Made by a program: the position numbers and the translations under genes
In this document: positions 1 through 34,346 of the stretch, one piece after another
How positions within the stretch are numbered: position 1 is the first letter of the stretch
Layout of the letters: every line of letters starts with the position of its first letter
Origin: an uncultured Candidatus Peregrinibacteria bacterium
GTDB taxonomy: Bacteria > Patescibacteriota > JACMRA01
DNA: 34,346 nucleotides
Assembly: GCA_937127165.1 (NCBI GenBank)
Contig: CAKZLR010000018.1
Location: 1 to 34,346, forward strand
Reading direction: 5' to 3'
The notes under the pieces: generated by a model
Databases searched by the model: none
The model's input: only the letters and a program-made list of their open reading frames with translations
Told to the model about the DNA's origin: nothing

Positions 1-130
1 CTTTTTCCATTTGACTTAAAATCAGTAATAAAATTTGTTTTGTTAGCAACAGTATTTTAAAATACGATAGTGGTAAATAATCTTGTTATAATTTAAAAAA
101 TGTATAATTCTTGGTTGTGCAGGTGGGCTT

Positions 131-991
131 ATGCAAAAAGTTGCTTTTTTAGGTCAAAACGGATCTTTTAGTAGTCTTGTTGCTAAAAAATATTTTAAAG
201 ATAACTTTGTGCCAACTAGTTGCAGTCAAGCTAGAGATTTGTTTGAAGCGATTGTTCGAGGAAGTGCAGACATTGCTATAATTCCTATCGAAAATACTGT
301 CGGCAGTTCGGTTTTAGAACATTATGATTTGTTTTATGATTATGAAGATAAAGTAGAAATTTTTAGAGAAGTTTATTTGGCTATCGAACATCAATTAATC
401 GGGTTAGATACTAGTAGTCTAGAAGTTATAGATACAGTTTATGCCCATCCTCAAGCCTTTTTGCAGTGTAGTTATTTTTTGCAAAATTATTCCCACTGGA
501 ATCTTAAAGAGATGGCTAATACTTCTCAAGCGATGCAACAAGTGCTCGAACAAAACTTAGCAAATATAGCTCTGATAGGCAGTAAAAAAATTATTAATGG
601 ATCAAACAACCTTAAAATTTTGGCATCTAACATACATAACCATAAAAATAACTATACTAGATTTTTGTTAATCTGCAAAAAGTGTCAGACTCAAACTTCT
701 TCTAGAGTTGATAAGTGTAGTATTTGTTTTAAACTAAAGCACCAACCAAAAAGCCTACTTTCAGCTCTCCAAATTATTAGTCAGGATTATATTAACCTGA
801 CCAAGATTGAATCTAGACCAATACCGGGAACGATTTTTGAGTATATTTTTTATGTTGATTTTGAATTTGAGCCACAAAGGCTTCGGCAAGTTAAACTAAT
901 TTTGCAGGAGTTAAGAAACAATACTATTGAACTCAAAAATTTTGGTTTTTATAAGAAGGGTAGACAAAATAATTATAAATTGGAAAATTAA
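131..991 (+). CDS. pheA: Prephenate dehydratase (PDT + ACT domain, no chorismate mutase domain)
   Basis: KVAFLGQNGSFS start, IPIENTVGSSV, AHPQAFLQC, NYTRF motif, ACT domain with INLTKIESRP and YIFYVDFE. Confidence 0.92.
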   Translation: MQKVAFLGQNGSFSSLVAKKYFKDNFVPTSCSQARDLFEAIVRGSADIAIIPIENTVGSSVLEHYDLFYDYEDKVEIFREVYLAIEHQLIGLDTSSLEVIDTVYAHPQAFLQCSYFLQNYSHWNLKEMANTSQAMQQVLEQNLANIALIGSKKIINGSNNLKILASNIHNHKNNYTRFLLICKKCQTQTSSRVDKCSICFKLKHQPKSLLSALQIISQDYINLTKIESRPIPGTIFEYIFYVDFEFEPQRLRQVKLILQELRNNTIELKNFGFYKKGRQNNYKLEN

Positions 992-1052
992 AATTCTCAA
1001 CTAAAATAGCTCCTATGTACATTTTTGGAAGAGATTTTTAGATCAAGTAAAT

Positions 1053-1973
1053 TCAATTTATTTTTTGTAAAATTCTAAGCATAGCACTACGACTGCGGAT
1101 ATTTTCTTTTATTTCTTGTGGAGTTGGTTTGATTGGTTTTTTGGTTAATAACTTAAAATTTTGGATTTTATTACCAAAATTGTCGATTTCAACCGGCTTG
1201 GAAATCTGTCTCATAAATTTGGTTACAAGTTTATCTTCTAGACTATTAAAACTAACTATCATTATCAAGCCACCTACTTTAATTTTATTTGGAGCAACTT
1301 TTAAGAATCTTTCTAGAGAGTCAAATTCGTCATTAGTCCATACTCTCAAAGCTTGCCAAACTCGGCTTAAAATAGAATTAGTTTGGTGAAAAAATTTCTG
1401 GGGGATGATTTCTAGAATAGATTCTACAATTTCACCTACAATTACAGAATCTCTTTTTTTAGCTAAATTAAATAAATTTTGAGCAATTTTCTTACTTAAA
1501 CGTTCACCTGAATAAGTATAAATTATTTTTTGTAGTTCAAAAGGTGTTTTCAAACCTCGAATTTTTTGCCACACACTTTGACCTTGAGTCTGATCATATC
1601 TAAGATCAAATATATCTTTGTGGCTGAGGTAGCTAAAACCTCGTTGGCTAGTAGCTAGCTGATTGCTAGAAAAGCCTAAATCTAAAACTATCACATCAAA
1701 GAAACCATCGTCAAAAGTTTCAATATAATCAGCAAAATTGGAGTGTTGGAGCGTTAAGTTTTGTAAAGCATTTAGGTTGCACTTTTCGATAACTGATAAG
1801 TCTAAATCGCAGGCAAAAACCATCCACTTGTTTCGTAAAAAAACTTGAGAATAACCACCTCCTCCAAAAGTTCCATCAAAAATAATTAGTTTTTTCGTAA
1901 AATCTAATTTTTCCCTTATTATCTTAACTATTTCAGTAATGAGTACAGGTATGTGTTGATTTTGAATATACAT
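1053..1973 (-). CDS. rsmH: 16S rRNA m4C1402 methyltransferase RsmH (MraW)
   Basis: HIPVL, DGTFGGGGYS, LDLGFSSNQL, RGFSY, WQALRVWTNDE, SFNSLEDK, ENIRSRSAMLR motifs. Confidence 0.95.
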   Translation of the reverse strand: MYIQNQHIPVLITEIVKIIREKLDFTKKLIIFDGTFGGGGYSQVFLRNKWMVFACDLDLSVIEKCNLNALQNLTLQHSNFADYIETFDDGFFDVIVLDLGFSSNQLATSQRGFSYLSHKDIFDLRYDQTQGQSVWQKIRGLKTPFELQKIIYTYSGERLSKKIAQNLFNLAKKRDSVIVGEIVESILEIIPQKFFHQTNSILSRVWQALRVWTNDEFDSLERFLKVAPNKIKVGGLIMIVSFNSLEDKLVTKFMRQISKPVEIDNFGNKIQNFKLLTKKPIKPTPQEIKENIRSRSAMLRILQKIN

Positions 1974-1985
1974 TTTATCCTACAA

Positions 1986-2062
1986 TGGTGCAGCCGATTG
2001 GATTCGAACCAACGACCCACAGCTTAGAAGGCTGTTGCTCTATCCAACTGAGCTACGGCTGC
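1986..2062 (-). tRNA. tRNA-Arg(TCT), CCA encoded
   Basis: Reverse complement GCAGCCGTAGCTCAGTTGGATAGAGCAACAGCCTTCTAAGCTGTGGGTCGTTGGTTCGAATCCAATCGGCTGCACCA: 7-bp acceptor stem, anticodon loop CTTCTAA, TTCGAAT T-loop. Confidence 0.97.
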
Positions 2063-2160
2063 ATTTTGCATGCAAAAAACTTAATTTTATAAATTACAGA
2101 TCTTGTCAAATGTTCTGTAGCAATTTGACAATGGTTTTAATTTTTACCATTTTGGTTGTC

Positions 2161-2844
2161 ATGACTTTCGCACAACTTCTAGAGATCTTTAAAAAAAGAT
2201 GGTGGCTACCTTTGGTTACGACTGTTTTGTTCACATCTATCGGTTTAGGTTTTTTCTCGCCGCAAATTAAATACCAAGTTAATATCAGCTTTAATATAAC
2301 CACTAAAAATGATAAGGAGATTGTACAAGAAGCGATCTGTCCAGATATTAATAAGGCTTTAGTAGAAATAGATCCGGAAGTGTGGGGCAAAGTGGAAAAA
2401 AGCATGATTAACAAAGAGCATGTCTATTTTAAAGTGTTAAGAACTATAAAAAGTTATTTTATGAACCGTTTTAATTCGGTAGATATACAAGCTCAAATTG
2501 CCAACCAAATTGGGTATAGTACCGACAATCTAAGAAGGCAATCTCCATTTTACAGTATCGTGGATTATGATTTAGGCGGGCTTGGTTTTGAATTTGTTTC
2601 AACTGATAGAAATCAGGTAGAAAAGTTTGATGAAGCTGTTTCAGTAGTTTTTGAAAATATAGTTCAGGAATGGAACCAAGAAAAGGATGTTTTTGCGGTG
2701 AGATTGTTGTCGGACTATACTCAAGCATCTGTTATTTTGGTTCGTCCAAACCTACAACAATATGCTTTACCGATTGTGGCTGGTTTCGTTTTTGGATTAG
2801 CTCTTGCTTTTTTGTTACCCAAATCTAAAAATAAATTTTTATGA
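2161..2844 (+). CDS. Wzz/CapA-like membrane protein with N- and C-terminal TM helices (polysaccharide co-polymerase-like)
   Basis: ATG 2161 gives MTFAQLLEIFKKRWWLPLVTTVLF, a typical Wzz N-terminus; C-terminal TM segment RPNLQQYALPIVAGFVFGLALAFLL. The ORF-track start at 2035 overlaps the tRNA and is unlikely. Confidence 0.55.
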   Translation: MTFAQLLEIFKKRWWLPLVTTVLFTSIGLGFFSPQIKYQVNISFNITTKNDKEIVQEAICPDINKALVEIDPEVWGKVEKSMINKEHVYFKVLRTIKSYFMNRFNSVDIQAQIANQIGYSTDNLRRQSPFYSIVDYDLGGLGFEFVSTDRNQVEKFDEAVSVVFENIVQEWNQEKDVFAVRLLSDYTQASVILVRPNLQQYALPIVAGFVFGLALAFLLPKSKNKFL

Positions 2845-3398
2845 TACCGCTAATTTTGATAGTTATTAATGTAATAATTTTTATTATTCCTTATTTTGTC
2901 ACTTTTAGAGGCCCCTTTGACAATTTTACCAACTTTTTAATGTTGGGATGGAAGGAGAATGCTGCTATTAGAGATGGTGAGTTTTATAGATTGTTTACTT
3001 CAAATTTTTTACATGGCGATATTACCCACCTATTTGTCAATATGTTTTCGCTTTACAATGTTGGACCTATTGTTAACAGTGTTTTTGGGAATTTAGGATT
3101 TTCTTTAATTTTCTTTTTGTCCGGTATTGGTAGTTCTCTAACATCTTTTTGGTTTAACCCAAACCCTAGTGTAGGGGCTAGTGGGGCAATTTTTGGCCTG
3201 GTGGGGGCTTTGTCTGCTCTAGCCATTGCTACTAATAATATTTCCTTATTGTTCAATATTCTGGTAGTGATTGCTATCAATGTTTTGATTGGATTTCTAA
3301 ATTCTACAATAGATAATTGGGGACATCTTGGTGGTTTTATGTTCGGTTTAGTTATTGGGTTTATCTTAATTTATAGTGGGCAAGTTAATAGAATTTAG
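2841..3398 (+). CDS. Rhomboid family intramembrane serine protease
   Basis: YRLFTSNFLHG, HLFVNM, catalytic GASGAIFG, GHLGG; ATGA overlap with the upstream gene. Confidence 0.93.
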   Translation: MIPLILIVINVIIFIIPYFVTFRGPFDNFTNFLMLGWKENAAIRDGEFYRLFTSNFLHGDITHLFVNMFSLYNVGPIVNSVFGNLGFSLIFFLSGIGSSLTSFWFNPNPSVGASGAIFGLVGALSALAIATNNISLLFNILVVIAINVLIGFLNSTIDNWGHLGGFMFGLVIGFILIYSGQVNRI

Positions 3399-3894
3399 TG
3401 TTAACTTGATCTCTATACTAAGCTATGATGAAAATTTTAAGGTATTTTAATTATTTAGGTCAATTTTTGTCTACTACAATGGTATCGTGATTAGCCTGTA
3501 AAACAGGTTGGCAATTTGGATTCTTTCACTAAAACTTTAATAGTTCGTAAATTTGAGTGTATCTTTTTTGAAAGAAATGTGTGATACACTTAAAACTAAG
3601 TTTTAGATTTTTGTATATTTTTTGGTTGATTGTAATAGTTTTTTGTCAAATAACCTATTTAAACAATTTTTACTTAGTCTTAAATTTAAATAAGTTATCC
3701 TGAAATTTGTTCAATATTTTATTCGTTAAATTTCCAAATCCCCTCTTTCTGTTTATTTTCGTTTATTTTCCAAGTAAGAGTTTCCAGTCTTTTAAACCGT
3801 AGGTATTAGCGAAAAAGTAAAGTATTAAAAAACTATTAGTTTAACTTGCACAAAAATCAAAAATTATTTCTTAATCTTAATTAAGATATTTTTT

Positions 3895-5784
3895 ATGTCT
3901 CAACAACCACAAAACTCAAATCCAGAACTTAATATCAAAAGACACTCTTTTGCACATGTTATGGCGGCTGCTGTCAAAGACATGTTCCCTGAAGCTCGGT
4001 TTGGAGTTGGCCCAGTTATCGAAAATGGGTGCTACTACGATTTTATTTTGCCTCGAACTTTAATTCCAGAGGATTTACCGCTTTTAGAAGAAAAAATTGT
4101 AGCTTTGCTAAAAAGAAATCTTATTTTTAAAGTCCAAGAAGTTACTTTTGAAAGAGCCATCGAAATTTTTACTGAACTAAAACAACCTCTAAAATTAGAA
4201 TTATTGAACGATTTAGCTACACGTGGAACTACTAGTATGAGTCAAGAAGAGGCTGAAACGATCGGTATTGACTTGTTAAATTTAAAGATCACCATTTACA
4301 GGCTAGAAGATGAAGATACTGGCGAAGATTTGTTTGTGGATTTGTGTCGTGGCCCGCACATTAAAAGTGTTCAAGAGTTAGGTAAGTTAGGTTTTAAATT
4401 AGATAAATTTAGTGGTAGTTACTGGCGAGGTGATCAAAAAAGAAATATTAAGATGCAACGAATTTATGCTCTAGTATTTAATACTCAAAGCGACCTTAAT
4501 AACTTTTTGTACCAAAGAGAAGAAGCTCAAAAGCGAGATCACAGATTGCTTGGTCAGCAATTGGAAATATTTACAATACACGAAGAAGTAGGAGCAGGAT
4601 TGCCTTTATATTTACCGAAAGGTGGTTTGATTCGCCGTACTCTAGAAAGCTATTGTTGGCAAGAAGCTAAAAAAGCTGGTTATCAATATGTTTACACGCC
4701 CCATATTGGTAAAAGCGATTTGTTTGCTCGTAGTGGACATTTGGATCATTATCGTGACGGAATGTATGCACCTATTGAAATGATCAATCTTAAAGGAGAA
4801 GGTAAAGATGAAACCGGCAAGGGCGAGGTGTTTTACCTCAAACCGATGAACTGTCCCATGCACCACTATATTTATTTATATAAACCGAGGTCTTATCGTG
4901 ATTTACCATACAGATTATACGAATATGGTACAGTGTATAGATATGAGGAAAGTGGAGTTTTGACAGGTTTAATCAGAGTTCGTGGTTTCACTCAAAACGA
5001 TGCCCATGTTTATTGCACCCCAGAACAATTAACCGAAGTGATTGGTGAGGCGATCAATCGTTTTACCAGAGCTTATAAAGATATTGGAATTACCGACTAC
5101 AAAATTCGTTTTAGTTTACCAGATTTTGAGAATGACAAAGAAAAATACGGTGAAGAGACCCAAGAGTGGCGAGATTCTATAAGAGATATGCGAAAGGCTT
5201 TAGATGCTCTGGGTGTAGATTATTATGATGCTATAGGTGAAGCGGCATTCTATGGTCCCAAAATCGATTTTCAAGTTAAGAATGTTAACGGTAAAGAGGA
5301 CACCTTAAGTACAATTCAGGTAGATTACTCTATTGCTCCCAAATTTAATATAACCTACAAGGATAAAGATGGAAAGGACAAAGTCCCAGTAATTATTCAT
5401 ATGGCTTTAATGGGCAGTATCGATCGTTTTATGGCTTTTATGCTGGAGATGACTGGGGGTAGGTTACCATTTTGGCTTGCTCCTGAACAAGTTCGTATTC
5501 TCACAATCAACGATCAAGTTGAAGATTACGTAAGGCAAATCAAATCAGTACTAGATAGTATTGTGTTGATGAAGCCATTAAAATATAACGAGCTTCGTTA
5601 CACAATAGATAATAACAACGAAAGTTTGAGTAAAAAAATACGAGAGGCTGAGTTACAAAAGATTCCGGTAATTCTAATTGTCGGACCAAAAGATATTGAA
5701 GCTCATGAAATTAGTGTCAGAATGCAAAACAAGGAAGAAAAGGTGAAGTTAGAGGACTTAAAAAACTGGTTAGAAAGTATTTAA
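3895..5784 (+). CDS. thrS: Threonine--tRNA ligase (no N-terminal TGS domain)
   Basis: RHSFAH, DLCRGPH, RDHR, LKPMNCP, YRYEESG, RVRGFTQNDAH, AFYGPKID, WLAPEQV and C-terminal anticodon-binding domain. Confidence 0.98.
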   Translation: MSQQPQNSNPELNIKRHSFAHVMAAAVKDMFPEARFGVGPVIENGCYYDFILPRTLIPEDLPLLEEKIVALLKRNLIFKVQEVTFERAIEIFTELKQPLKLELLNDLATRGTTSMSQEEAETIGIDLLNLKITIYRLEDEDTGEDLFVDLCRGPHIKSVQELGKLGFKLDKFSGSYWRGDQKRNIKMQRIYALVFNTQSDLNNFLYQREEAQKRDHRLLGQQLEIFTIHEEVGAGLPLYLPKGGLIRRTLESYCWQEAKKAGYQYVYTPHIGKSDLFARSGHLDHYRDGMYAPIEMINLKGEGKDETGKGEVFYLKPMNCPMHHYIYLYKPRSYRDLPYRLYEYGTVYRYEESGVLTGLIRVRGFTQNDAHVYCTPEQLTEVIGEAINRFTRAYKDIGITDYKIRFSLPDFENDKEKYGEETQEWRDSIRDMRKALDALGVDYYDAIGEAAFYGPKIDFQVKNVNGKEDTLSTIQVDYSIAPKFNITYKDKDGKDKVPVIIHMALMGSIDRFMAFMLEMTGGRLPFWLAPEQVRILTINDQVEDYVRQIKSVLDSIVLMKPLKYNELRYTIDNNNESLSKKIREAELQKIPVILIVGPKDIEAHEISVRMQNKEEKVKLEDLKNWLESI

Positions 5785-6570
5785 CCATATTAGAACTGAA
5801 CTACTTGTGTTTATTTTAACTTTAAGTACTAAGAAAAAACTTAGGAAAAAATTTACTAGAAGTACTATCAGTGGAGAATATAGTTTACATTTTTTAATTT
5901 TGACAAAGTTACTTAGTGACTGTAGTTAGTTTATTAAAGGTAGCTTATTTTGTCTTTTTTTATCAAAAAAAATTACAAGAATAATCATACGTTAATTTAT
6001 ACTTTTTTATCTTAATAAAATTACTTTTGTAAGAATTAGTTGAATTACATTTTCAAAGATAATAACAACATTTATGTAAGCAACTAAGTCTAGTATAAGG
6101 TATCGTAAATTTTCGAAAATATTAGATTAAAAGTTGTTGAAGATGAAGAACTTAAATTTGGAGACAAAATTTTGGAGATTCTCATCTTTCACTTATAGGG
6201 TTGAAACTAGAAAAAAATTGTAGAAATTGCTCAGATACTTACTGGGAAGTTAATAAGTGGAAATATGAAGCAAAAATCATTGAAATATTAATGAGTGAAG
6301 CAAGTGATTATGAAAACGAGTTGTACGATAGAGGGTAGAGAGTAAAATGTGGAAATTCTACAAAGTATAGAAAATAACTTTATACTCAAAATAAAAAATA
6401 AGGCTGGAGAAGTCAGAAGTCTTTACAAAGATTTTTATTAAATTTTAGTAATTAAATTTACTTTTTTATTCAACTTTTTAGTTCAATTTTACATATCATT
6501 AGAAATTTTAGAAGAGTTTAACCTAATCAGTTTAGGTCATAAATTATAAAAATTTTAACTTTTGGGTTTT

Positions 6571-7206
6571 ATGTGTCGTTTTTTATTGTTAAAATCTAAA
6601 GATGTTGTAGAGATTAATGTTTTTTTACATAAATTTGCGATTATGTGCTACCATAGTAAATGTCTTGACGGTGACGACCAGGGCGATGGTTGGGGGTTTT
6701 CTTATTTAGATCAAAATAAAAGATGGCAGACTTATCTTTCTTTAGAGCCAGTATGGGAAGATGTGCCTAAGTTGAAGAAAAAAATCTTAACTACTCATTT
6801 AGTGGCGCACGCTAGAAGTGCTAGTTTTGAAAACCAAAAAGGTATAATAGAATACAATCAACCATTTGTTTTTGAGAACTTTGTATTTGTTTTTAACGGT
6901 TTACTAAAGGGTGTAAGATTACCTGAGATAGTTCCAGGTAGAATAGGGTCTCAAAAAATTTTTAACCTTTTTATAAAATACATACGAAGCGGTGCTACTG
7001 CTCAAACAGCTCTAAAAGAAACCGTGGATTTACTAAAAAACCACTGCACTTTTGTACAAGCTCTCAATATTGGAATATGTGACGGGCAAAACTTGTACTA
7101 TCATAACGAGTATGATCCTAATACTGGGGAATATTACCAATTACAATTTTACGAAAATGAGCAGTTACAAATAATTTGTTCAGAAAAATTAGAAGGTTTT
7201 GGCTAG
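6571..7206 (+). CDS. Class II glutamine amidotransferase-like Ntn-hydrolase (YafJ/EgtC-like)
   Basis: Start moved to ATG 6571 to give MCRFL with the N-terminal nucleophile Cys; DGWG, AHARSAS, NQPF, FVFNG, CSE motifs. Confidence 0.85.
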   Translation: MCRFLLLKSKDVVEINVFLHKFAIMCYHSKCLDGDDQGDGWGFSYLDQNKRWQTYLSLEPVWEDVPKLKKKILTTHLVAHARSASFENQKGIIEYNQPFVFENFVFVFNGLLKGVRLPEIVPGRIGSQKIFNLFIKYIRSGATAQTALKETVDLLKNHCTFVQALNIGICDGQNLYYHNEYDPNTGEYYQLQFYENEQLQIICSEKLEGFG

Positions 7207-7407
7207 AACAGTTTAAATTTAAAAGTTATTTTTAAGTTATCTTAAAACTCCATAAATAAACTAACCTGAAGTAATCTAAACGGGCATTAGTGGGGAAATA
7301 TAGATAAGATTAATCTAAGTATAAATTTTTTTGATTTAAAATTGAAGTTAGGTTGAAAGAGAATTACCTAAAAACCTAAAAAAGTATTTGTTTGAACAAG
7401 AGTTTAA

Positions 7408-7788
7408 TTATCGTTTTTTTAAAAAACTATCGTATTTCTGTTTTTGTGGGTCTTTGTTAAGAAAGTAAGGAAATCTTCGAGTTCGTATATTTTGAGAAAA
7501 GATTCCTTTTTGTCTTTGAAACTGCTTATTTCTCTTTAAGAAGAGTGTTAATCCAAACAGACTAGCAAATAGAGAAAACAAAACTCCGAAGATAGCAAAA
7601 GGAAAAGGTAGTACTGGCGATTTAGGTGGTGATATTGGAGGCGAATTGTTTACTTTTGATCGGTTGAGAATGTTTGCAGTTCTAAGTTTAAATTGATTTG
7701 TGGGAATTTTGTCTTTTTTGAAGGTAGCATAAATAAAACCAAACATTCCAAGCAAAGAAGTAATAACTAAGATAATTATATAAGCCAT
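7408..7788 (-). CDS. Hypothetical small membrane protein (2 TM segments, Pro-rich linker, basic tail)
   Basis: 126-aa ORF with two hydrophobic stretches; no family recognised. Confidence 0.5.
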   Translation of the reverse strand: MAYIIILVITSLLGMFGFIYATFKKDKIPTNQFKLRTANILNRSKVNNSPPISPPKSPVLPFPFAIFGVLFSLFASLFGLTLFLKRNKQFQRQKGIFSQNIRTRRFPYFLNKDPQKQKYDSFLKKR

Positions 7789-7800
7789 GTATATTATGAT

Positions 7801-7839
7801 AATCTAGTTTTTCTTATTTCAATCTAGTTTTTCTTATTT
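7801..7839. repeat. Tandem duplication with 20-bp period (AATCTAGTTTTTCTTATTT x2)
   Basis: 7801-7819 is identical to 7821-7839. Confidence 0.9.
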
Positions 7840-7870
7840 ATCTATCTAATGCTTGTGTTTGGTTATTAGA

Positions 7871-7946
7871 TGGTGGATCCGGTGGGGATCGAACCCACGA
7901 CCAATGGCTTAAAAGGCCACTGCTCTACCGACTGAGCTACAGATCC
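7871..7946 (-). tRNA. tRNA-Lys(TTT), CCA encoded
   Basis: Reverse complement GGATCTGTAGCTCAGTCGGTAGAGCAGTGGCCTTTTAAGCCATTGGTCGTGGGTTCGATCCCCACCGGATCCACCA; cloverleaf with anticodon loop CTTTTAA. Confidence 0.97.
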
Positions 7947-8285
7947 TAAAACACTCAGGTGTGGTTAACTAAAAATAGACAATTGTCAAGTGTTGGTTGA
8001 AGAAGTATGTTTTTTGTTTCACTTCATGTTACCAACATTGATTGTATTAAGTATTAAAATAACTATAAGAAAGTTTAGTTTATATAGATAGTATACATTA
8101 TATTTTTGTTTTTGTATTAGTATTAAAGTTCACCAAATATCCATTTTTGATAATTTATGAGTCAGTTTCATAAGGTTTTAATCGCAAAATAGTCAACATT
8201 AAGTTGTTGTAAAATACTTTTTACTTATGATACAAGTTCTATTTTTAGTTAACACCAACATATACTTACTATAAAGAATTTTTGT

Positions 8286-8603
8286 TTATTTTACCGCAAA
8301 TTTAATTTCTAAATTATGTTTTGGATTTTTTTCTGGGGGGTTTAGGACTTTTTGAAATTCGTTTTCTAAGTCTTGGAAGTTAATTTTAAGAATTGATAGA
8401 ATAGTAGGATCGGTGCTAGTTATTTTAATAGTGATAGTTTTGGAGCTGCTTTTAACAAAAATATTAGCACTTGATTCAGATAATTGAAGATTGGTTTTAG
8501 CAAAATCCCAAAAAACAGCATTAACCAGCTTAAAAATATAAGCCTCGTGCCACAATCTATATTTTTTGGTACGCATTAAAGTTTGTCTTAGATTTCCGAA
8601 CAT
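8286..8603 (-). CDS. Hypothetical protein, possibly DciA/DUF721-like
   Basis: ATG at 8603 (MFGNLRQTL); size and pattern (W, TITIKITS.DP, long helix, IKF end) resemble DUF721. Confidence 0.45.
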   Translation of the reverse strand: MFGNLRQTLMRTKKYRLWHEAYIFKLVNAVFWDFAKTNLQLSESSANIFVKSSSKTITIKITSTDPTILSILKINFQDLENEFQKVLNPPEKNPKHNLEIKFAVK

Positions 8604-8648
8604 TTTGACAAAAAACTTTTTTATAGTAAAAAAACCCAATTAGATTAT

Positions 8649-9119
8649 ATGCTGCAAATAGTCAAATATCCTGACCCTATTTTAGAATCTGAATGTCAAG
8701 AAGTTGCTTTTCCTTTGAGCGAGGAAGATAAAGAGCTTATTGCAGATATGATTGCCACCATGGACTCTGTCCAGGGTGCTGGACTAGCGGCCAACCAAGT
8801 AGGGGTAAGTAAAAAAATTTGTGTTATCAAAATGATCAAAAAACACAAAAGGGTAAAAACCGAAAATTTAGTCTTAATCAATCCAAAAATAATTATGGAG
8901 AGTGCTGTCAGGTGTCTTTTTCCTGAAGGATGTTTGAGTTTGCCCGGTAAGTATTATTACGTAGAAAGGCCTTGTAATATTATTGTTCAGTATCAAGACG
9001 AAAATGGCAAAATTAGAAAACTACAAGCTAACAAATTTTTATCTAGTCAGATTCAACACGAAGTTGATCATTTGTATGGAATTTTTTACACTTCTAAAGC
9101 TAGAGAAGAGATTAAATAG
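8649..9119 (+). CDS. def: Peptide deformylase
   Basis: GAGLAANQVG, EGCLS and QHEVDHL motifs. Confidence 0.97.
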   Translation: MLQIVKYPDPILESECQEVAFPLSEEDKELIADMIATMDSVQGAGLAANQVGVSKKICVIKMIKKHKRVKTENLVLINPKIIMESAVRCLFPEGCLSLPGKYYYVERPCNIIVQYQDENGKIRKLQANKFLSSQIQHEVDHLYGIFYTSKAREEIK

Positions 9120-9230
9120 GATGAACTAACCGAGACTAACTCTTGATTTTTAGGGTTTTGTCTTTTGAGTCGTTTTTTGTATTTTTTCTAAAATTTAGTT
9201 TTTTGAAATTGGTTTGCGGTGCTTCATTTT

Positions 9231-10481
9231 TTAATCTAAATCGTTATTTGAGTTTTTTGATGGAATAAATTTGGTTGCTAAAAGAGTGGTAATAGGTACA
9301 GCCAACAATAGACCCACGCTACCTCCCATAGTTCTAACTACTTCTTCTATAATCATTTCATTGTTAAGAATAATCCACAGTGGGTTACCGGTGCCAATGG
9401 TTAGCAATAACATCAAAGGTAAAGCTCCGCCAGCATACACCAAGGCCAAAGTGTTGACCATTGAGACTACATGTTCTTTACCTACATTCATAGCTCTCCA
9501 AAAAAGCTCTAAACCACTAAGTTTTGGATTAGCTTTGTGAATTTCTTCAACAATAGCAGCTTGGGTCGTGGCTACATCGTCCAAAATTCCGATGGTACCA
9601 ATGATTATTCCAGCTAGCAAAATACCTTGTATATTTAAGTAATTGTTTAGTTTGTTTGAAATTAAATAGAAAGCTTCGTCACTGCCAATTCCTGACAGTC
9701 TAGTCAGGCCAACAGCCCAAATAGAGAATAAGGTTACGACCAAAATAGTTATCATGATGGAGACTATGGAAATAGTAGATTTTTTGTTGAAACCGTGTGA
9801 AAGATAGGTAGAAACTAAAACAATTATTAAGCTACTGACAAAGGTTATCCAGTATATATTAGCTCCTCCTATTACTTGGGGTAAGAAAAACAGCACCAAT
9901 ACGATAATACTAAAAGTCAATCCTAAAAAAGAGCTTAAACCTTTGAAACCAGATAAAAGTACAACTAAAAGAATAAAGATAAATATTAAATATATGACAA
10001 AATCGATTCTATAAAAATCAGCAAAACTATAAGTTGGTTCCCTTTGACTATCTCCAAAATCTAATTCCCTGACTATAATAGCCGAACCAACTTTAAGTGG
10101 TTCAAGGGTGCTATAAGTAAACACTTCAATATTCACTACTTTACCTTTCTTTGGCCCCTCAACCAGTTCTACTTCAACATTTTGTTGGGTCATATTTATC
10201 CCTAATGGACTCGGTTGAGACTCTCTGGTAATCTCGCTTTTGACTATACCTTTATAAAAATTAATACTGGGCAAGTTTTGACCTTCAAATACAACTTGTT
10301 GCTGAGTGACTCGTCTTTCTTGATCTTTTTGGAGAGTGTTTTGAGCGATGGGGCTAAGAATAGCAAAACTCGTAAGTACGATAAGCAAAGCTAGCAACAA
10401 AGTTAGCAAATTTTTGATTAGTCTAGCTTTTGGAGAATCTGTATTTTGATTTGTCAAAAAGTTTACAAATTTAGACATCAT
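9231..10481 (-). CDS. YibE/F family membrane protein
   Basis: DFYR, multiple TM helices, IGTIGILDDV, VGKEHVVSMVNTLALVYAGGALPL, EVVRTMGGSVGL motifs. Confidence 0.9.
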   Translation of the reverse strand: MMSKFVNFLTNQNTDSPKARLIKNLLTLLLALLIVLTSFAILSPIAQNTLQKDQERRVTQQQVVFEGQNLPSINFYKGIVKSEITRESQPSPLGINMTQQNVEVELVEGPKKGKVVNIEVFTYSTLEPLKVGSAIIVRELDFGDSQREPTYSFADFYRIDFVIYLIFIFILLVVLLSGFKGLSSFLGLTFSIIVLVLFFLPQVIGGANIYWITFVSSLIIVLVSTYLSHGFNKKSTISIVSIMITILVVTLFSIWAVGLTRLSGIGSDEAFYLISNKLNNYLNIQGILLAGIIIGTIGILDDVATTQAAIVEEIHKANPKLSGLELFWRAMNVGKEHVVSMVNTLALVYAGGALPLMLLLTIGTGNPLWIILNNEMIIEEVVRTMGGSVGLLLAVPITTLLATKFIPSKNSNNDLD

Positions 10482-10845
10482 CTTCTATGAAGAATTAGTG
10501 TTATGTAACAATTTTTGTAAAGAGATTTTGAAGTTGAAGCAAGTTTTTTATATTATATTTTAGAGATACTATCCTTTTACAATTTTTATTTTTACAATTT
10601 AATTATTTAATTTTAAAGTTTAGATAAAATTAACTTATAAGACTAAATGGTTCACAACCAAATTAAAAAACCTCTTAAAATTCTTCTCTTAAGGAGTGTT
10701 AACTGTGTTGTTTGGGTTAGTTTGTTAGAATTTGAAGTAGATTTAACATTTTTTACTACAAAAAGTGAGTTATAAACATAAAAACTTGACTAAAAGCCAG
10801 TCCTTGTTTACTAGTTCTACTTAGACAAGAAACTAAGTTAAAACT

Positions 10846-11769
10846 ATGTTATTCGTTTTTTTCAGCTTTTTAGCTACTTTGCTGTTTGGTTTTAGCTTGT
10901 TATTGCTTGTAAATTATGCTCTTGTTGATTGGGAAAAAAATCGGGTTGAGGACTTAGCAAGACAAATCAGACAGCAAGATAGTGTGTCTAATACAAATAA
11001 TATCCTAAGTAAGACTGTTTCTAGTCATAGATTTACTAATGTGGATCTGAAAGACAATTTAAGATCAAGAATTACCCGTCAATCTATTAGTGAGACTGCC
11101 AGTCAAATTTATACAAAAACTATAACTACTATAAAAAATCAAGACTATGCAGGCTGGTGGCAAAAAATAGTTCAAGAGTTTAATAGACTAAAGCAGGATT
11201 GGTTAGGAACTGTTAAAAGTTGGTTAAAATTTTTGATTAGTTTAGCCAGATCCGTAGACGAGAATGAAAAAACAGCAAATCAGATAGACACAGAAAAAGA
11301 AAAAAATCAAATTGCTCACGTAGTTGAGAAAGTTAAAGGGAATAGCCAAATTTATGACCAGTCGAAACCTAGTTTGAATTATATTATTAACGATGCTGCC
11401 AGTACTTTTGAACTGGTAGGCGGGTCTTCTCAGACTCAAACACCCTCTCAATCTACATTTCAAACACCTTCTGTTTTAGAAGATAAGCCCAAAGAACGAC
11501 AACAAGATCCTGCTACTATTGCTCTTGGAGCAGCTTTTGATAAACCTAAAACGGACAAAGATATGACTCAGTTTGAAAAAATAGAAAGAAAGATATTAGA
11601 TAGGCTTCAAGAATCTGGACTAAAAGATTATGATATTTGGTTACAACTTGGTGATTTTTACTTAAAATACGACGAGAAAGAAAAAGCTAAAGAAATATAT
11701 GCTTTGGTGCTAAAGCAAGCTGATGGAGAACAGAAAGAAATAGCTCGCAACCGTTTAATTAGTTTCTAA
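10846..11769 (+). CDS. Membrane-anchored protein with low-complexity linker and C-terminal TPR/FimV-C-like domain
   Basis: N-terminal TM helix; S/Q/T-rich linker; C-terminus WLQLGDFYLKYDEKEKAKEIYALVLKQADGEQKEIARNRL. Confidence 0.6.
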   Translation: MLFVFFSFLATLLFGFSLLLLVNYALVDWEKNRVEDLARQIRQQDSVSNTNNILSKTVSSHRFTNVDLKDNLRSRITRQSISETASQIYTKTITTIKNQDYAGWWQKIVQEFNRLKQDWLGTVKSWLKFLISLARSVDENEKTANQIDTEKEKNQIAHVVEKVKGNSQIYDQSKPSLNYIINDAASTFELVGGSSQTQTPSQSTFQTPSVLEDKPKERQQDPATIALGAAFDKPKTDKDMTQFEKIERKILDRLQESGLKDYDIWLQLGDFYLKYDEKEKAKEIYALVLKQADGEQKEIARNRLISF

Positions 11770-11770
11770 T

Positions 11771-12367
11771 ATGATAGCTTATTTAAGTGGTAAAGTTGTT
11801 GCTTCGTTCATTGGTCAAATTATTCTCAAACTTCCTTCAGGTGTGGGTTATCTTGTTCAGGTTCCGCCAACTCGTACTTTTATGGTTAATGAAAGCGTAG
11901 ATCTGTTTATTTTGGAAGTCCAGAGGGAAAACAGATCAGACCTTTTTGGTTTCACTGAATTAAAAGACAGGGAATGGGTAGAAAAGCTACTTAAGGTAGA
12001 TGGTGTTGGTCCTAAAACCGCTGCTCAAGTAATTTATGTCTTAGGCTACGAGGGGGTTTCTAGTGCAATCAAAAATAACGATGTAAAAACACTTTCCGCA
12101 ATAAAAGGTTTAGGCCAAAAAACCGCTAAAAAAATTATTTTAGAGATCAAATCTAAAGAAATTGAGATGGAAGACCTGGATCAACAAGATAAGACTACTT
12201 GGCAGGGTGGTGTGGCTACTTCCTTTGCTGAAACTCTATCAAATTTAGGTTATAAAAGGGATGAAATAGTAAGAGTTATAAGTCGTCTAAAGGCAGAAGA
12301 TTTATGGAATGAGAAAGACCTCTCAGGTATGATTAAACAGAGTTTAAAATATTTAGCTAAGAAATAA
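11771..12367 (+). CDS. ruvA: Holliday junction branch migration protein RuvA
   Basis: MIAYLSGKV, GVGY, LFGF, HhH motifs VDGVGPKTA and IKGLGQKTAKKIILE, C-terminal LSNLGY. Confidence 0.95.
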   Translation: MIAYLSGKVVASFIGQIILKLPSGVGYLVQVPPTRTFMVNESVDLFILEVQRENRSDLFGFTELKDREWVEKLLKVDGVGPKTAAQVIYVLGYEGVSSAIKNNDVKTLSAIKGLGQKTAKKIILEIKSKEIEMEDLDQQDKTTWQGGVATSFAETLSNLGYKRDEIVRVISRLKAEDLWNEKDLSGMIKQSLKYLAKK

Positions 12368-12646
12368 TCTTTATAAAAATCAGAAAATAATTTGTTAAAA
12401 ACTTAATTATACTAATTAAATTATATTATAAATTATGTTAATAATAAAATATACCAAGGATTAGGTTGAATTTCAAAATTCCAACTAGAATTCCAACCAG
12501 AACTAATTTTGAAGATACTAGATAAACCTATCCTTACGACCTCAGCGAACCAATATTACGAACTAACACAATCACTTTTCGGAAAGTAGATATTCCATTT
12601 TTAGTCTAGAAACGGGCTGTGTACCTTCTCTGAAATTTGCTTAAAA

Positions 12647-13192
12647 TTATTCTCTTCTATCTCTAAATGGATTGAAAAACTTAATTTGGTTGTTCTCTTC
12701 TGTTGGTATCTCGGGTTGAACTTGGGCAGCTTGATTTTGCTCCGGAGTTGTAGTTTGGTTTTGGTATGCTTCTTTTGGTTTTGAGACTCCTTCAGATTTT
12801 GGAGCATTATCGAACTTTTGTTGAATATTTTTTTGGGTTTCTGGGAACAATTCTTGCAAAATCTCAGTGTTGATTTGGTTGACACTTTCTGGGGCATCCT
12901 GAAGAGCTTTAGCTACAATTTCCAGTAAATCATCTAAAGGCAAATTTTTATAACCTTGAGGTTTAGCTTGTATTTGCTCAGCAATTTCTTTTGGTTTTAT
13001 TTTTTTAAGAAGAGCGAAATTAATTAAATCAAGAAAAGTATCTAAATTCTGTTTAAGATTCGGCTCGATTGCGCCACCATAAACAGACACGATTTTTGGA
13101 CCTTCAGGATCATAAATAAGACTAACTAGTAGGTTACCAAAATTGGCAGTTTGCACGACTTGTTCTAATCTTAGACTATACTTGTTTGGCAT
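12647..13192 (-). CDS. Stand-alone TSCPD/NrdJb-like domain protein, paralog of the upstream gene's C-terminal domain
   Basis: aa 3-115 align by eye with aa 519-630 of 13204..15156 (KY.L.LEQ, YD..GP.IVS, LD.FL.LINF, NLP, AP..V..I..EI); Q/E/P-rich tail. Confidence 0.6.
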   Translation of the reverse strand: MPNKYSLRLEQVVQTANFGNLLVSLIYDPEGPKIVSVYGGAIEPNLKQNLDTFLDLINFALLKKIKPKEIAEQIQAKPQGYKNLPLDDLLEIVAKALQDAPESVNQINTEILQELFPETQKNIQQKFDNAPKSEGVSKPKEAYQNQTTTPEQNQAAQVQPEIPTEENNQIKFFNPFRDRRE

Positions 13193-13203
13193 AAAAAAAT
13201 AGT

Positions 13204-15156
13204 TTATTTTGAAACTGAATTAAGTATAATATGGTTTTCTATTTTGTTCAAGTTATTTTCGTCAATTTGTTCAACTATTTCTGGTCTTATTTCTTGCACA
13301 CAACTTGGTGCGGCTCTCAAAGAGCCACTAATAAATTGCAGAATCGCTTTGATAGGTAAGTTGATGTGCTCATATTTAGCATACTCTAGTTTTTCTGATA
13401 AAAATCTAGGTTCAATATTGTTGATTAAGATAAAGTTAATCAGCTCTAAGAACAGATCTAAAGTGTTTTGTAAATCTGGTGGTAAATCTCTACCTTTAAG
13501 AGATACAATCCTAGGACCCCTTGCATCATATGTAATCGTGAGCAACATATCCCCATAATCAGTAGTTTTAAGTAGCTGTTCTAATTTTAGCACATACTTA
13601 GATAAAGAACCTAAGTTAGTTGCCAAAATTTCAGGTTTGTATTGGTGATGAGTGGTGTTTGGGGTTATTTGATAGTTTTCTGGTGGAAGTTTAGATTCTA
13701 ATTCCTGTTGTTTTTTAATAGCTTGCTTAAGAGTATTTTGTAATTCTAAAATGATAGAGCGTTGAGAACTGGCCTTTTGAATCAAAATTTGTATATATTG
13801 AGGCAATTCTTTTGAATCTAAATCGACCCATTCAAGCTTATTACTATTTGCAAAATATTTAGAGTCTATTAAAAACCCTAAGTGTAAAGTGGATTCTTTT
13901 GTTTCTTTAATTTCTGTTGTAGAAACCAAACTAGAAGTAACAGTGCCATAGAAATCAAAATATTCGTTCAGAAAGCTTTGTAAAACCTCTTCAGATTCTT
14001 TATTTTCTTTAAAATTGGTTGATGGAAGCTTAATCACACCTTCAGACCGTTTGTCAATAGCTATCAAATTCTTATTAAAATTTATTATCAGAGCATTCAA
14101 AACTATTTGTGATTTTGGCTCTATTGTTGATTTTTCTCGTTGGTTGATTGTAGCTAAAAGATCTGACAATTCGACAACTGACAACTCATTTTCGTTCCAT
14201 AATTTTTCTTCAGTTTCTTTATTTCCGTCAGTTAATCTATAAAGAGTTTGATTTTTTTCTGGTTGGACATCAATATCAACCACTTGTAAAATTTTAGATT
14301 GACCATCAATTGTTACTCTAACAAGTTCACCAATTTGAAACATCGGTTCATCTATCTTAGGTAGATCGGTTTTGGTAATTACAGGGTGATTATCGTCTTG
14401 TGAAGAAGTAAATTGTGTAGTATCAATAGTGGTTGGGGGTGAGTATTGATCTCTATCACTCCAAACTTGCCAAGGTTGACTTTGAGGGAAAAGTAAAATA
14501 CTACTATTCCTTCTAGGAATTAATTCGAAGGGGCTTTGTAGGATTGTATTTTGGTCAAAAATCTTATAGAGATCTGTACCATTTTTAATTTCTCCTGTGT
14601 TTTTGTTATACCAAAACTCGAAAGATTTTGGTCTAAGGTGTTTTTTAATTTTTTCCCAGGCCAAGCAAGGACCTTTTTCTTCGGCTAACGATTCACTGGC
14701 TCGATAGGCTTTATTACTAATGAAGTTACCAATATAATTAATTATATCTAACTCGTTGATATGTTTGTTTTGTTCTAGAAAATCATCAAAATCAGCTATT
14801 CCAATAGCAATTTTTCGATATTGAGCGACTACAGCCAAAGCCTCAGGACTAAATTGAATTTTATCAAGTAAGGCATCCAAAAATCTAACAGCTGTCTCGA
14901 TTGTATCTTGTAAGAGACTTTCATCCAAAGCTTTTTGATTATCTAAATATTTACACAGTAGGATATCTCCATATGTGGTAGCAGGTTTAGTTTGGGTTTT
15001 GTCCTGATATAAAAGCTCTAATGTCTTGTTGCTAACAACAAAAAGTCTTCTGGCGTGTAATACTTCTGTATATTTCTTCTCCCAAAATTTTCTCAATTCC
15101 GGAGTACTCTCAGTTTCCGCTGCCAACTTAAGCAGTCTTTCCAAGACAGATGACAT
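13204..15156 (-). CDS. Degenerate class II ribonucleotide-reductase-like multidomain protein (RNR remnant, SH3-like, pseudo-Nudix, coiled coil, TSCPD-like)
   Basis: TAVRFLDALLD, YRKIAIGIAD, AYRASESLAEEKGP and RRN match the NrdJ/NrdA barrel C-terminal part; no NPCxE finger loop. Confidence 0.7.
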   Translation of the reverse strand: MSSVLERLLKLAAETESTPELRKFWEKKYTEVLHARRLFVVSNKTLELLYQDKTQTKPATTYGDILLCKYLDNQKALDESLLQDTIETAVRFLDALLDKIQFSPEALAVVAQYRKIAIGIADFDDFLEQNKHINELDIINYIGNFISNKAYRASESLAEEKGPCLAWEKIKKHLRPKSFEFWYNKNTGEIKNGTDLYKIFDQNTILQSPFELIPRRNSSILLFPQSQPWQVWSDRDQYSPPTTIDTTQFTSSQDDNHPVITKTDLPKIDEPMFQIGELVRVTIDGQSKILQVVDIDVQPEKNQTLYRLTDGNKETEEKLWNENELSVVELSDLLATINQREKSTIEPKSQIVLNALIINFNKNLIAIDKRSEGVIKLPSTNFKENKESEEVLQSFLNEYFDFYGTVTSSLVSTTEIKETKESTLHLGFLIDSKYFANSNKLEWVDLDSKELPQYIQILIQKASSQRSIILELQNTLKQAIKKQQELESKLPPENYQITPNTTHHQYKPEILATNLGSLSKYVLKLEQLLKTTDYGDMLLTITYDARGPRIVSLKGRDLPPDLQNTLDLFLELINFILINNIEPRFLSEKLEYAKYEHINLPIKAILQFISGSLRAAPSCVQEIRPEIVEQIDENNLNKIENHIILNSVSK

Positions 15157-15164
15157 ATAGAGTT

Positions 15165-15193
15165 ATTATAGCAAATTTCTTTTTGATTGGCAA
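15165..15193 (-). promoter_or_regulatory. Sigma70-type promoter of the RNR-like operon (near-leaderless)
   Basis: Minus strand TTGCCA-17 nt (ending TGC, an extended -10)-TATAAT, then 8 nt to the ATG at 15156. Confidence 0.75.
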
Positions 15194-15623
15194 GGGTGTA
15201 GATGTCTCATTTATGTTTTTACAGCATAGTAGGAATATTGAAATTAAGCTAAATAATATCTATTTTATCTACTCTATATTGTGGTAAAGTCTATAAAGAC
15301 AGCTTTATGGCGTCTCGGGTTAGATACACCATTTTTACAAAGATTTTTCAGAAAGGATGAATACTACAAAGTTACTACAAAAAATATAAAAAATTTTTAA
15401 ATCATTATCTTTTTTGGCTCAACACTATACCTCAATCTAACAAACCAGTAAAATATGGTTATTTGGTTATTAAAAGTACTTTTACTTAAAGCAAGCGAAG
15501 CATGTTTATGATAACGGACTACGACCTATAAGCAACTCAAAAATTCTTTGCTCGAAAAATTAAACCAAAGACAAACTACAAAAACCCTAAATCTCTAATG
15601 ACTTTTTAAGTCTTTTACTAAAC

Positions 15624-16349
15624 CTATTTTTTCACTACCACACAGCTGGCAATCATATCATGTAAAGTCTGTCTTTTTTCTGTAAACAATACCATCAAAT
15701 GACCAATTCCGAAAGTGAACCCAGTGATTATTTTAGCAAAATTTCTACCAGTAGCTCTGGCAAAACTGATTTTGTTGCCATTCAAATCTGTTACTTTTAG
15801 CCCTAGAACTAGCTTGCCTACGGTTCCTTGATATTCTGAAGATTCCATAATAGAATAATATAACCAAGTAAATACAAGTGATGTTATGTGGACCATGATA
15901 AGTAGAAAAATTATTGATCTAAAAAAACTAAAAAAAGCTTCTTGTGCAATTTTCTCCTCTTCTGGAGTTAAATTCAGTTCTTTTCCACTAACAGTTATCG
16001 TATTGGATGAAGGTCTGTTGTTTATCAAATTGTTATTACTATTTCTTCTATCTGAAGATTTTTCTAACCTTTCTAGAGTTGTTTCTAATTCAGAAAAAGA
16101 ATTAATCATAGAAGGTAAAAACGGTATTGCAACAACAAACGATAATATAGAACTTATTACAGATATAACTAAAAAATCTACAAAGTAGCCACCAATTCTT
16201 TCCCAAAAACTAGCATAAACAAGATTGTTCTGGTAGTTTAAGTTAGAATTATTTCCAGGTTGAGGTCGGTAATATTGATTGGTGGGTGTTGTTTGAACAA
16301 ATCCTGCTTCATCTTGAGAAAAGCCTTGTTGTGGAGTAGTTGGTTGCAT
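15624..16349 (-). CDS. RDD family membrane protein
   Basis: YASFWERIGGYFVD, QGTVGKLVLGLKV, RQTLHDMIA; begins 11 bp after the valS-C stop. Confidence 0.92.
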   Translation of the reverse strand: MQPTTPQQGFSQDEAGFVQTTPTNQYYRPQPGNNSNLNYQNNLVYASFWERIGGYFVDFLVISVISSILSFVVAIPFLPSMINSFSELETTLERLEKSSDRRNSNNNLINNRPSSNTITVSGKELNLTPEEEKIAQEAFFSFFRSIIFLLIMVHITSLVFTWLYYSIMESSEYQGTVGKLVLGLKVTDLNGNKISFARATGRNFAKIITGFTFGIGHLMVLFTEKRQTLHDMIASCVVVKK

Positions 16350-16360
16350 AATACTAAAAA

Positions 16361-19300
16361 TTAGTTATTTAAAAAATTAATTTTGGATTGTTGTTGATCT
16401 AACTCTTGTTTTCTTTGCAAAAGTTGTTGTCGTTTTTCAGTCACCACCTCAGGGTCGGCATTTTGTACAAAATTGGGATTTTGTAATTGGTTTTGTAAAA
16501 ACTCAATTTGAGTTTCCAAGTCTTTTATAATTTTGTTAGTTCTGTTAACTTCAGTTTGCTTGTTTGGGATATAAGCTAGAATATCCAAAGAGTATTCATA
16601 ACCCTCTTTTTGAACACTATACAATCCCTGCTTTTGTTCTGGTACTATCTCGCTTCTGGTTGTTATCTGGATAAACTTACTGTATTTATTAAGCAATACT
16701 GATTGGGAATATACTTGAATTGATTTGGCAGGATCAATAGCAAACAAACCTCGAGTGGAACGGAGATCTTGAATAAATCTAATAATTGCAGCAAACTCTT
16801 CAGCTTGAACCTGACTATTAGGGTTTTTTGACCACAACTGGCGGTACTGCTCATTTCTCTCGAGAGCAAAAGCTAAAAGGCTTGTTTGGCCAAAAAATTC
16901 CGACCACAAAACTTCTGTTTCAAAAGGTATAAACGGTGAAACTGTGATGATAAATTGCTGAAATAGACTTTTTGCAAAAGCAACCTGTGTTTCGTCTGTT
17001 TTTAGATACTCAATATACCAATCAGCAAAATTGTCCCACAAAAAGCCATACAAAACATCAACCGAGTGAGCTAGTTCGTAGTTTTGTAGATTATGCTCTA
17101 AGTTATCTTGTAAATCTAAATATTTTTGCAAAATCCACCACGAAGCGGAGGCTAGTGATTCTGGTGATAAAAATATTTCGTTTGATACTGGGTTTGTTTT
17201 TAAGAAGGTAGATTTAGGTTTTTCTAGAGCTGTTGTAACTTTTTCTTGCCAATTTCCACTTTTGAATTCTAAAAAACGAGCAACATTCCAAATTTTATTA
17301 CCAAAGTTCCGGTATTTCTCCATTAAACGATCGGCTAAATTACCACCAAATCGCATATTTCTTCCCGGAATCATACCACTCAGCATTGATAGTCTAAGGG
17401 AGTCACTAGAAAATTTAGCGATAGCTTCTCCGGGCTCTAAACCATTTTTCAAAGACTTACTCATTTTACGACCTTTTTCATCCAAAATAGTAGGAGTAAT
17501 TACTAGATTTTCAAAGGGAACACGATTAGTAAAATATTTACCCAAAGTGATCATTCTAACTATCCATAAATAAAAAATCTCTTTGGCCGTAACCATGGTT
17601 TGGGTTGGGTAAAATTCTTCAAAATCAACTTTTTTAGCCAAATTTTGTTCCATTAGTTGGTTGTTAAACTCAGTTCTAAAATTAGTAGAAAATTTGTTTA
17701 GCACAAACTCAATACTTTCTTCAAATCCATTAATTATTTTGCCTTTAACATCTTTTAAATCGACCCACTTAGTAGTTTGATAATCCGCGCAAACACCCTC
17801 TTTTTCGGACTCAGTTTCTACATAGAAAAGATTAGATTCAAGTCGAATGTTTTGCAATTCGTTATTTTTGTAAAAATTGAATCCAAGAAAAATTTTACCT
17901 ACAAAATCCAACTTAGTTATTTCGTTCCTACTTATACCGGTTTCTTCTTCAAATTCTCTTAAAAGGGTTTTTTGAGCAGTTTCACCAAGCTCTAACTTAC
18001 CACCAACTAAATGATATTCAGCTTTTTCTTCACTCACATTTCTGAGTATATCCCAGTTTATTTTGGGAAATAGTAGTTTTTTGGTTTTAGGATTATAAAT
18101 AATTGCATGAGCCCCAAACCGGTTTTGGAAATGCTGGTCCAAACTAATATATTTGGAAAAAGTATAAAAGTAGTTACTATATAAAATATAGTCTTCAATT
18201 TCGGGAAAATGTGGGATATTGAAATGAGCTCGATTATCAAAAATAAACCGCTTGCTGGTTGGCAACCGAGATATTATTTGATTAAATTGCTCAAACGGAA
18301 CAATCTGATCGTCGGTGGAGTGATAGACAAAAATTTGCTCACAGTTTTCTTTGATTAAATCAAGTTCGGTTTGAATCTCAAAAGTATAAGCATCAGTGCA
18401 AGCTGCCACCAAATGAAGTTGCTTCACTTTGAGAGAGTTTTCGGATAGATATTTGAGTAAAAAGTTACCACCAAGACTGTGACCAACTAAAAATAGTTCA
18501 TTTTCTGGATCAATTTGAGCAATATATTTTTCAAACCAAATCTTCCAAGCTTCATAATTGGCATTTTGTTTGTTTGGCATTTGTGGGTAAAACACTTCTA
18601 TTCCAGCACTGGAGAGTTTGGTAAACAAGTTGATTTTCCAGTCGATTTTTTGCTGGCGAATGTCTATCTCTCTTTGCTTCAGCTCCTCCAGCATTTCTTG
18701 GTCAGTTTTAAAAGCATCTCCACCACCAACTATTACTACAGTTTTTTGAGGTTTAACTGTTTCCACGAAATCCAAAGTAGATAGCGGCCAAAGCGAGGAT
18801 GAAAACCAAGTATCTAAAATTTTGCTTTCTTGTACCCAGTTTCCAGGTAAATCAGGCTTATTTGGACTAACTTGGAATTTGTGCCTAATTTCAGGATTTT
18901 TCAACCACTCTTGATAACTAAAAAATTTTTTTTCTGGATTGGTGTCTAAATTATACCACACAGGAATTTTATGACCCCAGGTAAGATCTCGAGAAATACA
19001 CCAATCAAGAACATTTTGGATAAAATTTTGACCTCTTTGTCTAAATTCACTAGGATAAAAATTAACCTCATCTAAACCTTTAAGGGTTAGTTTTTGTAAG
19101 TTGGTTTTTTTGCTAAACAACTTGTGAATATCCTCAAACTTGTCCAGAATTTGACTTTCTGGTAGTATTTCAAGTAATTTATCTTTACCTGCCCAGCCCC
19201 AGCTGCAACCAATAATTTTGGTTTTGTCCATAAAGTTCTGTAATTCAATCACATCATCTTTAGTGTCAGTAAAATAGTAAACTTGTGTGGGAGATATACC

Positions 19301-19924
19301 CCAATCTTTACAAACTTGAGTGATTTTTTCCTCCTTGGAGTGGTTATCCTCTCTACCTAAAATGTGAGTGAAGTTTAACTTACAATTTCTGATTTTCGGT
19401 AAAATTAACAACTCTTTTGAAGAACTAGAAACAATTGCAAGTCTTGTGTTTGAGATTTTAGCAATTTCGTTAACGAACCCTTCAAATAGACAAAACTCTT
19501 TATTAGCCATGTACCTTATAAAATTCCAACTGGCAACAGCCTGCTGTTCAAACTCTTCTTGGCTCAGTCCATGATTTTTATGATGTCTGGGTTTATCAAA
19601 ATATTCATCTCTCATTTCCTTAGCTTTTTTGTAGTCACCACCGGCTCTCAGCTCAGCCCAACAAGCTAAATTAGCTTCGTCGGAATCGGCTAGTACTCCG
19701 TCATAATCAAAAATTAAATACTTAGTTTCTGCACACGAAGAATGATCAAACTCTTTGTGGTAGCTGAGAAAAAATTCATCACTAATCAACGGTTCAATAA
19801 CTGTTTTGGATCTTTCACAAATAGACACATTATGTTCATAGTTCCAGTCCACTTGGAATTGTGTAAACCGTTCTTTTAATTCAGAAACCCTTTTTTGATA
19901 GTCTGCCTCGCTAAAGTTATTCAT
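16361..19924 (-). CDS. valS: Valine--tRNA ligase, C-terminal half only, with inserted HAD, alpha/beta-hydrolase and Nudix domains
   Basis: HNVSICERSKTVIEPLIS, DWCISRDLTWGHKIPVWY, LDTWFSSSLWP, FYPT, KMSKS, NKIWN, anticodon domain, C-terminal coiled coil (LQNPNFVQNA); no HIGH motif or CP1 editing core. Confidence 0.88.
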   Translation of the reverse strand: MNNFSEADYQKRVSELKERFTQFQVDWNYEHNVSICERSKTVIEPLISDEFFLSYHKEFDHSSCAETKYLIFDYDGVLADSDEANLACWAELRAGGDYKKAKEMRDEYFDKPRHHKNHGLSQEEFEQQAVASWNFIRYMANKEFCLFEGFVNEIAKISNTRLAIVSSSSKELLILPKIRNCKLNFTHILGREDNHSKEEKITQVCKDWGISPTQVYYFTDTKDDVIELQNFMDKTKIIGCSWGWAGKDKLLEILPESQILDKFEDIHKLFSKKTNLQKLTLKGLDEVNFYPSEFRQRGQNFIQNVLDWCISRDLTWGHKIPVWYNLDTNPEKKFFSYQEWLKNPEIRHKFQVSPNKPDLPGNWVQESKILDTWFSSSLWPLSTLDFVETVKPQKTVVIVGGGDAFKTDQEMLEELKQREIDIRQQKIDWKINLFTKLSSAGIEVFYPQMPNKQNANYEAWKIWFEKYIAQIDPENELFLVGHSLGGNFLLKYLSENSLKVKQLHLVAACTDAYTFEIQTELDLIKENCEQIFVYHSTDDQIVPFEQFNQIISRLPTSKRFIFDNRAHFNIPHFPEIEDYILYSNYFYTFSKYISLDQHFQNRFGAHAIIYNPKTKKLLFPKINWDILRNVSEEKAEYHLVGGKLELGETAQKTLLREFEEETGISRNEITKLDFVGKIFLGFNFYKNNELQNIRLESNLFYVETESEKEGVCADYQTTKWVDLKDVKGKIINGFEESIEFVLNKFSTNFRTEFNNQLMEQNLAKKVDFEEFYPTQTMVTAKEIFYLWIVRMITLGKYFTNRVPFENLVITPTILDEKGRKMSKSLKNGLEPGEAIAKFSSDSLRLSMLSGMIPGRNMRFGGNLADRLMEKYRNFGNKIWNVARFLEFKSGNWQEKVTTALEKPKSTFLKTNPVSNEIFLSPESLASASWWILQKYLDLQDNLEHNLQNYELAHSVDVLYGFLWDNFADWYIEYLKTDETQVAFAKSLFQQFIITVSPFIPFETEVLWSEFFGQTSLLAFALERNEQYRQLWSKNPNSQVQAEEFAAIIRFIQDLRSTRGLFAIDPAKSIQVYSQSVLLNKYSKFIQITTRSEIVPEQKQGLYSVQKEGYEYSLDILAYIPNKQTEVNRTNKIIKDLETQIEFLQNQLQNPNFVQNADPEVVTEKRQQLLQRKQELDQQQSKINFLNN

Positions 19925-20133
19925 AGTAATGAAATTACTAATAATAGTTTCTGCTTAAACCAAATAGTTTTGTCAAACGTTAAGTTACAATCGACTATCT
20001 GAATAATTAAAATGACTTGAAAAGGATTGCAAACTGAGATATCTTATGGTGGAGTATTTATTTATAATTAATTTTCTTAGAACTTTCTTTTTCTATGTTT
20101 TATAGAAAATTTATAATTTATAAAATTATAAAA

Positions 20134-20634
20134 TTAAGCAAAGACAACCTCGTTTTTAGTTTGGAAAAAATTATGAAAATACTCTTCTGTCCAATCCAAA
20201 ATATCTAAATAAAAACTTAAATACGGATCAAATTCATAAATTTTGTAGTAATGATTCTTAATCATCCATTGGATGACCCGGTAATCGTACTGAGACAGTA
20301 CATTTTGACTAAATTCTTTACTATATATTTCTAATTTCTTCTCTCTGAATTTTAGTGTTAGAAAGGCTTTCTTTTGTTCCCAACTAGCGAATTTTTCTTC
20401 TGGGTTTGCAGGGTCAAATTTTTCTCGTTCATAAACAAATTGAGGATCCATTTTTTGGTTGAAAAAATAAAGTGGGTGGAGTAATCTATGCAAAGTTCTA
20501 CCAAAAAAATAGGAATACCCCTTATAATCTTTATTTCTTTTTTTAGCTTCTTCGTATTGTATCCAAGTAATCGTTGATATATACTCATACATGTCAATAT
20601 ATTGCTCTTTCAAGGATAAAAAATGTTTTGACAT
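20134..20634 (-). CDS. Hypothetical protein (aromatic-rich, 166 aa)
   Basis: Open 166-aa frame with ATG, co-oriented with grpE and valS-C; no recognisable motif. Confidence 0.6.
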   Translation of the reverse strand: MSKHFLSLKEQYIDMYEYISTITWIQYEEAKKRNKDYKGYSYFFGRTLHRLLHPLYFFNQKMDPQFVYEREKFDPANPEEKFASWEQKKAFLTLKFREKKLEIYSKEFSQNVLSQYDYRVIQWMIKNHYYKIYEFDPYLSFYLDILDWTEEYFHNFFQTKNEVVFA

Positions 20635-20702
20635 AAATTCTGCCTAAAACTGGATTTTAGTCGAGATACGTAATTATCAAATTTTTTTATTTTTGACAAC
20701 TA

Positions 20703-21353
20703 CTAAAAAGTAATTACTGCTGGCTTGATTACTTGACCGTCTACTTTTACTCCGGCGCTTACTACTCCTTTAACTGTTGGAATAGAGGTGTCACCAGACA
20801 GTTCGTTGACGGCATTCATGAACTCTGGATTAAAGGTATCTCCTGGATTTGGAATGATAATTTCAATATTAAATTTTTGCAGAACTTTAAGACTTGTATC
20901 TAAACTATTTTTTAACCTATCAACAAAATCTTTGACCGCCGTTTCACTAGCTTCAGGAGCATAACTGAAAGCTAAGTTCATATGACTAACAAAATCAGCT
21001 AAACTTAAAGCAATTTCTTTTTTAACCGACTTTTTTGCTCTATCTACGTCCATCTCGTTTTGTTTCATCACATTTTGCATATCAGCTAGAAGCCGTAAAT
21101 TTTTAGCTTTAAGCTCTTCTATTTCCTTTTTTAAGGTATCTTGCTCTGCAGATAATTTCTGAACTATATCATCTTGAGTTTGGGCTTGAATTTGGCTATC
21201 ATTAGAGGCAGAATCATTATCTGAGACTTTAGTAGGAACTGACGAAGGAACTGACGAGTTAGTTTCTTCTTTTTGAGTATCATCTAATTTTGAAAGGTTT
21301 TTATTTTTAAAATCTTGAATTTTTTGGTCAGCATTTTGCTTTTTTTTAGGCAT
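20703..21353 (-). CDS. grpE: Nucleotide exchange factor GrpE
   Basis: Disordered N-terminus, LRLLADMQN, GDTFNPEFMNAV, G.KVDGQVIKPAVI. Confidence 0.9.
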   Translation of the reverse strand: MPKKKQNADQKIQDFKNKNLSKLDDTQKEETNSSVPSSVPTKVSDNDSASNDSQIQAQTQDDIVQKLSAEQDTLKKEIEELKAKNLRLLADMQNVMKQNEMDVDRAKKSVKKEIALSLADFVSHMNLAFSYAPEASETAVKDFVDRLKNSLDTSLKVLQKFNIEIIIPNPGDTFNPEFMNAVNELSGDTSIPTVKGVVSAGVKVDGQVIKPAVITF

Positions 21354-21450
21354 AGATTTAATCTAAAAATTGATGAACTTAATTTCAAATTAAGAATGAT
21401 TTTCTTAAATAGATGATTTTTGTCAACCTAAAATTTTGTTTGCTAAAATT

Positions 21451-22770
21451 TTAAGATTCGACTTGGCTAATCAAAATTTTATTGATTTCAGGGAAGTCGG
21501 CAAGTCTTTGTTCACAGTTATTTATAAAGTGACTGGCAAAGTCGAGAATAGTTTGTTTTGAACGATAATTTTTGGTCAGGGTAATAATTTGGCATGTTGG
21601 ATATTTTTTTCTGAAATCTAAAATATTTTTTAAATAAGCTCCTTGAAATTTAAAAATTGACTGGTCATCATCTCCGACTACCATCAAGTTCGGTCTATTA
21701 TTAGTTAGTTTTGTGTCAACTAACATGTCAATAAGTTTAGTCTGCACACCACTAGTGTCTTGAAATTCGTCAACCAAAATATATAAAAACTGTTCTTGAT
21801 AATTGTATCTAAGCTCTTTGTAAGTTTCAAAAGCTTTTAACACTTCAAAAAGCATATCCTCAAAATCAAATAATTTAGACTGGTGCAAACCTTCTTGATA
21901 CTTTTTATAAATTCTAGCTAAAGAGCGGTATTTTTTATGGTTAAGGTCGGCTTTTAACCTATATTTTTTGTCTTCATCAACTTTACAAAAACTGTTTCTC
22001 CATGAAGTTAATTTAGTTGTTGAAGGATTTTGTTGAGCTTCAATTTCGTCCACAGTCTTTTGCAAACTCTCTATTACTAGTTTTTTAAGGCTATAATTTG
22101 GCTGTTTTTCGTCAAAGTTAATCTGTCTCAGGGGTTCAATCAAGTCTTGGCGAGCTTTTGATAGTAAAACTTTATTTATTTTCCCAACAAAAAAGTCTTT
22201 GATAATATTTCTAGCCTGAGAAATAAAAGTTTCGTTGTCGTCCAAAATTTGTTCAAAATCTTCGGGGGTTATACCTTCTTTTTTTAGATCCCTAATTCTA
22301 GATCTGATAGAGTCTAAATAAGTCCAACCTTCTTTAGAATTGTGTTGGTTGAGAGGATCATCATGGTCAAAAGTATTAAAAATACTTTGCAAAATTTCAA
22401 TTGAAGCTAAGTCATCAGCCGGCATATACTTAGCTCCGGAAAAAAAATATTCGGGGTTATGACTAATCACTTCGGTTCCAAAACTATGAAAAGTGTGAAT
22501 ATACACTTTGCTAGCCTGTGATCCAATAATCTTGATTAATCTTTCTCTCATATTTACAGCCGCTGAGTCTGTGAAAGTAAGACAAAGAATAGACTCTGGC
22601 AAAGTATCTGTTTCCCTGAGAATGTTGGCTACTCTCATGCTAAGTAATTCTGTTTTACCTGTCCCCGGACCAGCTACGACCATCACTGGACCATCGATTG
22701 TGTCAACGGCTTGTCTTTGTTCCGAGTTAAGCCGTTGATATTTTTGCCAGAAAATTCGGTTAAAATTCAT
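21451..22770 (-). CDS. UvrD/PcrA/Rep-family helicase, N-terminal half only (motifs Q to IV)
   Basis: LNSEQRQAV, AGPGTGKT, LTFT, TFHSF, DEFQD, VGDDDQSIFKFQGA, LTKNYRS; stops about 35 aa after motif IV, motifs V and VI absent. Confidence 0.88.
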   Translation of the reverse strand: MNFNRIFWQKYQRLNSEQRQAVDTIDGPVMVVAGPGTGKTELLSMRVANILRETDTLPESILCLTFTDSAAVNMRERLIKIIGSQASKVYIHTFHSFGTEVISHNPEYFFSGAKYMPADDLASIEILQSIFNTFDHDDPLNQHNSKEGWTYLDSIRSRIRDLKKEGITPEDFEQILDDNETFISQARNIIKDFFVGKINKVLLSKARQDLIEPLRQINFDEKQPNYSLKKLVIESLQKTVDEIEAQQNPSTTKLTSWRNSFCKVDEDKKYRLKADLNHKKYRSLARIYKKYQEGLHQSKLFDFEDMLFEVLKAFETYKELRYNYQEQFLYILVDEFQDTSGVQTKLIDMLVDTKLTNNRPNLMVVGDDDQSIFKFQGAYLKNILDFRKKYPTCQIITLTKNYRSKQTILDFASHFINNCEQRLADFPEINKILISQVES

Positions 22771-22788
22771 ACTTTAATTTATATGACT

Positions 22789-22817
22789 ATGCTACAAATA
22801 GTAAATCAGTCAGTCAA
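22789..22817 (-). promoter_or_regulatory. Sigma70-type promoter for the helicase gene
   Basis: Minus strand TTGACT-17 nt-TAGCAT, 18 nt before the ATG at 22770. Confidence 0.6.
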
Positions 22818-23201
22818 GACAAAGTCAAACACTATCCATTAAGATCAAATCAAGATTGATTTGATATTTGGTCTGGTTATGTACTAATTTGATTTCTAAA
22901 GAAAAACTGGTGTAATAAACTTGTTTATTCAAAATTTATTTAATTTTTACAAGTTTTACTTGTTACTTACAAGTTTTATTTAAAACTACAACAATAACAA
23001 TTGTTACCAATTTAATCAAAAAAAATTTTCTAATTTAATTCTTGTCAATTTTTAAAAAAATACTAGGTCCGGGTCTTACTTACTATTCTCACTATTTTTT
23101 GTGAGAACTTAATAAAAGACGATTTTTAAATTTTAAAATATATAATTATATAATATGAAAACTCTTCAGAGTTGTATTTGAAATTATAAAAACATTTATT
23201 C

Positions 23202-23870
23202 CTATTTACAACTAACATAACTCATAGACACTCTGTTAGATCGTGTAATCATAAAAAAATGATTTCAGCAATATCCTTAGGATGCATAAACTTTGAAGTA
23301 TCAATTTTTGTTTGATTATCTAGGTTTTTAAATAAATTTGTATTTGTAGTTGCAGGATAAAAACCCATTACACGAATATTGATTCTTTTTTCCAACCTTC
23401 CCTGAAACCAGATATTCCGTATTTATTACTCATATAAACAGACTCTCTTGGCTTACCATCATATGGTGTTCTACCGGCTGAAGATACATTAAGGATTGTA
23501 CCATAATTTTGTTCTTTGAAAGTTGGCAAAAATACTTGTGTCGTGTATATAGTACCCATTAGATTTATTCTAATCATTTTTTCTATATGATCAGGATTTT
23601 GTTTGTCTAGATCACCAGTGTAATACACACCCGCATTATTTATCAAAACATCAACATTACCAATTTCCTTACGAGCACTTTCTAATATCGGATAGAGGCG
23701 ATCAGCTTCATATTCTAAATTGTATTCTATATTTTTAAGATTTGGATGTGTTATATTAACAGTATTTCTGCTAAGATTAAAGACTAGCCACTGCCTTTTT
23801 AAACACTTTTTTACAACTTCTAGTCCAATTCCAGAACTACCCCCAGTGATAACAATTCTTTTAAAGAAGA
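23202..23870 (-). pseudogene. Short-chain dehydrogenase/reductase (SDR) pseudogene
   Basis: One frame reads KRIVITGGSSGIG...DVLINNAG...YMSNK but has no ATG/GTG/TTG upstream of the Rossmann motif; continues after a frameshift near 23385 (IRVMGFYPATTNTNLF...MHPKDIAEII) and a second shift at the homopolymer near 23255. Confidence 0.85.
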
Positions 23871-24033
23871 AATTTACTAAAAATAGTGCAAAAGCACATG
23901 CATGAAGAATAAAAATAAAATGGTCAAATAAATCATTCTGAGTTGTAATAACAATTTAAAATATATTATAACTTTCACAAATATTATTTCATTTATTAAG
24001 TATTGTTTATTATATAATCCTGTTAATAACAGG

Positions 24034-24067
24034 AAATTTTAAATATGAAAAAATTTTAAATATGAAA
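24034..24067. repeat. 17-bp tandem duplication AAATTTTAAATATGAAA x2
   Basis: 24034-24050 is identical to 24051-24067. Confidence 0.8.
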
Positions 24068-24389
24068 AATATATATTTTTGTCTTTTAATTACATTATTA
24101 TACTAGTTACCTTTAGATTTATTTCTCCTGCTTTTGTTACGTTACAAATGATTCCCCTAAAAGACTAAAACTTTGACTAAGAAGATTTATTTTTACAGAT
24201 GCTCTTTTATAATTTGTTCATCATACAAACCTCGAAGAAATTAGTGCTATTTGTCATAATAAATACAATTTGATTCAATATTTTATACATCTAACAGAAA
24301 AATGTTAAACTAACAAAGTTGAACAATAGATCTGAAAGACCTCTTTTGCAAGATTAAAATAAAAAGTATTATTTTAGATATATAAACAT

Positions 24390-24418
24390 TTGACCTAAAA
24401 GCAGTCTTTTAGTAAAAT
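24390..24418 (+). promoter_or_regulatory. Sigma70-type promoter for the PilB/GspE gene (near-leaderless)
   Basis: TTGACC-17 nt-TAAAAT, 10 nt before the ATG at 24429. Confidence 0.65.
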
Positions 24419-24428
24419 GTAATGTTGT

Positions 24429-26132
24429 ATGTCAGTAGTTCAATTAGATCCTAATTCTATAGGTCGCCCATCAGTAGTAAAACTGCAAACTGTAGATAAT
24501 GAAAAATTAAACAAGTTAAAATCTCTTAGAAGTGAGCTAGATAGACACTATCAGGAGCGAAATACTGAAATAGAGGCAAGAAGGCTAGGCATGTTATATA
24601 TTAATCTTTATGGATACCCAATTAATATTAGTCATTTGACCAGAATTCCTAAAGAAAAAGCCATGTCTGCCAAAATTGGAGTGATCGGGATTAAAGACGG
24701 CTTTATTTATTTAGCAACACCAAAACCTGGTCATTTCGGCCAAGATGAAATTATTAAAATGTTTGAAAAAGAGGATAGACAAGTAGTTGTTTACTATTGC
24801 AGTGAATTTAGTTTTAATATACTTTTAGAGAAGTATAAATATGCAGTTAGCTACTCTGATTTTATCGAGAACATAAACATAACAGAAGAAAAAATGCGGG
24901 ATTCAACCTTATCTAACCCTAAGTCTTTAACTCAAAAATGGAGACAACTTTCCATCACTGAAATTGTTGAAGCTATATTGATTGCGGCCATTAAAAACGA
25001 TGCTTCAGACATTCACTTTGAGCCAGAAAAAGATGTGTATAATATAAGACTTAGAATTGATGGTGTTTTGCACACTTTTTTACAATTACCTGTCGATTTA
25101 ATTGATAAAATTGAAAATCGTATTAAGGTGATGTCTAAGTTAAAAATTAATATAGATAATCAACCTCAAGATGGTCGTTTTACTTTCTTTGCTGGTTCTA
25201 AAGAAATTGATATGAGAGTCTCTCTGCTACCTTCCAACTACGGCTACTCAATAGTTATGAGACTTTTAGGTACAGGTAGTGTTAATCTGACATTAGATGA
25301 TTTAGGGTTTATCGGTAATGCTAACATTAGGGCTCGGGAAGCTCTTTTTAAAACTACTGGGATGATACTGGCAACAGGTCCTACAGGAAGTGGTAAAACC
25401 ACCAGTTTATATACTTTTTTAAAATCTCTAAATGATGGTCAAAACAAGATTATCACTTTAGAAGATCCGATTGAATACAAATTACCCGGAATTTCTCAAA
25501 CCCAAATTGATTATAGTGCTGGTTATAATTTCTCTGATGGTTTAAGGTCAATTTTGAGACAAGATCCCGATGTGGTTATGGTAGGAGAAATTCGCGATAA
25601 AGAAACTGCTGATGTAGCAGTGCAAGCTTCTCTCACAGGACACAAAGTATTATCTACAATTCATACCAACGATGCTGCGGGTGCTGTGCCAAGGTTAATG
25701 GAAATGGGAATTAAGGGGTTTTTATTGGCCGATGCTTTAAACATGGTGGTAGGTCAGAGATTAGTTCGTAAACTTTGTCCTCATTGTAGGCGAGAGGCTA
25801 TTTTAGACGACCGAGAAAAGGCTTTTGTAGACAATGTTTTATCCAATATACCCCAAAATCACGGAGTTGAATTACCAGGCGAAATCAAATTTTATACTTC
25901 CGATGGTTGTGACAAGTGTGCAGGTTTAGGTTATAAAGGTAGAATAGGAGTTTATGAAGTTCTAACTATGACTGACGGTATCCGGGATTTACTTGTTCGG
26001 GAAACTGTCTCTTTTTTAGATGTTAGGCGAGTAGCAGCCACCGAAGGAATGCTGACGATGCAGCAAGATGCTGTACTAAAAGCTATTTTGGGGATAACTG
26101 ACATTAAGGAAGTGATGAGAGTTGTGGGGTAA
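24429..26132 (+). CDS. GspE/PilB family pilus assembly ATPase
   Basis: ASDIHFEP, RLRIDGVL, PQDGRF, Walker A GPTGSGKTT, TLEDPIEY, LRQDPD..MVGEIRD, TGH..LSTIHTN, CPHC/CDKC zinc motif, GYKGRIG. Confidence 0.95.
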   Translation: MSVVQLDPNSIGRPSVVKLQTVDNEKLNKLKSLRSELDRHYQERNTEIEARRLGMLYINLYGYPINISHLTRIPKEKAMSAKIGVIGIKDGFIYLATPKPGHFGQDEIIKMFEKEDRQVVVYYCSEFSFNILLEKYKYAVSYSDFIENINITEEKMRDSTLSNPKSLTQKWRQLSITEIVEAILIAAIKNDASDIHFEPEKDVYNIRLRIDGVLHTFLQLPVDLIDKIENRIKVMSKLKINIDNQPQDGRFTFFAGSKEIDMRVSLLPSNYGYSIVMRLLGTGSVNLTLDDLGFIGNANIRAREALFKTTGMILATGPTGSGKTTSLYTFLKSLNDGQNKIITLEDPIEYKLPGISQTQIDYSAGYNFSDGLRSILRQDPDVVMVGEIRDKETADVAVQASLTGHKVLSTIHTNDAAGAVPRLMEMGIKGFLLADALNMVVGQRLVRKLCPHCRREAILDDREKAFVDNVLSNIPQNHGVELPGEIKFYTSDGCDKCAGLGYKGRIGVYEVLTMTDGIRDLLVRETVSFLDVRRVAATEGMLTMQQDAVLKAILGITDIKEVMRVVG

Positions 26133-26400
26133 AAGAGTACTTGATTAGTTTTTAACTTTAAGATTTTAACTCTTTGAGAATCTATAATTGCAGAAGCAGT
26201 AATTGTTTTATAACATATAACCTCTTCTGTAGTTACAAAATTATCTATAGTTTTTCTTGATTTTTGATTCAAAGAAAATAATTTTTACAGAAACAAAAAC
26301 ATAAAATTTAATTTGTGAATGGGGAATTTAACAAAAAAGTTTTTCTAAAAAAAGATTAGGAACGAACAACTTTGTTCTAAATATTAAGGTTTAGCTTGAT

Positions 26401-27603
26401 TTAGCTCAAAATTACTTCTAATGTCTGACAGACTTTGTCTACATGTTCTTTTTGGATAATCAAGGGTGGTAAAAATCTGATAGTATCTTTACTACAAGGC
26501 AAAGCAATAATCTTACGCTGTTGTAATTTTTTGAGAATATCCATAGGGTCTATGGTTTCTAATAATTGTACTCCAATCATAAAACCTTCTCCCCTTATAT
26601 CAACGATTTTATCATTTAGCTTTGTTTGTAAATTTCTTAGCTGTTCAAAAAAATATTTACTGATAACTCGGCTTTTGTCTATAATCTGTGATTTTTCTAA
26701 TTCATCTAAAAAAGCTACTACTCCAGTCATACTTAAAGGATTTCCTCCTGTGGTAGAAGTGTGCACACCTTTAGGGATTTTGGCATTTAACTCTTCTTTA
26801 ATAACTACAGCCGATACTGGCAAACCACCACCAAGACCCTTGCCAAACAAAATCATATCACAATCAAAACCTCCTGGTACATATTTTTGAACATTCAGAA
26901 ACCGACCGTTGCGACCTAAACCAGTTTGAATTTCGTCAATAATTAACAACACCCCATATTCTTTGCACAATTCACTTACTTGCACTAGGTAATCTTCTGG
27001 TGGAAGGATAATTCCACCTTCTGCTTGAATTGGTTCGATAATAAGAGCAGCATGTTGGTTGGAAATAGTTTTTTTTAGTGATTCAATGTTGCCAAACTCA
27101 AAATAATCTGTAGAGAGTAGAAATTTTTGAAAGGGTTTTTGATATTTGCCTTCGTTGCTACTAGTTACAGAAAGCACTGCCAAAGTTTTGCCATGATAGT
27201 CATTTCTAGGAGACAAAAGACGGTTGCGACCGGTAGCAATTAAAGCAAACTTAATAGCGGCATCTACTGCCTCTGCTCCATAATTTGCCCAAAGTATACG
27301 ATTAAAGCCAGTCAATCCGACTTTTTCAACTTGTTCTAAAAGTTTTTTAGTTGCTTGACTTCGCTGAGGGTTGCCAAAAGAACCATGGCAGTTAATTAGA
27401 ATATCAACCTGTTTTTTGATACCTTCTGTAACTGGACTTGGACCATAACCTAGAAGGTTAACACCAAAATTAGAACCCATATCTAGGTATTCTTCACCTT
27501 TTTCATCATAAAGATAAACCCCATTACCACTAGCCAAAGACAAACCACGATTAGGAAAGGTGGAGACAACATTTTTGGACTGGATTATATCCGTAATAGT
27601 CAT
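26401..27603 (-). CDS. Class III PLP-dependent aminotransferase (ArgD/LysJ-like)
   Basis: YLD, GAEAVDAAIK, YHGKT, EPIQAEGG, DEIQTGLGR, GKGLGGG, HTSTTGGNPL, IRFLPPL. Confidence 0.9.
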   Translation of the reverse strand: MTITDIIQSKNVVSTFPNRGLSLASGNGVYLYDEKGEEYLDMGSNFGVNLLGYGPSPVTEGIKKQVDILINCHGSFGNPQRSQATKKLLEQVEKVGLTGFNRILWANYGAEAVDAAIKFALIATGRNRLLSPRNDYHGKTLAVLSVTSSNEGKYQKPFQKFLLSTDYFEFGNIESLKKTISNQHAALIIEPIQAEGGIILPPEDYLVQVSELCKEYGVLLIIDEIQTGLGRNGRFLNVQKYVPGGFDCDMILFGKGLGGGLPVSAVVIKEELNAKIPKGVHTSTTGGNPLSMTGVVAFLDELEKSQIIDKSRVISKYFFEQLRNLQTKLNDKIVDIRGEGFMIGVQLLETIDPMDILKKLQQRKIIALPCSKDTIRFLPPLIIQKEHVDKVCQTLEVILS

Positions 27604-27815
27604 TAAATTTTTTTAGTATCTTTTAATTAGTACTTTTAGTAATTTATAACCAACGTTAATTTTCGTTACTTGTGCTCAAATGCAAACTAAACAAATAAAA
27701 AACAAAATCTACCTTTCCTAATTGTATTAACAATTCTTCACTTTTATCTAAAAAACAACATTGAACAACTGATTTACTCACACTTAAAACCTCTTTAAAT
27801 TTGTTGAATCTAACA

Positions 27816-28208
27816 TTAACTTAAATTAAACAAAGTTCCGTCGTAAATTCTTTCTATCAGACCGCTAAGCAAGGCAACAATCAAGAAGGAAAGAGCCGCA
27901 ATAGTCAGGCCAATTAGTGCATTTTTGATTATTTTCCAACCATTATCTGAATCCCCAGTAGCTAGTTTAAATGCCCCCCAGATAATAAATAAAAGAGTAA
28001 TACCAGGTATAATAAAAACTGCTAATTGAGCGATAGACACTAAAAATTCGTACATGTTTTCTCTAGTGAGATTTAACGTAATCCCTCCCCCGGGAAGTTC
28101 TGGTGCAGTTATTTGAGCATTAATTGATATAGGTAGTAAAATCAAGGCAAAAGAAAATATGCTTGTTGCATATAGGTAGAACTTTTTGGATCTAATAAGT
28201 TTGAGCAT
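27816..28208 (-). CDS. CPR-type (TrbC/VirB2-like) pilin-like protein
   Basis: Signal peptide ending INA-Q, then two TM helices with the IIWGAFK...IKNALIGL.I...SFLIV pattern common in Patescibacteria pilin-like proteins. Confidence 0.7.
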   Translation of the reverse strand: MLKLIRSKKFYLYATSIFSFALILLPISINAQITAPELPGGGITLNLTRENMYEFLVSIAQLAVFIIPGITLLFIIWGAFKLATGDSDNGWKIIKNALIGLTIAALSFLIVALLSGLIERIYDGTLFNLS

Positions 28209-28538
28209 AAAACAACAGGATTGGTAATAAAATTAATTAGTTAAATCGAGGTTGAATTAACATATTTTTCGTAAAATAGCAAGTGAGTTTTTTATTGTAA
28301 ACAAAACAAATCGGTTCCATCCAGCTAAGTAACTTAGTGAATAAACTTAATATTTATTAAGCTAAATTCATAATTAAAACTTGTCAAATGTCCATTTTGG
28401 ATGTCTTTACTAGGACTTAATATGAAATTATAGATTGCCGTAATTAGACAGTAAAGAAAAGAATATTGTTTTGTTTAATCACTAAATTAGGAATAAAACT
28501 GTTCTTTATATATAATCTTAACCAACCAACAAAAAAAT

Positions 28539-29804
28539 TTACACAAAAATTTCTAAATTTTGAATTTTTTTGTCTTTACTAACAACTAAGACTTTTCTGG
28601 ATTGCAAGCCTTGCTTAATGTGATTGTAGAGATTTTTTATTGATTCTTGGTCTACACTTTCTAGCCTTTGGCTGTAGTCTTCATATTGCTCAACTAAACC
28701 GAAATTGAGCATTCTGTTTTCAGCAAAATCTACAAAAAATTTTGGGTTATCTGTAGATATATCTTTTTGTTTTCTAATTTTATTTTTCATCTGCTCAAAT
28801 TTTTCTGGTTTGAAGTTTTTTTCAAAATCGCCAAAAGTTTTGTATATTTCTTCTAAAATTTGTTTAATATGTCTTATCTCACAAGCTAATTCAATTTCTA
28901 AAGATTGGATAGTCTGCCTAAACCTTCCCGAAATGCCATATACTAAACCCAACTCATCTCTTAAACGGTCATACAAAATACCTCCATATTTTAGATATAA
29001 TTGCTCAAAAACTGCTTGAGATGGTCTATTTTTAAAATTTACCGAACAGGGAATAAACACTGTTACTTCGGCATGCTCATGTCCTAGTGGGTGAGTGTAA
29101 GGCAAATTAGTAAACTCTTTGAAGGTGTCATTTGGTAAAAAACCTAATTTTTGGAAAGGTTCGGTAGGTAAATTTGCTGTTTGTTTTATTTTTTGAGAAA
29201 CTTTAGCCACCACAGTATCCACCTCAAAACCACCACCACTAAATTTGAGAATTAAGTGACTATTATTTAAAATTTGGTTATGAAGTCTATAAAAATCCTC
29301 CAAAGTGGTGCTACTTACATCTTCCACCAACCCTATTACTTGATTATTGATTAAGGAGTCTTCTGTAAAAATCTGTTTTAAAGTATCGTAATATAAAATA
29401 TAGTTAGGGTCTCCTGTTCTTTCGCTGATTTCTCTTAAAACTATTTCTTTTTCCCTATCCAGGTCTTCTCGACGAAAGGAAGGATTGAAAAAAAATTCAG
29501 CTAATAAGTCAAAAATTTTATCAAAGTCATCTTTGTGACCACTAGCGACAAGGGACATTGTTAGATTGCTGGTGTAAGCGTTCAAGTCTATTTCGTTAGC
29601 AAAACAGTAGTCTTTGACTTCTGCAAAGTTCATTGTTTGAGTGCTAGAAACTAAGCAGTGTTCAAGCAGATGTCGCTTTCCTTTATCTCCTGTTTGCTCA
29701 AACCAACTACCGCCACTAGAGTAGGTAAATTCTAAATCAATTCTATTGCGATCGGCTGGTTGTAACAACAAATGAACACCTTTTGTGAGTTGAATGTATT
29801 GCAT
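28539..29804 (-). CDS. M16 (insulinase/pitrilysin) family zinc peptidase
   Basis: Inverted zinc motif HLLEH, NAYTS, REKEIVLREI, LYDRLRDELGLVY. Confidence 0.9.
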   Translation of the reverse strand: MQYIQLTKGVHLLLQPADRNRIDLEFTYSSGGSWFEQTGDKGKRHLLEHCLVSSTQTMNFAEVKDYCFANEIDLNAYTSNLTMSLVASGHKDDFDKIFDLLAEFFFNPSFRREDLDREKEIVLREISERTGDPNYILYYDTLKQIFTEDSLINNQVIGLVEDVSSTTLEDFYRLHNQILNNSHLILKFSGGGFEVDTVVAKVSQKIKQTANLPTEPFQKLGFLPNDTFKEFTNLPYTHPLGHEHAEVTVFIPCSVNFKNRPSQAVFEQLYLKYGGILYDRLRDELGLVYGISGRFRQTIQSLEIELACEIRHIKQILEEIYKTFGDFEKNFKPEKFEQMKNKIRKQKDISTDNPKFFVDFAENRMLNFGLVEQYEDYSQRLESVDQESIKNLYNHIKQGLQSRKVLVVSKDKKIQNLEIFV

Positions 29805-30002
29805 ACTGTTTGGAACAAGAACACCAAAATTGAAAATTTTCTTATTTAGCTAGCGTTTATTGCTATATAATCAGCTATACAATCACAAGTCAATCTAATC
29901 TTCAAAAATCGTTTACAATTGCTAATGTCAAAGCGGTAATTACTTTTCAACTCTAATCAAAACACATCCACAATTTTCAATTTTCCGATAAAAAACCAAA
30001 GA

Positions 30003-30230
30003 CTAAGCCAGATAAAGAGAGATTATTCTGACTATCACAAACACCACGATAAAGAACACAGTCAAGCCAACTACCCATCTTTCAATTCCCCTTCTAGTAA
30101 TGTAAATTTGGTCGCTACCGCCAAAAGTTCCAGACAGACCAGCGCCCCTATTTTGTATCAAAATCAAAATTGATGCTAGCACCAAACAAACTACTTCAAT
30201 AGTAATTAATATATTTTCCAAATTATTCAT
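30003..30230 (-). CDS. secG: Preprotein translocase subunit SecG
   Basis: Two TM helices flanking ILIQNRGAGLSGTFGG...TRRGIE. Confidence 0.92.
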   Translation of the reverse strand: MNNLENILITIEVVCLVLASILILIQNRGAGLSGTFGGSDQIYITRRGIERWVVGLTVFFIVVFVIVRIISLYLA

Positions 30231-30239
30231 AAAACTTTT

Positions 30240-30764
30240 TTATCTGGTATAATTGTTTAAATAAGTTTCGACCTCTTTTTCGGCTTCTTCTTTACCAAAG
30301 ACACCCTGAATCTGGACAACCTTGTTTTGAAGTCTTTTGTAATTTTGGAAAAAGTCCAGAATCTCGTCAATTCGATGTTTTGGAAGTTGAGAAATATCGA
30401 TTACATCCTTAAACCTTGGATCACCGGTAGGAACAGCCAAAATCACATTATCTTGGTCACCTGAATCAATTTTTTTTACTATACCGATCGCTCTAGCTTT
30501 GAGAACTGTCATCGGAGGAACAGGATTAGTTAATAATACTGCTACATCTAAAGCATCTCCATCTTCAGTTTTAGTCGACGGAATAAAGCCGTAGCTAAAC
30601 GGATAAAACTCGGCAGAAAACAAAACTCTATCAAGCATCAAAGCTCCAGTTTCTGGATCTAATTCGTATTTGTTTTGACTACCATATGGAATTTCTATGA
30701 CTACATTAAACTCTTGCACTTCTCCAGAAGGCAAAAAGTATAAATTTTGAGCAGATACAGACAT
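30240..30764 (-). CDS. ppa: Inorganic pyrophosphatase (family I)
   Basis: VIEIP, KYE, DRVL, YP.SYGFIPST, DGDALD, DPRF, FFQNYK; ATG 30764 preferred over the upstream TTG/GTG. Confidence 0.93.
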   Translation of the reverse strand: MSVSAQNLYFLPSGEVQEFNVVIEIPYGSQNKYELDPETGALMLDRVLFSAEFYPFSYGFIPSTKTEDGDALDVAVLLTNPVPPMTVLKARAIGIVKKIDSGDQDNVILAVPTGDPRFKDVIDISQLPKHRIDEILDFFQNYKRLQNKVVQIQGVFGKEEAEKEVETYLNNYTR

Positions 30765-31409
30765 CACCAAAACAATTTAGTTGTTAACTACTAAAAAGTA
30801 AACTGCTGAAAACTAGACTAATGTGTTGAATTCTGTCAAGCGAATGGTGTTTTTGTATACCACCTCTTAGAAAAATTTCCAGTTTTCTAAATTGAAACCA
30901 AAGCAACTAAAATCAATCAAACAAGAAAATACCAAAACTACTACTGTTTTTGCGTGACGTCTGATGAGTAATTTATTAGAACTTAAAGTTTAATAATAGG
31001 TTCTTCAGGTTTCTTTTTATTAAGAGGTATAGGAAAAGTACGAGATGTTGATTTTGTACCTGGGATTTGAGTAGGTGTTGATTTTTCAAGAGCTGTTTAC
31101 GTGTTTAGAGTTAAGTAGAAGTTATTTCTGTACCTATCTGTCAGTTTCATCATTCAATGGAAAAGGTAGTTTGAAAAGTTCATTACCACTTTTAGTTTTT
31201 TCAATTTTTCTGGTATAGACACAAAATTTTAAATTTACAAAAACTAGATGAAAGTACGACAAAATACGACAAAAAAAGAATAGTTAAATCATTTTGGCTA
31301 ATAATCTTGACAAGAGAAAATTTTGGTGGTGAGATACGCTAGGTTGTCGCTAGTTTAGTTATATATTTATACATTTTGTAACTACAGTAACTACAGTATC
31401 TAACTATAA

Positions 31410-31610
31410 GTAATTTGATAAAAGATAAAACAAGATAAAATAAAAAAAATAAATAATAAATAATAAAATAATAATAAAACATAAATAATAAAACATAAAT
31501 AATAACAAACATAATAAACAAATTAATAATTAATGGTAATAATTAATTAATGATTAAGTTAATAATTAATAATTTGATTTTATAATTGTTATAACTTTTA
31601 ACTTTTAATT
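31410..31610. repeat. Low-complexity A/T tract (AAATA/AAACAT-like units, then AATTAAT units)
   Basis: About 200 bp with very few G/C; strongly A-biased in the first half. Confidence 0.7.
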
Positions 31611-31620
31611 TCTGTTGCAT

Positions 31621-34346
31621 ATGAACCAAGACTCAAACCAAAATAATCAAGTTGACAATATTGAGACTCAATCTACCCATCCTTATAAGGATATCGAGAC
31701 TTATTGGCAGAAACTTTGGTTTGAAAATAACCTTTACCGGGCCGTTGATTTTGATGATCGTCCTAAAAAATATATTTTAACCGAATTTCCTTACCCATCG
31801 GGTGTTAGTTTGCATATTGGTCATGTTTTTCGTTATACAGTACCGGATGTATACGCTAGGTTTTTAAGAATGAATGGTTATAACGTGCTTTTTCCGATGG
31901 GTTGGGATGCTTTTGGTTTACCCACTGAGGAGCGAGCTAGGAAGGAAGGCAAGAATCCCAAGATCATCACTAAAGAAAACATTGCTAACTTTAAGCAACA
32001 AGTTCTGCGAATGGGTTATGGTTTTGACTGGGACAGAGAGTTTTCTACAACTGATGAAAATTATTACAAGTGGACTCAGTGGATTTTTGGCGAGTTTTAT
32101 AAAGCTGGTTTAGCCGAACAAAAAGAAACTGAAGTGTGGTGGTGTCCTGAAATGGGGACTGTGTTGTCTAACGAAGAGGTGTTAGATGGTCCAAATGGAA
32201 CCAAAATTAGTGAACGAGGTGAGTATCCGGTTTATCGCAAAAAGATGAAGCAGTGGGTTTTGAGGATGCCAGAATATGCCGAAAAATTACTTAGCGGTCT
32301 AGAAGAAACTCATTTTCCAGAACATGTTAAGGAGATGCAACGAAATTGGATTGGTAAAAGCGAAGGTTGCACGGTCAGATGGGAAGTAGAAACAACTACA
32401 AAAAGCAGAAAGCAGAAAGCAAAAATTGTAATTTTACACGGTTTTCGAGGTAGTTCCCAGAGTATTTATATTCCTTGGCTTAAATCTAGGTTAGAAGACT
32501 TTGGTTGTGAAGTAGTGGCTTTGGATTTGCCTAATTTTACAGATCCAGACGAACAAGAATGTGTTGATTTCGTTTTAAACTCAGTTAAATTTGGCAACAA
32601 CACAATCATTTTAGGTCATAGTCTTGGTTCTGTACTAGCCCTCAAAGTTTTAGAAAAACTAGATCAGCCGATTTTAGGTTTGGTTACCACTGGCGGCTTT
32701 GTGTCTCCAGACTTTTTGGACAAAAACATCAATGTGCGGCCGTTTACCCATAAGTGGAATTGGAATTTTGACTTTGCAAAAATCAAGGCGAATACCACTT
32801 TTGTTAAGTGTTTGCAATCTTCTTCTGATCCAGTTATTTCTACCGCTCAAGCTCAGGCTTTGGTGCAAGCTGTGGAAGGCGAGCTGATAATTGTGGAAGC
32901 TAAAGGACATTTTAGTGATCAGATTGAACCTAGTGTTTGGAGTGTCTTTGAGCAAGTTTTACGAAAGGAAGCACTCCACCTTACAAGCATCTCTCAAGAG
33001 GAAAGTTTGATAGTTGAAACCTTTACTACCCGAGTTGATACCATCTTTGCGGTTACTTTTTTGGTGTTGTCTCCCGAGCATCCTTTGGTTTTACAACTAA
33101 CTATCGAGGAAAACTTACCAAAGGTACGAGTTTATTTGCAAGAAGTGCAAAACAAAAGTGACCGAGAAAGACAAATTGGGGCTGAAAAAACTGGAGTCTT
33201 TACCGGGAGTTATGCTATTAATCCAATTACAAAAGATAAAGTGCCAATTTGGATTAGTGATTATGTACTTGGCAGTTACGGTACTGGAGCGATTATGGCG
33301 GTTCCGGGGCACGATGAGCGAGATTTTGAGTTTGCCCAAAAGTTTGGGCTGAAAATTTTAGAAAACGTAAAACCCATAAGTGGAGAAAAAACTAGCAAAG
33401 TTTTTACTGATTACGGCGTTTTATTTAACTCAGGAGAGTATTCCGGTTTAACCAGTGAGGAGGCTAAAGAAAAATTAATCCAAAAATTGGAAGCTGAAGG
33501 CAGAGGTAAGCGAGAAATCAATTATAAATTCCGTGATTGGGTCTTTAGCCGTCAGCGATATTGGGGTGAGCCATTTCCGTTTGAGTATATTAAGATTAAA
33601 GATGGTTTAGTAGATTTTGAGAAACTAGACGAACAACTAAAAAACTCAGGTCGGATTGGTGTCGTTAACTGTGTTGTTGTTAATTCCCAAGGTCAAATTT
33701 TGCTTCAAAGGAGATCGGCGACTTTTGACTTGATTGGCGGGCATATAGGGGAAGGTGAAACTATTTCGCAGGCGATGCAACGAAAGATTAAAGAAGAGAT
33801 TGGTTGTGATCTAGGTCAAGTTTTGTATTATTTAGGCTTTACTGAAATGAATCTTAGTGAGGATAATAAAAAACTGAATTTTGTTTTTATAGTTACAGTT
33901 AAACATGAGCCAAAGATTCAAAAACCAGAAAAAGTTAGTGAGATGATGTGGGTCAAGGCTGACCAGATTTTAAATTTTGTTGTTCCTCAGTCTCAATATA
34001 CAGTTTATTTTCCTAGCTGGCAACAAAAAGATTTTGTGAAAGAATTTATAGCACAAAATAGAGATTCTTATATTGTTGATGTTTTGTCACAGGCTTTTGA
34101 TTGGATAAACAAAAATTTTTCGGGGTTATCTTTGACCGAAATTGACGGCGAGCTCCATAAGATCAGACTTCTTGATACTACTGAACTACCTTTAATTTTG
34201 CCGGATGTAGAAGACTATTTGCCGTCACCAGAAGGCCGATCTCCTCTTGGCAAGGTAGATTGGATAAACATTCGAGATGAGCAGGGTAGGGTGATTGGTC
34301 GACGAGAACCAGACACCATGCCTAACTGGGCTGGAAGTAGTTGGTA
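31621..34346 (+). CDS. leuS: Leucine--tRNA ligase, runs off the window end, with inserted alpha/beta-hydrolase and Nudix domains
   Basis: Not in the ORF track (no stop in window). Manual translation: FPYPSGVSLHIGH, PMGWDAFGLP, YYKWTQWIF, MQRNWIGKSEG, FTTRVDTIF, YGTGAIMAVPGHDERD, RDWVFSRQRYWGEP, REPDTMPNWAGSSW. Confidence 0.97.
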   Translation, partial: MNQDSNQNNQVDNIETQSTHPYKDIETYWQKLWFENNLYRAVDFDDRPKKYILTEFPYPSGVSLHIGHVFRYTVPDVYARFLRMNGYNVLFPMGWDAFGLPTEERARKEGKNPKIITKENIANFKQQVLRMGYGFDWDREFSTTDENYYKWTQWIFGEFYKAGLAEQKETEVWWCPEMGTVLSNEEVLDGPNGTKISERGEYPVYRKKMKQWVLRMPEYAEKLLSGLEETHFPEHVKEMQRNWIGKSEGCTVRWEVETTTKSRKQKAKIVILHGFRGSSQSIYIPWLKSRLEDFGCEVVALDLPNFTDPDEQECVDFVLNSVKFGNNTIILGHSLGSVLALKVLEKLDQPILGLVTTGGFVSPDFLDKNINVRPFTHKWNWNFDFAKIKANTTFVKCLQSSSDPVISTAQAQALVQAVEGELIIVEAKGHFSDQIEPSVWSVFEQVLRKEALHLTSISQEESLIVETFTTRVDTIFAVTFLVLSPEHPLVLQLTIEENLPKVRVYLQEVQNKSDRERQIGAEKTGVFTGSYAINPITKDKVPIWISDYVLGSYGTGAIMAVPGHDERDFEFAQKFGLKILENVKPISGEKTSKVFTDYGVLFNSGEYSGLTSEEAKEKLIQKLEAEGRGKREINYKFRDWVFSRQRYWGEPFPFEYIKIKDGLVDFEKLDEQLKNSGRIGVVNCVVVNSQGQILLQRRSATFDLIGGHIGEGETISQAMQRKIKEEIGCDLGQVLYYLGFTEMNLSEDNKKLNFVFIVTVKHEPKIQKPEKVSEMMWVKADQILNFVVPQSQYTVYFPSWQQKDFVKEFIAQNRDSYIVDVLSQAFDWINKNFSGLSLTEIDGELHKIRLLDTTELPLILPDVEDYLPSPEGRSPLGKVDWINIRDEQGRVIGRREPDTMPNWAGSSW

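Follow-up and report, generated by a model that had tools for sequence, protein, structure and literature searches.

The window analysed here, the whole stretch of 34,346 nucleotides, carries on its reverse strand an open reading frame (ORF) for a 650-residue protein and, close behind it, a shorter ORF (Table 1). A sequence-only reading of this DNA had described the longer frame as an intact gene resembling a ribonucleotide reductase (RNR), with a near-consensus promoter of its own. The frame is indeed intact from its ATG start, and the promoter stands as a match to the consensus only, with 11/12 positions in agreement. It is the best site in 12300-16500, a region containing 18 promoter-like sites against a shuffle expectation of 17.0 (sd 4.2), and it ends 8 nt upstream of the ATG, a position that would leave little or no leader. 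The TTGCCA -35-like hexamer is the best-scoring upstream match in 4/17 orthologues, the window included. A search of Rfam over 12300-16400 at E<=0.1 gave no match.

Table 1. Features of the locus, with positions in the window
Feature	Position	Strand	Basis or remark
NrdJ-derived pseudo-reductase ORF, 650 aa, ATG start, stop codon included	13204..15156	(-)	
RNR N-terminal all-alpha remnant, aa 1-46	15019..15156	(-)	helices 4-13, 19-35, 43-50
Conserved "RNR lobe", aa 1-245	14422..15156	(-)	profile, structure and alignment matches
Small beta-barrel ("SH3-like" in the sequence-only reading), aa 271-340	14137..14346	(-)	secondary structure of the model
Nudix-fold domain with degenerate Nudix box, aa 345-468	13753..14124	(-)	fold and profile
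Single long helix, possible coiled coil, aa 453-489	13690..13800	(-)	model
Cysteine-free TSCPD/IscU-like domain, aa 518-631	13264..13605	(-)	family HMM
Sigma-70-like promoter match, TTGCCA-17 nt-TATAAT, TG before the -10	15165..15193	(-)	consensus only
Downstream ORF, 181 aa	12647..13192	(-)	same strand, 11 nt past the stop of the 650-aa ORF
FFG/FNPF-type C-terminal tail, last 12 residues of the downstream ORF, IKFFNPFRDRRE	12650..12685	(-)	

The conserved lobe is made up of the helices at the N-terminus, three strands of the barrel and the helices that go with them, and a beta-hairpin at about aa 179-192. Its resemblance to RNR was confirmed by several routes. Pfam PF02867 matched the ORF with E 1.4e-10 (40.9 bits, cut-off 23.9), the match being confined to positions 209-357 of the 523-position profile (ORF aa 42-185), while the NCBIfam NrdJ models, whose cut-offs lie at 400-1125, gave scores of about 40 bits. 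RNR large subunits were also retrieved from the PDB (E 1.6e-14 and 4.4e-13) when a profile built from 109 family members served as the query. In the AF2 model, the lobe has a pLDDT of about 95-98, and residues 1-236 superpose on T. maritima NrdJ (3o0n_B) with Z 19.8 and an rmsd of 2.6 Å, the 206 aligned residues falling within 41..594 of the 611-residue chain. A comparison of this kind with NrdJ had been suggested in the sequence-only reading as a means of mapping the deletion described below. The viral protein BORF2 is likewise among the fold matches to the lobe (Z 14.2). Common descent of the retained parts with RNR is thus supported by Pfam, PDB profile, fold and tree. Profile and structure coverage both indicate that the ten-stranded alpha/beta barrel of catalytic RNR is incomplete in the ORF, and this sub-lobe of the barrel is predicted to fold alone; the whole-protein model has a pTM of 0.49, with uncertain packing of the domains. 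A protein atlas searched with the lobe returned unnamed clusters and one "RNR fragment" cluster, none of them informative.

Alignment with true NrdJ proteins defines what has been lost. ORF residues 3-38 align to residues 32-67 of the NrdJ P0129 (conditional E 2.3e-5), and the counterpart of aa 1-46 in true NrdJs (about residues 30-67) falls within the Pfam Ribonuc_red_lgN match. Family profile residues 56-220 align to 324-490 of P0125. Between these two blocks, about 245 residues (P0125 ~75-318) have no counterpart in the ORF, which confirms the reported absence of the first redox Cys and the finger loop. In P0125 this part of the sequence shows TNPCGE just ahead of ACNLG; the finger loop with the thiyl-radical Cys is absent from the ORF, where the helical N-terminal part (aa ~46) is followed by 12 unrelated residues and then by the strand at aa 59. 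The reported change of ACNLG to ATTYG fits the alignment, in which T60 lies opposite Cys333 of 1xje, the second redox Cys; at this position 96% of the family rows have Thr, and 41/41 rows of true RNRs have Cys. The first redox Cys lies inside the deleted segment, and the redox cysteine pair is therefore absent. Furthermore, SIAPT of P0125 reads LLFPQ in the ORF, in agreement with the claim that APTG is lost, and the phosphate loop is gone. Also missing are the ~140 residues that complete the barrel (P0125 491-628), a loss that the sequence-only reading had overlooked. Since the ORF retains the helices at its N-terminus as well as the later portion of the barrel ahead of this loss, the deletion is internal and does not represent a split gene. 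It is common to all 109 aligned family members, all of which begin with the lobe. Taken together, sequence and model show a protein that would be unable to reduce nucleotides.

The dNTPs in the window's genome are made by other enzymes. The assembly encodes NrdA and NrdB (class I) and NrdD (class III), with nrdAB and nrdD on contigs other than that of the ORF, and a PF02867 search of the whole assembly (84% complete) gave only the class I NrdA and the 650-aa ORF. The search for an intact reductase elsewhere in the genome, which had been proposed, thus turned up nrdA and nrdD, but not nrdJ. A catalytic-type large subunit is present in 24/26 family genomes, and the catalytic large subunits examined in full were class I-like in 6/6 cases.

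Between the lobe and the C-terminal domain lie modules that are foreign to NrdJ. The small beta-barrel has strands at 278-283, 286-298, 303-309, 319-321 and 325-327 in the model (pLDDT 92-95) and was detected with a family HMM in 74/109 members. The following domain had been called pseudo-Nudix, and both halves of that term hold: residues 345-468 match 3grn_B with Z 13.3 (rmsd 2.7 Å, 121 residues aligned), about 40 more Nudix entries follow at Z 10-12, and the PDB profile matches include 3i7u (E 0.0028) and 5x1x (E 0.0077). The catalytic core of the Nudix box, with its Arg and Glu residues, is REx2EE. By eye, the box is degenerate in 12/12 aligned members, the query reading QSFLNE at the core, and the domain, present in 48/109 members, is probably non-catalytic. 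It shares its fold with the C-terminal domain of MutY, NrtR and AraR (Z 11.1-11.8) and, like them, has a degenerate box; it differs in having no detectable sequence relationship to them and no DNA-binding domain attached. The ValRS and LeuRS encoded nearby have NUDIX inserts of their own; kinship with these was considered and rejected, no sequence similarity being found. In the model, a disordered linker (aa 494-519) comes after the long helix. Pfam searches with the isolated beta-barrel, Nudix-like and C-terminal segments (aa 518-650 included) gave no match at E<=10.

The C-terminal domain was recognised as TSCPD-like through an HMM of 63 family C-domains, which matches P0125 residues 694-791 (33 bits) and also P0170 (37 bits); Pfam TSCPD itself covers 699-787 of P0125 (E 2.3e-14), and the domain of the ORF does not reach the PF12637 gathering score. 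It is present in 59/109 members. The Pfam description of TSCPD mentions four conserved cysteines. In the 63-row alignment, Cys accounts for at most 9.5% of any column, and the TSCPD stretch of P0125 is likewise without cysteines at the aligned positions. The cysteine-free state is inherited from the parent NrdJ subtype and is not a new degeneration. The sequence-only reading was therefore right about the presence of a TSCPD-like domain but not in listing it as an addition, since it came with the parent NrdJ subtype.

The downstream ORF consists of a TSCPD/IscU-like domain (aa 3-115), a low-complexity linker and the C-terminal tail. With a score of 133 bits against the C-domain HMM, it represents a stand-alone paralogue of that domain; against Pfam PF12637 it scored 14.8 bits (cut-off 22.8). 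Among six stand-alone relatives in the Pfam scan, P0119 was matched at 15.7 bits and the other five were without a match. Residues 1-105 of the paralogue are modelled at pLDDT >90. A fold search with this model gave no clear relative (best Z 6.5, to 8p2b), and comparisons with IscU/SufU chains gave Z of about 5.2-5.4 and a Foldseek E of 0.06 to IscU. These weak scores agree with the IscU likeness described in PMC9669993 without proving it.

The FFG/FNPF-type tail is carried by the stand-alone paralogues, and the 650-aa protein itself is without it. The window's genome has 1,367 ORFs of 60 aa or more, and the downstream ORF is the only one of them with an FFNPF ending. Across the family, the tail occurs in 16/109 members, all 16 with the C-domain, and a second tail type in 24/109, none of the 24 with it; a further 26/109 are without the C-domain and also without any recognised tail. 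A reading of the FFG/FNPF tails as membrane-targeting helices was dropped, given the Gly and Pro inside the motif.

The gene belongs to a family of about 110 clusters at 50% identity that share its architecture. The search gave 144 representatives at 50% identity, 83 of them at E<=1e-30, and 46 clusters at 90%. The gene was found at E<=1e-30 in 27/27 species genomes of the window's GTDB class (19/19 genera). In a separate sample of 401 genomes from the phylum, a whole-architecture match was obtained in 25/25 genomes of the class. Whole-architecture proteins were not among the matches listed for the 376 other genomes; 108/376 matched at E<=1e-10, and the matches listed span only the true-RNR core (profile ~62-214). 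A small class of the ultra-small Patescibacteria thus keeps a cut-down NrdJ in every sampled species. Most matches in the class are free of stops, and some others have counted stops. In a locus search, the 12-row alignment recovered 13 loci, namely 12 family members and one distant RNR-like match, and the single lobe recovered nothing. The MAGs in which these 12 members sit bear mixed labels.

Conservation is concentrated in the lobe, whose median identity to the query is 45% (108/108 rows), against 13-32% for other segments. Over the 109 sequences, E16, D94, R114, E155, R215 and R216 are invariant and 22 further columns nearly so. In the three closest pairs, pN of the lobe is 0.13-0.23 against a pS of 0.65-0.81. 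Several pairs are saturated at synonymous sites, so omega is available for some pairs only, with values of 0.13-0.35 where dS is unsaturated. The sequence-only reading had asked whether homologues of the same architecture exist and are under selection, and the class-wide presence of the gene, with pN far below pS, answers in the affirmative. Member length varies from 371 to 1146 aa, and the middle regions are variable. Pfam applied to 45 family members gave, besides PF02867, one sub-threshold match of coiled-coil type (Tup_N, P0033), so no informative fusion emerged. P0094 and P0095 had appeared to be members with a longer barrel (Pfam match to position 444), an impression that was discarded on finding the same lobe boundary in their sequences.

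In trees of 114 tips, with true RNRs chosen by similarity to the query, the family is monophyletic (support 0.90 and 91) and its sister clade is P0125/P0129/P0136/P0140 (support 0.98 and 97.8). Within the P0125 cluster, one protein bears the name adenosylcobalamin-dependent RNR. We hold with high confidence that the family is a conserved non-catalytic descendant of a class II (adenosylcobalamin-type) NrdJ. It goes back to one event, which took place in the ancestor of this small class or brought the gene into it by transfer. The loss took in the first half-barrel together with the finger loop and the strands at the end of the barrel; the IscU-like/TSCPD-like C-terminal domain of NrdJ survived, and between lobe and C-domain the protein gained the small beta-barrel, the Nudix-fold domain and linkers that are helical or disordered. 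As for selection, the family is very probably maintained as a non-catalytic NrdJ derivative. The suggestion of a non-catalytic RNR derivative is accordingly supported, as the RNR match is significant and the homologues are under selection.

Comparison with known relatives places these changes in context. The P0125-type NrdJ is built of lgN, barrel and TSCPD/IscU-like domain, some members having inteins. It has in common with the ORF the N-terminal helices, the barrel segment betaF-betaH including the hairpin, and a TSCPD/IscU-like domain without cysteines. In contrast, the ORF is without the ~245 residues that hold the first half-barrel, the specificity loops and the finger loop, and without the last ~140 barrel residues and the phosphate loop; its redox Cys has become Thr, the Cys-containing C-terminal tail of NrdJ has been replaced, and the beta-barrel and Nudix fold are insertions. 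In split NrdJ, the IscU-like C-terminal module forms a separate gene, nrdJb, according to PMC9669993 and PMC5704485. As in the NrdJa/NrdJb pair of the Pseudomonas aeruginosa type described there, a stand-alone TSCPD/IscU-like gene adjoins the large one at our locus. The same papers give NrdJa as a complete catalytic barrel and NrdJb as having a zinc finger and a cysteine pair, and neither ORF here has these. Unlike split NrdJ, the large protein here keeps its own TSCPD/IscU-like copy.

A further parallel is found among viruses. The R1 homologues of betaherpesviruses and BORF2 keep the whole R1 fold. The present family, unlike them, is bacterial, derives from class II and retains under half of the barrel. 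What they would have in common is an RNR large-subunit homologue retained for a non-enzymatic, protein-binding role, proposed here and described for the inactive betaherpesvirus homologues (UL45, M45, HHV-6B R1) and the moonlighting EBV BORF2 in PMC5469499 and PMC11772975.

As all catalytic parts have been lost, a new role as a scaffold without enzyme activity is probable for the protein. In the mechanism that we propose, it would be an oligomeric scaffold or adaptor in which the RNR lobe is retained as a docking surface. Through the IscU-like domain, the protein would associate with itself and pair with the stand-alone paralogue downstream, which would provide in trans a flexible linker and the conserved FFNPF-type C-terminal peptide. 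Many orthologues carry this peptide in cis. According to PMC9669993 (section 2.4) and PMC5704485, where a class II enzyme has a long C-terminus it contains an IscU-like domain, for which dimerisation has been proposed, and the class II C-terminal region is required for higher oligomers. Papers on RNR connect the hairpin retained in the lobe with the binding of either the radical cofactor or the beta subunit; its residues F179 and W182 are conserved at 95% and 92%. Catalytic RNRs or the sister clade of NrdJs share most of the residues that are highly conserved in the lobe, and these may simply hold the fold and not mark a new site.

A complex prediction for the 650-aa and downstream proteins, an approach that the sequence-only reading had put forward, lends weak support to their pairing, with an ipSAE of 0.41 (runs 0.35, 0.41, 0.59) against 0.00 for the best of three controls. 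The mark applied is passed by 58/80 solved complexes and 2/110 mismatched pairs; at scores of 0.60 or below, only 7/80 solved complexes passed and both passing mismatches are found there, and a pass in that band is more often wrong than right unless the pairing is likely beforehand. The runs agreed in at least 56% of contacts and the partner had a pLDDT of at least 61; the prediction did not return an interface. Of 17 loci compared, just 2 have the small paralogue next to the gene. When the neighbourhoods of these 17 loci were clustered by BLASTP, no partner was conserved beyond the genus, so the context yields no partner. On balance, we lean towards a conserved non-catalytic NrdJ descendant acting as an oligomeric scaffold with the downstream paralogue as the best explanation of the whole. 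The scaffold-with-tail mechanism is put forward more tentatively: it may be right in outline, but we would sooner expect it to need revision.

Other roles, along the lines of the regulator, decoy subunit or nucleotide-sensing scaffold named in the sequence-only reading, were weighed against this one. The protein could regulate or decoy a catalytic RNR, its lobe binding NrdB (or NrdA/NrdD) and tuning or sequestering dNTP synthesis. The catalytic-type large subunits that coexist with the family in most of its genomes would offer a target, the hairpin said to touch the ferritin subunit of class I enzymes is kept and conserved, and BORF2 and the inactive betaherpesvirus R1 proteins are described cases of reuse for protein binding. 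We nevertheless regard this role as improbable: the lobe comes from NrdJ, whose hairpin would have faced cobalamin and not a beta subunit, the gene is unlinked to nrdAB or nrdD in a neighbourhood that is not conserved, and the window holds no NrdR-box-like site with up to 3 mismatches (0 against 0.97 expected). Slightly less probable still is a more specific version, in which the lobe would be an autonomous partner-docking face that captures NrdB or scavenged corrinoid and times or places dNTP synthesis via the IscU-like domain and the tail. The sensing of a small molecule, with the Nudix fold and/or the former cobalamin-facing surface binding a nucleotide-type ligand or corrinoid and so switching the scaffold, is about as unlikely. 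The clear Nudix fold with its uniformly degenerate box speaks for such sensing, as does the presence of non-catalytic Nudix domains among the matches (MutY 1rrq, Z 11.8; AraR 5bs6, 11.6; NrtR 3gz5, 11.1). Yet with 48/109 members having this domain, at a median identity of 18%, it cannot be the core function. PMC9531940 places the adenosyl-group pocket between betaJ and the finger loop, both of which are deleted in the family, and the window's genome (84% complete) has no Pfam B12-binding domain.

Residual catalysis and decay have far less in their favour than the scaffold. Split class II enzymes made of NrdJa and NrdJb do exist, as PMC5704485 and PMC9669993 describe, and the ORF might be one piece of such an enzyme, its missing half-barrel and finger loop coming from another polypeptide. 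This is very unlikely, since the PF02867 search of the 84%-complete assembly left NrdA as the only other match, the deletion is internal, the second redox Cys is Thr in nearly all members, and the phosphate loop and last strands are gone too. Lower yet in our estimation stands a decaying chimera or pseudogene that is open by chance in the window's genome. Such decay would fit the loss of every catalytic motif, the wide range of lengths and the variable middle regions, but it is refuted by a gene found in 27/27 class genomes with most matches free of stops, a pN far below pS, the six invariant and 22 nearly invariant columns, and a lobe modelled at a pLDDT of about 97.

RNR is among the best-studied enzyme families. 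Our literature searches found no cellular non-catalytic derivative of an RNR large subunit, and none keeping under half of the barrel, in line with the earlier remark that no such family was described; the family is new and undescribed. Automatic annotation via PF02867 will call these genes "ribonucleotide reductase", and a metabolic reconstruction built on that label could mistakenly assign a class II enzyme to these MAGs. The family also offers a natural test of the role of the IscU-like C-terminal domain and the alphaH-betaH hairpin once catalysis is removed. Should the lobe prove to be a docking face that captures NrdB or corrinoid and so times or places dNTP synthesis, the protein would be a pseudoenzyme regulator of DNA-precursor supply in host-dependent organisms. 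Genome-reduced bacteria normally lose dispensable genes, and the host bacteria here are genome-reduced (~1 Mb). A gene that is class-wide, of single origin and strongly selected in such genomes therefore probably has an important function.

Analysis of the 650-aa ORF with Pfam returned Ribonuc_red_lgC alone (E 1.4e-10, 40.9 bits; aa 42–185 against profile positions 209–357 of 523), and the NCBIfam NrdJ and NrdA models scored about 40 bits against cut-offs of 340–1350. Among PDB sequences, query residues 59–169 aligned with 332–448 of T. maritima NrdJ, where T60 faces Cys333, and a profile of 109 relatives matched 5im3 (E 1.6e-14) and 1xje (E 4.4e-13). The nearest true RNRs in a library of 1.84 billion proteins (P0125, P0129, P0136 and P0140, all NrdJs) matched in two pieces: query residues 3–38 correspond to their residues ~30–67, within their Pfam Ribonuc_red_lgN match, and residues 56–223 to ~324–490. 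In P0125, TNPCGE...ACNLG immediately precedes the second piece, which has SIAPT at its end; the query counterparts of these motifs are 12 unrelated residues, ATTYG (for ACNLG) and LLFPQ (for SIAPT). From these readings, the ORF lacks ~245 residues, and with them the first redox Cys and the finger loop as well as the first half-barrel and the specificity loops; Thr stands in place of the second redox Cys, and the phosphate loop is absent. The sequence-only reading had described the same gap of a few hundred residues, the change of ACNLG and the loss of APTG correctly, and it overlooked a further loss, that of P0125 residues 491–628, which have no counterpart in the ORF.

An AF2 model built from the 109-row alignment had a mean pLDDT of 86.4 and a pTM of 0.49, with values of ~95–98 for residues 11–230. 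Residues 1–236 superposed on NrdJ 3o0n_B (Z 19.8, rmsd 2.6 Å, 206 residues, chain range 41..594), followed in the fold ranking by class I enzymes (Z 15–18). The RNR resemblance proposed for the N-terminal region was therefore recovered by both profile and fold, and by this superposition the retained pieces (aa 1–245) form a single compact lobe of the parental fold. This lobe includes a beta-hairpin at aa ~179–192; according to an excerpt of PMC9531940, this hairpin lies between alphaH and betaH in RNRs and probably binds the radical cofactor, which is AdoCbl for class II and the ferritin subunit for class I.

A word-indexed search with the ORF yielded 46 clusters at 90% identity, and an exhaustive search yielded 144 representatives at 50% identity (E<=1e-3), 83 of them at E<=1e-30. 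Approximately the first 118 library matches were relatives carrying the lobe at their own N-terminus, followed by stand-alone C-domain proteins and true RNRs. The family alignment retained 109 of the 118, omitting near-duplicates (P0040–42, P0045) and fragments (P0081, P0092, P0110, P0116, P0118). Six columns were invariant across the 109 rows (E16, D94, R114, E155, R215 and R216) and 22 more were conserved at >=90%, all within the lobe. Most conserved lobe positions are common to all RNRs or to the sister NrdJ clade, and P58, T60, P61, Q83, K115, S147, K177 and P224 are specific to the family. Domain HMMs recognised the lobe in all 109 members, the beta-barrel in 74, the Nudix-like part in 48 and the C-domain in 59, and median identity to the query was 45% in the lobe and 13–32% in the other segments. 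When 45 members were analysed with Pfam, 32 gave the same partial match from profile position 228–235 and 13 gave no RNR match at the thresholds used. Two members with apparently more of the barrel proved, on reading their sequences, to have no extra barrel.

Across 401 sampled genomes of the phylum, the full architecture was found, among the matches listed, only in 23/23 genomes of the window's GTDB family together with the window's own genome (G000), and in the single genome (1/1) of the sister family. In the remaining 376 genomes, matches at E<=1e-10 occurred in 108; of the matches listed, which were all but four, every one fell within profile positions ~62–214, in frames of true-RNR size. 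The gene is present in all 27 species genomes of the GTDB class (19 genera, E<=1e-30), where MAG labels are mixed (Patescibacteria, Saccharibacteria, Paceibacterota, 'bacterium'). In all six pairs compared, five of them within a genus, pN was far below pS; for the lobe in the three closest pairs, pN was 0.13–0.23 versus pS of 0.65–0.81. Omega ranged from 0.13 to 0.35 for pairs with unsaturated dS, with its minimum in the lobe (0.13). The expectation of homologues with the same architecture under selection was borne out on both counts.

Trees were built from 170 shared columns of 155 sequences, 114 from the family and 41 true RNRs picked by likeness to the query. The latter comprised library matches, four Patescibacteria NrdJs, one further RNR from the phylum and six class I NrdAs of the GTDB family; the G000 NrdA was dropped, with <90 columns aligned. 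The family was monophyletic (FastTree 0.90, IQ-TREE SH-aLRT 91) and, with a class I root, sister to P0125/P0166/P0167/P0169/P0170/P0129/P0140/P0136 (0.98, 97.8); the sampled Patescibacteria NrdJs were not sister to it. The P0125 cluster includes a member annotated as 'adenosylcobalamin-dependent ribonucleoside-diphosphate reductase [Gloeobacterales...'. Intein/LAGLIDADG inserts were observed in the barrels of P0129 (aa ~353–701) and P0136 (aa ~316–668), right before the segment kept by the pseudo-reductase. It is pure speculation that imprecise DNA-level loss of such an intein element could explain the deletion.

The G000 assembly (0.94 Mb, 68 contigs, 84% complete) encodes intact RNRs elsewhere, for which the sequence-only reading had proposed a search: a 560-aa NrdA-like protein with an NLCSE finger loop, whose gene adjoins an NrdB gene on contig 40, and an NrdD on contig 48 (E 6e-206). 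G000 does not need catalysis from the pseudo-reductase. A catalytic-type large subunit was found in 24/26 genomes of the GTDB family, the two without being 85% and 79% complete, and all six large subunits read end in a C-x-x-C-type tail, typical of class I. The G000 NrdA is unusually short, with PF02867 in three pieces (E 2e-40 to 2e-25), and relatives in the GTDB family have NrdAs of 810–935 aa (E about 1e-155 to 1e-196). NrdD occurs in only 4/27 genomes of the class, G000 among them; on both points, the RNR set of G000 is unlike that of its relatives. No Pfam B12-binding domain was found in G000 at this completeness.

For the added domains, some 40 more Nudix entries matched the Nudix segment at Z 10–12, including the non-catalytic MutY C-terminal, NrtR and AraR domains, and family-profile matches were 3i7u and 5x1x (E 0.003–0.008). 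The REx2EE core of the Nudix box was kept in none of the rows of a 12-row alignment of members. The isolated C-domain segment gave no Pfam match, and an HMM of 63 family C-domains matched P0125 residues 694–791 at 33 bits and P0170, of the same sister group, at 37 bits. The P0125 stretch is a Pfam TSCPD domain (699–787, E 2.3e-14) that lacks the usual cysteines; in the family C-domain alignment, Cys reaches at most 9.5% in any column. Because the parental P0125-type domain already lacked these cysteines, the cysteine-free state of the ORF was inherited. Of the domains proposed earlier, the pseudo-Nudix and TSCPD-like parts stand, and the coiled coil appears as a single long helix. According to excerpts of PMC9669993, long class II C-termini carry an alpha+beta domain resembling IscU, with a zinc finger after it; a role in dimerisation is suggested for the domain, and in split class II enzymes the IscU-like part is carried by NrdJb. 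An excerpt of PMC5704485 shows that higher oligomers require the C-terminal region.

The downstream 181-aa protein scored 133 bits against the C-domain HMM. Its model (pLDDT >90 over residues ~10–105) had weak structural neighbours only (best Z 6.5; IscU/SufU ~Z 5.4; Foldseek E 0.06 to IscU). Two types of short conserved C-terminal peptide occur in the family, each preceded by a low-complexity linker (P0007–P0090; stand-alone P0119–P0128), and both look like docking peptides. The FFG/FNPF tail was found in 16/109 members, all 16 with a C-domain, and also on stand-alone C-domain proteins; the basic-hydrophobic tail (e.g. ...STLKMMRKYQSK) was found in 24/109, none with a C-domain. The two tails were mutually exclusive. 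The 650-aa protein has neither, and its 181-aa neighbour ends in ...FFNPFRDRRE; among 1,367 G000 ORFs of >=60 aa, a loose F-rich end pattern was present in nine and FFNPF in the 181-aa ORF only. Complex prediction for the two proteins, suggested by the sequence-only reading, gave weak support for an interaction, with an ipSAE of 0.41 (runs 0.35, 0.41, 0.59; best of three controls 0.00). This reaches a mark attained by 58/80 solved complexes and 2/110 mismatched pairs, and falls in the low band (passing scores <=0.60) that holds 7/80 solved complexes and both passing mismatches. The runs shared at least 56% of contacts and partner pLDDT was >=61; the prediction returned no interface. Since the two are adjacent paralogues and the C-domain has a published role in oligomerisation, this score modestly raises the odds that the two proteins bind each other.

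The DNA around the 650-aa ORF is AT-rich (GC 0.27–0.40). The top sigma-70-like site within 12300..16500 (11/12 matches) ends 8 nt from the ATG. This region held 18 promoter-like sites versus 17.0 (sd 4.2) in shuffles, so the site would stand out by quality alone. TTGCCA was the top −35-like hexamer at 4/17 orthologous loci, the window counted, and in two more orthologues the top promoter-like site ended 9 and 11 nt ahead of the start codon. These distances hint at very short leaders for pseudo-reductase genes. No Rfam family was found near the ORF, the upstream gap included (E<=0.1), and a search of the window with an NrdR-box consensus found no similar site. Among 17 loci, gene order was kept within genera only, and a small C-domain paralogue adjoined the pseudo-reductase gene in 2/17.

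Elsewhere in the window, two class I aminoacyl-tRNA synthetases, ValRS and LeuRS, share the same pair of extra domains. BLASTP found no match between them at E<=1e-3, inserts covered, and the ORF's Nudix-like domain showed no similarity to either. In ValRS, the best tRNA-synt_1 stretch starts only at aa 261 (profile position 184 of 414), so the N-terminal catalytic part, site of the HIGH motif, may be missing or replaced. The UvrD-type ORF may be split or truncated.

Features of the pseudo-reductase locus, its protein and related genes
Feature	Position	Strand	Detail
650-aa ORF	13204..15156	-	ATG start
Small beta-barrel	aa 278-327		AF2 model
Nudix fold	aa 345-468		3grn_B Z 13.3, rmsd 2.7 Å, 121 residues
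Single long helix, then disordered linker	aa 453-489		AF2 model
C-domain (TSCPD/IscU-like)	aa 518-631		family HMM
181-aa ORF	12647..13192	-	11 nt downstream of 650-aa ORF, same strand
Tail of 181-aa ORF	12650..12685	-	FFNPF type
Sigma-70-like site	15193..15165		TTGCCA, 17 nt, TATAAT, TG before
Non-coding gap, 467 nt	15157..15623		upstream of 650-aa ORF; beyond it, RDD-family gene and ValRS gene
ValRS gene, 1187 aa	16361..19924	-	extra HAD (aa 70-226), alpha/beta-hydrolase (aa ~436-569), NUDIX (aa 603-726)
UvrD-type helicase ORF, 439 aa	21451..22770	-	N-terminal helicase domain families matched only
LeuRS gene, past window end	31615..34344	+	alpha/beta-hydrolase insert (aa 271-440), NUDIX insert (aa 683-788)
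NrdA-like gene	contig 40, 955..2637	-
NrdD gene	contig 48, 6256-7983	-

The ORF is an NrdJ derivative of single origin that is under selection, occurs throughout the class and is incapable of catalysis. A decaying gene is disfavoured by its presence throughout the class and by pN lying far below pS, and one part of a split enzyme is likewise disfavoured, as no other complementing PF02867 fragment was found in G000 (84% complete). We infer that the pseudo-reductase acts as an oligomeric scaffold, in which the lobe would serve as a docking surface and the IscU-like domain would mediate self-association and pairing with the downstream paralogue; the latter would contribute the tail peptide in trans, where other members have it in cis. 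Two rivals to the scaffold would give the protein other roles: it may regulate or decoy the class I enzyme, or it may sense a ligand through its Nudix fold.

No account of such a family turned up in full-text literature searches, in agreement with the sequence-only reading. Going by excerpts of the published accounts, the nearest concepts are the enzymatically inactive R1 homologues of betaherpesviruses and split NrdJa/b. The pseudo-reductase is an RNR-derived pseudoenzyme; its unusual point is that under half of the barrel remains, as a lobe that is predicted to fold alone.

What the first reader, a model, noticed from the sequence alone, without database searches (positions are those of the whole stretch)
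17690..19726. ValRS carrying three intact-looking hydrolase domains inside its catalytic region
Seen: a HAD phosphatase (aa about 67-271, nt 19112-19726; IFDYDGVLAD, IVSSS, K, FTDTKDD) between EPLISDEFF and the F.P...DWCISR segment. An RBBP9/YdeN-like alpha/beta-hydrolase (aa about 392-581, nt 18182-18751; GHSLGG, HSTDDQIVP, AHF, a full Ser-Asp-His triad) and a Nudix domain (aa about 600-745, nt 17690-18127; canonical GGKLELGETAQKTLLREFEEETG) both lie between LWPLSTL and DFEEFYPT. About half of the 1187 aa is inserted material while the ValRS motifs stay intact. Inference: a multienzyme synthetase.
Basis: partly seen in the sequence, partly recalled or inferred. Interest (0 to 1): 0.78.

Follow-up and report, generated by a model that had tools for sequence, protein, structure and literature searches.

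The report
Split ValRS hosting three nested hydrolases
This gene encodes the back two-thirds of a two-piece valyl-tRNA synthetase from a tiny Patescibacteria genome, with three complete small enzymes nested in its catalytic core, and relatives nest the same enzymes in many other essential proteins.

Summary
ORF 16361-19924 (-), 1187 aa, carries a HAD phosphatase (aa 59-275), an RBBP9/YdeN-type serine hydrolase (aa 393-590) and a Nudix domain (aa 596-752) in two loops of the ValRS Rossmann fold.

- **Intact and constrained:** catalytic residues are invariant in four orthologues (56-82% identity). dN/dS of the inserts is 0.07-0.19 against 0.09 for the core.
this ORF is only the C-terminal piece of a split ValRS. 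HIGH and the CP1 editing domain sit in a separate 387-aa gene on another contig. The split is conserved in relatives.
- **Not special to ValRS:** in this genome LeuRS, CarB and EngA also carry nested HAD, Nudix or Ser-hydrolase domains. In the family, AlaRS, CTP synthase, GMP synthase and a PNPase piece do too.
- **Unfused form:** one relative of the same order encodes ValRS as three co-linear ORFs, with HAD, Nudix and Ham1 genes lying between them at the same site.

Best reading: a heterodimeric ValRS carrying three autonomous, active passenger enzymes. A coupled role is possible but untested, for example the serine hydrolase acting as an aminoacyl-tRNA deacylase. My searches found nothing on this in print.

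The parts
16361..19924 (-). ValRS C-terminal subunit gene, 1187 aa plus stop
   Evidence: NCBIfam valS PRK05729 matches profile 460-858, 337 bits. It has its own ATG after about 210 nt of AT-rich spacer.
19751..19924 (-). Core segment cA, aa 1-58: the strand after CP1 that returns to the Rossmann fold (ERSKTVIEPLISDEFF)
   Evidence: Conserved in 122 of 122 ValRS relatives mapped. It forms most of the predicted interface with the N piece.
19100..19750 (-). Insert 1, aa 59-275: complete HAD-IA phosphatase (D73, D75, S166, K197, D220, D224)
   Evidence: Pfam HAD_2. Model pLDDT 89.5. Foldseek hits HAD-IA and Gph-like phosphatases. Key residues are invariant in 30 sequences. dN/dS 0.072.
18749..19099 (-). 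Core segment cB, aa 276-392: DWCISR and DTWFSSSLWPLSTL
   Evidence: Aligns to T. thermophilus ValRS residues 368-474.
18155..18748 (-). Insert 2a, aa 393-590: RBBP9/YdeN-type serine hydrolase (S483, D538/D539, H567)
   Evidence: The triad is at least 90% conserved in 69 sequences. dN/dS 0.077.
17669..18139 (-). Insert 2b, aa 596-752: MutT-like Nudix hydrolase with a canonical Nudix box (G642-I664)
   Evidence: Pfam NUDIX. Foldseek hits NudI, RppH, MutT and Ap4A hydrolase. dN/dS 0.185.
17225..17638 (-). Core segment cC, aa 763-900: second half of the Rossmann fold with KMSKS (aa 820-824, nt 17453-17467)
   Evidence: Aligns to T. thermophilus ValRS from residue 474 onward.
16364..17164 (-). Core segment cD, aa 921-1187: anticodon-binding domain and C-terminal coiled-coil arm
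   Evidence: Pfam Anticodon_1 at aa 930-1071 and Val_tRNA-synt_C at aa 1124-1177.
31615..34344 (+). Same phenomenon in the window: LeuRS (3' end runs off the window) with a nested Ser_hydrolase (aa 271-440) and NUDIX (aa 683-788)
   Evidence: Pfam. NCBIfam leuS_bact 604.9 bits. These are only distant paralogues of the ValRS inserts.

Best explanation
**What it is.** The ORF is the C-terminal subunit of a two-gene, heterodimeric valyl-tRNA synthetase. The organism is a small-genome Patescibacteria (CPR) bacterium.

**How the synthetase is put together.**
- The N piece is 387 aa and lies on contig C28. It supplies the first half of the Rossmann fold with HIGH, and the CP1 editing domain.
- The C piece is this ORF. 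It supplies the strand after CP1, the second half of the Rossmann fold with KMSKS, the anticodon-binding domain and the coiled-coil arm.
- The two pieces assemble without a covalent link into one active site. This is inferred.

**The inserts.** Three complete copies of enzymes that exist free-standing elsewhere in the lineage are nested in two surface loops of the C piece.
- A HAD-IA phosphatase lies after EPLISDEFF.
- An RBBP9/YdeN-type serine hydrolase followed by a MutT-like Nudix hydrolase lies in the loop that equals T. thermophilus ValRS residues 469-474.

**How they most likely work.** They fold as independent globules projecting from the core and act as autonomous enzymes:
- a phospho-aspartyl phosphatase,
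- a Ser-Asp-His hydrolase,
- a Mg-dependent pyrophosphohydrolase.

They ride on the expression of an essential gene.

**Likely origin.** Small genes inserted into, or fused between, the pieces of a host gene that tolerates being split.

**Shown:** anatomy, conservation, selection, folds, distribution. **Inferred:** assembly, catalytic activity, substrates, order of events.
For: **Split ValRS.**
- PF00133 in the own genome: the C28 ORF covers profile 22-182 and the window ORF covers 183-404.
- The 387-aa ORF has PPPNLTGELHAGH and the editing motif GTGALKITPGSD. It matches valS profile 3-326 of 860.
- The other class I hits are IleRS, MetRS and LeuRS, so this is the only ValRS found.
- Loci L029, L030, L031 and L033 all have a stop 1-12 codons before the same ATG. 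None of these 4 holds an N piece in its flanks.
- Seven stand-alone N pieces of 390-400 aa at 51-73% identity end at the same place.
- Complex model of the N piece with C-piece aa 1-392: ipSAE 0.77, best of 3 controls 0.00. That mark was reached by 58 of 80 solved complexes and 2 of 110 mismatched pairs. The runs agree in at least 95% of contacts and the partner pLDDT is at least 84.
- The confident contacts the tool lists use aa 4-61 and 276-388 and name no HAD residue; the tool says an unnamed residue is merely uncertain.
- Whole ValRS is solved as one chain (1GAX), so this pass shows likeness and may come from memory.

**Inserts intact and constrained.**
- Catalytic residues are invariant in 5 of 5 orthologues.
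- dN/dS, window against L029: HAD 0.072, hydrolase 0.077, Nudix 0.185, core 0.093.
- dN/dS, L030 against L032 (dS about 0.08): hydrolase 0.141, Nudix 0.287, core 0.187.
- Models have pLDDT 87.3 and 89.5.

**Derived from free genes.**
- 70 of 70 metagenome loci L035-L104 hold the hydrolase without ValRS flanks. Their ORFs are 193-244 aa in the 68 measured.
- Free HAD, hydrolase and Nudix ORFs occur in family genomes.

**Passenger habit.**
- Own genome: NUDIX 4 of 5 matches, HAD_2 3 of 3 and Ser_hydrolase 2 of 2 lie in large frames. The hosts are ValRS, LeuRS, CarB and EngA.
- Family: 13 of 13 large frames examined are LeuRS, EngA, CTP synthase, a PNPase piece, GMP synthase, a class II synthetase or AlaRS.

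**Unfused counterpart.** In G025, three co-linear ValRS ORFs are interleaved with Nudix, HAD and Ham1 ORFs at the same profile position, 318/317.
Against: - No activity, expression or protein-level evidence exists for either piece or any insert.
- The genome is 84% complete, so a second, unsplit ValRS cannot be strictly excluded.
- dS between the window and L029 is 0.6-1.3, close to saturation. Those ratios are approximate.
- Hosts of the serine hydrolase are not random. In the data examined they are almost only enzymes that act on the tRNA 3' end: ValRS, LeuRS, AlaRS and a CCA-adding enzyme. This fits a coupled function better than pure hitch-hiking.
- Two free Nudix genes lie directly upstream of valS in G018, which also hints at a functional link.
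- Neither ValRS piece alone reaches the NCBIfam valS cut-off: 337 and 291 bits against 704.
Confidence: 0.7

Rival explanations
1. **Coupled function.** The inserts serve aminoacylation itself.
- The RBBP9-like domain hydrolyses aminoacyl esters at the tRNA 3' end. It would be an extra proofreading step, or a D-aminoacyl-tRNA deacylase standing in for the missing Dtd.
- The Nudix domain clears adenylylated by-products such as Ap4A.
- The HAD domain handles a phosphorylated product.
For: - Human RBBP9 forms acyl-enzymes with single hydrophobic amino acids. It needs a free alpha-amine and is said likely to cleave amide, ester or thioester bonds to them (PMC8866121, passages read).
- It is also reported as a valacyclovir (L-valyl ester) activating enzyme. 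I saw only the title, in the reference list of PMC7730578.
- Among the 150 best of 1062 hits, I counted 132 free-standing ABH rows. Thirteen of the 150 are long (377 aa or more).
- Of those 13, 9 are tRNA 3'-end enzymes: ValRS 6, a LeuRS piece 1, AlaRS 1, CCA-adding-type 1. The other 4 are fusions to HAD or Ham1, or have no identified partner domain.
- In the family, the hydrolase also sits in LeuRS and AlaRS.
- Dtd (PF02580) was found in 0 of 26 family genomes. Pth (PF01195) was found in 26 of 26.
- Two free Nudix genes abut valS in G018.
- Site 2 lies between two elements that I recall, without checking, as lining the valine pocket (W456 and I491/W495 of T. thermophilus ValRS).
Against: - The N piece keeps a CP1 editing domain with conserved motifs, so a second editing site is not needed.
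- RBBP9's alpha-amine-binding Glu108 falls in a gap of the alignment. Ser76 and Tyr99 align to Leu and Cys.
- This hydrolase subfamily was found in only 16 of 26 family genomes at E <= 1e-10. It is mostly free-standing, with no conserved translation-related neighbour: the largest neighbour cluster covers 8 of 70 loci.
- HAD and Nudix are also nested in EngA, CarB, CTP synthase and GMP synthase.
Confidence: 0.2
2. **Decayed enzymes.** The inserts have lost catalysis and now serve only as structural spacers or interaction modules.
For: None direct. The Nudix domain evolves somewhat faster than the rest (dN/dS 0.185-0.287).
Against: - All catalytic residues are invariant across 5 orthologues. They are at least 90% conserved across the wider alignments.
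- dN/dS of the inserts is like that of the synthetase core.
- The own genome has no free copy of the same HAD or hydrolase subfamily.
Confidence: 0.06
3. **Artefact.** The ORF is a chimeric assembly, a frameshifted pseudogene, or an effect of a different genetic code.
For: - The window comes from a fragmented genome of 68 contigs.
- The only public run found holds 0.06 of the sampled words.
Against: - The same architecture and junctions are present in L029, L030, L031, L032 and L033, on different contigs at 56-82% identity.
- They are also present in proteins from other sources.
- The frame has no stop in 1187 codons under table 11.
- The inserts are under purifying selection.
Confidence: 0.02

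Closest known systems
Aquifex aeolicus alpha-beta leucyl-tRNA synthetase (natural two-subunit class Ia synthetase; PMC2377443 passages, citing Xu et al. 2002)
   Same: A class Ia synthetase of the Ile/Leu/Val group is encoded by two genes whose products form one enzyme.
   Different: The split here lies directly after CP1, at PF00133 profile position 182/183. From memory, the Aquifex split lies nearer KMSKS. The Aquifex subunits carry no nested enzymes. No split ValRS turned up in my phrase search.
CP1 editing domain of ValRS, IleRS and LeuRS
   Same: A hydrolytic domain is nested in a loop of the Rossmann fold of the same enzymes.
   Different: CP1 is ancient, universal in the group and dedicated to editing. 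The three inserts here have unrelated folds (HAD, alpha/beta hydrolase, Nudix). They are specific to this lineage, variable between genera, and have free-standing counterparts.
NCBIfam NF040702, 'isoleucine--tRNA ligase, N-acetyltransferase domain-containing'
   Same: A curated case of a class Ia synthetase that carries an extra enzyme domain. ValRS relatives with GNAT domains (PF13302, PF00583) appear.
   Different: It is a different host and a different passenger. The position of that domain was not examined here. The window protein scores only 41.9 bits against this model's cut-off of 1999.
RBBP9 / YdeN serine hydrolases (PF06821; PDB 7oex, 2qs9, 9fcr, 1uxo)
   Same: The fold matches (target TM 0.74-0.78). 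So do the size (about 190 aa), the GxSxG nucleophile elbow and the Ser-Asp-His order.
   Different: Identity is 20-22%. The residues that hold the substrate's alpha-amine in RBBP9 are not evidently kept. Here the domain is embedded in a synthetase.
MutT-type Nudix hydrolases and HAD-IA (Gph-like) phosphatases
   Same: Both have the canonical motifs and folds.
   Different: No subfamily or substrate can be assigned. The best PDB sequence hit for the Nudix domain covers only the Nudix box. The HAD domain has no PDB sequence hit at E <= 0.01.

Membership tests
Valyl-tRNA synthetase (class Ia) | HIGH signature in the first half of the Rossmann fold | tested here: not met
   It is absent from the window ORF. 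It is present as PPPNLTGELHAGH in the separate N piece on contig C28, so the feature is met only by the pair.
Valyl-tRNA synthetase (class Ia) | KMSKS loop, DWCISR and DTWFSS core motifs | tested here: met
   KMSKS is at aa 820-824, DWCISR at aa 307-312 and DTWFSS at aa 371-376. They align to T. thermophilus ValRS 1GAX.
Valyl-tRNA synthetase (class Ia) | CP1 editing domain | tested here: not met
   It is not in this ORF. It is present in the N piece (VSTVRPETIFGD, GTGALKITPGSD) and conserved in 8 of 8 N pieces.
Valyl-tRNA synthetase (class Ia) | Anticodon-binding domain and ValRS-specific C-terminal coiled-coil arm | tested here: met
   Pfam Anticodon_1 E 3.1e-16 and Val_tRNA-synt_C E 9e-8.
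Valyl-tRNA synthetase (class Ia) | NCBIfam valS equivalog score above cut-off | tested here: not met
   The C piece scores 337 bits and the N piece 291 bits against a cut-off of 704 for PRK05729. valS is the best family for both, and the two cover profile 3-326 and about 330-858 without overlap.
HAD superfamily phosphatase | Motifs I (DxD), II (S/T), III (K) and IV (DxxxD), a Rossmannoid core with a cap, and the Pfam cut-off | tested here: met
   D73/D75, S166, K197 and D220/D224. HAD_2 scores 41.7 bits against 23.8. D73, K197, D220 and D224 are invariant and D75 is at least 90% conserved in 30 sequences. Fold hits 2ah5, 3mc1 and 2hdo have target TM 0.67-0.71.
Nudix hydrolase | Nudix box GX5EX7REUXEEXGU, the fold, and the Pfam cut-off | tested here: met
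   G642 KLELG E648 TAQKTLL R656 E657 F E E660 E661 T G663 I664. NUDIX scores 41.3 bits against 21.1. Fold hits are NudI, MutT and Ap4A hydrolase, target TM 0.71-0.76.
RBBP9/YdeN serine hydrolase (PF06821) | Ser-Asp-His triad on a minimal alpha/beta-hydrolase fold of about 190 aa | tested here: met
   S483, D538/D539 and H567 are at least 90% conserved in 69 sequences. The top Foldseek hits are RBBP9 and YdeN.
RBBP9/YdeN serine hydrolase (PF06821) | Pfam gathering score | tested here: inconclusive
   hmmscan of the protein gives 18.6 bits against a cut-off of 22. The six-frame genome search gives 22.3 bits.
RBBP9/YdeN serine hydrolase (PF06821) | RBBP9's alpha-amine-binding residues (Glu108, Ser76, Tyr99), which define its aminoacyl specificity | tested here: not met
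   In the phmmer alignment Glu108 falls in a gap of the query, Ser76 aligns to Leu484 and Tyr99 to Cys509. The residue roles come from PMC8866121.
Intein or other self-excising insert | Conserved nucleophile at both junctions and Hint-domain blocks | tested here: not met
   No Hint or intein family appears in Pfam. Junction residues are not conserved among the 5 orthologues: SSCAETK, PSCTETK, PSTKETQ, PSSQETK. The inserts align end to end with free-standing enzymes.

The most novel reading that the evidence does not exclude
**The hydrolase as a built-in deacylase.** The RBBP9-like serine hydrolase is an aminoacyl-tRNA deacylase that acts in cis. This lineage lacks Dtd, and has repeatedly welded the hydrolase into enzymes that hold the tRNA 3' end: ValRS, LeuRS, AlaRS and the CCA-adding enzyme.

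**The wider strategy.** The lineage runs a general cycle:
1. Small nucleotide-housekeeping genes (HAD, Nudix, Ham1, guanylate kinase) insert into essential NTP-using genes.
2. The insertion splits the host gene into pieces that still assemble.
3. The pieces are later fused back into nested multi-enzyme polypeptides.
Probability: 0.2. Interest if true: 0.9.

Novelty: new variant of a known kind. Interest (0 to 1): 0.8.

Why it matters
- **A new kind of aaRS architecture.** Aminoacyl-tRNA synthetases are among the most conserved proteins known. Here the catalytic fold of one is both cut into two genes and interrupted by about 590 residues of foreign enzymes, and it stays under strong purifying selection. 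That defines two loops of the class Ia Rossmann fold that tolerate very large insertions. This is useful for engineering.
- **A natural split ValRS.** It adds a natural case of a class Ia synthetase made from two gene products.
- **An unrecognised habit of a CPR lineage.** Most HAD, Nudix and Ser-hydrolase genes of this genome exist only as domains inside essential proteins. This affects how such genomes should be annotated: per-gene function calls miss these enzymes, and 'partial' synthetase calls are misleading. It also affects how their metabolism is reconstructed.
- **A testable idea for an orphan family.** The link between RBBP9/YdeN hydrolases and tRNA 3'-end enzymes suggests a function that can be tested directly.

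Tried and rejected
- **PDB sequence search with the HAD insert.** No hit at E <= 0.01.
- **Own-genome searches with the three ValRS insert sequences.** They found no other copy. This was a sensitivity limit: family models later found the divergent copies in LeuRS, CarB and EngA. 'Sole copy' therefore holds only for the close subfamilies.
- **Sequencing runs.** One DNA run holds 0.06 of the sampled words, and no RNA holder is listed. Laying it gave 5 short contigs of 151-232 nt at 90-99% likeness. None has 31 or more letters on both sides of a domain junction, so there is no read-level test. Independent contigs serve instead.
- **Neighbours of the 70 free hydrolase genes.** There is no conserved partner. 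The largest cluster covers 8 of 70 loci. The hits were an ABC ATPase, a short-chain dehydrogenase, a second Ser_hydrolase, a PIF1 helicase, FtsX, EPSP synthase and ROK.
- **ESM Atlas.** It returned only generic named clusters: '8-oxo-dGTP diphosphatase family' (158 aa) and 'HAD family hydrolase' (206 aa).
- **Hydrolase tree.** The ValRS-embedded copies need 6 changes by parsimony, but well-supported branches force only 1. Single or multiple capture is undecided.
- **Rejected ideas.**
  - An intein: no Hint blocks and no conserved junction residues.
  - An alternative genetic code: the frames are open under table 11, and the in-frame stops in relative G025 are TAA and TAG between ORFs that have their own start codons.
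- **Literature.** Seven searches for prior descriptions found nothing relevant. Subscription journals and bioRxiv supplements were not searchable.

Full report
**1. What is in the sequence**

ORF 16361..19924 on the minus strand is 1187 codons long with no stop. The DNA around it is 33-35% GC. By my hand estimate such a frame stays open by chance with probability about 1e-40.

Pfam finds:
- class I synthetase core, best stretch profile positions 184-320 of 414; the genome search extends it to 183-404;
- Anticodon_1;
- the ValRS C-terminal arm;
- HAD_2 at aa 70-226 (E 1.8e-10);
- NUDIX at aa 603-726 (E 1.9e-10);
- weak alpha/beta-hydrolase matches, including Ser_hydrolase PF06821 at aa 453-569 (E 0.0018, below cut-off).

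The inserted material is aa 59-275 and aa 393-762, which is 49% of the protein.

**2. The three inserts are complete, well-folded enzymes**

- **Models.** An AlphaFold model of aa 385-765, built on 69 sequences, has pLDDT 87.3 and pTM 0.80. The HAD model of aa 55-285, built on 30 sequences, has pLDDT 89.5.
- **Serine hydrolase.** Foldseek against the PDB puts human RBBP9 (7oex, 2qs9, 9fcr) and B. subtilis YdeN (1uxo) on top, with target TM 0.74-0.78. This agrees with the sequence hits: RBBP9 E 1.2e-5 and YdeN E 0.009.
- **Nudix.** The domain matches small MutT-like enzymes such as NudI, RppH, MutT and Ap4A/Ap6A hydrolases. No subfamily stands out.
- **HAD.** The domain matches HAD-IA phosphatases with a helical cap, such as SP0104 (2ah5), 3mc1 and Gph-like enzymes.
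- **Catalytic residues.** These are invariant in five orthologues:
  - HAD: D73, D75, S166, K197, D220, D224.
  - Hydrolase: S483, D538/D539, H567.
  - Nudix: G642, E648, R656, E657, E660, E661, G663.
  In the wider alignments, HAD D73, K197, D220 and D224 are invariant and D75 at least 90% conserved (S166 is not flagged there); the hydrolase triad is at least 90% conserved. The wider alignments give no comparable check for the Nudix box.

**3. The architecture is neither an artefact nor decaying**

Four further proteins have the same start and the same three inserts at the same sites. They are P0002 (82% identity), P0003 (70%), P0004 (56%) and P0005 (59%).

Five metagenome contigs (L029-L033) carry the same junctions.

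Nei-Gojobori dN/dS values:

| Pair | HAD | Hydrolase | Nudix | ValRS core |
|---|---|---|---|---|
| Window vs L029 | 0.072 | 0.077 | 0.185 | 0.093 |
| L030 vs L033 | 0.053 | 0.107 | not covered | 0.061 |
| L030 vs L032 (dS about 0.08) | too short | 0.141 | 0.287 | 0.187 |

The inserts are therefore as constrained as the synthetase itself. The window-L029 dS of 0.6-1.3 is near saturation, so those ratios are approximate.

**4.

- **Where the ORF starts.** It begins about 25 residues before ERSKTVIEPLISDEFF, the strand that follows the CP1 editing domain. It lacks both HIGH and CP1.
- **Its own start.** About 210 nt of AT-rich spacer precede its ATG, and the upstream genes are unrelated (a 166-aa ORF and GrpE).
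- **The missing part.** A PF00133 search of the whole genome finds it on contig C28, covering profile 22-182. It is a 387-aa ORF with PPPNLTGELHAGH and GTGALKITPGSD, with its own start and stop, flanked by unrelated genes.
- **Family assignment.** NCBIfam places the N piece on valS profile 3-326 of 860. The C piece's main match covers 460-858; the Pfam core places its start directly after the N piece's end (profile 182/183). The other class I hits are IleRS, MetRS and LeuRS, so this pair is the only ValRS found in an 84%-complete genome.
- **Conservation of the split.**
  - Each of L029, L030, L031 and L033 has a stop 1-12 codons before the same ATG.
  - None of the 4 has an N piece in its held flanks.
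  - Seven stand-alone N pieces of 390-400 aa at 51-73% identity all end at the same point.
- **Complex model.** I modelled the N piece with aa 1-392 of the C piece.
  - Score (ipSAE) 0.77; best of 3 controls 0.00.
  - That mark was reached by 58 of 80 solved complexes and 2 of 110 mismatched pairs.
  - Runs agree in at least 95% of contacts; partner pLDDT at least 84.
  - The confident contacts the tool lists use aa 4-61 and 276-388 and name no HAD residue; the tool says an unnamed residue is merely uncertain.
  - Single-chain ValRS is solved (1GAX), so the pass shows likeness to a known fold. It is not proof of binding.

**5. Where the inserts sit**

- Alignment to T. thermophilus ValRS puts aa 278-391 on residues 368-474 and aa 766 onward on residue 474 onward.
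- Site 2 therefore equals the short loop 469-474 (WPEETE).
- That loop lies between DTWFSS (W456) and the strand with I491 and W495. I recall these as valine-pocket residues from the 1GAX paper. I did not check this here.
- Site 1 lies between the EPxxSxxWF strand and the helix before DWCISR.
- In relatives without inserts, a median of about 7 residues lies between the core segments at each of the two sites.

**6. ValRS of this lineage is an insertion platform**

I mapped 122 ValRS relatives: the best 120 of 1923 hits plus 2 cluster members. The ranking is biased towards insert-bearing proteins because the query contains the inserts.

| Feature | Count of 122 |
|---|---|
| Site 2 occupied | 67 (hydrolase 47, Nudix 8, both 5) |
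| Site 1 occupied | 26 (close HAD 7) |
| Site inside segment cB occupied | 7 |
| Site between KMSKS region and anticodon domain occupied | 5 |
| No insert over 80 aa | 33 |
| Two or more sites occupied | 15 |
| Split before segment cA | 7 |
| Lacking the anticodon-binding part | 47 |

In relatives that lack the anticodon-binding part, it appears as a separate ORF of about 270 aa. Precomputed Pfam labels also show GNAT, Vsr-like (PF04480) and Ham1 domains in these ValRS.

Record titles of related contigs read Candidatus Saccharibacteria or Patescibacteria group. ValRS matches in the 15 genomes from other families of the phylum lie in frames of 721-966 aa. I did not test those for inserts.

**7. 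The habit is not confined to ValRS**

- **In the window.** LeuRS (31615-34344) carries a Ser_hydrolase at aa 271-440 and a NUDIX at aa 683-788. These are only distantly related to the ValRS inserts.
- **In the own genome.**
  - NUDIX: 4 of 5 matches lie in large frames.
  - HAD_2: 3 of 3 lie in large frames.
  - Ser_hydrolase: 2 of 2 lie in large frames.
  - The further hosts are carbamoyl-phosphate synthase large chain (1593 aa, with HAD and Nudix) and EngA/Der (877 aa, with two HAD domains).
- **In the family.** I examined 13 large frames that hold these domains:
  - 4 are LeuRS, one of them 1598 aa with two Nudix, a Ham1 and a HAD domain;
  - 4 are EngA;
  - the rest are CTP synthase, a PNPase piece, GMP synthase, a class II synthetase, and AlaRS with guanylate kinase, Ham1 and Ser_hydrolase.
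  - For CTP synthase (L130) and one LeuRS (L134) the insert was seen by tblastn only.

**8. Free-standing counterparts and an unfused arrangement**

- **Free copies of the hydrolase.**
  - It is a free gene of about 200 aa in 70 of 70 metagenome loci.
  - It is free in 132 rows of the ABH tree built on the 150 best database representatives.
- **Distribution in the 26 family genomes.**
  - It is embedded in ValRS in 7 genomes.
  - It is free in 8 genomes.
  - It sits in other hosts in 3 genomes.
  - G009 has an embedded and a free copy.
- **G018.** Two free Nudix ORFs of 155 and 159 aa lie directly upstream of valS on the same strand. They are 39-40% identical to the window's insert.
- **G025 (same order, another family).** ValRS is three co-linear ORFs, each with its own start: 402 aa (profile 2-184 plus editing), 207 aa (181-318) and 436 aa (317-405 plus anticodon domain and arm).
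  - Separate ORFs lie between pieces 2 and 3, exactly at site 2. They are a 372-aa unknown, a partial Nudix, a 100-aa frame, an HAD-like ORF seen by tblastn only, a HAD and a Ham1-like ORF.
  - Two unknown ORFs lie between pieces 1 and 2.
- **Conclusion.** Cistron boundaries there equal domain boundaries here. I infer that small genes come to lie inside a host gene whose pieces still assemble, and that loss or gain of stop codons moves a locus between the interleaved, split and nested states. The direction of change was not determined.

**9. Function**

The best-supported reading is that the inserts are autonomous passenger enzymes.

One observation argues for something more specific. Hosts of the RBBP9-like hydrolase are, in what I examined, enzymes that hold the tRNA 3' end: ValRS, LeuRS, AlaRS and a CCA-adding-type nucleotidyltransferase. 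The other long proteins that carry it are a fusion to HAD (P0272), a fusion to Ham1 (P0374), and two with no identified partner domain (P0267, P0365).

Supporting points:
- Human RBBP9 forms acyl-enzymes with single hydrophobic amino acids and needs a free alpha-amine (PMC8866121, passages read).
- It is reported to activate the L-valyl ester valacyclovir. I saw only the title, in a reference list.
- Dtd was found in 0 of 26 family genomes and Pth in 26 of 26.

Points against an aminoacyl-tRNA deacylase role:
- RBBP9's amine-binding residues are not kept.
- CP1 is intact in the N piece.
- The free hydrolase genes have no translation-related neighbours.

I rate this role at about 0.2.

**10. 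Comparison with what is known, and novelty**

- A natural two-subunit class Ia synthetase is known for Aquifex LeuRS (PMC2377443, passages).
- A hydrolase nested in the Rossmann fold is known as CP1.
- A class Ia synthetase with an extra enzyme domain exists as NCBIfam NF040702.
- Automatic JGI names such as 'valyl-tRNA synthetase/predicted alpha/beta hydrolase family esterase' show that pipelines have met these proteins.
- Seven literature searches found no description of split ValRS, of these inserts, or of the lineage-wide nesting. Subscription journals were not searchable.

I class the finding as a new variant of known kinds, with high interest.

Noticed in passing
window 31615-34344 (+): LeuRS (the 3' end runs off the window) carries a nested Ser_hydrolase (aa 271-440, before the editing domain) and a NUDIX (aa 683-788, after it). 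Both are distant paralogues of the ValRS inserts.
   Followed up: partly
L138:2135-6913 (-) and L139:2028-4658 (+), own genome contigs C23 and C13: Carbamoyl-phosphate synthase large chain of 1593 aa holds a HAD domain (aa 688-867) and a Nudix domain (aa 1008-1120). EngA/Der of 877 aa has two HAD domains between its GTPase domains.
   Followed up: partly
L140 (G025:C25:26000-37000), minus strand 2404-10860: ValRS is encoded as three co-linear ORFs interleaved with eight small ORFs: Nudix, HAD and Ham1-like genes plus unknowns. Several are separated by a single in-frame TAA or TAG stop.
   Followed up: partly
L141:5400-6344 (-) (G018:C3): Two tandem free Nudix ORFs (155 and 159 aa) lie directly upstream of an insert-free valS on the same strand. 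They are the closest free relatives of the window's Nudix insert.
   Followed up: no
L135:962-3901 (+) and protein P0271: AlaRS carries guanylate kinase, Ham1 and Ser_hydrolase domains nested in it. Protein P0284 is a CCA-adding-type nucleotidyltransferase with the same hydrolase at its C-terminus.
   Followed up: no
L130, L131, L132, L133 (family genomes): CTP synthase has a HAD domain between its two halves (seen by tblastn only). A PNPase piece carries HAD. GMP synthase and a class II synthetase each carry Nudix.
   Followed up: no
protein P0003, about aa 960-1120: This orthologue has a fourth insert. It is a second Nudix domain between the KMSKS region and the anticodon-binding domain, where the window protein has only about 30 extra residues.
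   Followed up: no
family f1, 26 genomes: Dtd (PF02580) was found in 0 of 26 genomes (64-93% complete). Pth (PF01195) was found in 26 of 26.
   Followed up: partly
proteins P0065, P0070, P0077, P0079, P0086, P0107, P0108, P0118: Some ValRS relatives carry a Vsr-like endonuclease domain (PF04480) according to precomputed Pfam labels. This would fit a mobile origin for some inserts.
   Followed up: no
L034:1586-1900 and 3610-4422: In this relative the N part of ValRS is interrupted after about residue 110, with about 1.7 kb between the two matches. Several ValRS proteins (P0007, P0032, P0035) begin after that point, which suggests a further split or insertion site behind HIGH.
   Followed up: no
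window 13204-15156 (-): A 650-aa ORF matches only part of the ribonucleotide reductase barrel (profile 209-357 of 523, at aa 42-185). About 460 residues are unassigned. It may be another gene in pieces.
   Followed up: no
window 21451-22770 (-) and 23249-23646 (-): The UvrD-like ORF holds only the N-terminal helicase domain. The 1.6-kb stretch upstream has no ORF over 92 aa. By my reading, which was not searched, its 92-aa and 48-aa fragments look like remnants of a short-chain dehydrogenase.
   Followed up: no
window 1989-2062 (-) and 7874-7946 (-): Two tRNA genes (Rfam RF00005, 73.3 and 75.5 bits).
   Followed up: no

Follow-up and report, generated by a model that had tools for sequence, protein, structure and literature searches.

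What are small housekeeping enzymes doing inside two aminoacyl-tRNA synthetases of a bacterium with a small genome? The window, the whole stretch of 34,346 nucleotides of Candidatus Peregrinibacteria DNA that was analysed, encodes a valyl-tRNA synthetase (ValRS) and a leucyl-tRNA synthetase (LeuRS). The original prediction was that each contains an alpha/beta-hydrolase and a Nudix domain, brought there either as quality-control activities recruited to synthetases or by a process that places small enzymes in essential genes. Our reading, held with moderate confidence, is that both synthetases are chimeric multi-enzyme proteins and local cases of a lineage-wide process. The affected lineage is an order-level clade of small-genome, CPR/Patescibacteria-like bacteria.

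The ValRS gene of the window is an open reading frame (ORF) on the reverse strand (16361..19924, 1187 aa plus stop). It encodes the C-terminal portion of a split ValRS, in which three enzyme domains are nested. Pfam identifies tRNA-synt_1, Anticodon_1 and Val_tRNA-synt_C in this ORF, which starts immediately past the editing domain and includes the KMSKS motif. The N-terminal part, which holds the HAGH signature and the editing domain, is encoded separately, by a gene for 387 aa on contig C28. The two parts thus lie on different contigs with other genes flanking each, and ValRS is not encoded as a single polypeptide. All hallmarks of a class Ia ValRS (HIGH-type signature, KMSKS, CP1 editing domain, anticodon-binding domain and coiled coil) are nevertheless present across both genes, and the two pieces presumably assemble.

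The ORF, all segments of which lie on the reverse strand, begins with the strand that follows the editing domain (c1, residues 1–60, 19745..19924), equivalent to c1 of the unsplit ValRS of relatives. At site 1 follows a nested HAD-type phosphatase module (residues 61–272, 19109..19744), in which Pfam places HAD_2 at residues 70–226 with 41.7 bits against a cut-off of 23.8. Its motif I reads DYDGV, and with this DxD and its profile score the module belongs to the HAD superfamily; no solved structure matched it by sequence at E<=0.01. The catalytic-core segment c2 (residues 273–392, 18749..19108; tRNA-synt_1 at 261–391) leads to site 2, which is occupied by a YdeN/RBBP9-type serine hydrolase that we call type V (residues 393–585, 18170..18748). 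The alpha/beta-hydrolase or Ser_hydrolase match covers about residues 436–569, and the score for PF06821 is 18.6 bits in the whole protein and 22.3 bits in the genome scan, with a cut-off of 22. The closest solved structure is RBBP9 (1.4e-5), and the module corresponds to the full length of free-standing proteins of ~190–200 aa. Right behind it in the same loop lies a nested Nudix module (residues 586–762, 17639..18169; NUDIX at 603–726, 41.3 bits) with a canonical Nudix box, GX5EX7REUXEEXGU. The ORF is completed by core segment c3 with KMSKS (residues 763–905, 17210..17638) and by the anticodon-binding domain and C-terminal coiled coil (residues 906–1187, 16364..17209; Anticodon_1 at 930–1071, Val_tRNA-synt_C at 1124–1177), a part that forms a gene of its own in 15 of 24 family relatives. 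The predicted hydrolase and Nudix inserts are therefore there, while the HAD_2 insert and the split of ValRS had been missed.

The LeuRS gene, on the forward strand, is cut by the contig end, leaving the first 910 residues (31615..34344); its true start is likely the ATG at 31621. Pfam finds tRNA-synt_1, and a HIGH motif can be read from the sequence. At site A, the hairpin that leads into the editing domain, a YdeN/RBBP9-type serine hydrolase is nested (type L, residues 259–462, 32389..33000), with Ser_hydrolase at residues 271–440 (38.8 bits) and YdeN as its closest solved structure (7e-14). The CP1 editing domain follows (residues 463–660, 33001..33594; Pfam tRNA-synt_1_2 at 5.6e-59) and is of the LeuRS type (PF13603, residues 464–626, 199 bits). 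Behind it, at site B, is a nested Nudix module (residues 661–800, 33595..34014; NUDIX at 683–788, 67.9 bits). Its Nudix box deviates from the canonical form, with RK for RE, and for this reason the domain may be decaying; it is also 8 residues shorter, by deletion, than that of relative P0004, whose box is canonical. A search of the assembly did not recover the rest of LeuRS, its C-terminal part. P0004, a full-length LeuRS of 1222 aa and 83% identical across the hydrolase insert, has both KMSKS and the anticodon-binding domain. One LeuRS with such inserts is labelled 'hypothetical protein' at its source.

Could these architectures be artefacts of misassembly or chimeric binning, or be decaying pseudogenes? 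The draft genome comprises 68 contigs and has an estimated completeness of 84%, the LeuRS gene ends at a contig edge and its Nudix motif is deviant, all of which would fit such an explanation. However, the architectures recur in independent genomes, including the single-contig, 1.27-Mb G017, and the whole frame is kept in close relatives, with P0004 on the LeuRS side and, on the ValRS side, P0009, a 1193-aa representative that is 57% identical to the ORF and shares its start point and architecture. Moreover, sequencing errors produce the very opposite of long stop-free ORFs. We regard an artefact as barely credible.

Comparison of the two sets of inserts agrees with what had been noticed from the letters. 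Pfam places a hydrolase and a Nudix domain in both synthetases, and both hydrolases carry GHSLG and a Ser-Asp-His triad and belong to PF06821. Their sequences are clearly different, as was proposed: neither the two hydrolases nor the two Nudix domains match each other in phmmer at E<0.01, and on the tree the hydrolases fall into different subfamilies. The insertion sites are likewise non-equivalent, since LeuRS has its hydrolase before the editing domain and its Nudix module after it, whereas ValRS has both in one loop downstream. The ThrRS of the window (3895-5784, 629 aa) is without a hydrolase or Nudix insert domain in Pfam.

If the inserts were inteins or introns, or if the translated products were polyproteins cleaved by proteolysis, the mature synthetases would be free of them. 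Split forms in relatives lend this some plausibility, as host pieces there presumably work without a covalent link. Yet Pfam scans of the window and of the host proteins of relatives contain no Hint or intein family. Junction residues vary, and neither a conserved Cys, Ser or Thr nor a His-Asn is seen there, in line with the claim that intein hallmarks are lacking. No group I or II intron was detected in the window, where Rfam at the gathering threshold gives two tRNAs only. The linkers are a few codons long with both junctions in frame, and the folds of the cargo are those of ordinary enzymes with intact active sites. Removal of the inserts from the mature enzymes is thus very improbable. Around ValRS, scans for promoters and terminators produced no excess of hits over shuffled sequence, and for the ValRS stretch no RNA run is listed and one DNA run is, with 0.06 of words. 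We infer that each frame yields a single translated chain with active cargo.

The same cargo turns up in other large genes of this genome. Nine of its 10 Pfam hits to Nudix, HAD_2 and Ser_hydrolase lie inside long essential genes (NUDIX 4/5, HAD_2 3/3, Ser_hydrolase 2/2). The hosts, with open frames of 878–1594 aa, are ValRS, LeuRS, CarB and the GTPase Der, the last two holding Nudix or HAD domains. We compared 25 related genomes of the same order, which are not independent samples. Across them the ValRS and LeuRS loops are empty, split into separate ORFs, or variously filled with a serine hydrolase, Nudix, HAD, Ham1, GNAT or DUF559. Further hosts in the order are AspRS, AlaRS, CysRS, ThrRS-like enzymes, CarB, PyrG, Der, PNPase, PepA and iPGM. 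HAD-type modules of relatives reside in ValRS, LeuRS, Der, PNPase and PyrG or are separate ORFs, and DUF559, a putative endonuclease domain, is found in frame in LeuRS, ValRS, iPGM, a ThrRS-like enzyme and CysRS. Embedding is enriched in this order: in frames of at least 350 aa we find 19 of 40 Ser_hydrolase hits compared with 0 of 9 in 15 genomes of other families, 28 of 82 Nudix hits compared with 3 of 68 (counted by hand among the 150 listed of 294 rows), and 12 of 26 DUF559 hits compared with 0 of 3 elsewhere.

Every form between an intact host and a fully nested enzyme is present in these genomes. Canonical unsplit ValRS genes occur in G006 (985 aa) and G016; that of G013 is split into adjacent ORFs, and that of G025 comprises three pieces, between which HAD, Nudix and Ham1 ORFs lie. 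G018 has LeuRS in pieces, with the hydrolase between them as its own ORF of 192 aa. Cargo is fused to a single host piece in the LeuRS C-pieces of G007 and G012, in Der of G021 and G024 and in PNPase of G008, and it is fully nested in G000. Fission of host genes, which the original prediction did not contain, thus accompanies the insertion process. The nested modules match free-standing proteins over their whole length, starting at about residue 2, as expected if whole genes fuse. Among ValRS genes of the family, inserts lie within one ~6-residue stretch between two conserved motifs (17 of 23 genes, those with readable junctions); by segment mapping, 11 of 23 have an insert at site 2, while 12 of 23 have nothing in the loops.

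The same ValRS loop has been filled several times independently. An AU test rejected a single clade for the site-2 hydrolases (p 4.8e-68 and 5e-13, for groups chosen after the tree had been seen), and hydrolases of at least three lineages have filled the loop. Starred hydrolase clades mix hosts, with a ValRS module grouping with LeuRS modules and a PepA module with those of ValRS and LeuRS, and one HAD clade unites a free ORF with one module each from PNPase and ValRS. These results reject a strictly vertical, single origin of the ValRS hydrolase inserts and support the proposed process that places small enzymes in essential genes. Cargo motifs are almost all intact: the triad Ser and His are kept in 20 of 20 embedded hydrolases and the Asp in 19 of 20 (G024 s2b has E), the Nudix box is canonical in 20 of 21 embedded Nudix domains, and motif I is kept in 14 of 14 embedded HAD modules. 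Relative to P0009, the cargo is 46–68% identical and the host segments 53–83%. The cargo modules are old, with 35–55% identity between genomes.

Do these patterns point to an active, site-specific process, homing-like but lacking splicing, that inserts and exchanges whole-gene cassettes in which the cargo is partly a selfish passenger? Several observations would suit it. Varied cargo occupies the same ~6-residue stretch with highly conserved motifs on either side, and the targets are conserved essential genes, like those of inteins and homing endonucleases. Cargo has also been exchanged between closely related LeuRS genes, in that the N-terminal core is 77% identical between G021 and G023 and the same site holds DUF559 in one and a hydrolase in the other. 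This pair shows that cargo turns over fast, which counts for our main reading as well. Finally, the DUF559 domain is itself among the in-frame cargo. However, the search for flanking direct or inverted repeats at cargo borders in the window returned only short, low-identity matches that do not flank modules, the base composition of inserts equals that of their hosts, and no recombinase or endonuclease was found in or beside the two window genes. The age of the cargo modules also speaks against it, as does the divergence of the DUF559 copies. Because the latter are mutually 32–65% identical and four free-standing copies resemble ordinary orthologues, there is no sign of recent spread, and DUF559 was rejected as a homing-endonuclease driver. 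Such an active mechanism therefore seems quite unlikely to us.

The other possibility raised at the outset is functional recruitment, in which the hydrolase, and perhaps the Nudix enzyme, was selected into ValRS and LeuRS to act on their products or by-products. The hydrolase would act on aminoacyl esters (mischarged aminoacyl-tRNA, aminoacyl-adenylate) and the Nudix domain on Ap4A-like by-products, with a trans factor tethered in cis. RBBP9 was reportedly named valacyclovir-activating enzyme in the title of one paper. Human RBBP9 is, according to the available part of one report, an aminopeptidase that requires a free alpha-amine (PMC8866121), which speaks for recruitment. Host choice points the same way. 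Embedded serine hydrolases reside in ValRS in 9 genomes, LeuRS in 7, AlaRS in 1 and PepA in 1, and 17 of these 18 genome-host pairs involve synthetases that also have editing domains; for HAD-type cargo the synthetase share is 5 of 11 pairs and for Nudix 18 of 29. Among the best 150 matches of the YdeN/RBBP9-type hydrolase in a library of 1.84 billion proteins, 138 are under 400 aa; 8 of 13 long proteins examined are synthetases and 1 is of the CCA-adding or poly(A) polymerase type. In addition, the embedded hydrolases retain their catalytic triad, and ValRS site 2 gained hydrolases of several lineages.

Against recruitment, the CP1 editing domains of both synthetases look intact, and the same loops elsewhere contain Nudix, HAD, GNAT, Ham1, DUF559 or nothing. 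Synthetases are the commonest hosts for other cargo types too, and Nudix and HAD domains are also found within CarB, Der, PyrG, PNPase, GatA and AdoHcyase. A contig scan of named genomes recovered mostly hydrolases encoded on their own, from many CPR and DPANN MAGs, and not the family itself. Free-standing hydrolase genes have no conserved neighbourhood in the 38 loci and 55 neighbouring ORFs scanned; a Mur ligase is adjacent in 4 loci and a synthetase in only 3. As first stated, synthetase-specific quality control does not hold, since the same cargo families occur in CarB, Der and non-synthetase hosts of relatives, and the cargo of a given synthetase loop varies between genomes, which had been named in part as evidence that would count against it. 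In its narrower form it survives as a rival that we consider unlikely. A combined version, in which an active, undescribed and non-splicing system places or exchanges small enzyme genes and some hydrolases have possibly been co-opted as aminoacyl-ester proofreading modules, is in our view also doubtful. Candidates for such co-opted passengers are the YdeN/RBBP9-type hydrolases of ValRS, LeuRS and AlaRS. With a hydrolase biased toward synthetases and at least three lineages in one ValRS loop, a linked function or a targeted mechanism fits at least as well as chance and permissive sites.

On balance, what probably happened, and repeatedly, is that host genes underwent fission, small genes were captured whole between the resulting pieces, and all parts fused again. 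The result would be a working class Ia synthetase core in which a few surface loops, those able to tolerate an interruption, accommodate whole housekeeping enzymes. Large essential genes would be split repeatedly at such loops, and whole small genes would end up between the host pieces. Loss of stop and start signals would then re-fuse pieces and cargo into one frame, and the reverse may also occur. The cargo would remain an active, independent enzyme, taking over from the free-standing gene, and its activity would be unrelated to that of its host. Host function would be kept, either as one chain or as pieces that assemble non-covalently. We infer this order of events; support at the deep nodes of the ValRS tree is weak, so that fission may have come first or insertion may have.

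Proteins are known to evolve through domain insertion and through the fusion and fission of genes, but these routes are usually pieced together from single events in the distant past. Here one small clade displays dozens of events at every stage (intact, split, split with captured genes, fused on one side, and enzyme fully nested in enzyme), with loops reused by different cargo, and this makes the route to nested multi-domain enzymes directly testable. The natural split and insertion sites of synthetases and other essential enzymes are thereby mapped, which is useful for protein engineering, and a concrete test is provided of aminoacyl-ester action for YdeN/RBBP9-type hydrolases, which are widespread in CPR and DPANN. 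Broken and nested genes may also account for the 68–93% completeness scores of these genomes, including the single-contig genome at 86%, and annotation pipelines are prone to mislabel or miss nested-enzyme genes. Taken together, nested enzymes and broken host genes point to unusually active disassembly and rebuilding of proteins in a lineage with tiny genomes.

How do these proteins compare with known systems? A literature search, supplements aside, returned no paper on enzyme inserts or split synthetases in CPR/Patescibacteria. One likeness within the synthetases is the CP1 editing domain, which is ancient, universal and functionally tied to its synthetase. As with CP1, the Rossmann-fold catalytic domain has a hydrolytic domain inserted into one of its loops; site A of LeuRS is CP1's own hairpin, and the remaining sites are loops close by in that catalytic domain. 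Unlike CP1, the inserts described here occur in one lineage only and vary between genera; they derive from housekeeping enzymes that otherwise stand alone, and unrelated hosts carry them too. The hydrolases have the family and triad of YdeN and RBBP9 (PF06821; PDB 1uxo, 2qs9), known members of which are free-standing and about 190 aa long. Naturally split synthetases are known from Aquifex aeolicus (LeuRS) and Nanoarchaeum equitans (AlaRS), each made from two genes whose products must assemble; ValRS here is likewise encoded by two genes, but the split points differ, and splitting is widespread and variable inside a single family and coupled to nested cargo. Inteins, defined by a Hint domain, an N-terminal Cys or Ser and a C-terminal His-Asn followed by Cys, Ser or Thr, share in-frame insertion at conserved sites of essential genes, while our inserts have no Hint fold or splicing residues.

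Genes in pieces offer a further parallel. According to the portions of these reports available, the ribonucleotide reductase of phage Aeh1 is encoded by genes in pieces with an intervening homing endonuclease gene (PMC3045599) and 'fractured genes' carry split inteins (PMC2677866). In those systems too, an essential gene has another gene inserted into it, and its pieces still yield a working product. Where homing endonucleases are involved, an endonuclease sits at the interruption, whereas there is none in or near the window genes and DUF559 is cargo in relatives. Nor is there split-intein sequence in the N piece of ValRS, which matches canonical residues 1–386 and has no additional sequence. 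Within what those accounts cover, our case differs in that metabolic enzymes make up most of the intervening or nested genes and the interruptions are often healed into one frame. Finally, the BEAN and HABAS modules of RNA polymerase are, in the available part of their description, polyphyletic, lineage-specific domain insertions into a large essential enzyme (PMC11515920). As described there they are non-enzymatic and specific to RNA polymerase, whereas the inserts in this lineage are whole enzymes and occupy many hosts.

Pfam scans bore out the original prediction that ValRS and LeuRS in the window each contain a serine hydrolase and a Nudix domain. The ValRS open reading frame (16361–19924, minus strand, 1187 aa; Pfam tRNA-synt_1, Anticodon_1 and Val_tRNA-synt_C) contains an alpha/beta-hydrolase of the Ser_hydrolase family at residues ~436–569, a NUDIX domain at residues 603–726 and a HAD_2 domain at residues 70–226, a third insert that the prediction had not listed. 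LeuRS (31615–34344, plus strand; Pfam tRNA-synt_1) is truncated by the contig end after 910 residues, the rest being absent from the G000 assembly, and carries Ser_hydrolase at residues 271–440, the editing domain at 464–626 and NUDIX at 683–788. Both hydrolases have a GHSLG motif and have RBBP9 and YdeN as nearest solved structures. As was also predicted, the inserts differ clearly in sequence, with no mutual phmmer match at E<0.01 between the two hydrolases or between the two Nudix domains, and ThrRS (3895–5784) has neither domain by Pfam. ThrRS identity was rejected for a 650-aa ORF at 13204–15156 (minus strand), whose sole match is a ribonucleotide reductase barrel profile over only ~150 positions (1.4e-10). 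The window also holds a free-standing inorganic pyrophosphatase gene (30240–30770, minus strand) located ~850 nt upstream of LeuRS on the opposite strand.

The ValRS frame begins just downstream of the editing domain. A PF00133 scan of the draft genome (G000; 0.94 Mb, 68 contigs with the window as contig C18, ~32% GC, estimated completeness 84%) placed the missing N-terminal half in a 387-aa gene on contig C28, which has the HAGH signature and editing-domain motifs and stands among unrelated neighbours. These reading frames indicate that G000 ValRS is a split gene whose C-terminal piece houses three nested enzyme modules. The library representative P0009 (1193 aa) is 57% identical to the ValRS frame, has an identical start point and keeps the HAD-hydrolase-Nudix order; the arrangement is therefore conserved and no assembly accident. 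Identity to P0009 is 46–68% over cargo segments and 53–83% over host segments. A 1222-aa LeuRS relative likewise has both inserts, with 83% identity across the hydrolase insert. An assembly artefact was rejected more generally, as independent genomes, the single-contig G017 among them, show the same architectures.

The comparison set comprised 24 genomes from the family of G000, one from a sister family within the order, and 15 from further families of the phylum. The lineage is taken to be CPR-like from its small genome, a T4SS pilin family match and named relatives, both of the cargo and of one LeuRS. A catalogue of inserts in relatives, proposed as a check on the original prediction, showed that the ValRS and LeuRS loops hold hydrolase, Nudix, HAD, GNAT, Ham1, DUF559 or nothing. 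ValRS was mapped in 23 relatives (leaving out G004 and G010 of the family), with inserts identified by Pfam. Site 2, between core segments c2 and c3, is filled in 11 of 23 family genes (G000 and 22 relatives): by a serine hydrolase in nine, by Nudix in G002 and in G000 beside its hydrolase, and by HAD in G003. Site 1, between c1 and c2, holds HAD in G000 and G009, GNAT in G005, G008 and G020 and, in G018, 142 aa that match no Pfam family. A Ham1 ITPase lies within the N-terminal part in G001 and G018, DUF559 lies within c2 in G023, and canonical ValRS is found in G006 (985 aa) and G016. Among the 24 family relatives, 15 encode the anticodon-binding part as its own gene, and in G025 ValRS is broken into three ORFs, between which lie ORFs for HAD, Nudix and Ham1. 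A YgjP-like metallopeptidase gene directly follows the ValRS catalytic piece, ahead of the separate anticodon-domain gene, in G017 (L085, 5515–6057), G011 (L083, 4277–4897) and G022 (L090, 3648–4190).

LeuRS varies across relatives as ValRS does, with a canonical form in G013 (831 aa). Site A, the hairpin leading into the CP1 editing domain, holds a hydrolase in G000, G014 and G023, Nudix in G001 and G003, Nudix plus Ham1 in G006 and G015, three Nudix domains in G018 and DUF559 in G021. Site B, after the editing domain, holds Nudix in G000, G017, G022 and G025, HAD in G015 and a hydrolase in G005 and G025. LeuRS is split in G001, G004, G007, G012, G018 and G025; the C-terminal piece opens with a hydrolase in G007 and G012, and a separate 192-aa hydrolase ORF lies between the pieces in G018. 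In other families LeuRS is mostly 815–864 aa, and one of these (G038) has Nudix within the editing domain at a position matching G018.

A Pfam scan of all 64 ORFs of at least 600 aa in G000 extended the pattern to other hosts. CarB (1593 aa) contains a nested Hydrolase domain of the HAD type as well as one or two NUDIX domains, while in the Der GTPase (877 aa) two HAD-type stretches separate the two GTPase domains. Long open frames (878–1594 aa) contain 4/5 NUDIX, 3/3 HAD_2 and 2/2 Ser_hydrolase matches genome-wide. IleRS has no such cargo by Pfam, and the remaining synthetases are of ordinary length apart from three: a class IIb enzyme (825 aa; C51:3474–5948, L183) that is extended by 176 aa at the N-terminus and carries DUF2000 at its C-terminus, GluRS (726 aa; C51:36581–38758, L188) with ~250 residues (340–600) lacking any Pfam match, and CysRS, a frame of 577 aa. 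The single DUF559 match in this genome (C35:21416–21676) is decayed, with 9 in-frame stops. Elsewhere in G000, a sigma-70 factor (regions 1.2–4; 719 aa, C54:1688–3844, L190) has a C-terminal TsaE fusion. UvrD may be another gene in pieces: its helicase N-terminal domain stands alone in a 439-aa ORF (21451–22770, minus strand) with grpE immediately after it, and a 696-aa ORF with UvrD_C and PD-(D/E)XK is on a separate contig (C58:17655–19742). ORFs of 92 and 48 aa at 23249–23646 (minus strand) resemble short-chain dehydrogenase fragments (NNAG motif) and probably represent a pseudogene; the surrounding 1.6 kb (22771–24428) has no ORF of at least 100 aa.

In relatives, ThrRS-like class II enzymes carry Nudix (4 genomes) or DUF559, CysRS carries DUF559 along with P-loop kinase-like stretches, Nudix is found in CarB, GatA and AdoHcyase, HAD in Der, PyrG and PNPase, and DUF559 also in iPGM. 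The extreme chimeras are in G010, namely AlaRS with guanylate kinase, Ham1 and serine hydrolase (L150), a 1444-aa AspRS with Nudix, GNAT and Ham1 (L102), and a 1495-aa PepA with two GNAT domains, one serine hydrolase and two Nudix domains (L149). Nested cargo is enriched in the order of G000: frames of at least 350 aa account for 19/40 Ser_hydrolase matches versus 0/9 in the 15 outgroup genomes, for 12/26 versus 0/3 DUF559 matches and, by hand count among the matches listed (150 of 294), for 28/82 versus 3/68 Nudix matches. The hydrolase is embedded in synthetases for 17/18 genome-host pairs, HAD for 5/11 and Nudix for 18/29, counts that are not independent because the genomes are related. The nested arrangement is globally rare. 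The LeuRS hydrolase insert matched only 5 clusters of 500–1593 aa in a 5.8-billion-protein collection, the hydrolase-Nudix tandem matched only 1 representative among 1.84 billion, and 138 of the best 150 library matches are under 400 aa, nearly all ~190–215 aa and free-standing. On a Nomurabacteria MAG contig (L046, 2998–4101) a free-standing Nudix gene begins 30 nt after a free-standing hydrolase gene, the same order as in the tandem nested in the window ValRS. Estimated completeness is 68–93% for all 24 family genomes (86% for the single-contig, 1.27-Mb G017) and 94–100% for 14 of 15 outgroup genomes; split, insert-laden marker genes may lower such estimates.

Comparison of insert and host phylogenies, another proposed check, argued against a single origin. 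In a maximum likelihood tree of 32 hydrolase modules there are two subfamilies, each with free-standing genes from outgroup genomes, and clades starred on the tree mix hosts: one unites G015 ValRS with G000 and G014 LeuRS, another G010 PepA with G009 ValRS and G023 LeuRS. A single clade for all ValRS site-2 hydrolases, a group defined post hoc with the tree already inspected, was rejected (p-AU 4.8e-68; 5e-13 minus one long branch). On the ValRS core tree, whose deep nodes are weak, hydrolase presence requires at least 4 changes. In the tree of 14 HAD modules, the free ORF between the G025 ValRS pieces groups with the G008 PNPase and G009 ValRS modules (support 100/100 and 98/94), and the G000 ValRS module falls outside this clade. 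The N-terminal cores of G021 and G023 LeuRS are 77% identical, yet one and the same hairpin holds DUF559 in the former and a hydrolase in the latter.

Inteins were rejected because no Hint/intein family was found in Pfam scans of the window, the ValRS-insert set and the LeuRS/other-host set and because junction residues vary, in agreement with the predicted lack of intein hallmarks. Introns were rejected as Rfam finds none in the window. No repeats flanking the modules were found there, and inserts equal host in base composition. ValRS junctions were readable in 17/23 genes, and in the inserted forms among these the insert always lies within one ~6-residue stretch between two conserved motifs.

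We find that a fission-capture-fusion cycle fits best. An essential gene would split at a tolerant loop, entire small genes would then come to sit between the host pieces, and loss of stop and start would fuse the genes, initially at one end and later at both ends; the reverse could also occur. All stages are observed within the clade. Because tolerant loops are few, the same sites would be used repeatedly. This route predicts whole-gene cargo borders, and the nested modules span the full length of the free-standing protein. The hydrolase tends to be embedded or free in a given genome, not both, a pattern suggestive of capture, not duplication, of the resident gene.

Cargo residues are largely conserved. 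The triad Ser and His are kept in 20/20 embedded hydrolases and Asp in 19/20 (E in G024 s2b), compared with a full triad in 11/12 free ones. Motif I is kept in 14/14 HAD modules, and a pattern search found a canonical Nudix box in 20/21 embedded copies, the exception being the window LeuRS, with RK for RE and 8 residues missing relative to its full-length relative P0004. According to excerpts of PMC8866121, human RBBP9 cleaves off N-terminal residues and requires a free alpha-amine, so it is chemically plausible that the nested hydrolase would act on aminoacyl esters. Against this role, ValRS and LeuRS both retain editing domains, and free-standing hydrolase genes have no conserved synthetase link (3/38 loci).

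In full-text literature searches, neither inserts of this kind nor split synthetases turned up for CPR/Patescibacteria. Close precedents are the classical CP insertions and known cases of split synthetases. Also among the closest, going by excerpts of the two papers, are the fragmented RNR of phage Aeh1 (PMC3045599) and 'fractured genes' (PMC2677866).

Follow-up and report, generated by a model that had tools for sequence, protein, structure and literature searches.

Valyl-tRNA synthetase (ValRS) is regarded as a universal single-polypeptide enzyme, and it serves as a single-copy marker. In the 34,346-nt stretch of DNA analyzed here (the window), one open reading frame (ORF) carries ValRS sequence and lacks the front of the enzyme. 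This locus raises the question of whether valS is broken at this point or is divided between two genes. The preliminary description of the locus favored the second answer, with the N-terminal half of the enzyme encoded elsewhere, and this remains the best-supported reading on account of a conserved start point, complementary N-terminal halves, and matching tree positions.

The ValRS frame begins behind the editing domain

The start codon of the ORF is an ATG at position 19924 of the minus strand (Table 1). By BLASTP, the sole part of a canonical 963-aa ValRS (P0018, the reference for residue numbers below) that aligned to the ORF was residues 413 to 963. The best PDB match was the Thermus thermophilus enzyme (1GAX), aligned at residues 368 to 474 and 474 to 850. 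Pfam detected pieces of tRNA-synt_1, Anticodon_1, and Val_tRNA-synt_C, along with HAD_2, NUDIX, and an alpha/beta hydrolase, and it found no N-terminal ValRS part in the ORF. The best NCBIfam model was the valS equivalog, of which only positions 460 to 858 of 860 were covered. The earlier claim that the gene starts after the CP1 editing domain is thus borne out by BLASTP, Pfam, and the NCBIfam coverage. Among the features that identify a valS product, the polypeptide contains KMSKS, the anticodon-binding domain, and the C-terminal coiled-coil arm, while the HIGH signature and the CP1 editing domain are missing.

The start of the similarity had been placed at about residue 29. The peptide YEHNVSICERS does occupy residues 29 to 39, but homology begins before it, with residues ~5 to 28 matching the end of a variable linker in unsplit relatives. 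For both this C-terminal half (C-half) and P0129, a stand-alone N-terminal half (N-half) discussed below, the top four NCBIfam models were valS rather than ileS, leuS, or MetRS. The valS cut-off (NF004349, 704 bits) was reached by neither, with 337 bits for the C-half and 291 bits for the N-half, as expected for halves that carry inserts.

Table 1. Features of the valS locus, listed from the upstream spacer to the end of the gene
Feature	Position	Strand	Basis or remark
AT-rich spacer, 209 nt	19925..20133	-	Upstream of the valS C-half; holds TAA, TTGACA, and TATTAT
TTGACA hexamer	19971-19976	-	Sequence
In-frame TAA	19955-19957	-	10 codons upstream of ATG
TATTAT hexamer	~16-21 nt before ATG	-	Sequence
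Putative valS C-terminal subunit gene	16361..19924	-	ORF list; 1,187 aa plus stop
N-terminal extension, aa 1-25	19850..19924	-	Derives from the terminal part of the variable linker in unsplit relatives
First ValRS core segment, aa 26-59 (DWNYEHNVSICERSKTVIEPLISDEFF...)	19748..19849	-	82-100% identity across five C-halves; aligns from reference residue 413
HAD-family hydrolase insert, aa 60-272	19109..19747	-	Pfam HAD_2, residues 70-226, E 1.8e-10
HAD motif I, FDYDGV	19694-19711	-	
Second ValRS core segment, aa 273-390	18755..19108	-	Reference residues 455-568; 1GAX residues 368-474
DWCISRD motif, second core segment	18986-19006	-	
LDTWFSS motif, second core segment	18797-18817	-	
RBBP9/YdeN-like serine hydrolase insert, aa 391-595	18140..18754	-	Pfam Abhydrolase_1, Hydrolase_4, Ser_hydrolase
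Serine hydrolase motifs	GHSLGG 18467-18484; HSTDDQ 18305-18322; NRAHFN 18218-18235	-	
Nudix insert, aa 596-762	17639..18139	-	Pfam NUDIX, residues 603-726, E 1.9e-10
Nudix box	17933-18001	-	
Third ValRS core segment with KMSKS, aa 763-900	17225..17638	-	Aligns to 1GAX from residue 474
KMSKS, aa 820-824	17453-17467	-	Kept by all five C-halves
Anticodon-binding domain and C-terminal tRNA-binding arm, aa 901-1187	16364..17224	-	Pfam Anticodon_1 930-1071, Val_tRNA-synt_C 1124-1177

The start point is shared by related C-halves

The C-half set consisted of five members, the window ORF (P0001) and its closest database relatives, P0002 to P0005 (56 to 83% identity; 1,168 to 1,385 aa). All four relatives with at least 56% identity to the ORF have the same start and a homologous N terminus. 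Compared to P0001, the N-terminal extension was 80% identical in P0002 and 32 to 40% identical in P0003 to P0005. The core segments were the best conserved parts of the C-halves (71 to 100% identity). The nearest full-length proteins, P0006 and P0010, reached 53 to 54% identity over about one-third of the query. A scan of genome contigs using peptide words from P0006 returned mostly Saccharibacteria ValRS at ~30% identity and none from the split clade.

These data speak to the objection that the truncation is an artefact or decay, in which case the ORF would reflect misassembly at the junction or sequencing error, or would be what is left of a pseudogene. In favor of this, the window probably comes from a metagenome-assembled genome, and one relative (L022) has a valS broken by a single in-frame TAG. 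However, misassembly is ruled out because the start point is conserved in relatives, and the window's own protein was itself seen on two contigs. The 1,187 open codons retain all motifs, and the 209 nt upstream hold no ValRS similarity in any frame by tblastn. An alternative genetic code does not lengthen the frame either, as tables 4 and 25 leave the stop-to-stop frame at 16364..19954. We consider an artefact or decay very improbable.

The upstream region and the rest of the window

The in-frame TAA, described earlier as lying 30 nt upstream of the ATG, was found exactly 10 codons upstream, with no ATG, GTG, or TTG between it and the start codon. The TTGACA reported on the minus strand is present (19976..19971) but is unusable as promoter evidence, because it lacks a downstream -10 hexamer at a spacing of 16 to 18 nt and the scan counts do not exceed chance. 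The consensus promoter scan of the region did not call this hexamer and gave 6 promoter-like sites versus 5.7 expected. No recognizable promoter was found for the C-half gene. No Shine-Dalgarno sequence precedes it or any other gene of the window. A T-box or other leader RNA upstream was rejected, since Rfam at gathering thresholds returned only two tRNAs, both far from the gene.

As first described, the genes that lie upstream are unrelated to ValRS; on the same strand, they comprise a 166-aa ORF without a family, grpE, and a pcrA/uvrD-like ORF. The 166-aa ORF had no match in Pfam or NCBIfam and none that was convincing in the Atlas. There was no useful synteny between the window and 80 compared loci.

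As for the missing half, tblastn of the whole window with P0129, P0006, and P0018 detected no ValRS N-half in any frame, in agreement with the preliminary description. The matches obtained were weak (23 to 31% identity), paralogous, and confined to a leucyl-tRNA synthetase (LeuRS) gene at 31774-33588. On this basis, we rejected the idea that the window conceals an N-half, be it in a different frame or as a degraded remnant.

Stand-alone N-halves complement the C-halves

Five clusters of stand-alone N-halves were identified (P0129, P0132, P0127, P0149, and P0150; 387 to 400 aa), with 66 to 93% identity among themselves. The motif "...GY(I/V)PxK" lies a few residues at most from the C terminus of the N-halves, which falls at reference residue 401 to 404, and the C-halves begin in a complementary position, at reference residue 402 to 415. 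Truncation of the N-halves at contig ends is unlikely because independent clusters would not share one end. When aligned to 1GAX, the N-halves cover residues 35 to 334. Their invariant motifs, editing-domain motifs included, are PPPNLTG-LHAGHA (with the HIGH-type LHAGH), TVRPET, and G-G-LKITP. These HIGH-type and editing motifs are complemented by DWCISRD, LDTWFSS, and KMSKS in the C-half. Every catalytic motif looked for is present in one or the other of the two halves. At the level of the clade, two ORFs cover the whole enzyme and meet at one point, and the five N-half and five C-half clusters were not pairable one to one by identity patterns. Nor did the longest contig of any N-half cluster match that of a C-half cluster in length.

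In organisms with tiny genomes, the products of some split genes are rejoined by split inteins. The two ValRS halves could become one polypeptide in this way, or through trans-splicing. Neither a Hint nor an intein domain was found in the C-half by Pfam or in the N-halves, for which the precomputed Pfam assignment is PF00133 only. There is also no room for intein halves, because the N-halves stop 2 to 6 residues past a conserved helix and the first 25 residues of the C-half consist of ordinary linker that unsplit relatives also have. The window contains no Rfam intron family. Of the explanations considered, we regard such joining as the most remote.

The break lies in a variable linker and has recurred

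In unsplit relatives, the linker at the position of the break varies from ~13 to ~60 residues, and its last ~25 residues match the N terminus of the C-halves. A similar segment stands directly before (I/V)DWxYEHNV in unsplit P0011, P0024, P0006, P0009, P0125, and P0130. We placed the two halves separately in trees built with FastTree or quick IQ-TREE. For the N part, the unsplit row nearest to the P0129 clade (5 rows, support 100) was P0011. For the C part, the clade of P0001 to P0005 (support 100) grouped with P0006 and with P0011/P0024, the latter grouping having support of 89 to 90.

A second split pair was found, with P0128, P0136, and P0156 as N-halves and P0031 and P0243 as C-halves. In separate trees, both halves of this pair nest in the clade of P0010, P0020, P0052, P0050, P0056, and P0059. 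The 241 collected proteins include 24 with an end near residue 403 and 7 with a start near residue 410. A further end point lies at about residue 700, where 51 proteins stop, and eight stand-alone anticodon-domain proteins of 260 to 298 aa start at about the same residue. The break after the editing domain has arisen at least 3 or 4 times (AU p 0.0002).

Three hydrolase domains are inserted in the C-half

The C-half contains three inserted domains that the preliminary description overlooked. Together, they account for 585 of its 1,187 residues. The HAD-family domain sits between reference residues ~449 and ~455, and the serine hydrolase and Nudix domains (aa 391 to 762) sit exactly at the 474/474 junction of the 1GAX alignment. 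The Atlas clusters nearest to the HAD insert are free-standing HAD_2 proteins of ~200 to 210 aa (score 0.91); by sequence, this insert had no match in the PDB. The serine hydrolase insert matched RBBP9 (E 1.6e-5) and YdeN in the PDB sequence search, and the Nudix insert gave weak MutT matches. Across the C-halves, identity to P0001 was 57 to 81% for the HAD insert, 67 to 82% for the hydrolase, and 44 to 77% for Nudix.

HAD phosphatases carry motif I as DxDx(T/V), a Ser/Thr in motif II, and an acidic pair in motif IV. In the HAD insert, which is assigned to Pfam HAD_2, FDYDGV was present in all five C-halves, and AIVS and FTDTxxD were conserved in the alignment. The serine hydrolase insert conserves GHSLGG (GGSLGG in P0003), HSTDD, and NR(A/G)HFN, from which a catalytic triad can tentatively be assigned. 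The Nudix insert, also recognized by Pfam NUDIX, matched Gx5Ex7REUxEExGU in 5 of 5 C-halves. All five C-halves thus keep DxD, GxSxG, and the Nudix box. The three inserts hold intact catalytic signatures and would be predicted to be active enzymes.

This hydrolase content gives some weight to the idea that the ORF is a ValRS-derived paralogue that has taken on another function, such as acting as a tRNA-binding scaffold for its hydrolase domains, while a full-length valS elsewhere does the charging. Our view is that of the window, so the rest of the genome could hold such a gene, and the score below the valS cut-off also fits. However, the core segments are the best conserved parts of the protein, and the C-halves conserve KMSKS, DTWFSS, DWCISR, the anticodon domain, and the C-terminal arm. 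Complementary N-halves with intact HIGH-type and editing motifs occur in matching clades and would be purposeless without a C-half. Among proteins of 652 to 2,078 aa, no full-length ValRS was closer than 53 to 54% identity. We believe a paralogue of this kind to be unlikely.

Inserted domains also occur outside this protein. Other ValRS relatives carry GNAT, Vsr-type endonuclease, Ham1, HAD, hydrolase, and Nudix domains, and the LeuRS encoded in the window likewise carries inserts. Recent copying of inserts between LeuRS and ValRS was rejected, as their Nudix domains share just 23% identity over 115 residues. NCBIfam also holds an isoleucine--tRNA ligase family containing an N-acetyltransferase domain (NF040702), which, as here, combines a class Ia synthetase with an unrelated enzyme domain. 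It differs in host enzyme and insert, and the window protein (41.9 bits versus a cut-off of 1999) is not a member.

A proposed naturally split ValRS

We propose, with a probability of roughly 80%, that the ORF encodes the C-terminal subunit of a ValRS whose gene underwent natural fission, that the N-half is encoded elsewhere in the genome, and that the two halves associate. In this model, an ancestral one-piece valS would have broken within the lineage-specific, length-variable linker after the CP1 editing domain. The N-terminal subunit, of ~390 aa, would provide the editing domain and the opening half of the Rossmann fold, which includes the HIGH-type motif, and its gene would lie elsewhere in the genome. 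The C-terminal subunit would provide the remaining catalytic fold (DWCISR, DTWFSS, and KMSKS), the anticodon-binding domain, and the C-terminal tRNA arm. Since motifs of both pieces are required in the active site, the halves must associate if the enzyme is to work, and we infer that they form a heterodimer. The two ValRS proteins would associate noncovalently to charge tRNA-Val, like other natural split synthetases. The HAD, RBBP9/YdeN-like hydrolase, and Nudix domains would have been spliced in frame into two surface loops of the C-subunit, where they presumably have a role.

Our searches of openly available full texts turned up no account of a ValRS that is split in nature. A split of this kind would imply that two gene products, one bearing the editing module and the other the module for the tRNA anticodon, can together build the class Ia catalytic fold. 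It would also offer a natural system in which to study the cross-talk of charging and proofreading. Completeness and annotation pipelines can be expected to miscall split valS genes as partial or as pseudogenes because both halves score under the curated valS cut-off. The presence of three intact hydrolase domains in an essential translation enzyme, along with the LeuRS inserts, hints at an undescribed nesting of enzymes within synthetases in ultra-small genomes.

A broader reading is conceivable but doubtful. ValRS in this lineage, probably Patescibacteria, might be a modular multienzyme assembly with three recurrent break sites in loops (at reference residues ~110, ~405, and ~700) that give 2 to 4 separately encoded subunits, and these loops might also accept in-frame foreign enzyme genes. 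The C-subunit of the window would then be a working four-in-one protein in which the Nudix, HAD, and hydrolase domains are active and tied to aminoacylation, e.g., by clearing Ap4A-type by-products, nucleotides, or mis-made esters. The same might hold for LeuRS and perhaps for the PcrA-like and NrdJ-like genes nearby.

Comparison to other divided synthetases

The single-chain counterpart, T. thermophilus ValRS, resembles both halves in the order of its parts and in its motifs, with residues 35 to 334 corresponding to the N-half and 368 to 850 to the C-half. However, it is a single polypeptide of 862 aa, whereas here there are two genes and ~585 inserted residues. The LeuRS of Aquifex aeolicus is broken nearer the KMSKS region, not right after CP1. 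This enzyme is similar in being a class Ia, two-gene enzyme of the LeuRS/IleRS/ValRS group; according to PMC2377443, which cites Xu et al. 2002, its alpha and beta subunits come from two genes and the heterodimer is the active enzyme. Unlike the ValRS of the window, it is a different synthetase without inserted foreign enzyme domains, and its split is known from one hyperthermophile lineage, whereas the ValRS break is recurrent. In Nanoarchaeum equitans, according to PMC11392972, AlaRS-alpha and AlaRS-beta are encoded by two genes, and both subunits are needed together. It too is an essential synthetase split over two genes in a tiny genome, but it is class II, archaeal, and without inserted domains.

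Divided linkers are also tolerated in other settings. Two reports, on a split PheT of Mycoplasma pneumoniae (PMC12494982) and on engineered split orthogonal synthetases (PMC9974479), show that synthetases cut at linkers can remain functional. Those systems are laboratory constructs or transposon-derived, whereas the ValRS split would be a natural gene fission.

The valS reading frame encodes the C-terminal half of a ValRS

We studied the 5′ end of the valS C-half ORF, whose product is P0001, together with its upstream spacer (coordinates in the table below). As the preliminary description had it, YEHNVSICERS lies at residues 29 to 39 of the ORF, an in-frame TAA stands 30 nt 5′ of the ATG with no start codon between them, TTGACA occurs on the minus strand, and the genes further 5′ are unrelated: a 166-aa ORF without a family, then grpE, then a pcrA/uvrD-like ORF. 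By sequence inspection, there was no −10 hexamer 16 to 18 nt from the TTGACA, and a consensus scan found 6 promoter-like sites versus 5.7 expected, which is chance level. Thus, the TTGACA carries no weight. An alternative genetic code was rejected, as tables 4 and 25 leave the frame no longer.

Coordinates of the features in the window and in the two synthetases it encodes
Feature	Position	Strand	Basis or remark
valS C-half ORF	16361..19924	−	ORF list; 1187 aa, ATG start
Spacer upstream of valS C-half	5′ of ATG	−	Sequence; 209 nt
TTGACA	19976..19971	−	Sequence
HAD_2 insert	aa 70-226 of valS C-half		Pfam
Alpha/beta or Ser_hydrolase insert	about aa 436-569 of valS C-half		Pfam
NUDIX insert	aa 603-726 of valS C-half		Pfam
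166-aa ORF	20134-20634	−	Directly 5′ of valS C-half
PcrA/UvrD-like ORF	21451-22770	−	439 aa
ORF-poor region	22771-24428
Short-chain dehydrogenase frame	23371-23955	−	Open for 195 codons
Ribonucleotide-reductase-like (NrdJ-like) ORF	13204-15156	−	650 aa
LeuRS gene	31615-34344	+	Runs off window end
Ser_hydrolase/alpha-beta hydrolase insert	aa 271-440 of LeuRS		Between first Rossmann half and editing domain
NUDIX insert	aa 683-788 of LeuRS		After editing domain

In the C-half, Pfam identified tRNA-synt_1 in pieces, along with Anticodon_1 and the ValRS C-terminal arm. The truncation described earlier stood, but that account had lacked the three inserted domains (HAD_2, hydrolase, and NUDIX). Only residues 413 to 963 of P0018, a canonical 963-aa ValRS, were matched, in three blocks with the inserts between them. 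On the Thermus thermophilus structure (1GAX), the matches covered residues 368 to 474 and 474 to 850; the hydrolase and Nudix inserts fall exactly at the 474/474 junction, and the HAD insert lies between P0018 residues about 449 and 455. The best NCBIfam model was the valS equivalog (positions 460 to 858 of 860), with a score of 337 bits, under its cut-off of 704. No ValRS piece was found among the 25 other scanned window ORFs. The HIGH/CP1 half, already reported missing, was absent from the window by tblastn in all frames with N-half, full-length relative, and canonical ValRS queries; the sole matches were paralogous (23 to 31% identity) and lay in the LeuRS gene.

The truncation is kept in relatives

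Searching a collection of 5.8 billion proteins with P0001 gave 1,923 matches at an E value of ≤1e-3 among 6,847 candidates, of which the best 120 were listed. The closest four of these by BLASTP identity were P0002 (82%), P0003 (70%), P0005 (59%), and P0004 (56%). All four share the start point of the window C-half, a homologous N terminus, M..F.E..Y...L.EL...F...Q(V/I)DW(N/H)YEHNV, and the same three inserts. Because four relatives start alike, with a homologous N terminus, both a misassembly at the junction, raised earlier as a refuting explanation, and a private nonsense mutation are excluded. The window's own protein was also found on two contigs. The nearest full-length proteins among the best 120 of 1,923 (652 to 2,078 aa), P0006 and P0010, reached at most 53 to 54% identity, in matches spanning roughly one-third of the query.

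Stand-alone N-halves end where the C-halves begin

The first 480 residues of the unsplit relative P0006 served as the query against proteins of fewer than 793 aa (1,302 matches at E ≤1e-3 among 8,000 candidates scored; best 120 listed). Among the matches listed was a class of proteins running from residue 1 to a stop at 401 to 407 on P0018, with a conserved tail, ...LLEAGYIPKK, plus 2 to 6 residues. A search with one of them, P0129, gave 35 proteins with E ≤1e-60. Five (P0129 itself, P0132, P0127, P0149, and P0150) had full coverage and ≥66% identity to P0129; these are 387 to 400 aa long, all with the same end point. P0158 is a 278-aa fragment. Columns invariant in the N-halves include PPPNLTG-LHAGHA, TVRPET, and the G-G-LKITP motif; 1GAX is matched up to residue 334, and the best family is again valS. 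These end points place the end of the N-halves at the start of the C-halves, which we take to be about where the CP1 editing domain of ValRS ends.

The N-part tree had 141 rows, from 187 proteins covering the N-half profile; 46 distant ValRS of ~700 aa were left out and 4 of that family kept as the outgroup. The P0129 group formed a clade (support, 100) whose nearest unsplit row was P0011. The C-part tree (74 rows) held all of P0001 to P0243 whose match starts at or before residue 420 and reaches the C terminus. Here, P0001 to P0005 formed a clade (support, 100) that grouped with P0006 (support, 89) and with P0011/P0024, also unsplit (support, 90). A second pair, N-halves P0128/P0136/P0156 and C-halves P0031/P0243, lay inside one clade in both trees (P0010, P0020, P0052, P0050, P0056, and P0059; support, 99 and 98). 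With matching tree places, both of the two comparable N/C pairs are congruent. These positions are good, if indirect, evidence that the N-half and C-half sets probably belong together. Comparing five N and five C clusters by identity gave no one-to-one pairing. Nor did any N-half cluster have a longest contig equal in length to that of a C-half cluster. A scan of genome contigs with P0006 words, which suited the clade poorly, returned mostly Saccharibacteria ValRS at ~30% identity and no split-clade members.

Origin of the break and proposed enzyme

In unsplit proteins, the segment from GY(I/V)PxK to (I/V)DWxYEHNV is about 13 residues in P0018 and P0022 and up to about 60 in P0011, P0006, P0009, P0012, and P0125. 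Since its length varies and the last ~25 residues of the unsplit linker resemble the N terminus of the C-halves, the break falls within a linker that is expanded and variable. The "ends at 403" state changes at least 4 times on the N-part tree, with all 4 changes required by branches of good support, and 500 label shuffles never gave so low a count. A single clade of split forms was rejected by the AU test on a self-chosen 49-row subset of 15 split and 34 unsplit rows (delta lnL, 146; P = 0.0002). The trees indicate that fission at the residue ~403 site, or fission followed by re-fusion, is an event that took place several times.

We propose that the enzyme would consist of two polypeptides, an N-subunit supplying the HIGH-type motif and editing site and a C-subunit supplying DTWFSS, KMSKS, and the tRNA-binding domains. 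Because neither subunit alone could form the active site, the two would have to associate non-covalently; we infer both association and activity. No intein was found in the N-halves or the C-half, by Pfam domains or at the half ends. Published work describes the alpha-beta LeuRS of Aquifex (PMC2377443) and the AlaRS of Nanoarchaeum (PMC11392972) as natural split synthetases and reports that synthetases tolerate experimental splitting (PMC12494982). No natural split ValRS was described in the full-text literature searched, subscription-only journals and supplements being outside the search. Split synthetases are already known in nature, and a natural split ValRS would be new among that literature.

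Inserted domains

The inserts are kept almost as well as the core: identities to P0001 across P0002 to P0005 were 57 to 81% (HAD), 67 to 82% (serine hydrolase), and 44 to 77% (Nudix), compared to 71 to 100% for ValRS core segments. FDYDGV, GxSxG, a complete Nudix box, and KMSKS each occur in 5/5 C-halves. The hydrolase insert resembles RBBP9 and YdeN, and the Nudix insert has weak matches to MutT-type proteins. The HAD insert had no match in the PDB by sequence; its nearest neighbors in the Atlas are free-standing HAD_2 proteins of about 200 to 210 aa (score, 0.91; 187 shared features), in keeping with in-frame insertion of a whole gene. A synthetase bearing a foreign enzyme domain has a counterpart in the NCBIfam model for IleRS with a GNAT domain. 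A tie between the inserts and synthetase by-products such as Ap4A is speculation. In the alignment of relatives, motif I of the HAD insert is degenerate in full-length P0006 (FDWEGV for FDYDGV), which has no Nudix insert; in P0003, the ~700 loop holds a further Nudix-like insert.

Wider pattern of breaks

We classed 241 collected proteins by start and end on P0018 (table below).

Start and end classes of ValRS relatives
Class	Proteins of 241
Full length	65
Start 1, end about 700	51
Start 1, end about 403	20
Start about 116, end about 700	10
Start about 410, to the end	6
Start about 116, end elsewhere	5
Start about 116, to the end	2
Start about 116, end about 403	2
Other start, end about 403	2
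Start 1, end about 110	2
Start about 410, end about 700	1
Start 1, end elsewhere	75

Most members of the last class are from the distant ~700-aa family, and others are fragments. Of the 20 proteins running from 1 to about 403, P0186, with 29% identity to the query, may be a fragment that ends there by chance. An exhaustive HMMER search with the window anticodon-domain part (aa 901 to 1187) gave 2,133 matches at E ≤1e-3. Among the best 150 of these, 8 of 11 inspected N termini belonged to stand-alone proteins of 260 to 298 aa starting M..L(T/K)PASxWIL, the complement of the ~700 break. From the end-point classes and complementary pieces, we conclude that breakage of ValRS in this group recurs at three sites. 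The break loops and sites at about 37, 450, and 570 hold HAD, GNAT, hydrolase, Nudix, Vsr-type, and Ham1 inserts, differing by relative.

Proteins broken at about 110/116 and 700, for which complementary pieces exist on either side, include P0244, P0245, P0247, P0248, P0250, P0254, P0256, and P0261. P0032 to P0036, P0151, P0137, P0216 (residues 1 to 110 joined to a Ham1 domain), and P0118 (from residue 116 onward) are also broken there. The longest contigs of P0216 and P0118 are of equal length (62213). By sequence, some lineages appear to have ValRS in three or four pieces. At the locus of one relative (JAOZKL010000017.1, 4476-7412), valS (51% identity to P0006) is one frame in which a lone TAG takes the position of the conserved Glu of IEPLIS, so that gene calling gives two neighboring ORFs (444 and 512 aa). 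A nonsense mutation, a sequencing error, or read-through could account for the TAG; this locus is not a case of the relocated split of the window.

Other genes in the window

The LeuRS gene also bears foreign inserts; these are only about 23% identical to those of ValRS and therefore not recent copies. The PcrA/UvrD-like ORF covers about positions 1 to 300 of 725 in the PcrA equivalog. The next gene is grpE rather than a C-terminal helicase half, and this ORF may be another split gene. In the NrdJ-like ORF, NrdJ models match only aa 62 to 189 (model positions 296 to 421 of 606). The ORF lacks the N-terminal third of the family; aa 190 to 650 had no match, and the upstream gene encodes an RDD-family protein. 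From its first ATG, GTG, or TTG, the dehydrogenase frame, which lies in the ORF-poor region, yields only 92 aa, while the Pfam match begins at codon 32 of the open frame; it may be degraded or have an unusual start. The 166-aa ORF had no family in Pfam or NCBIfam and no convincing Atlas match, and its Atlas model was poor (pLDDT, 0.41).

No Shine-Dalgarno sequence was found in the 30 nt upstream of any of the 25 window ORFs. These regions are AT-rich, several have TATAAT-like hexamers 10 to 25 nt before the start, and TATTAT precedes the valS C-half start. This hints that window genes may have short or absent leaders. Three features suggest a source in Patescibacteria. The GC content of the window is low (27 to 40%). 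Some ValRS relatives are titled "Patescibacteria group bacterium," and the window encodes a protein of the T4SS-pilin family, which is typical of Patescibacteria.
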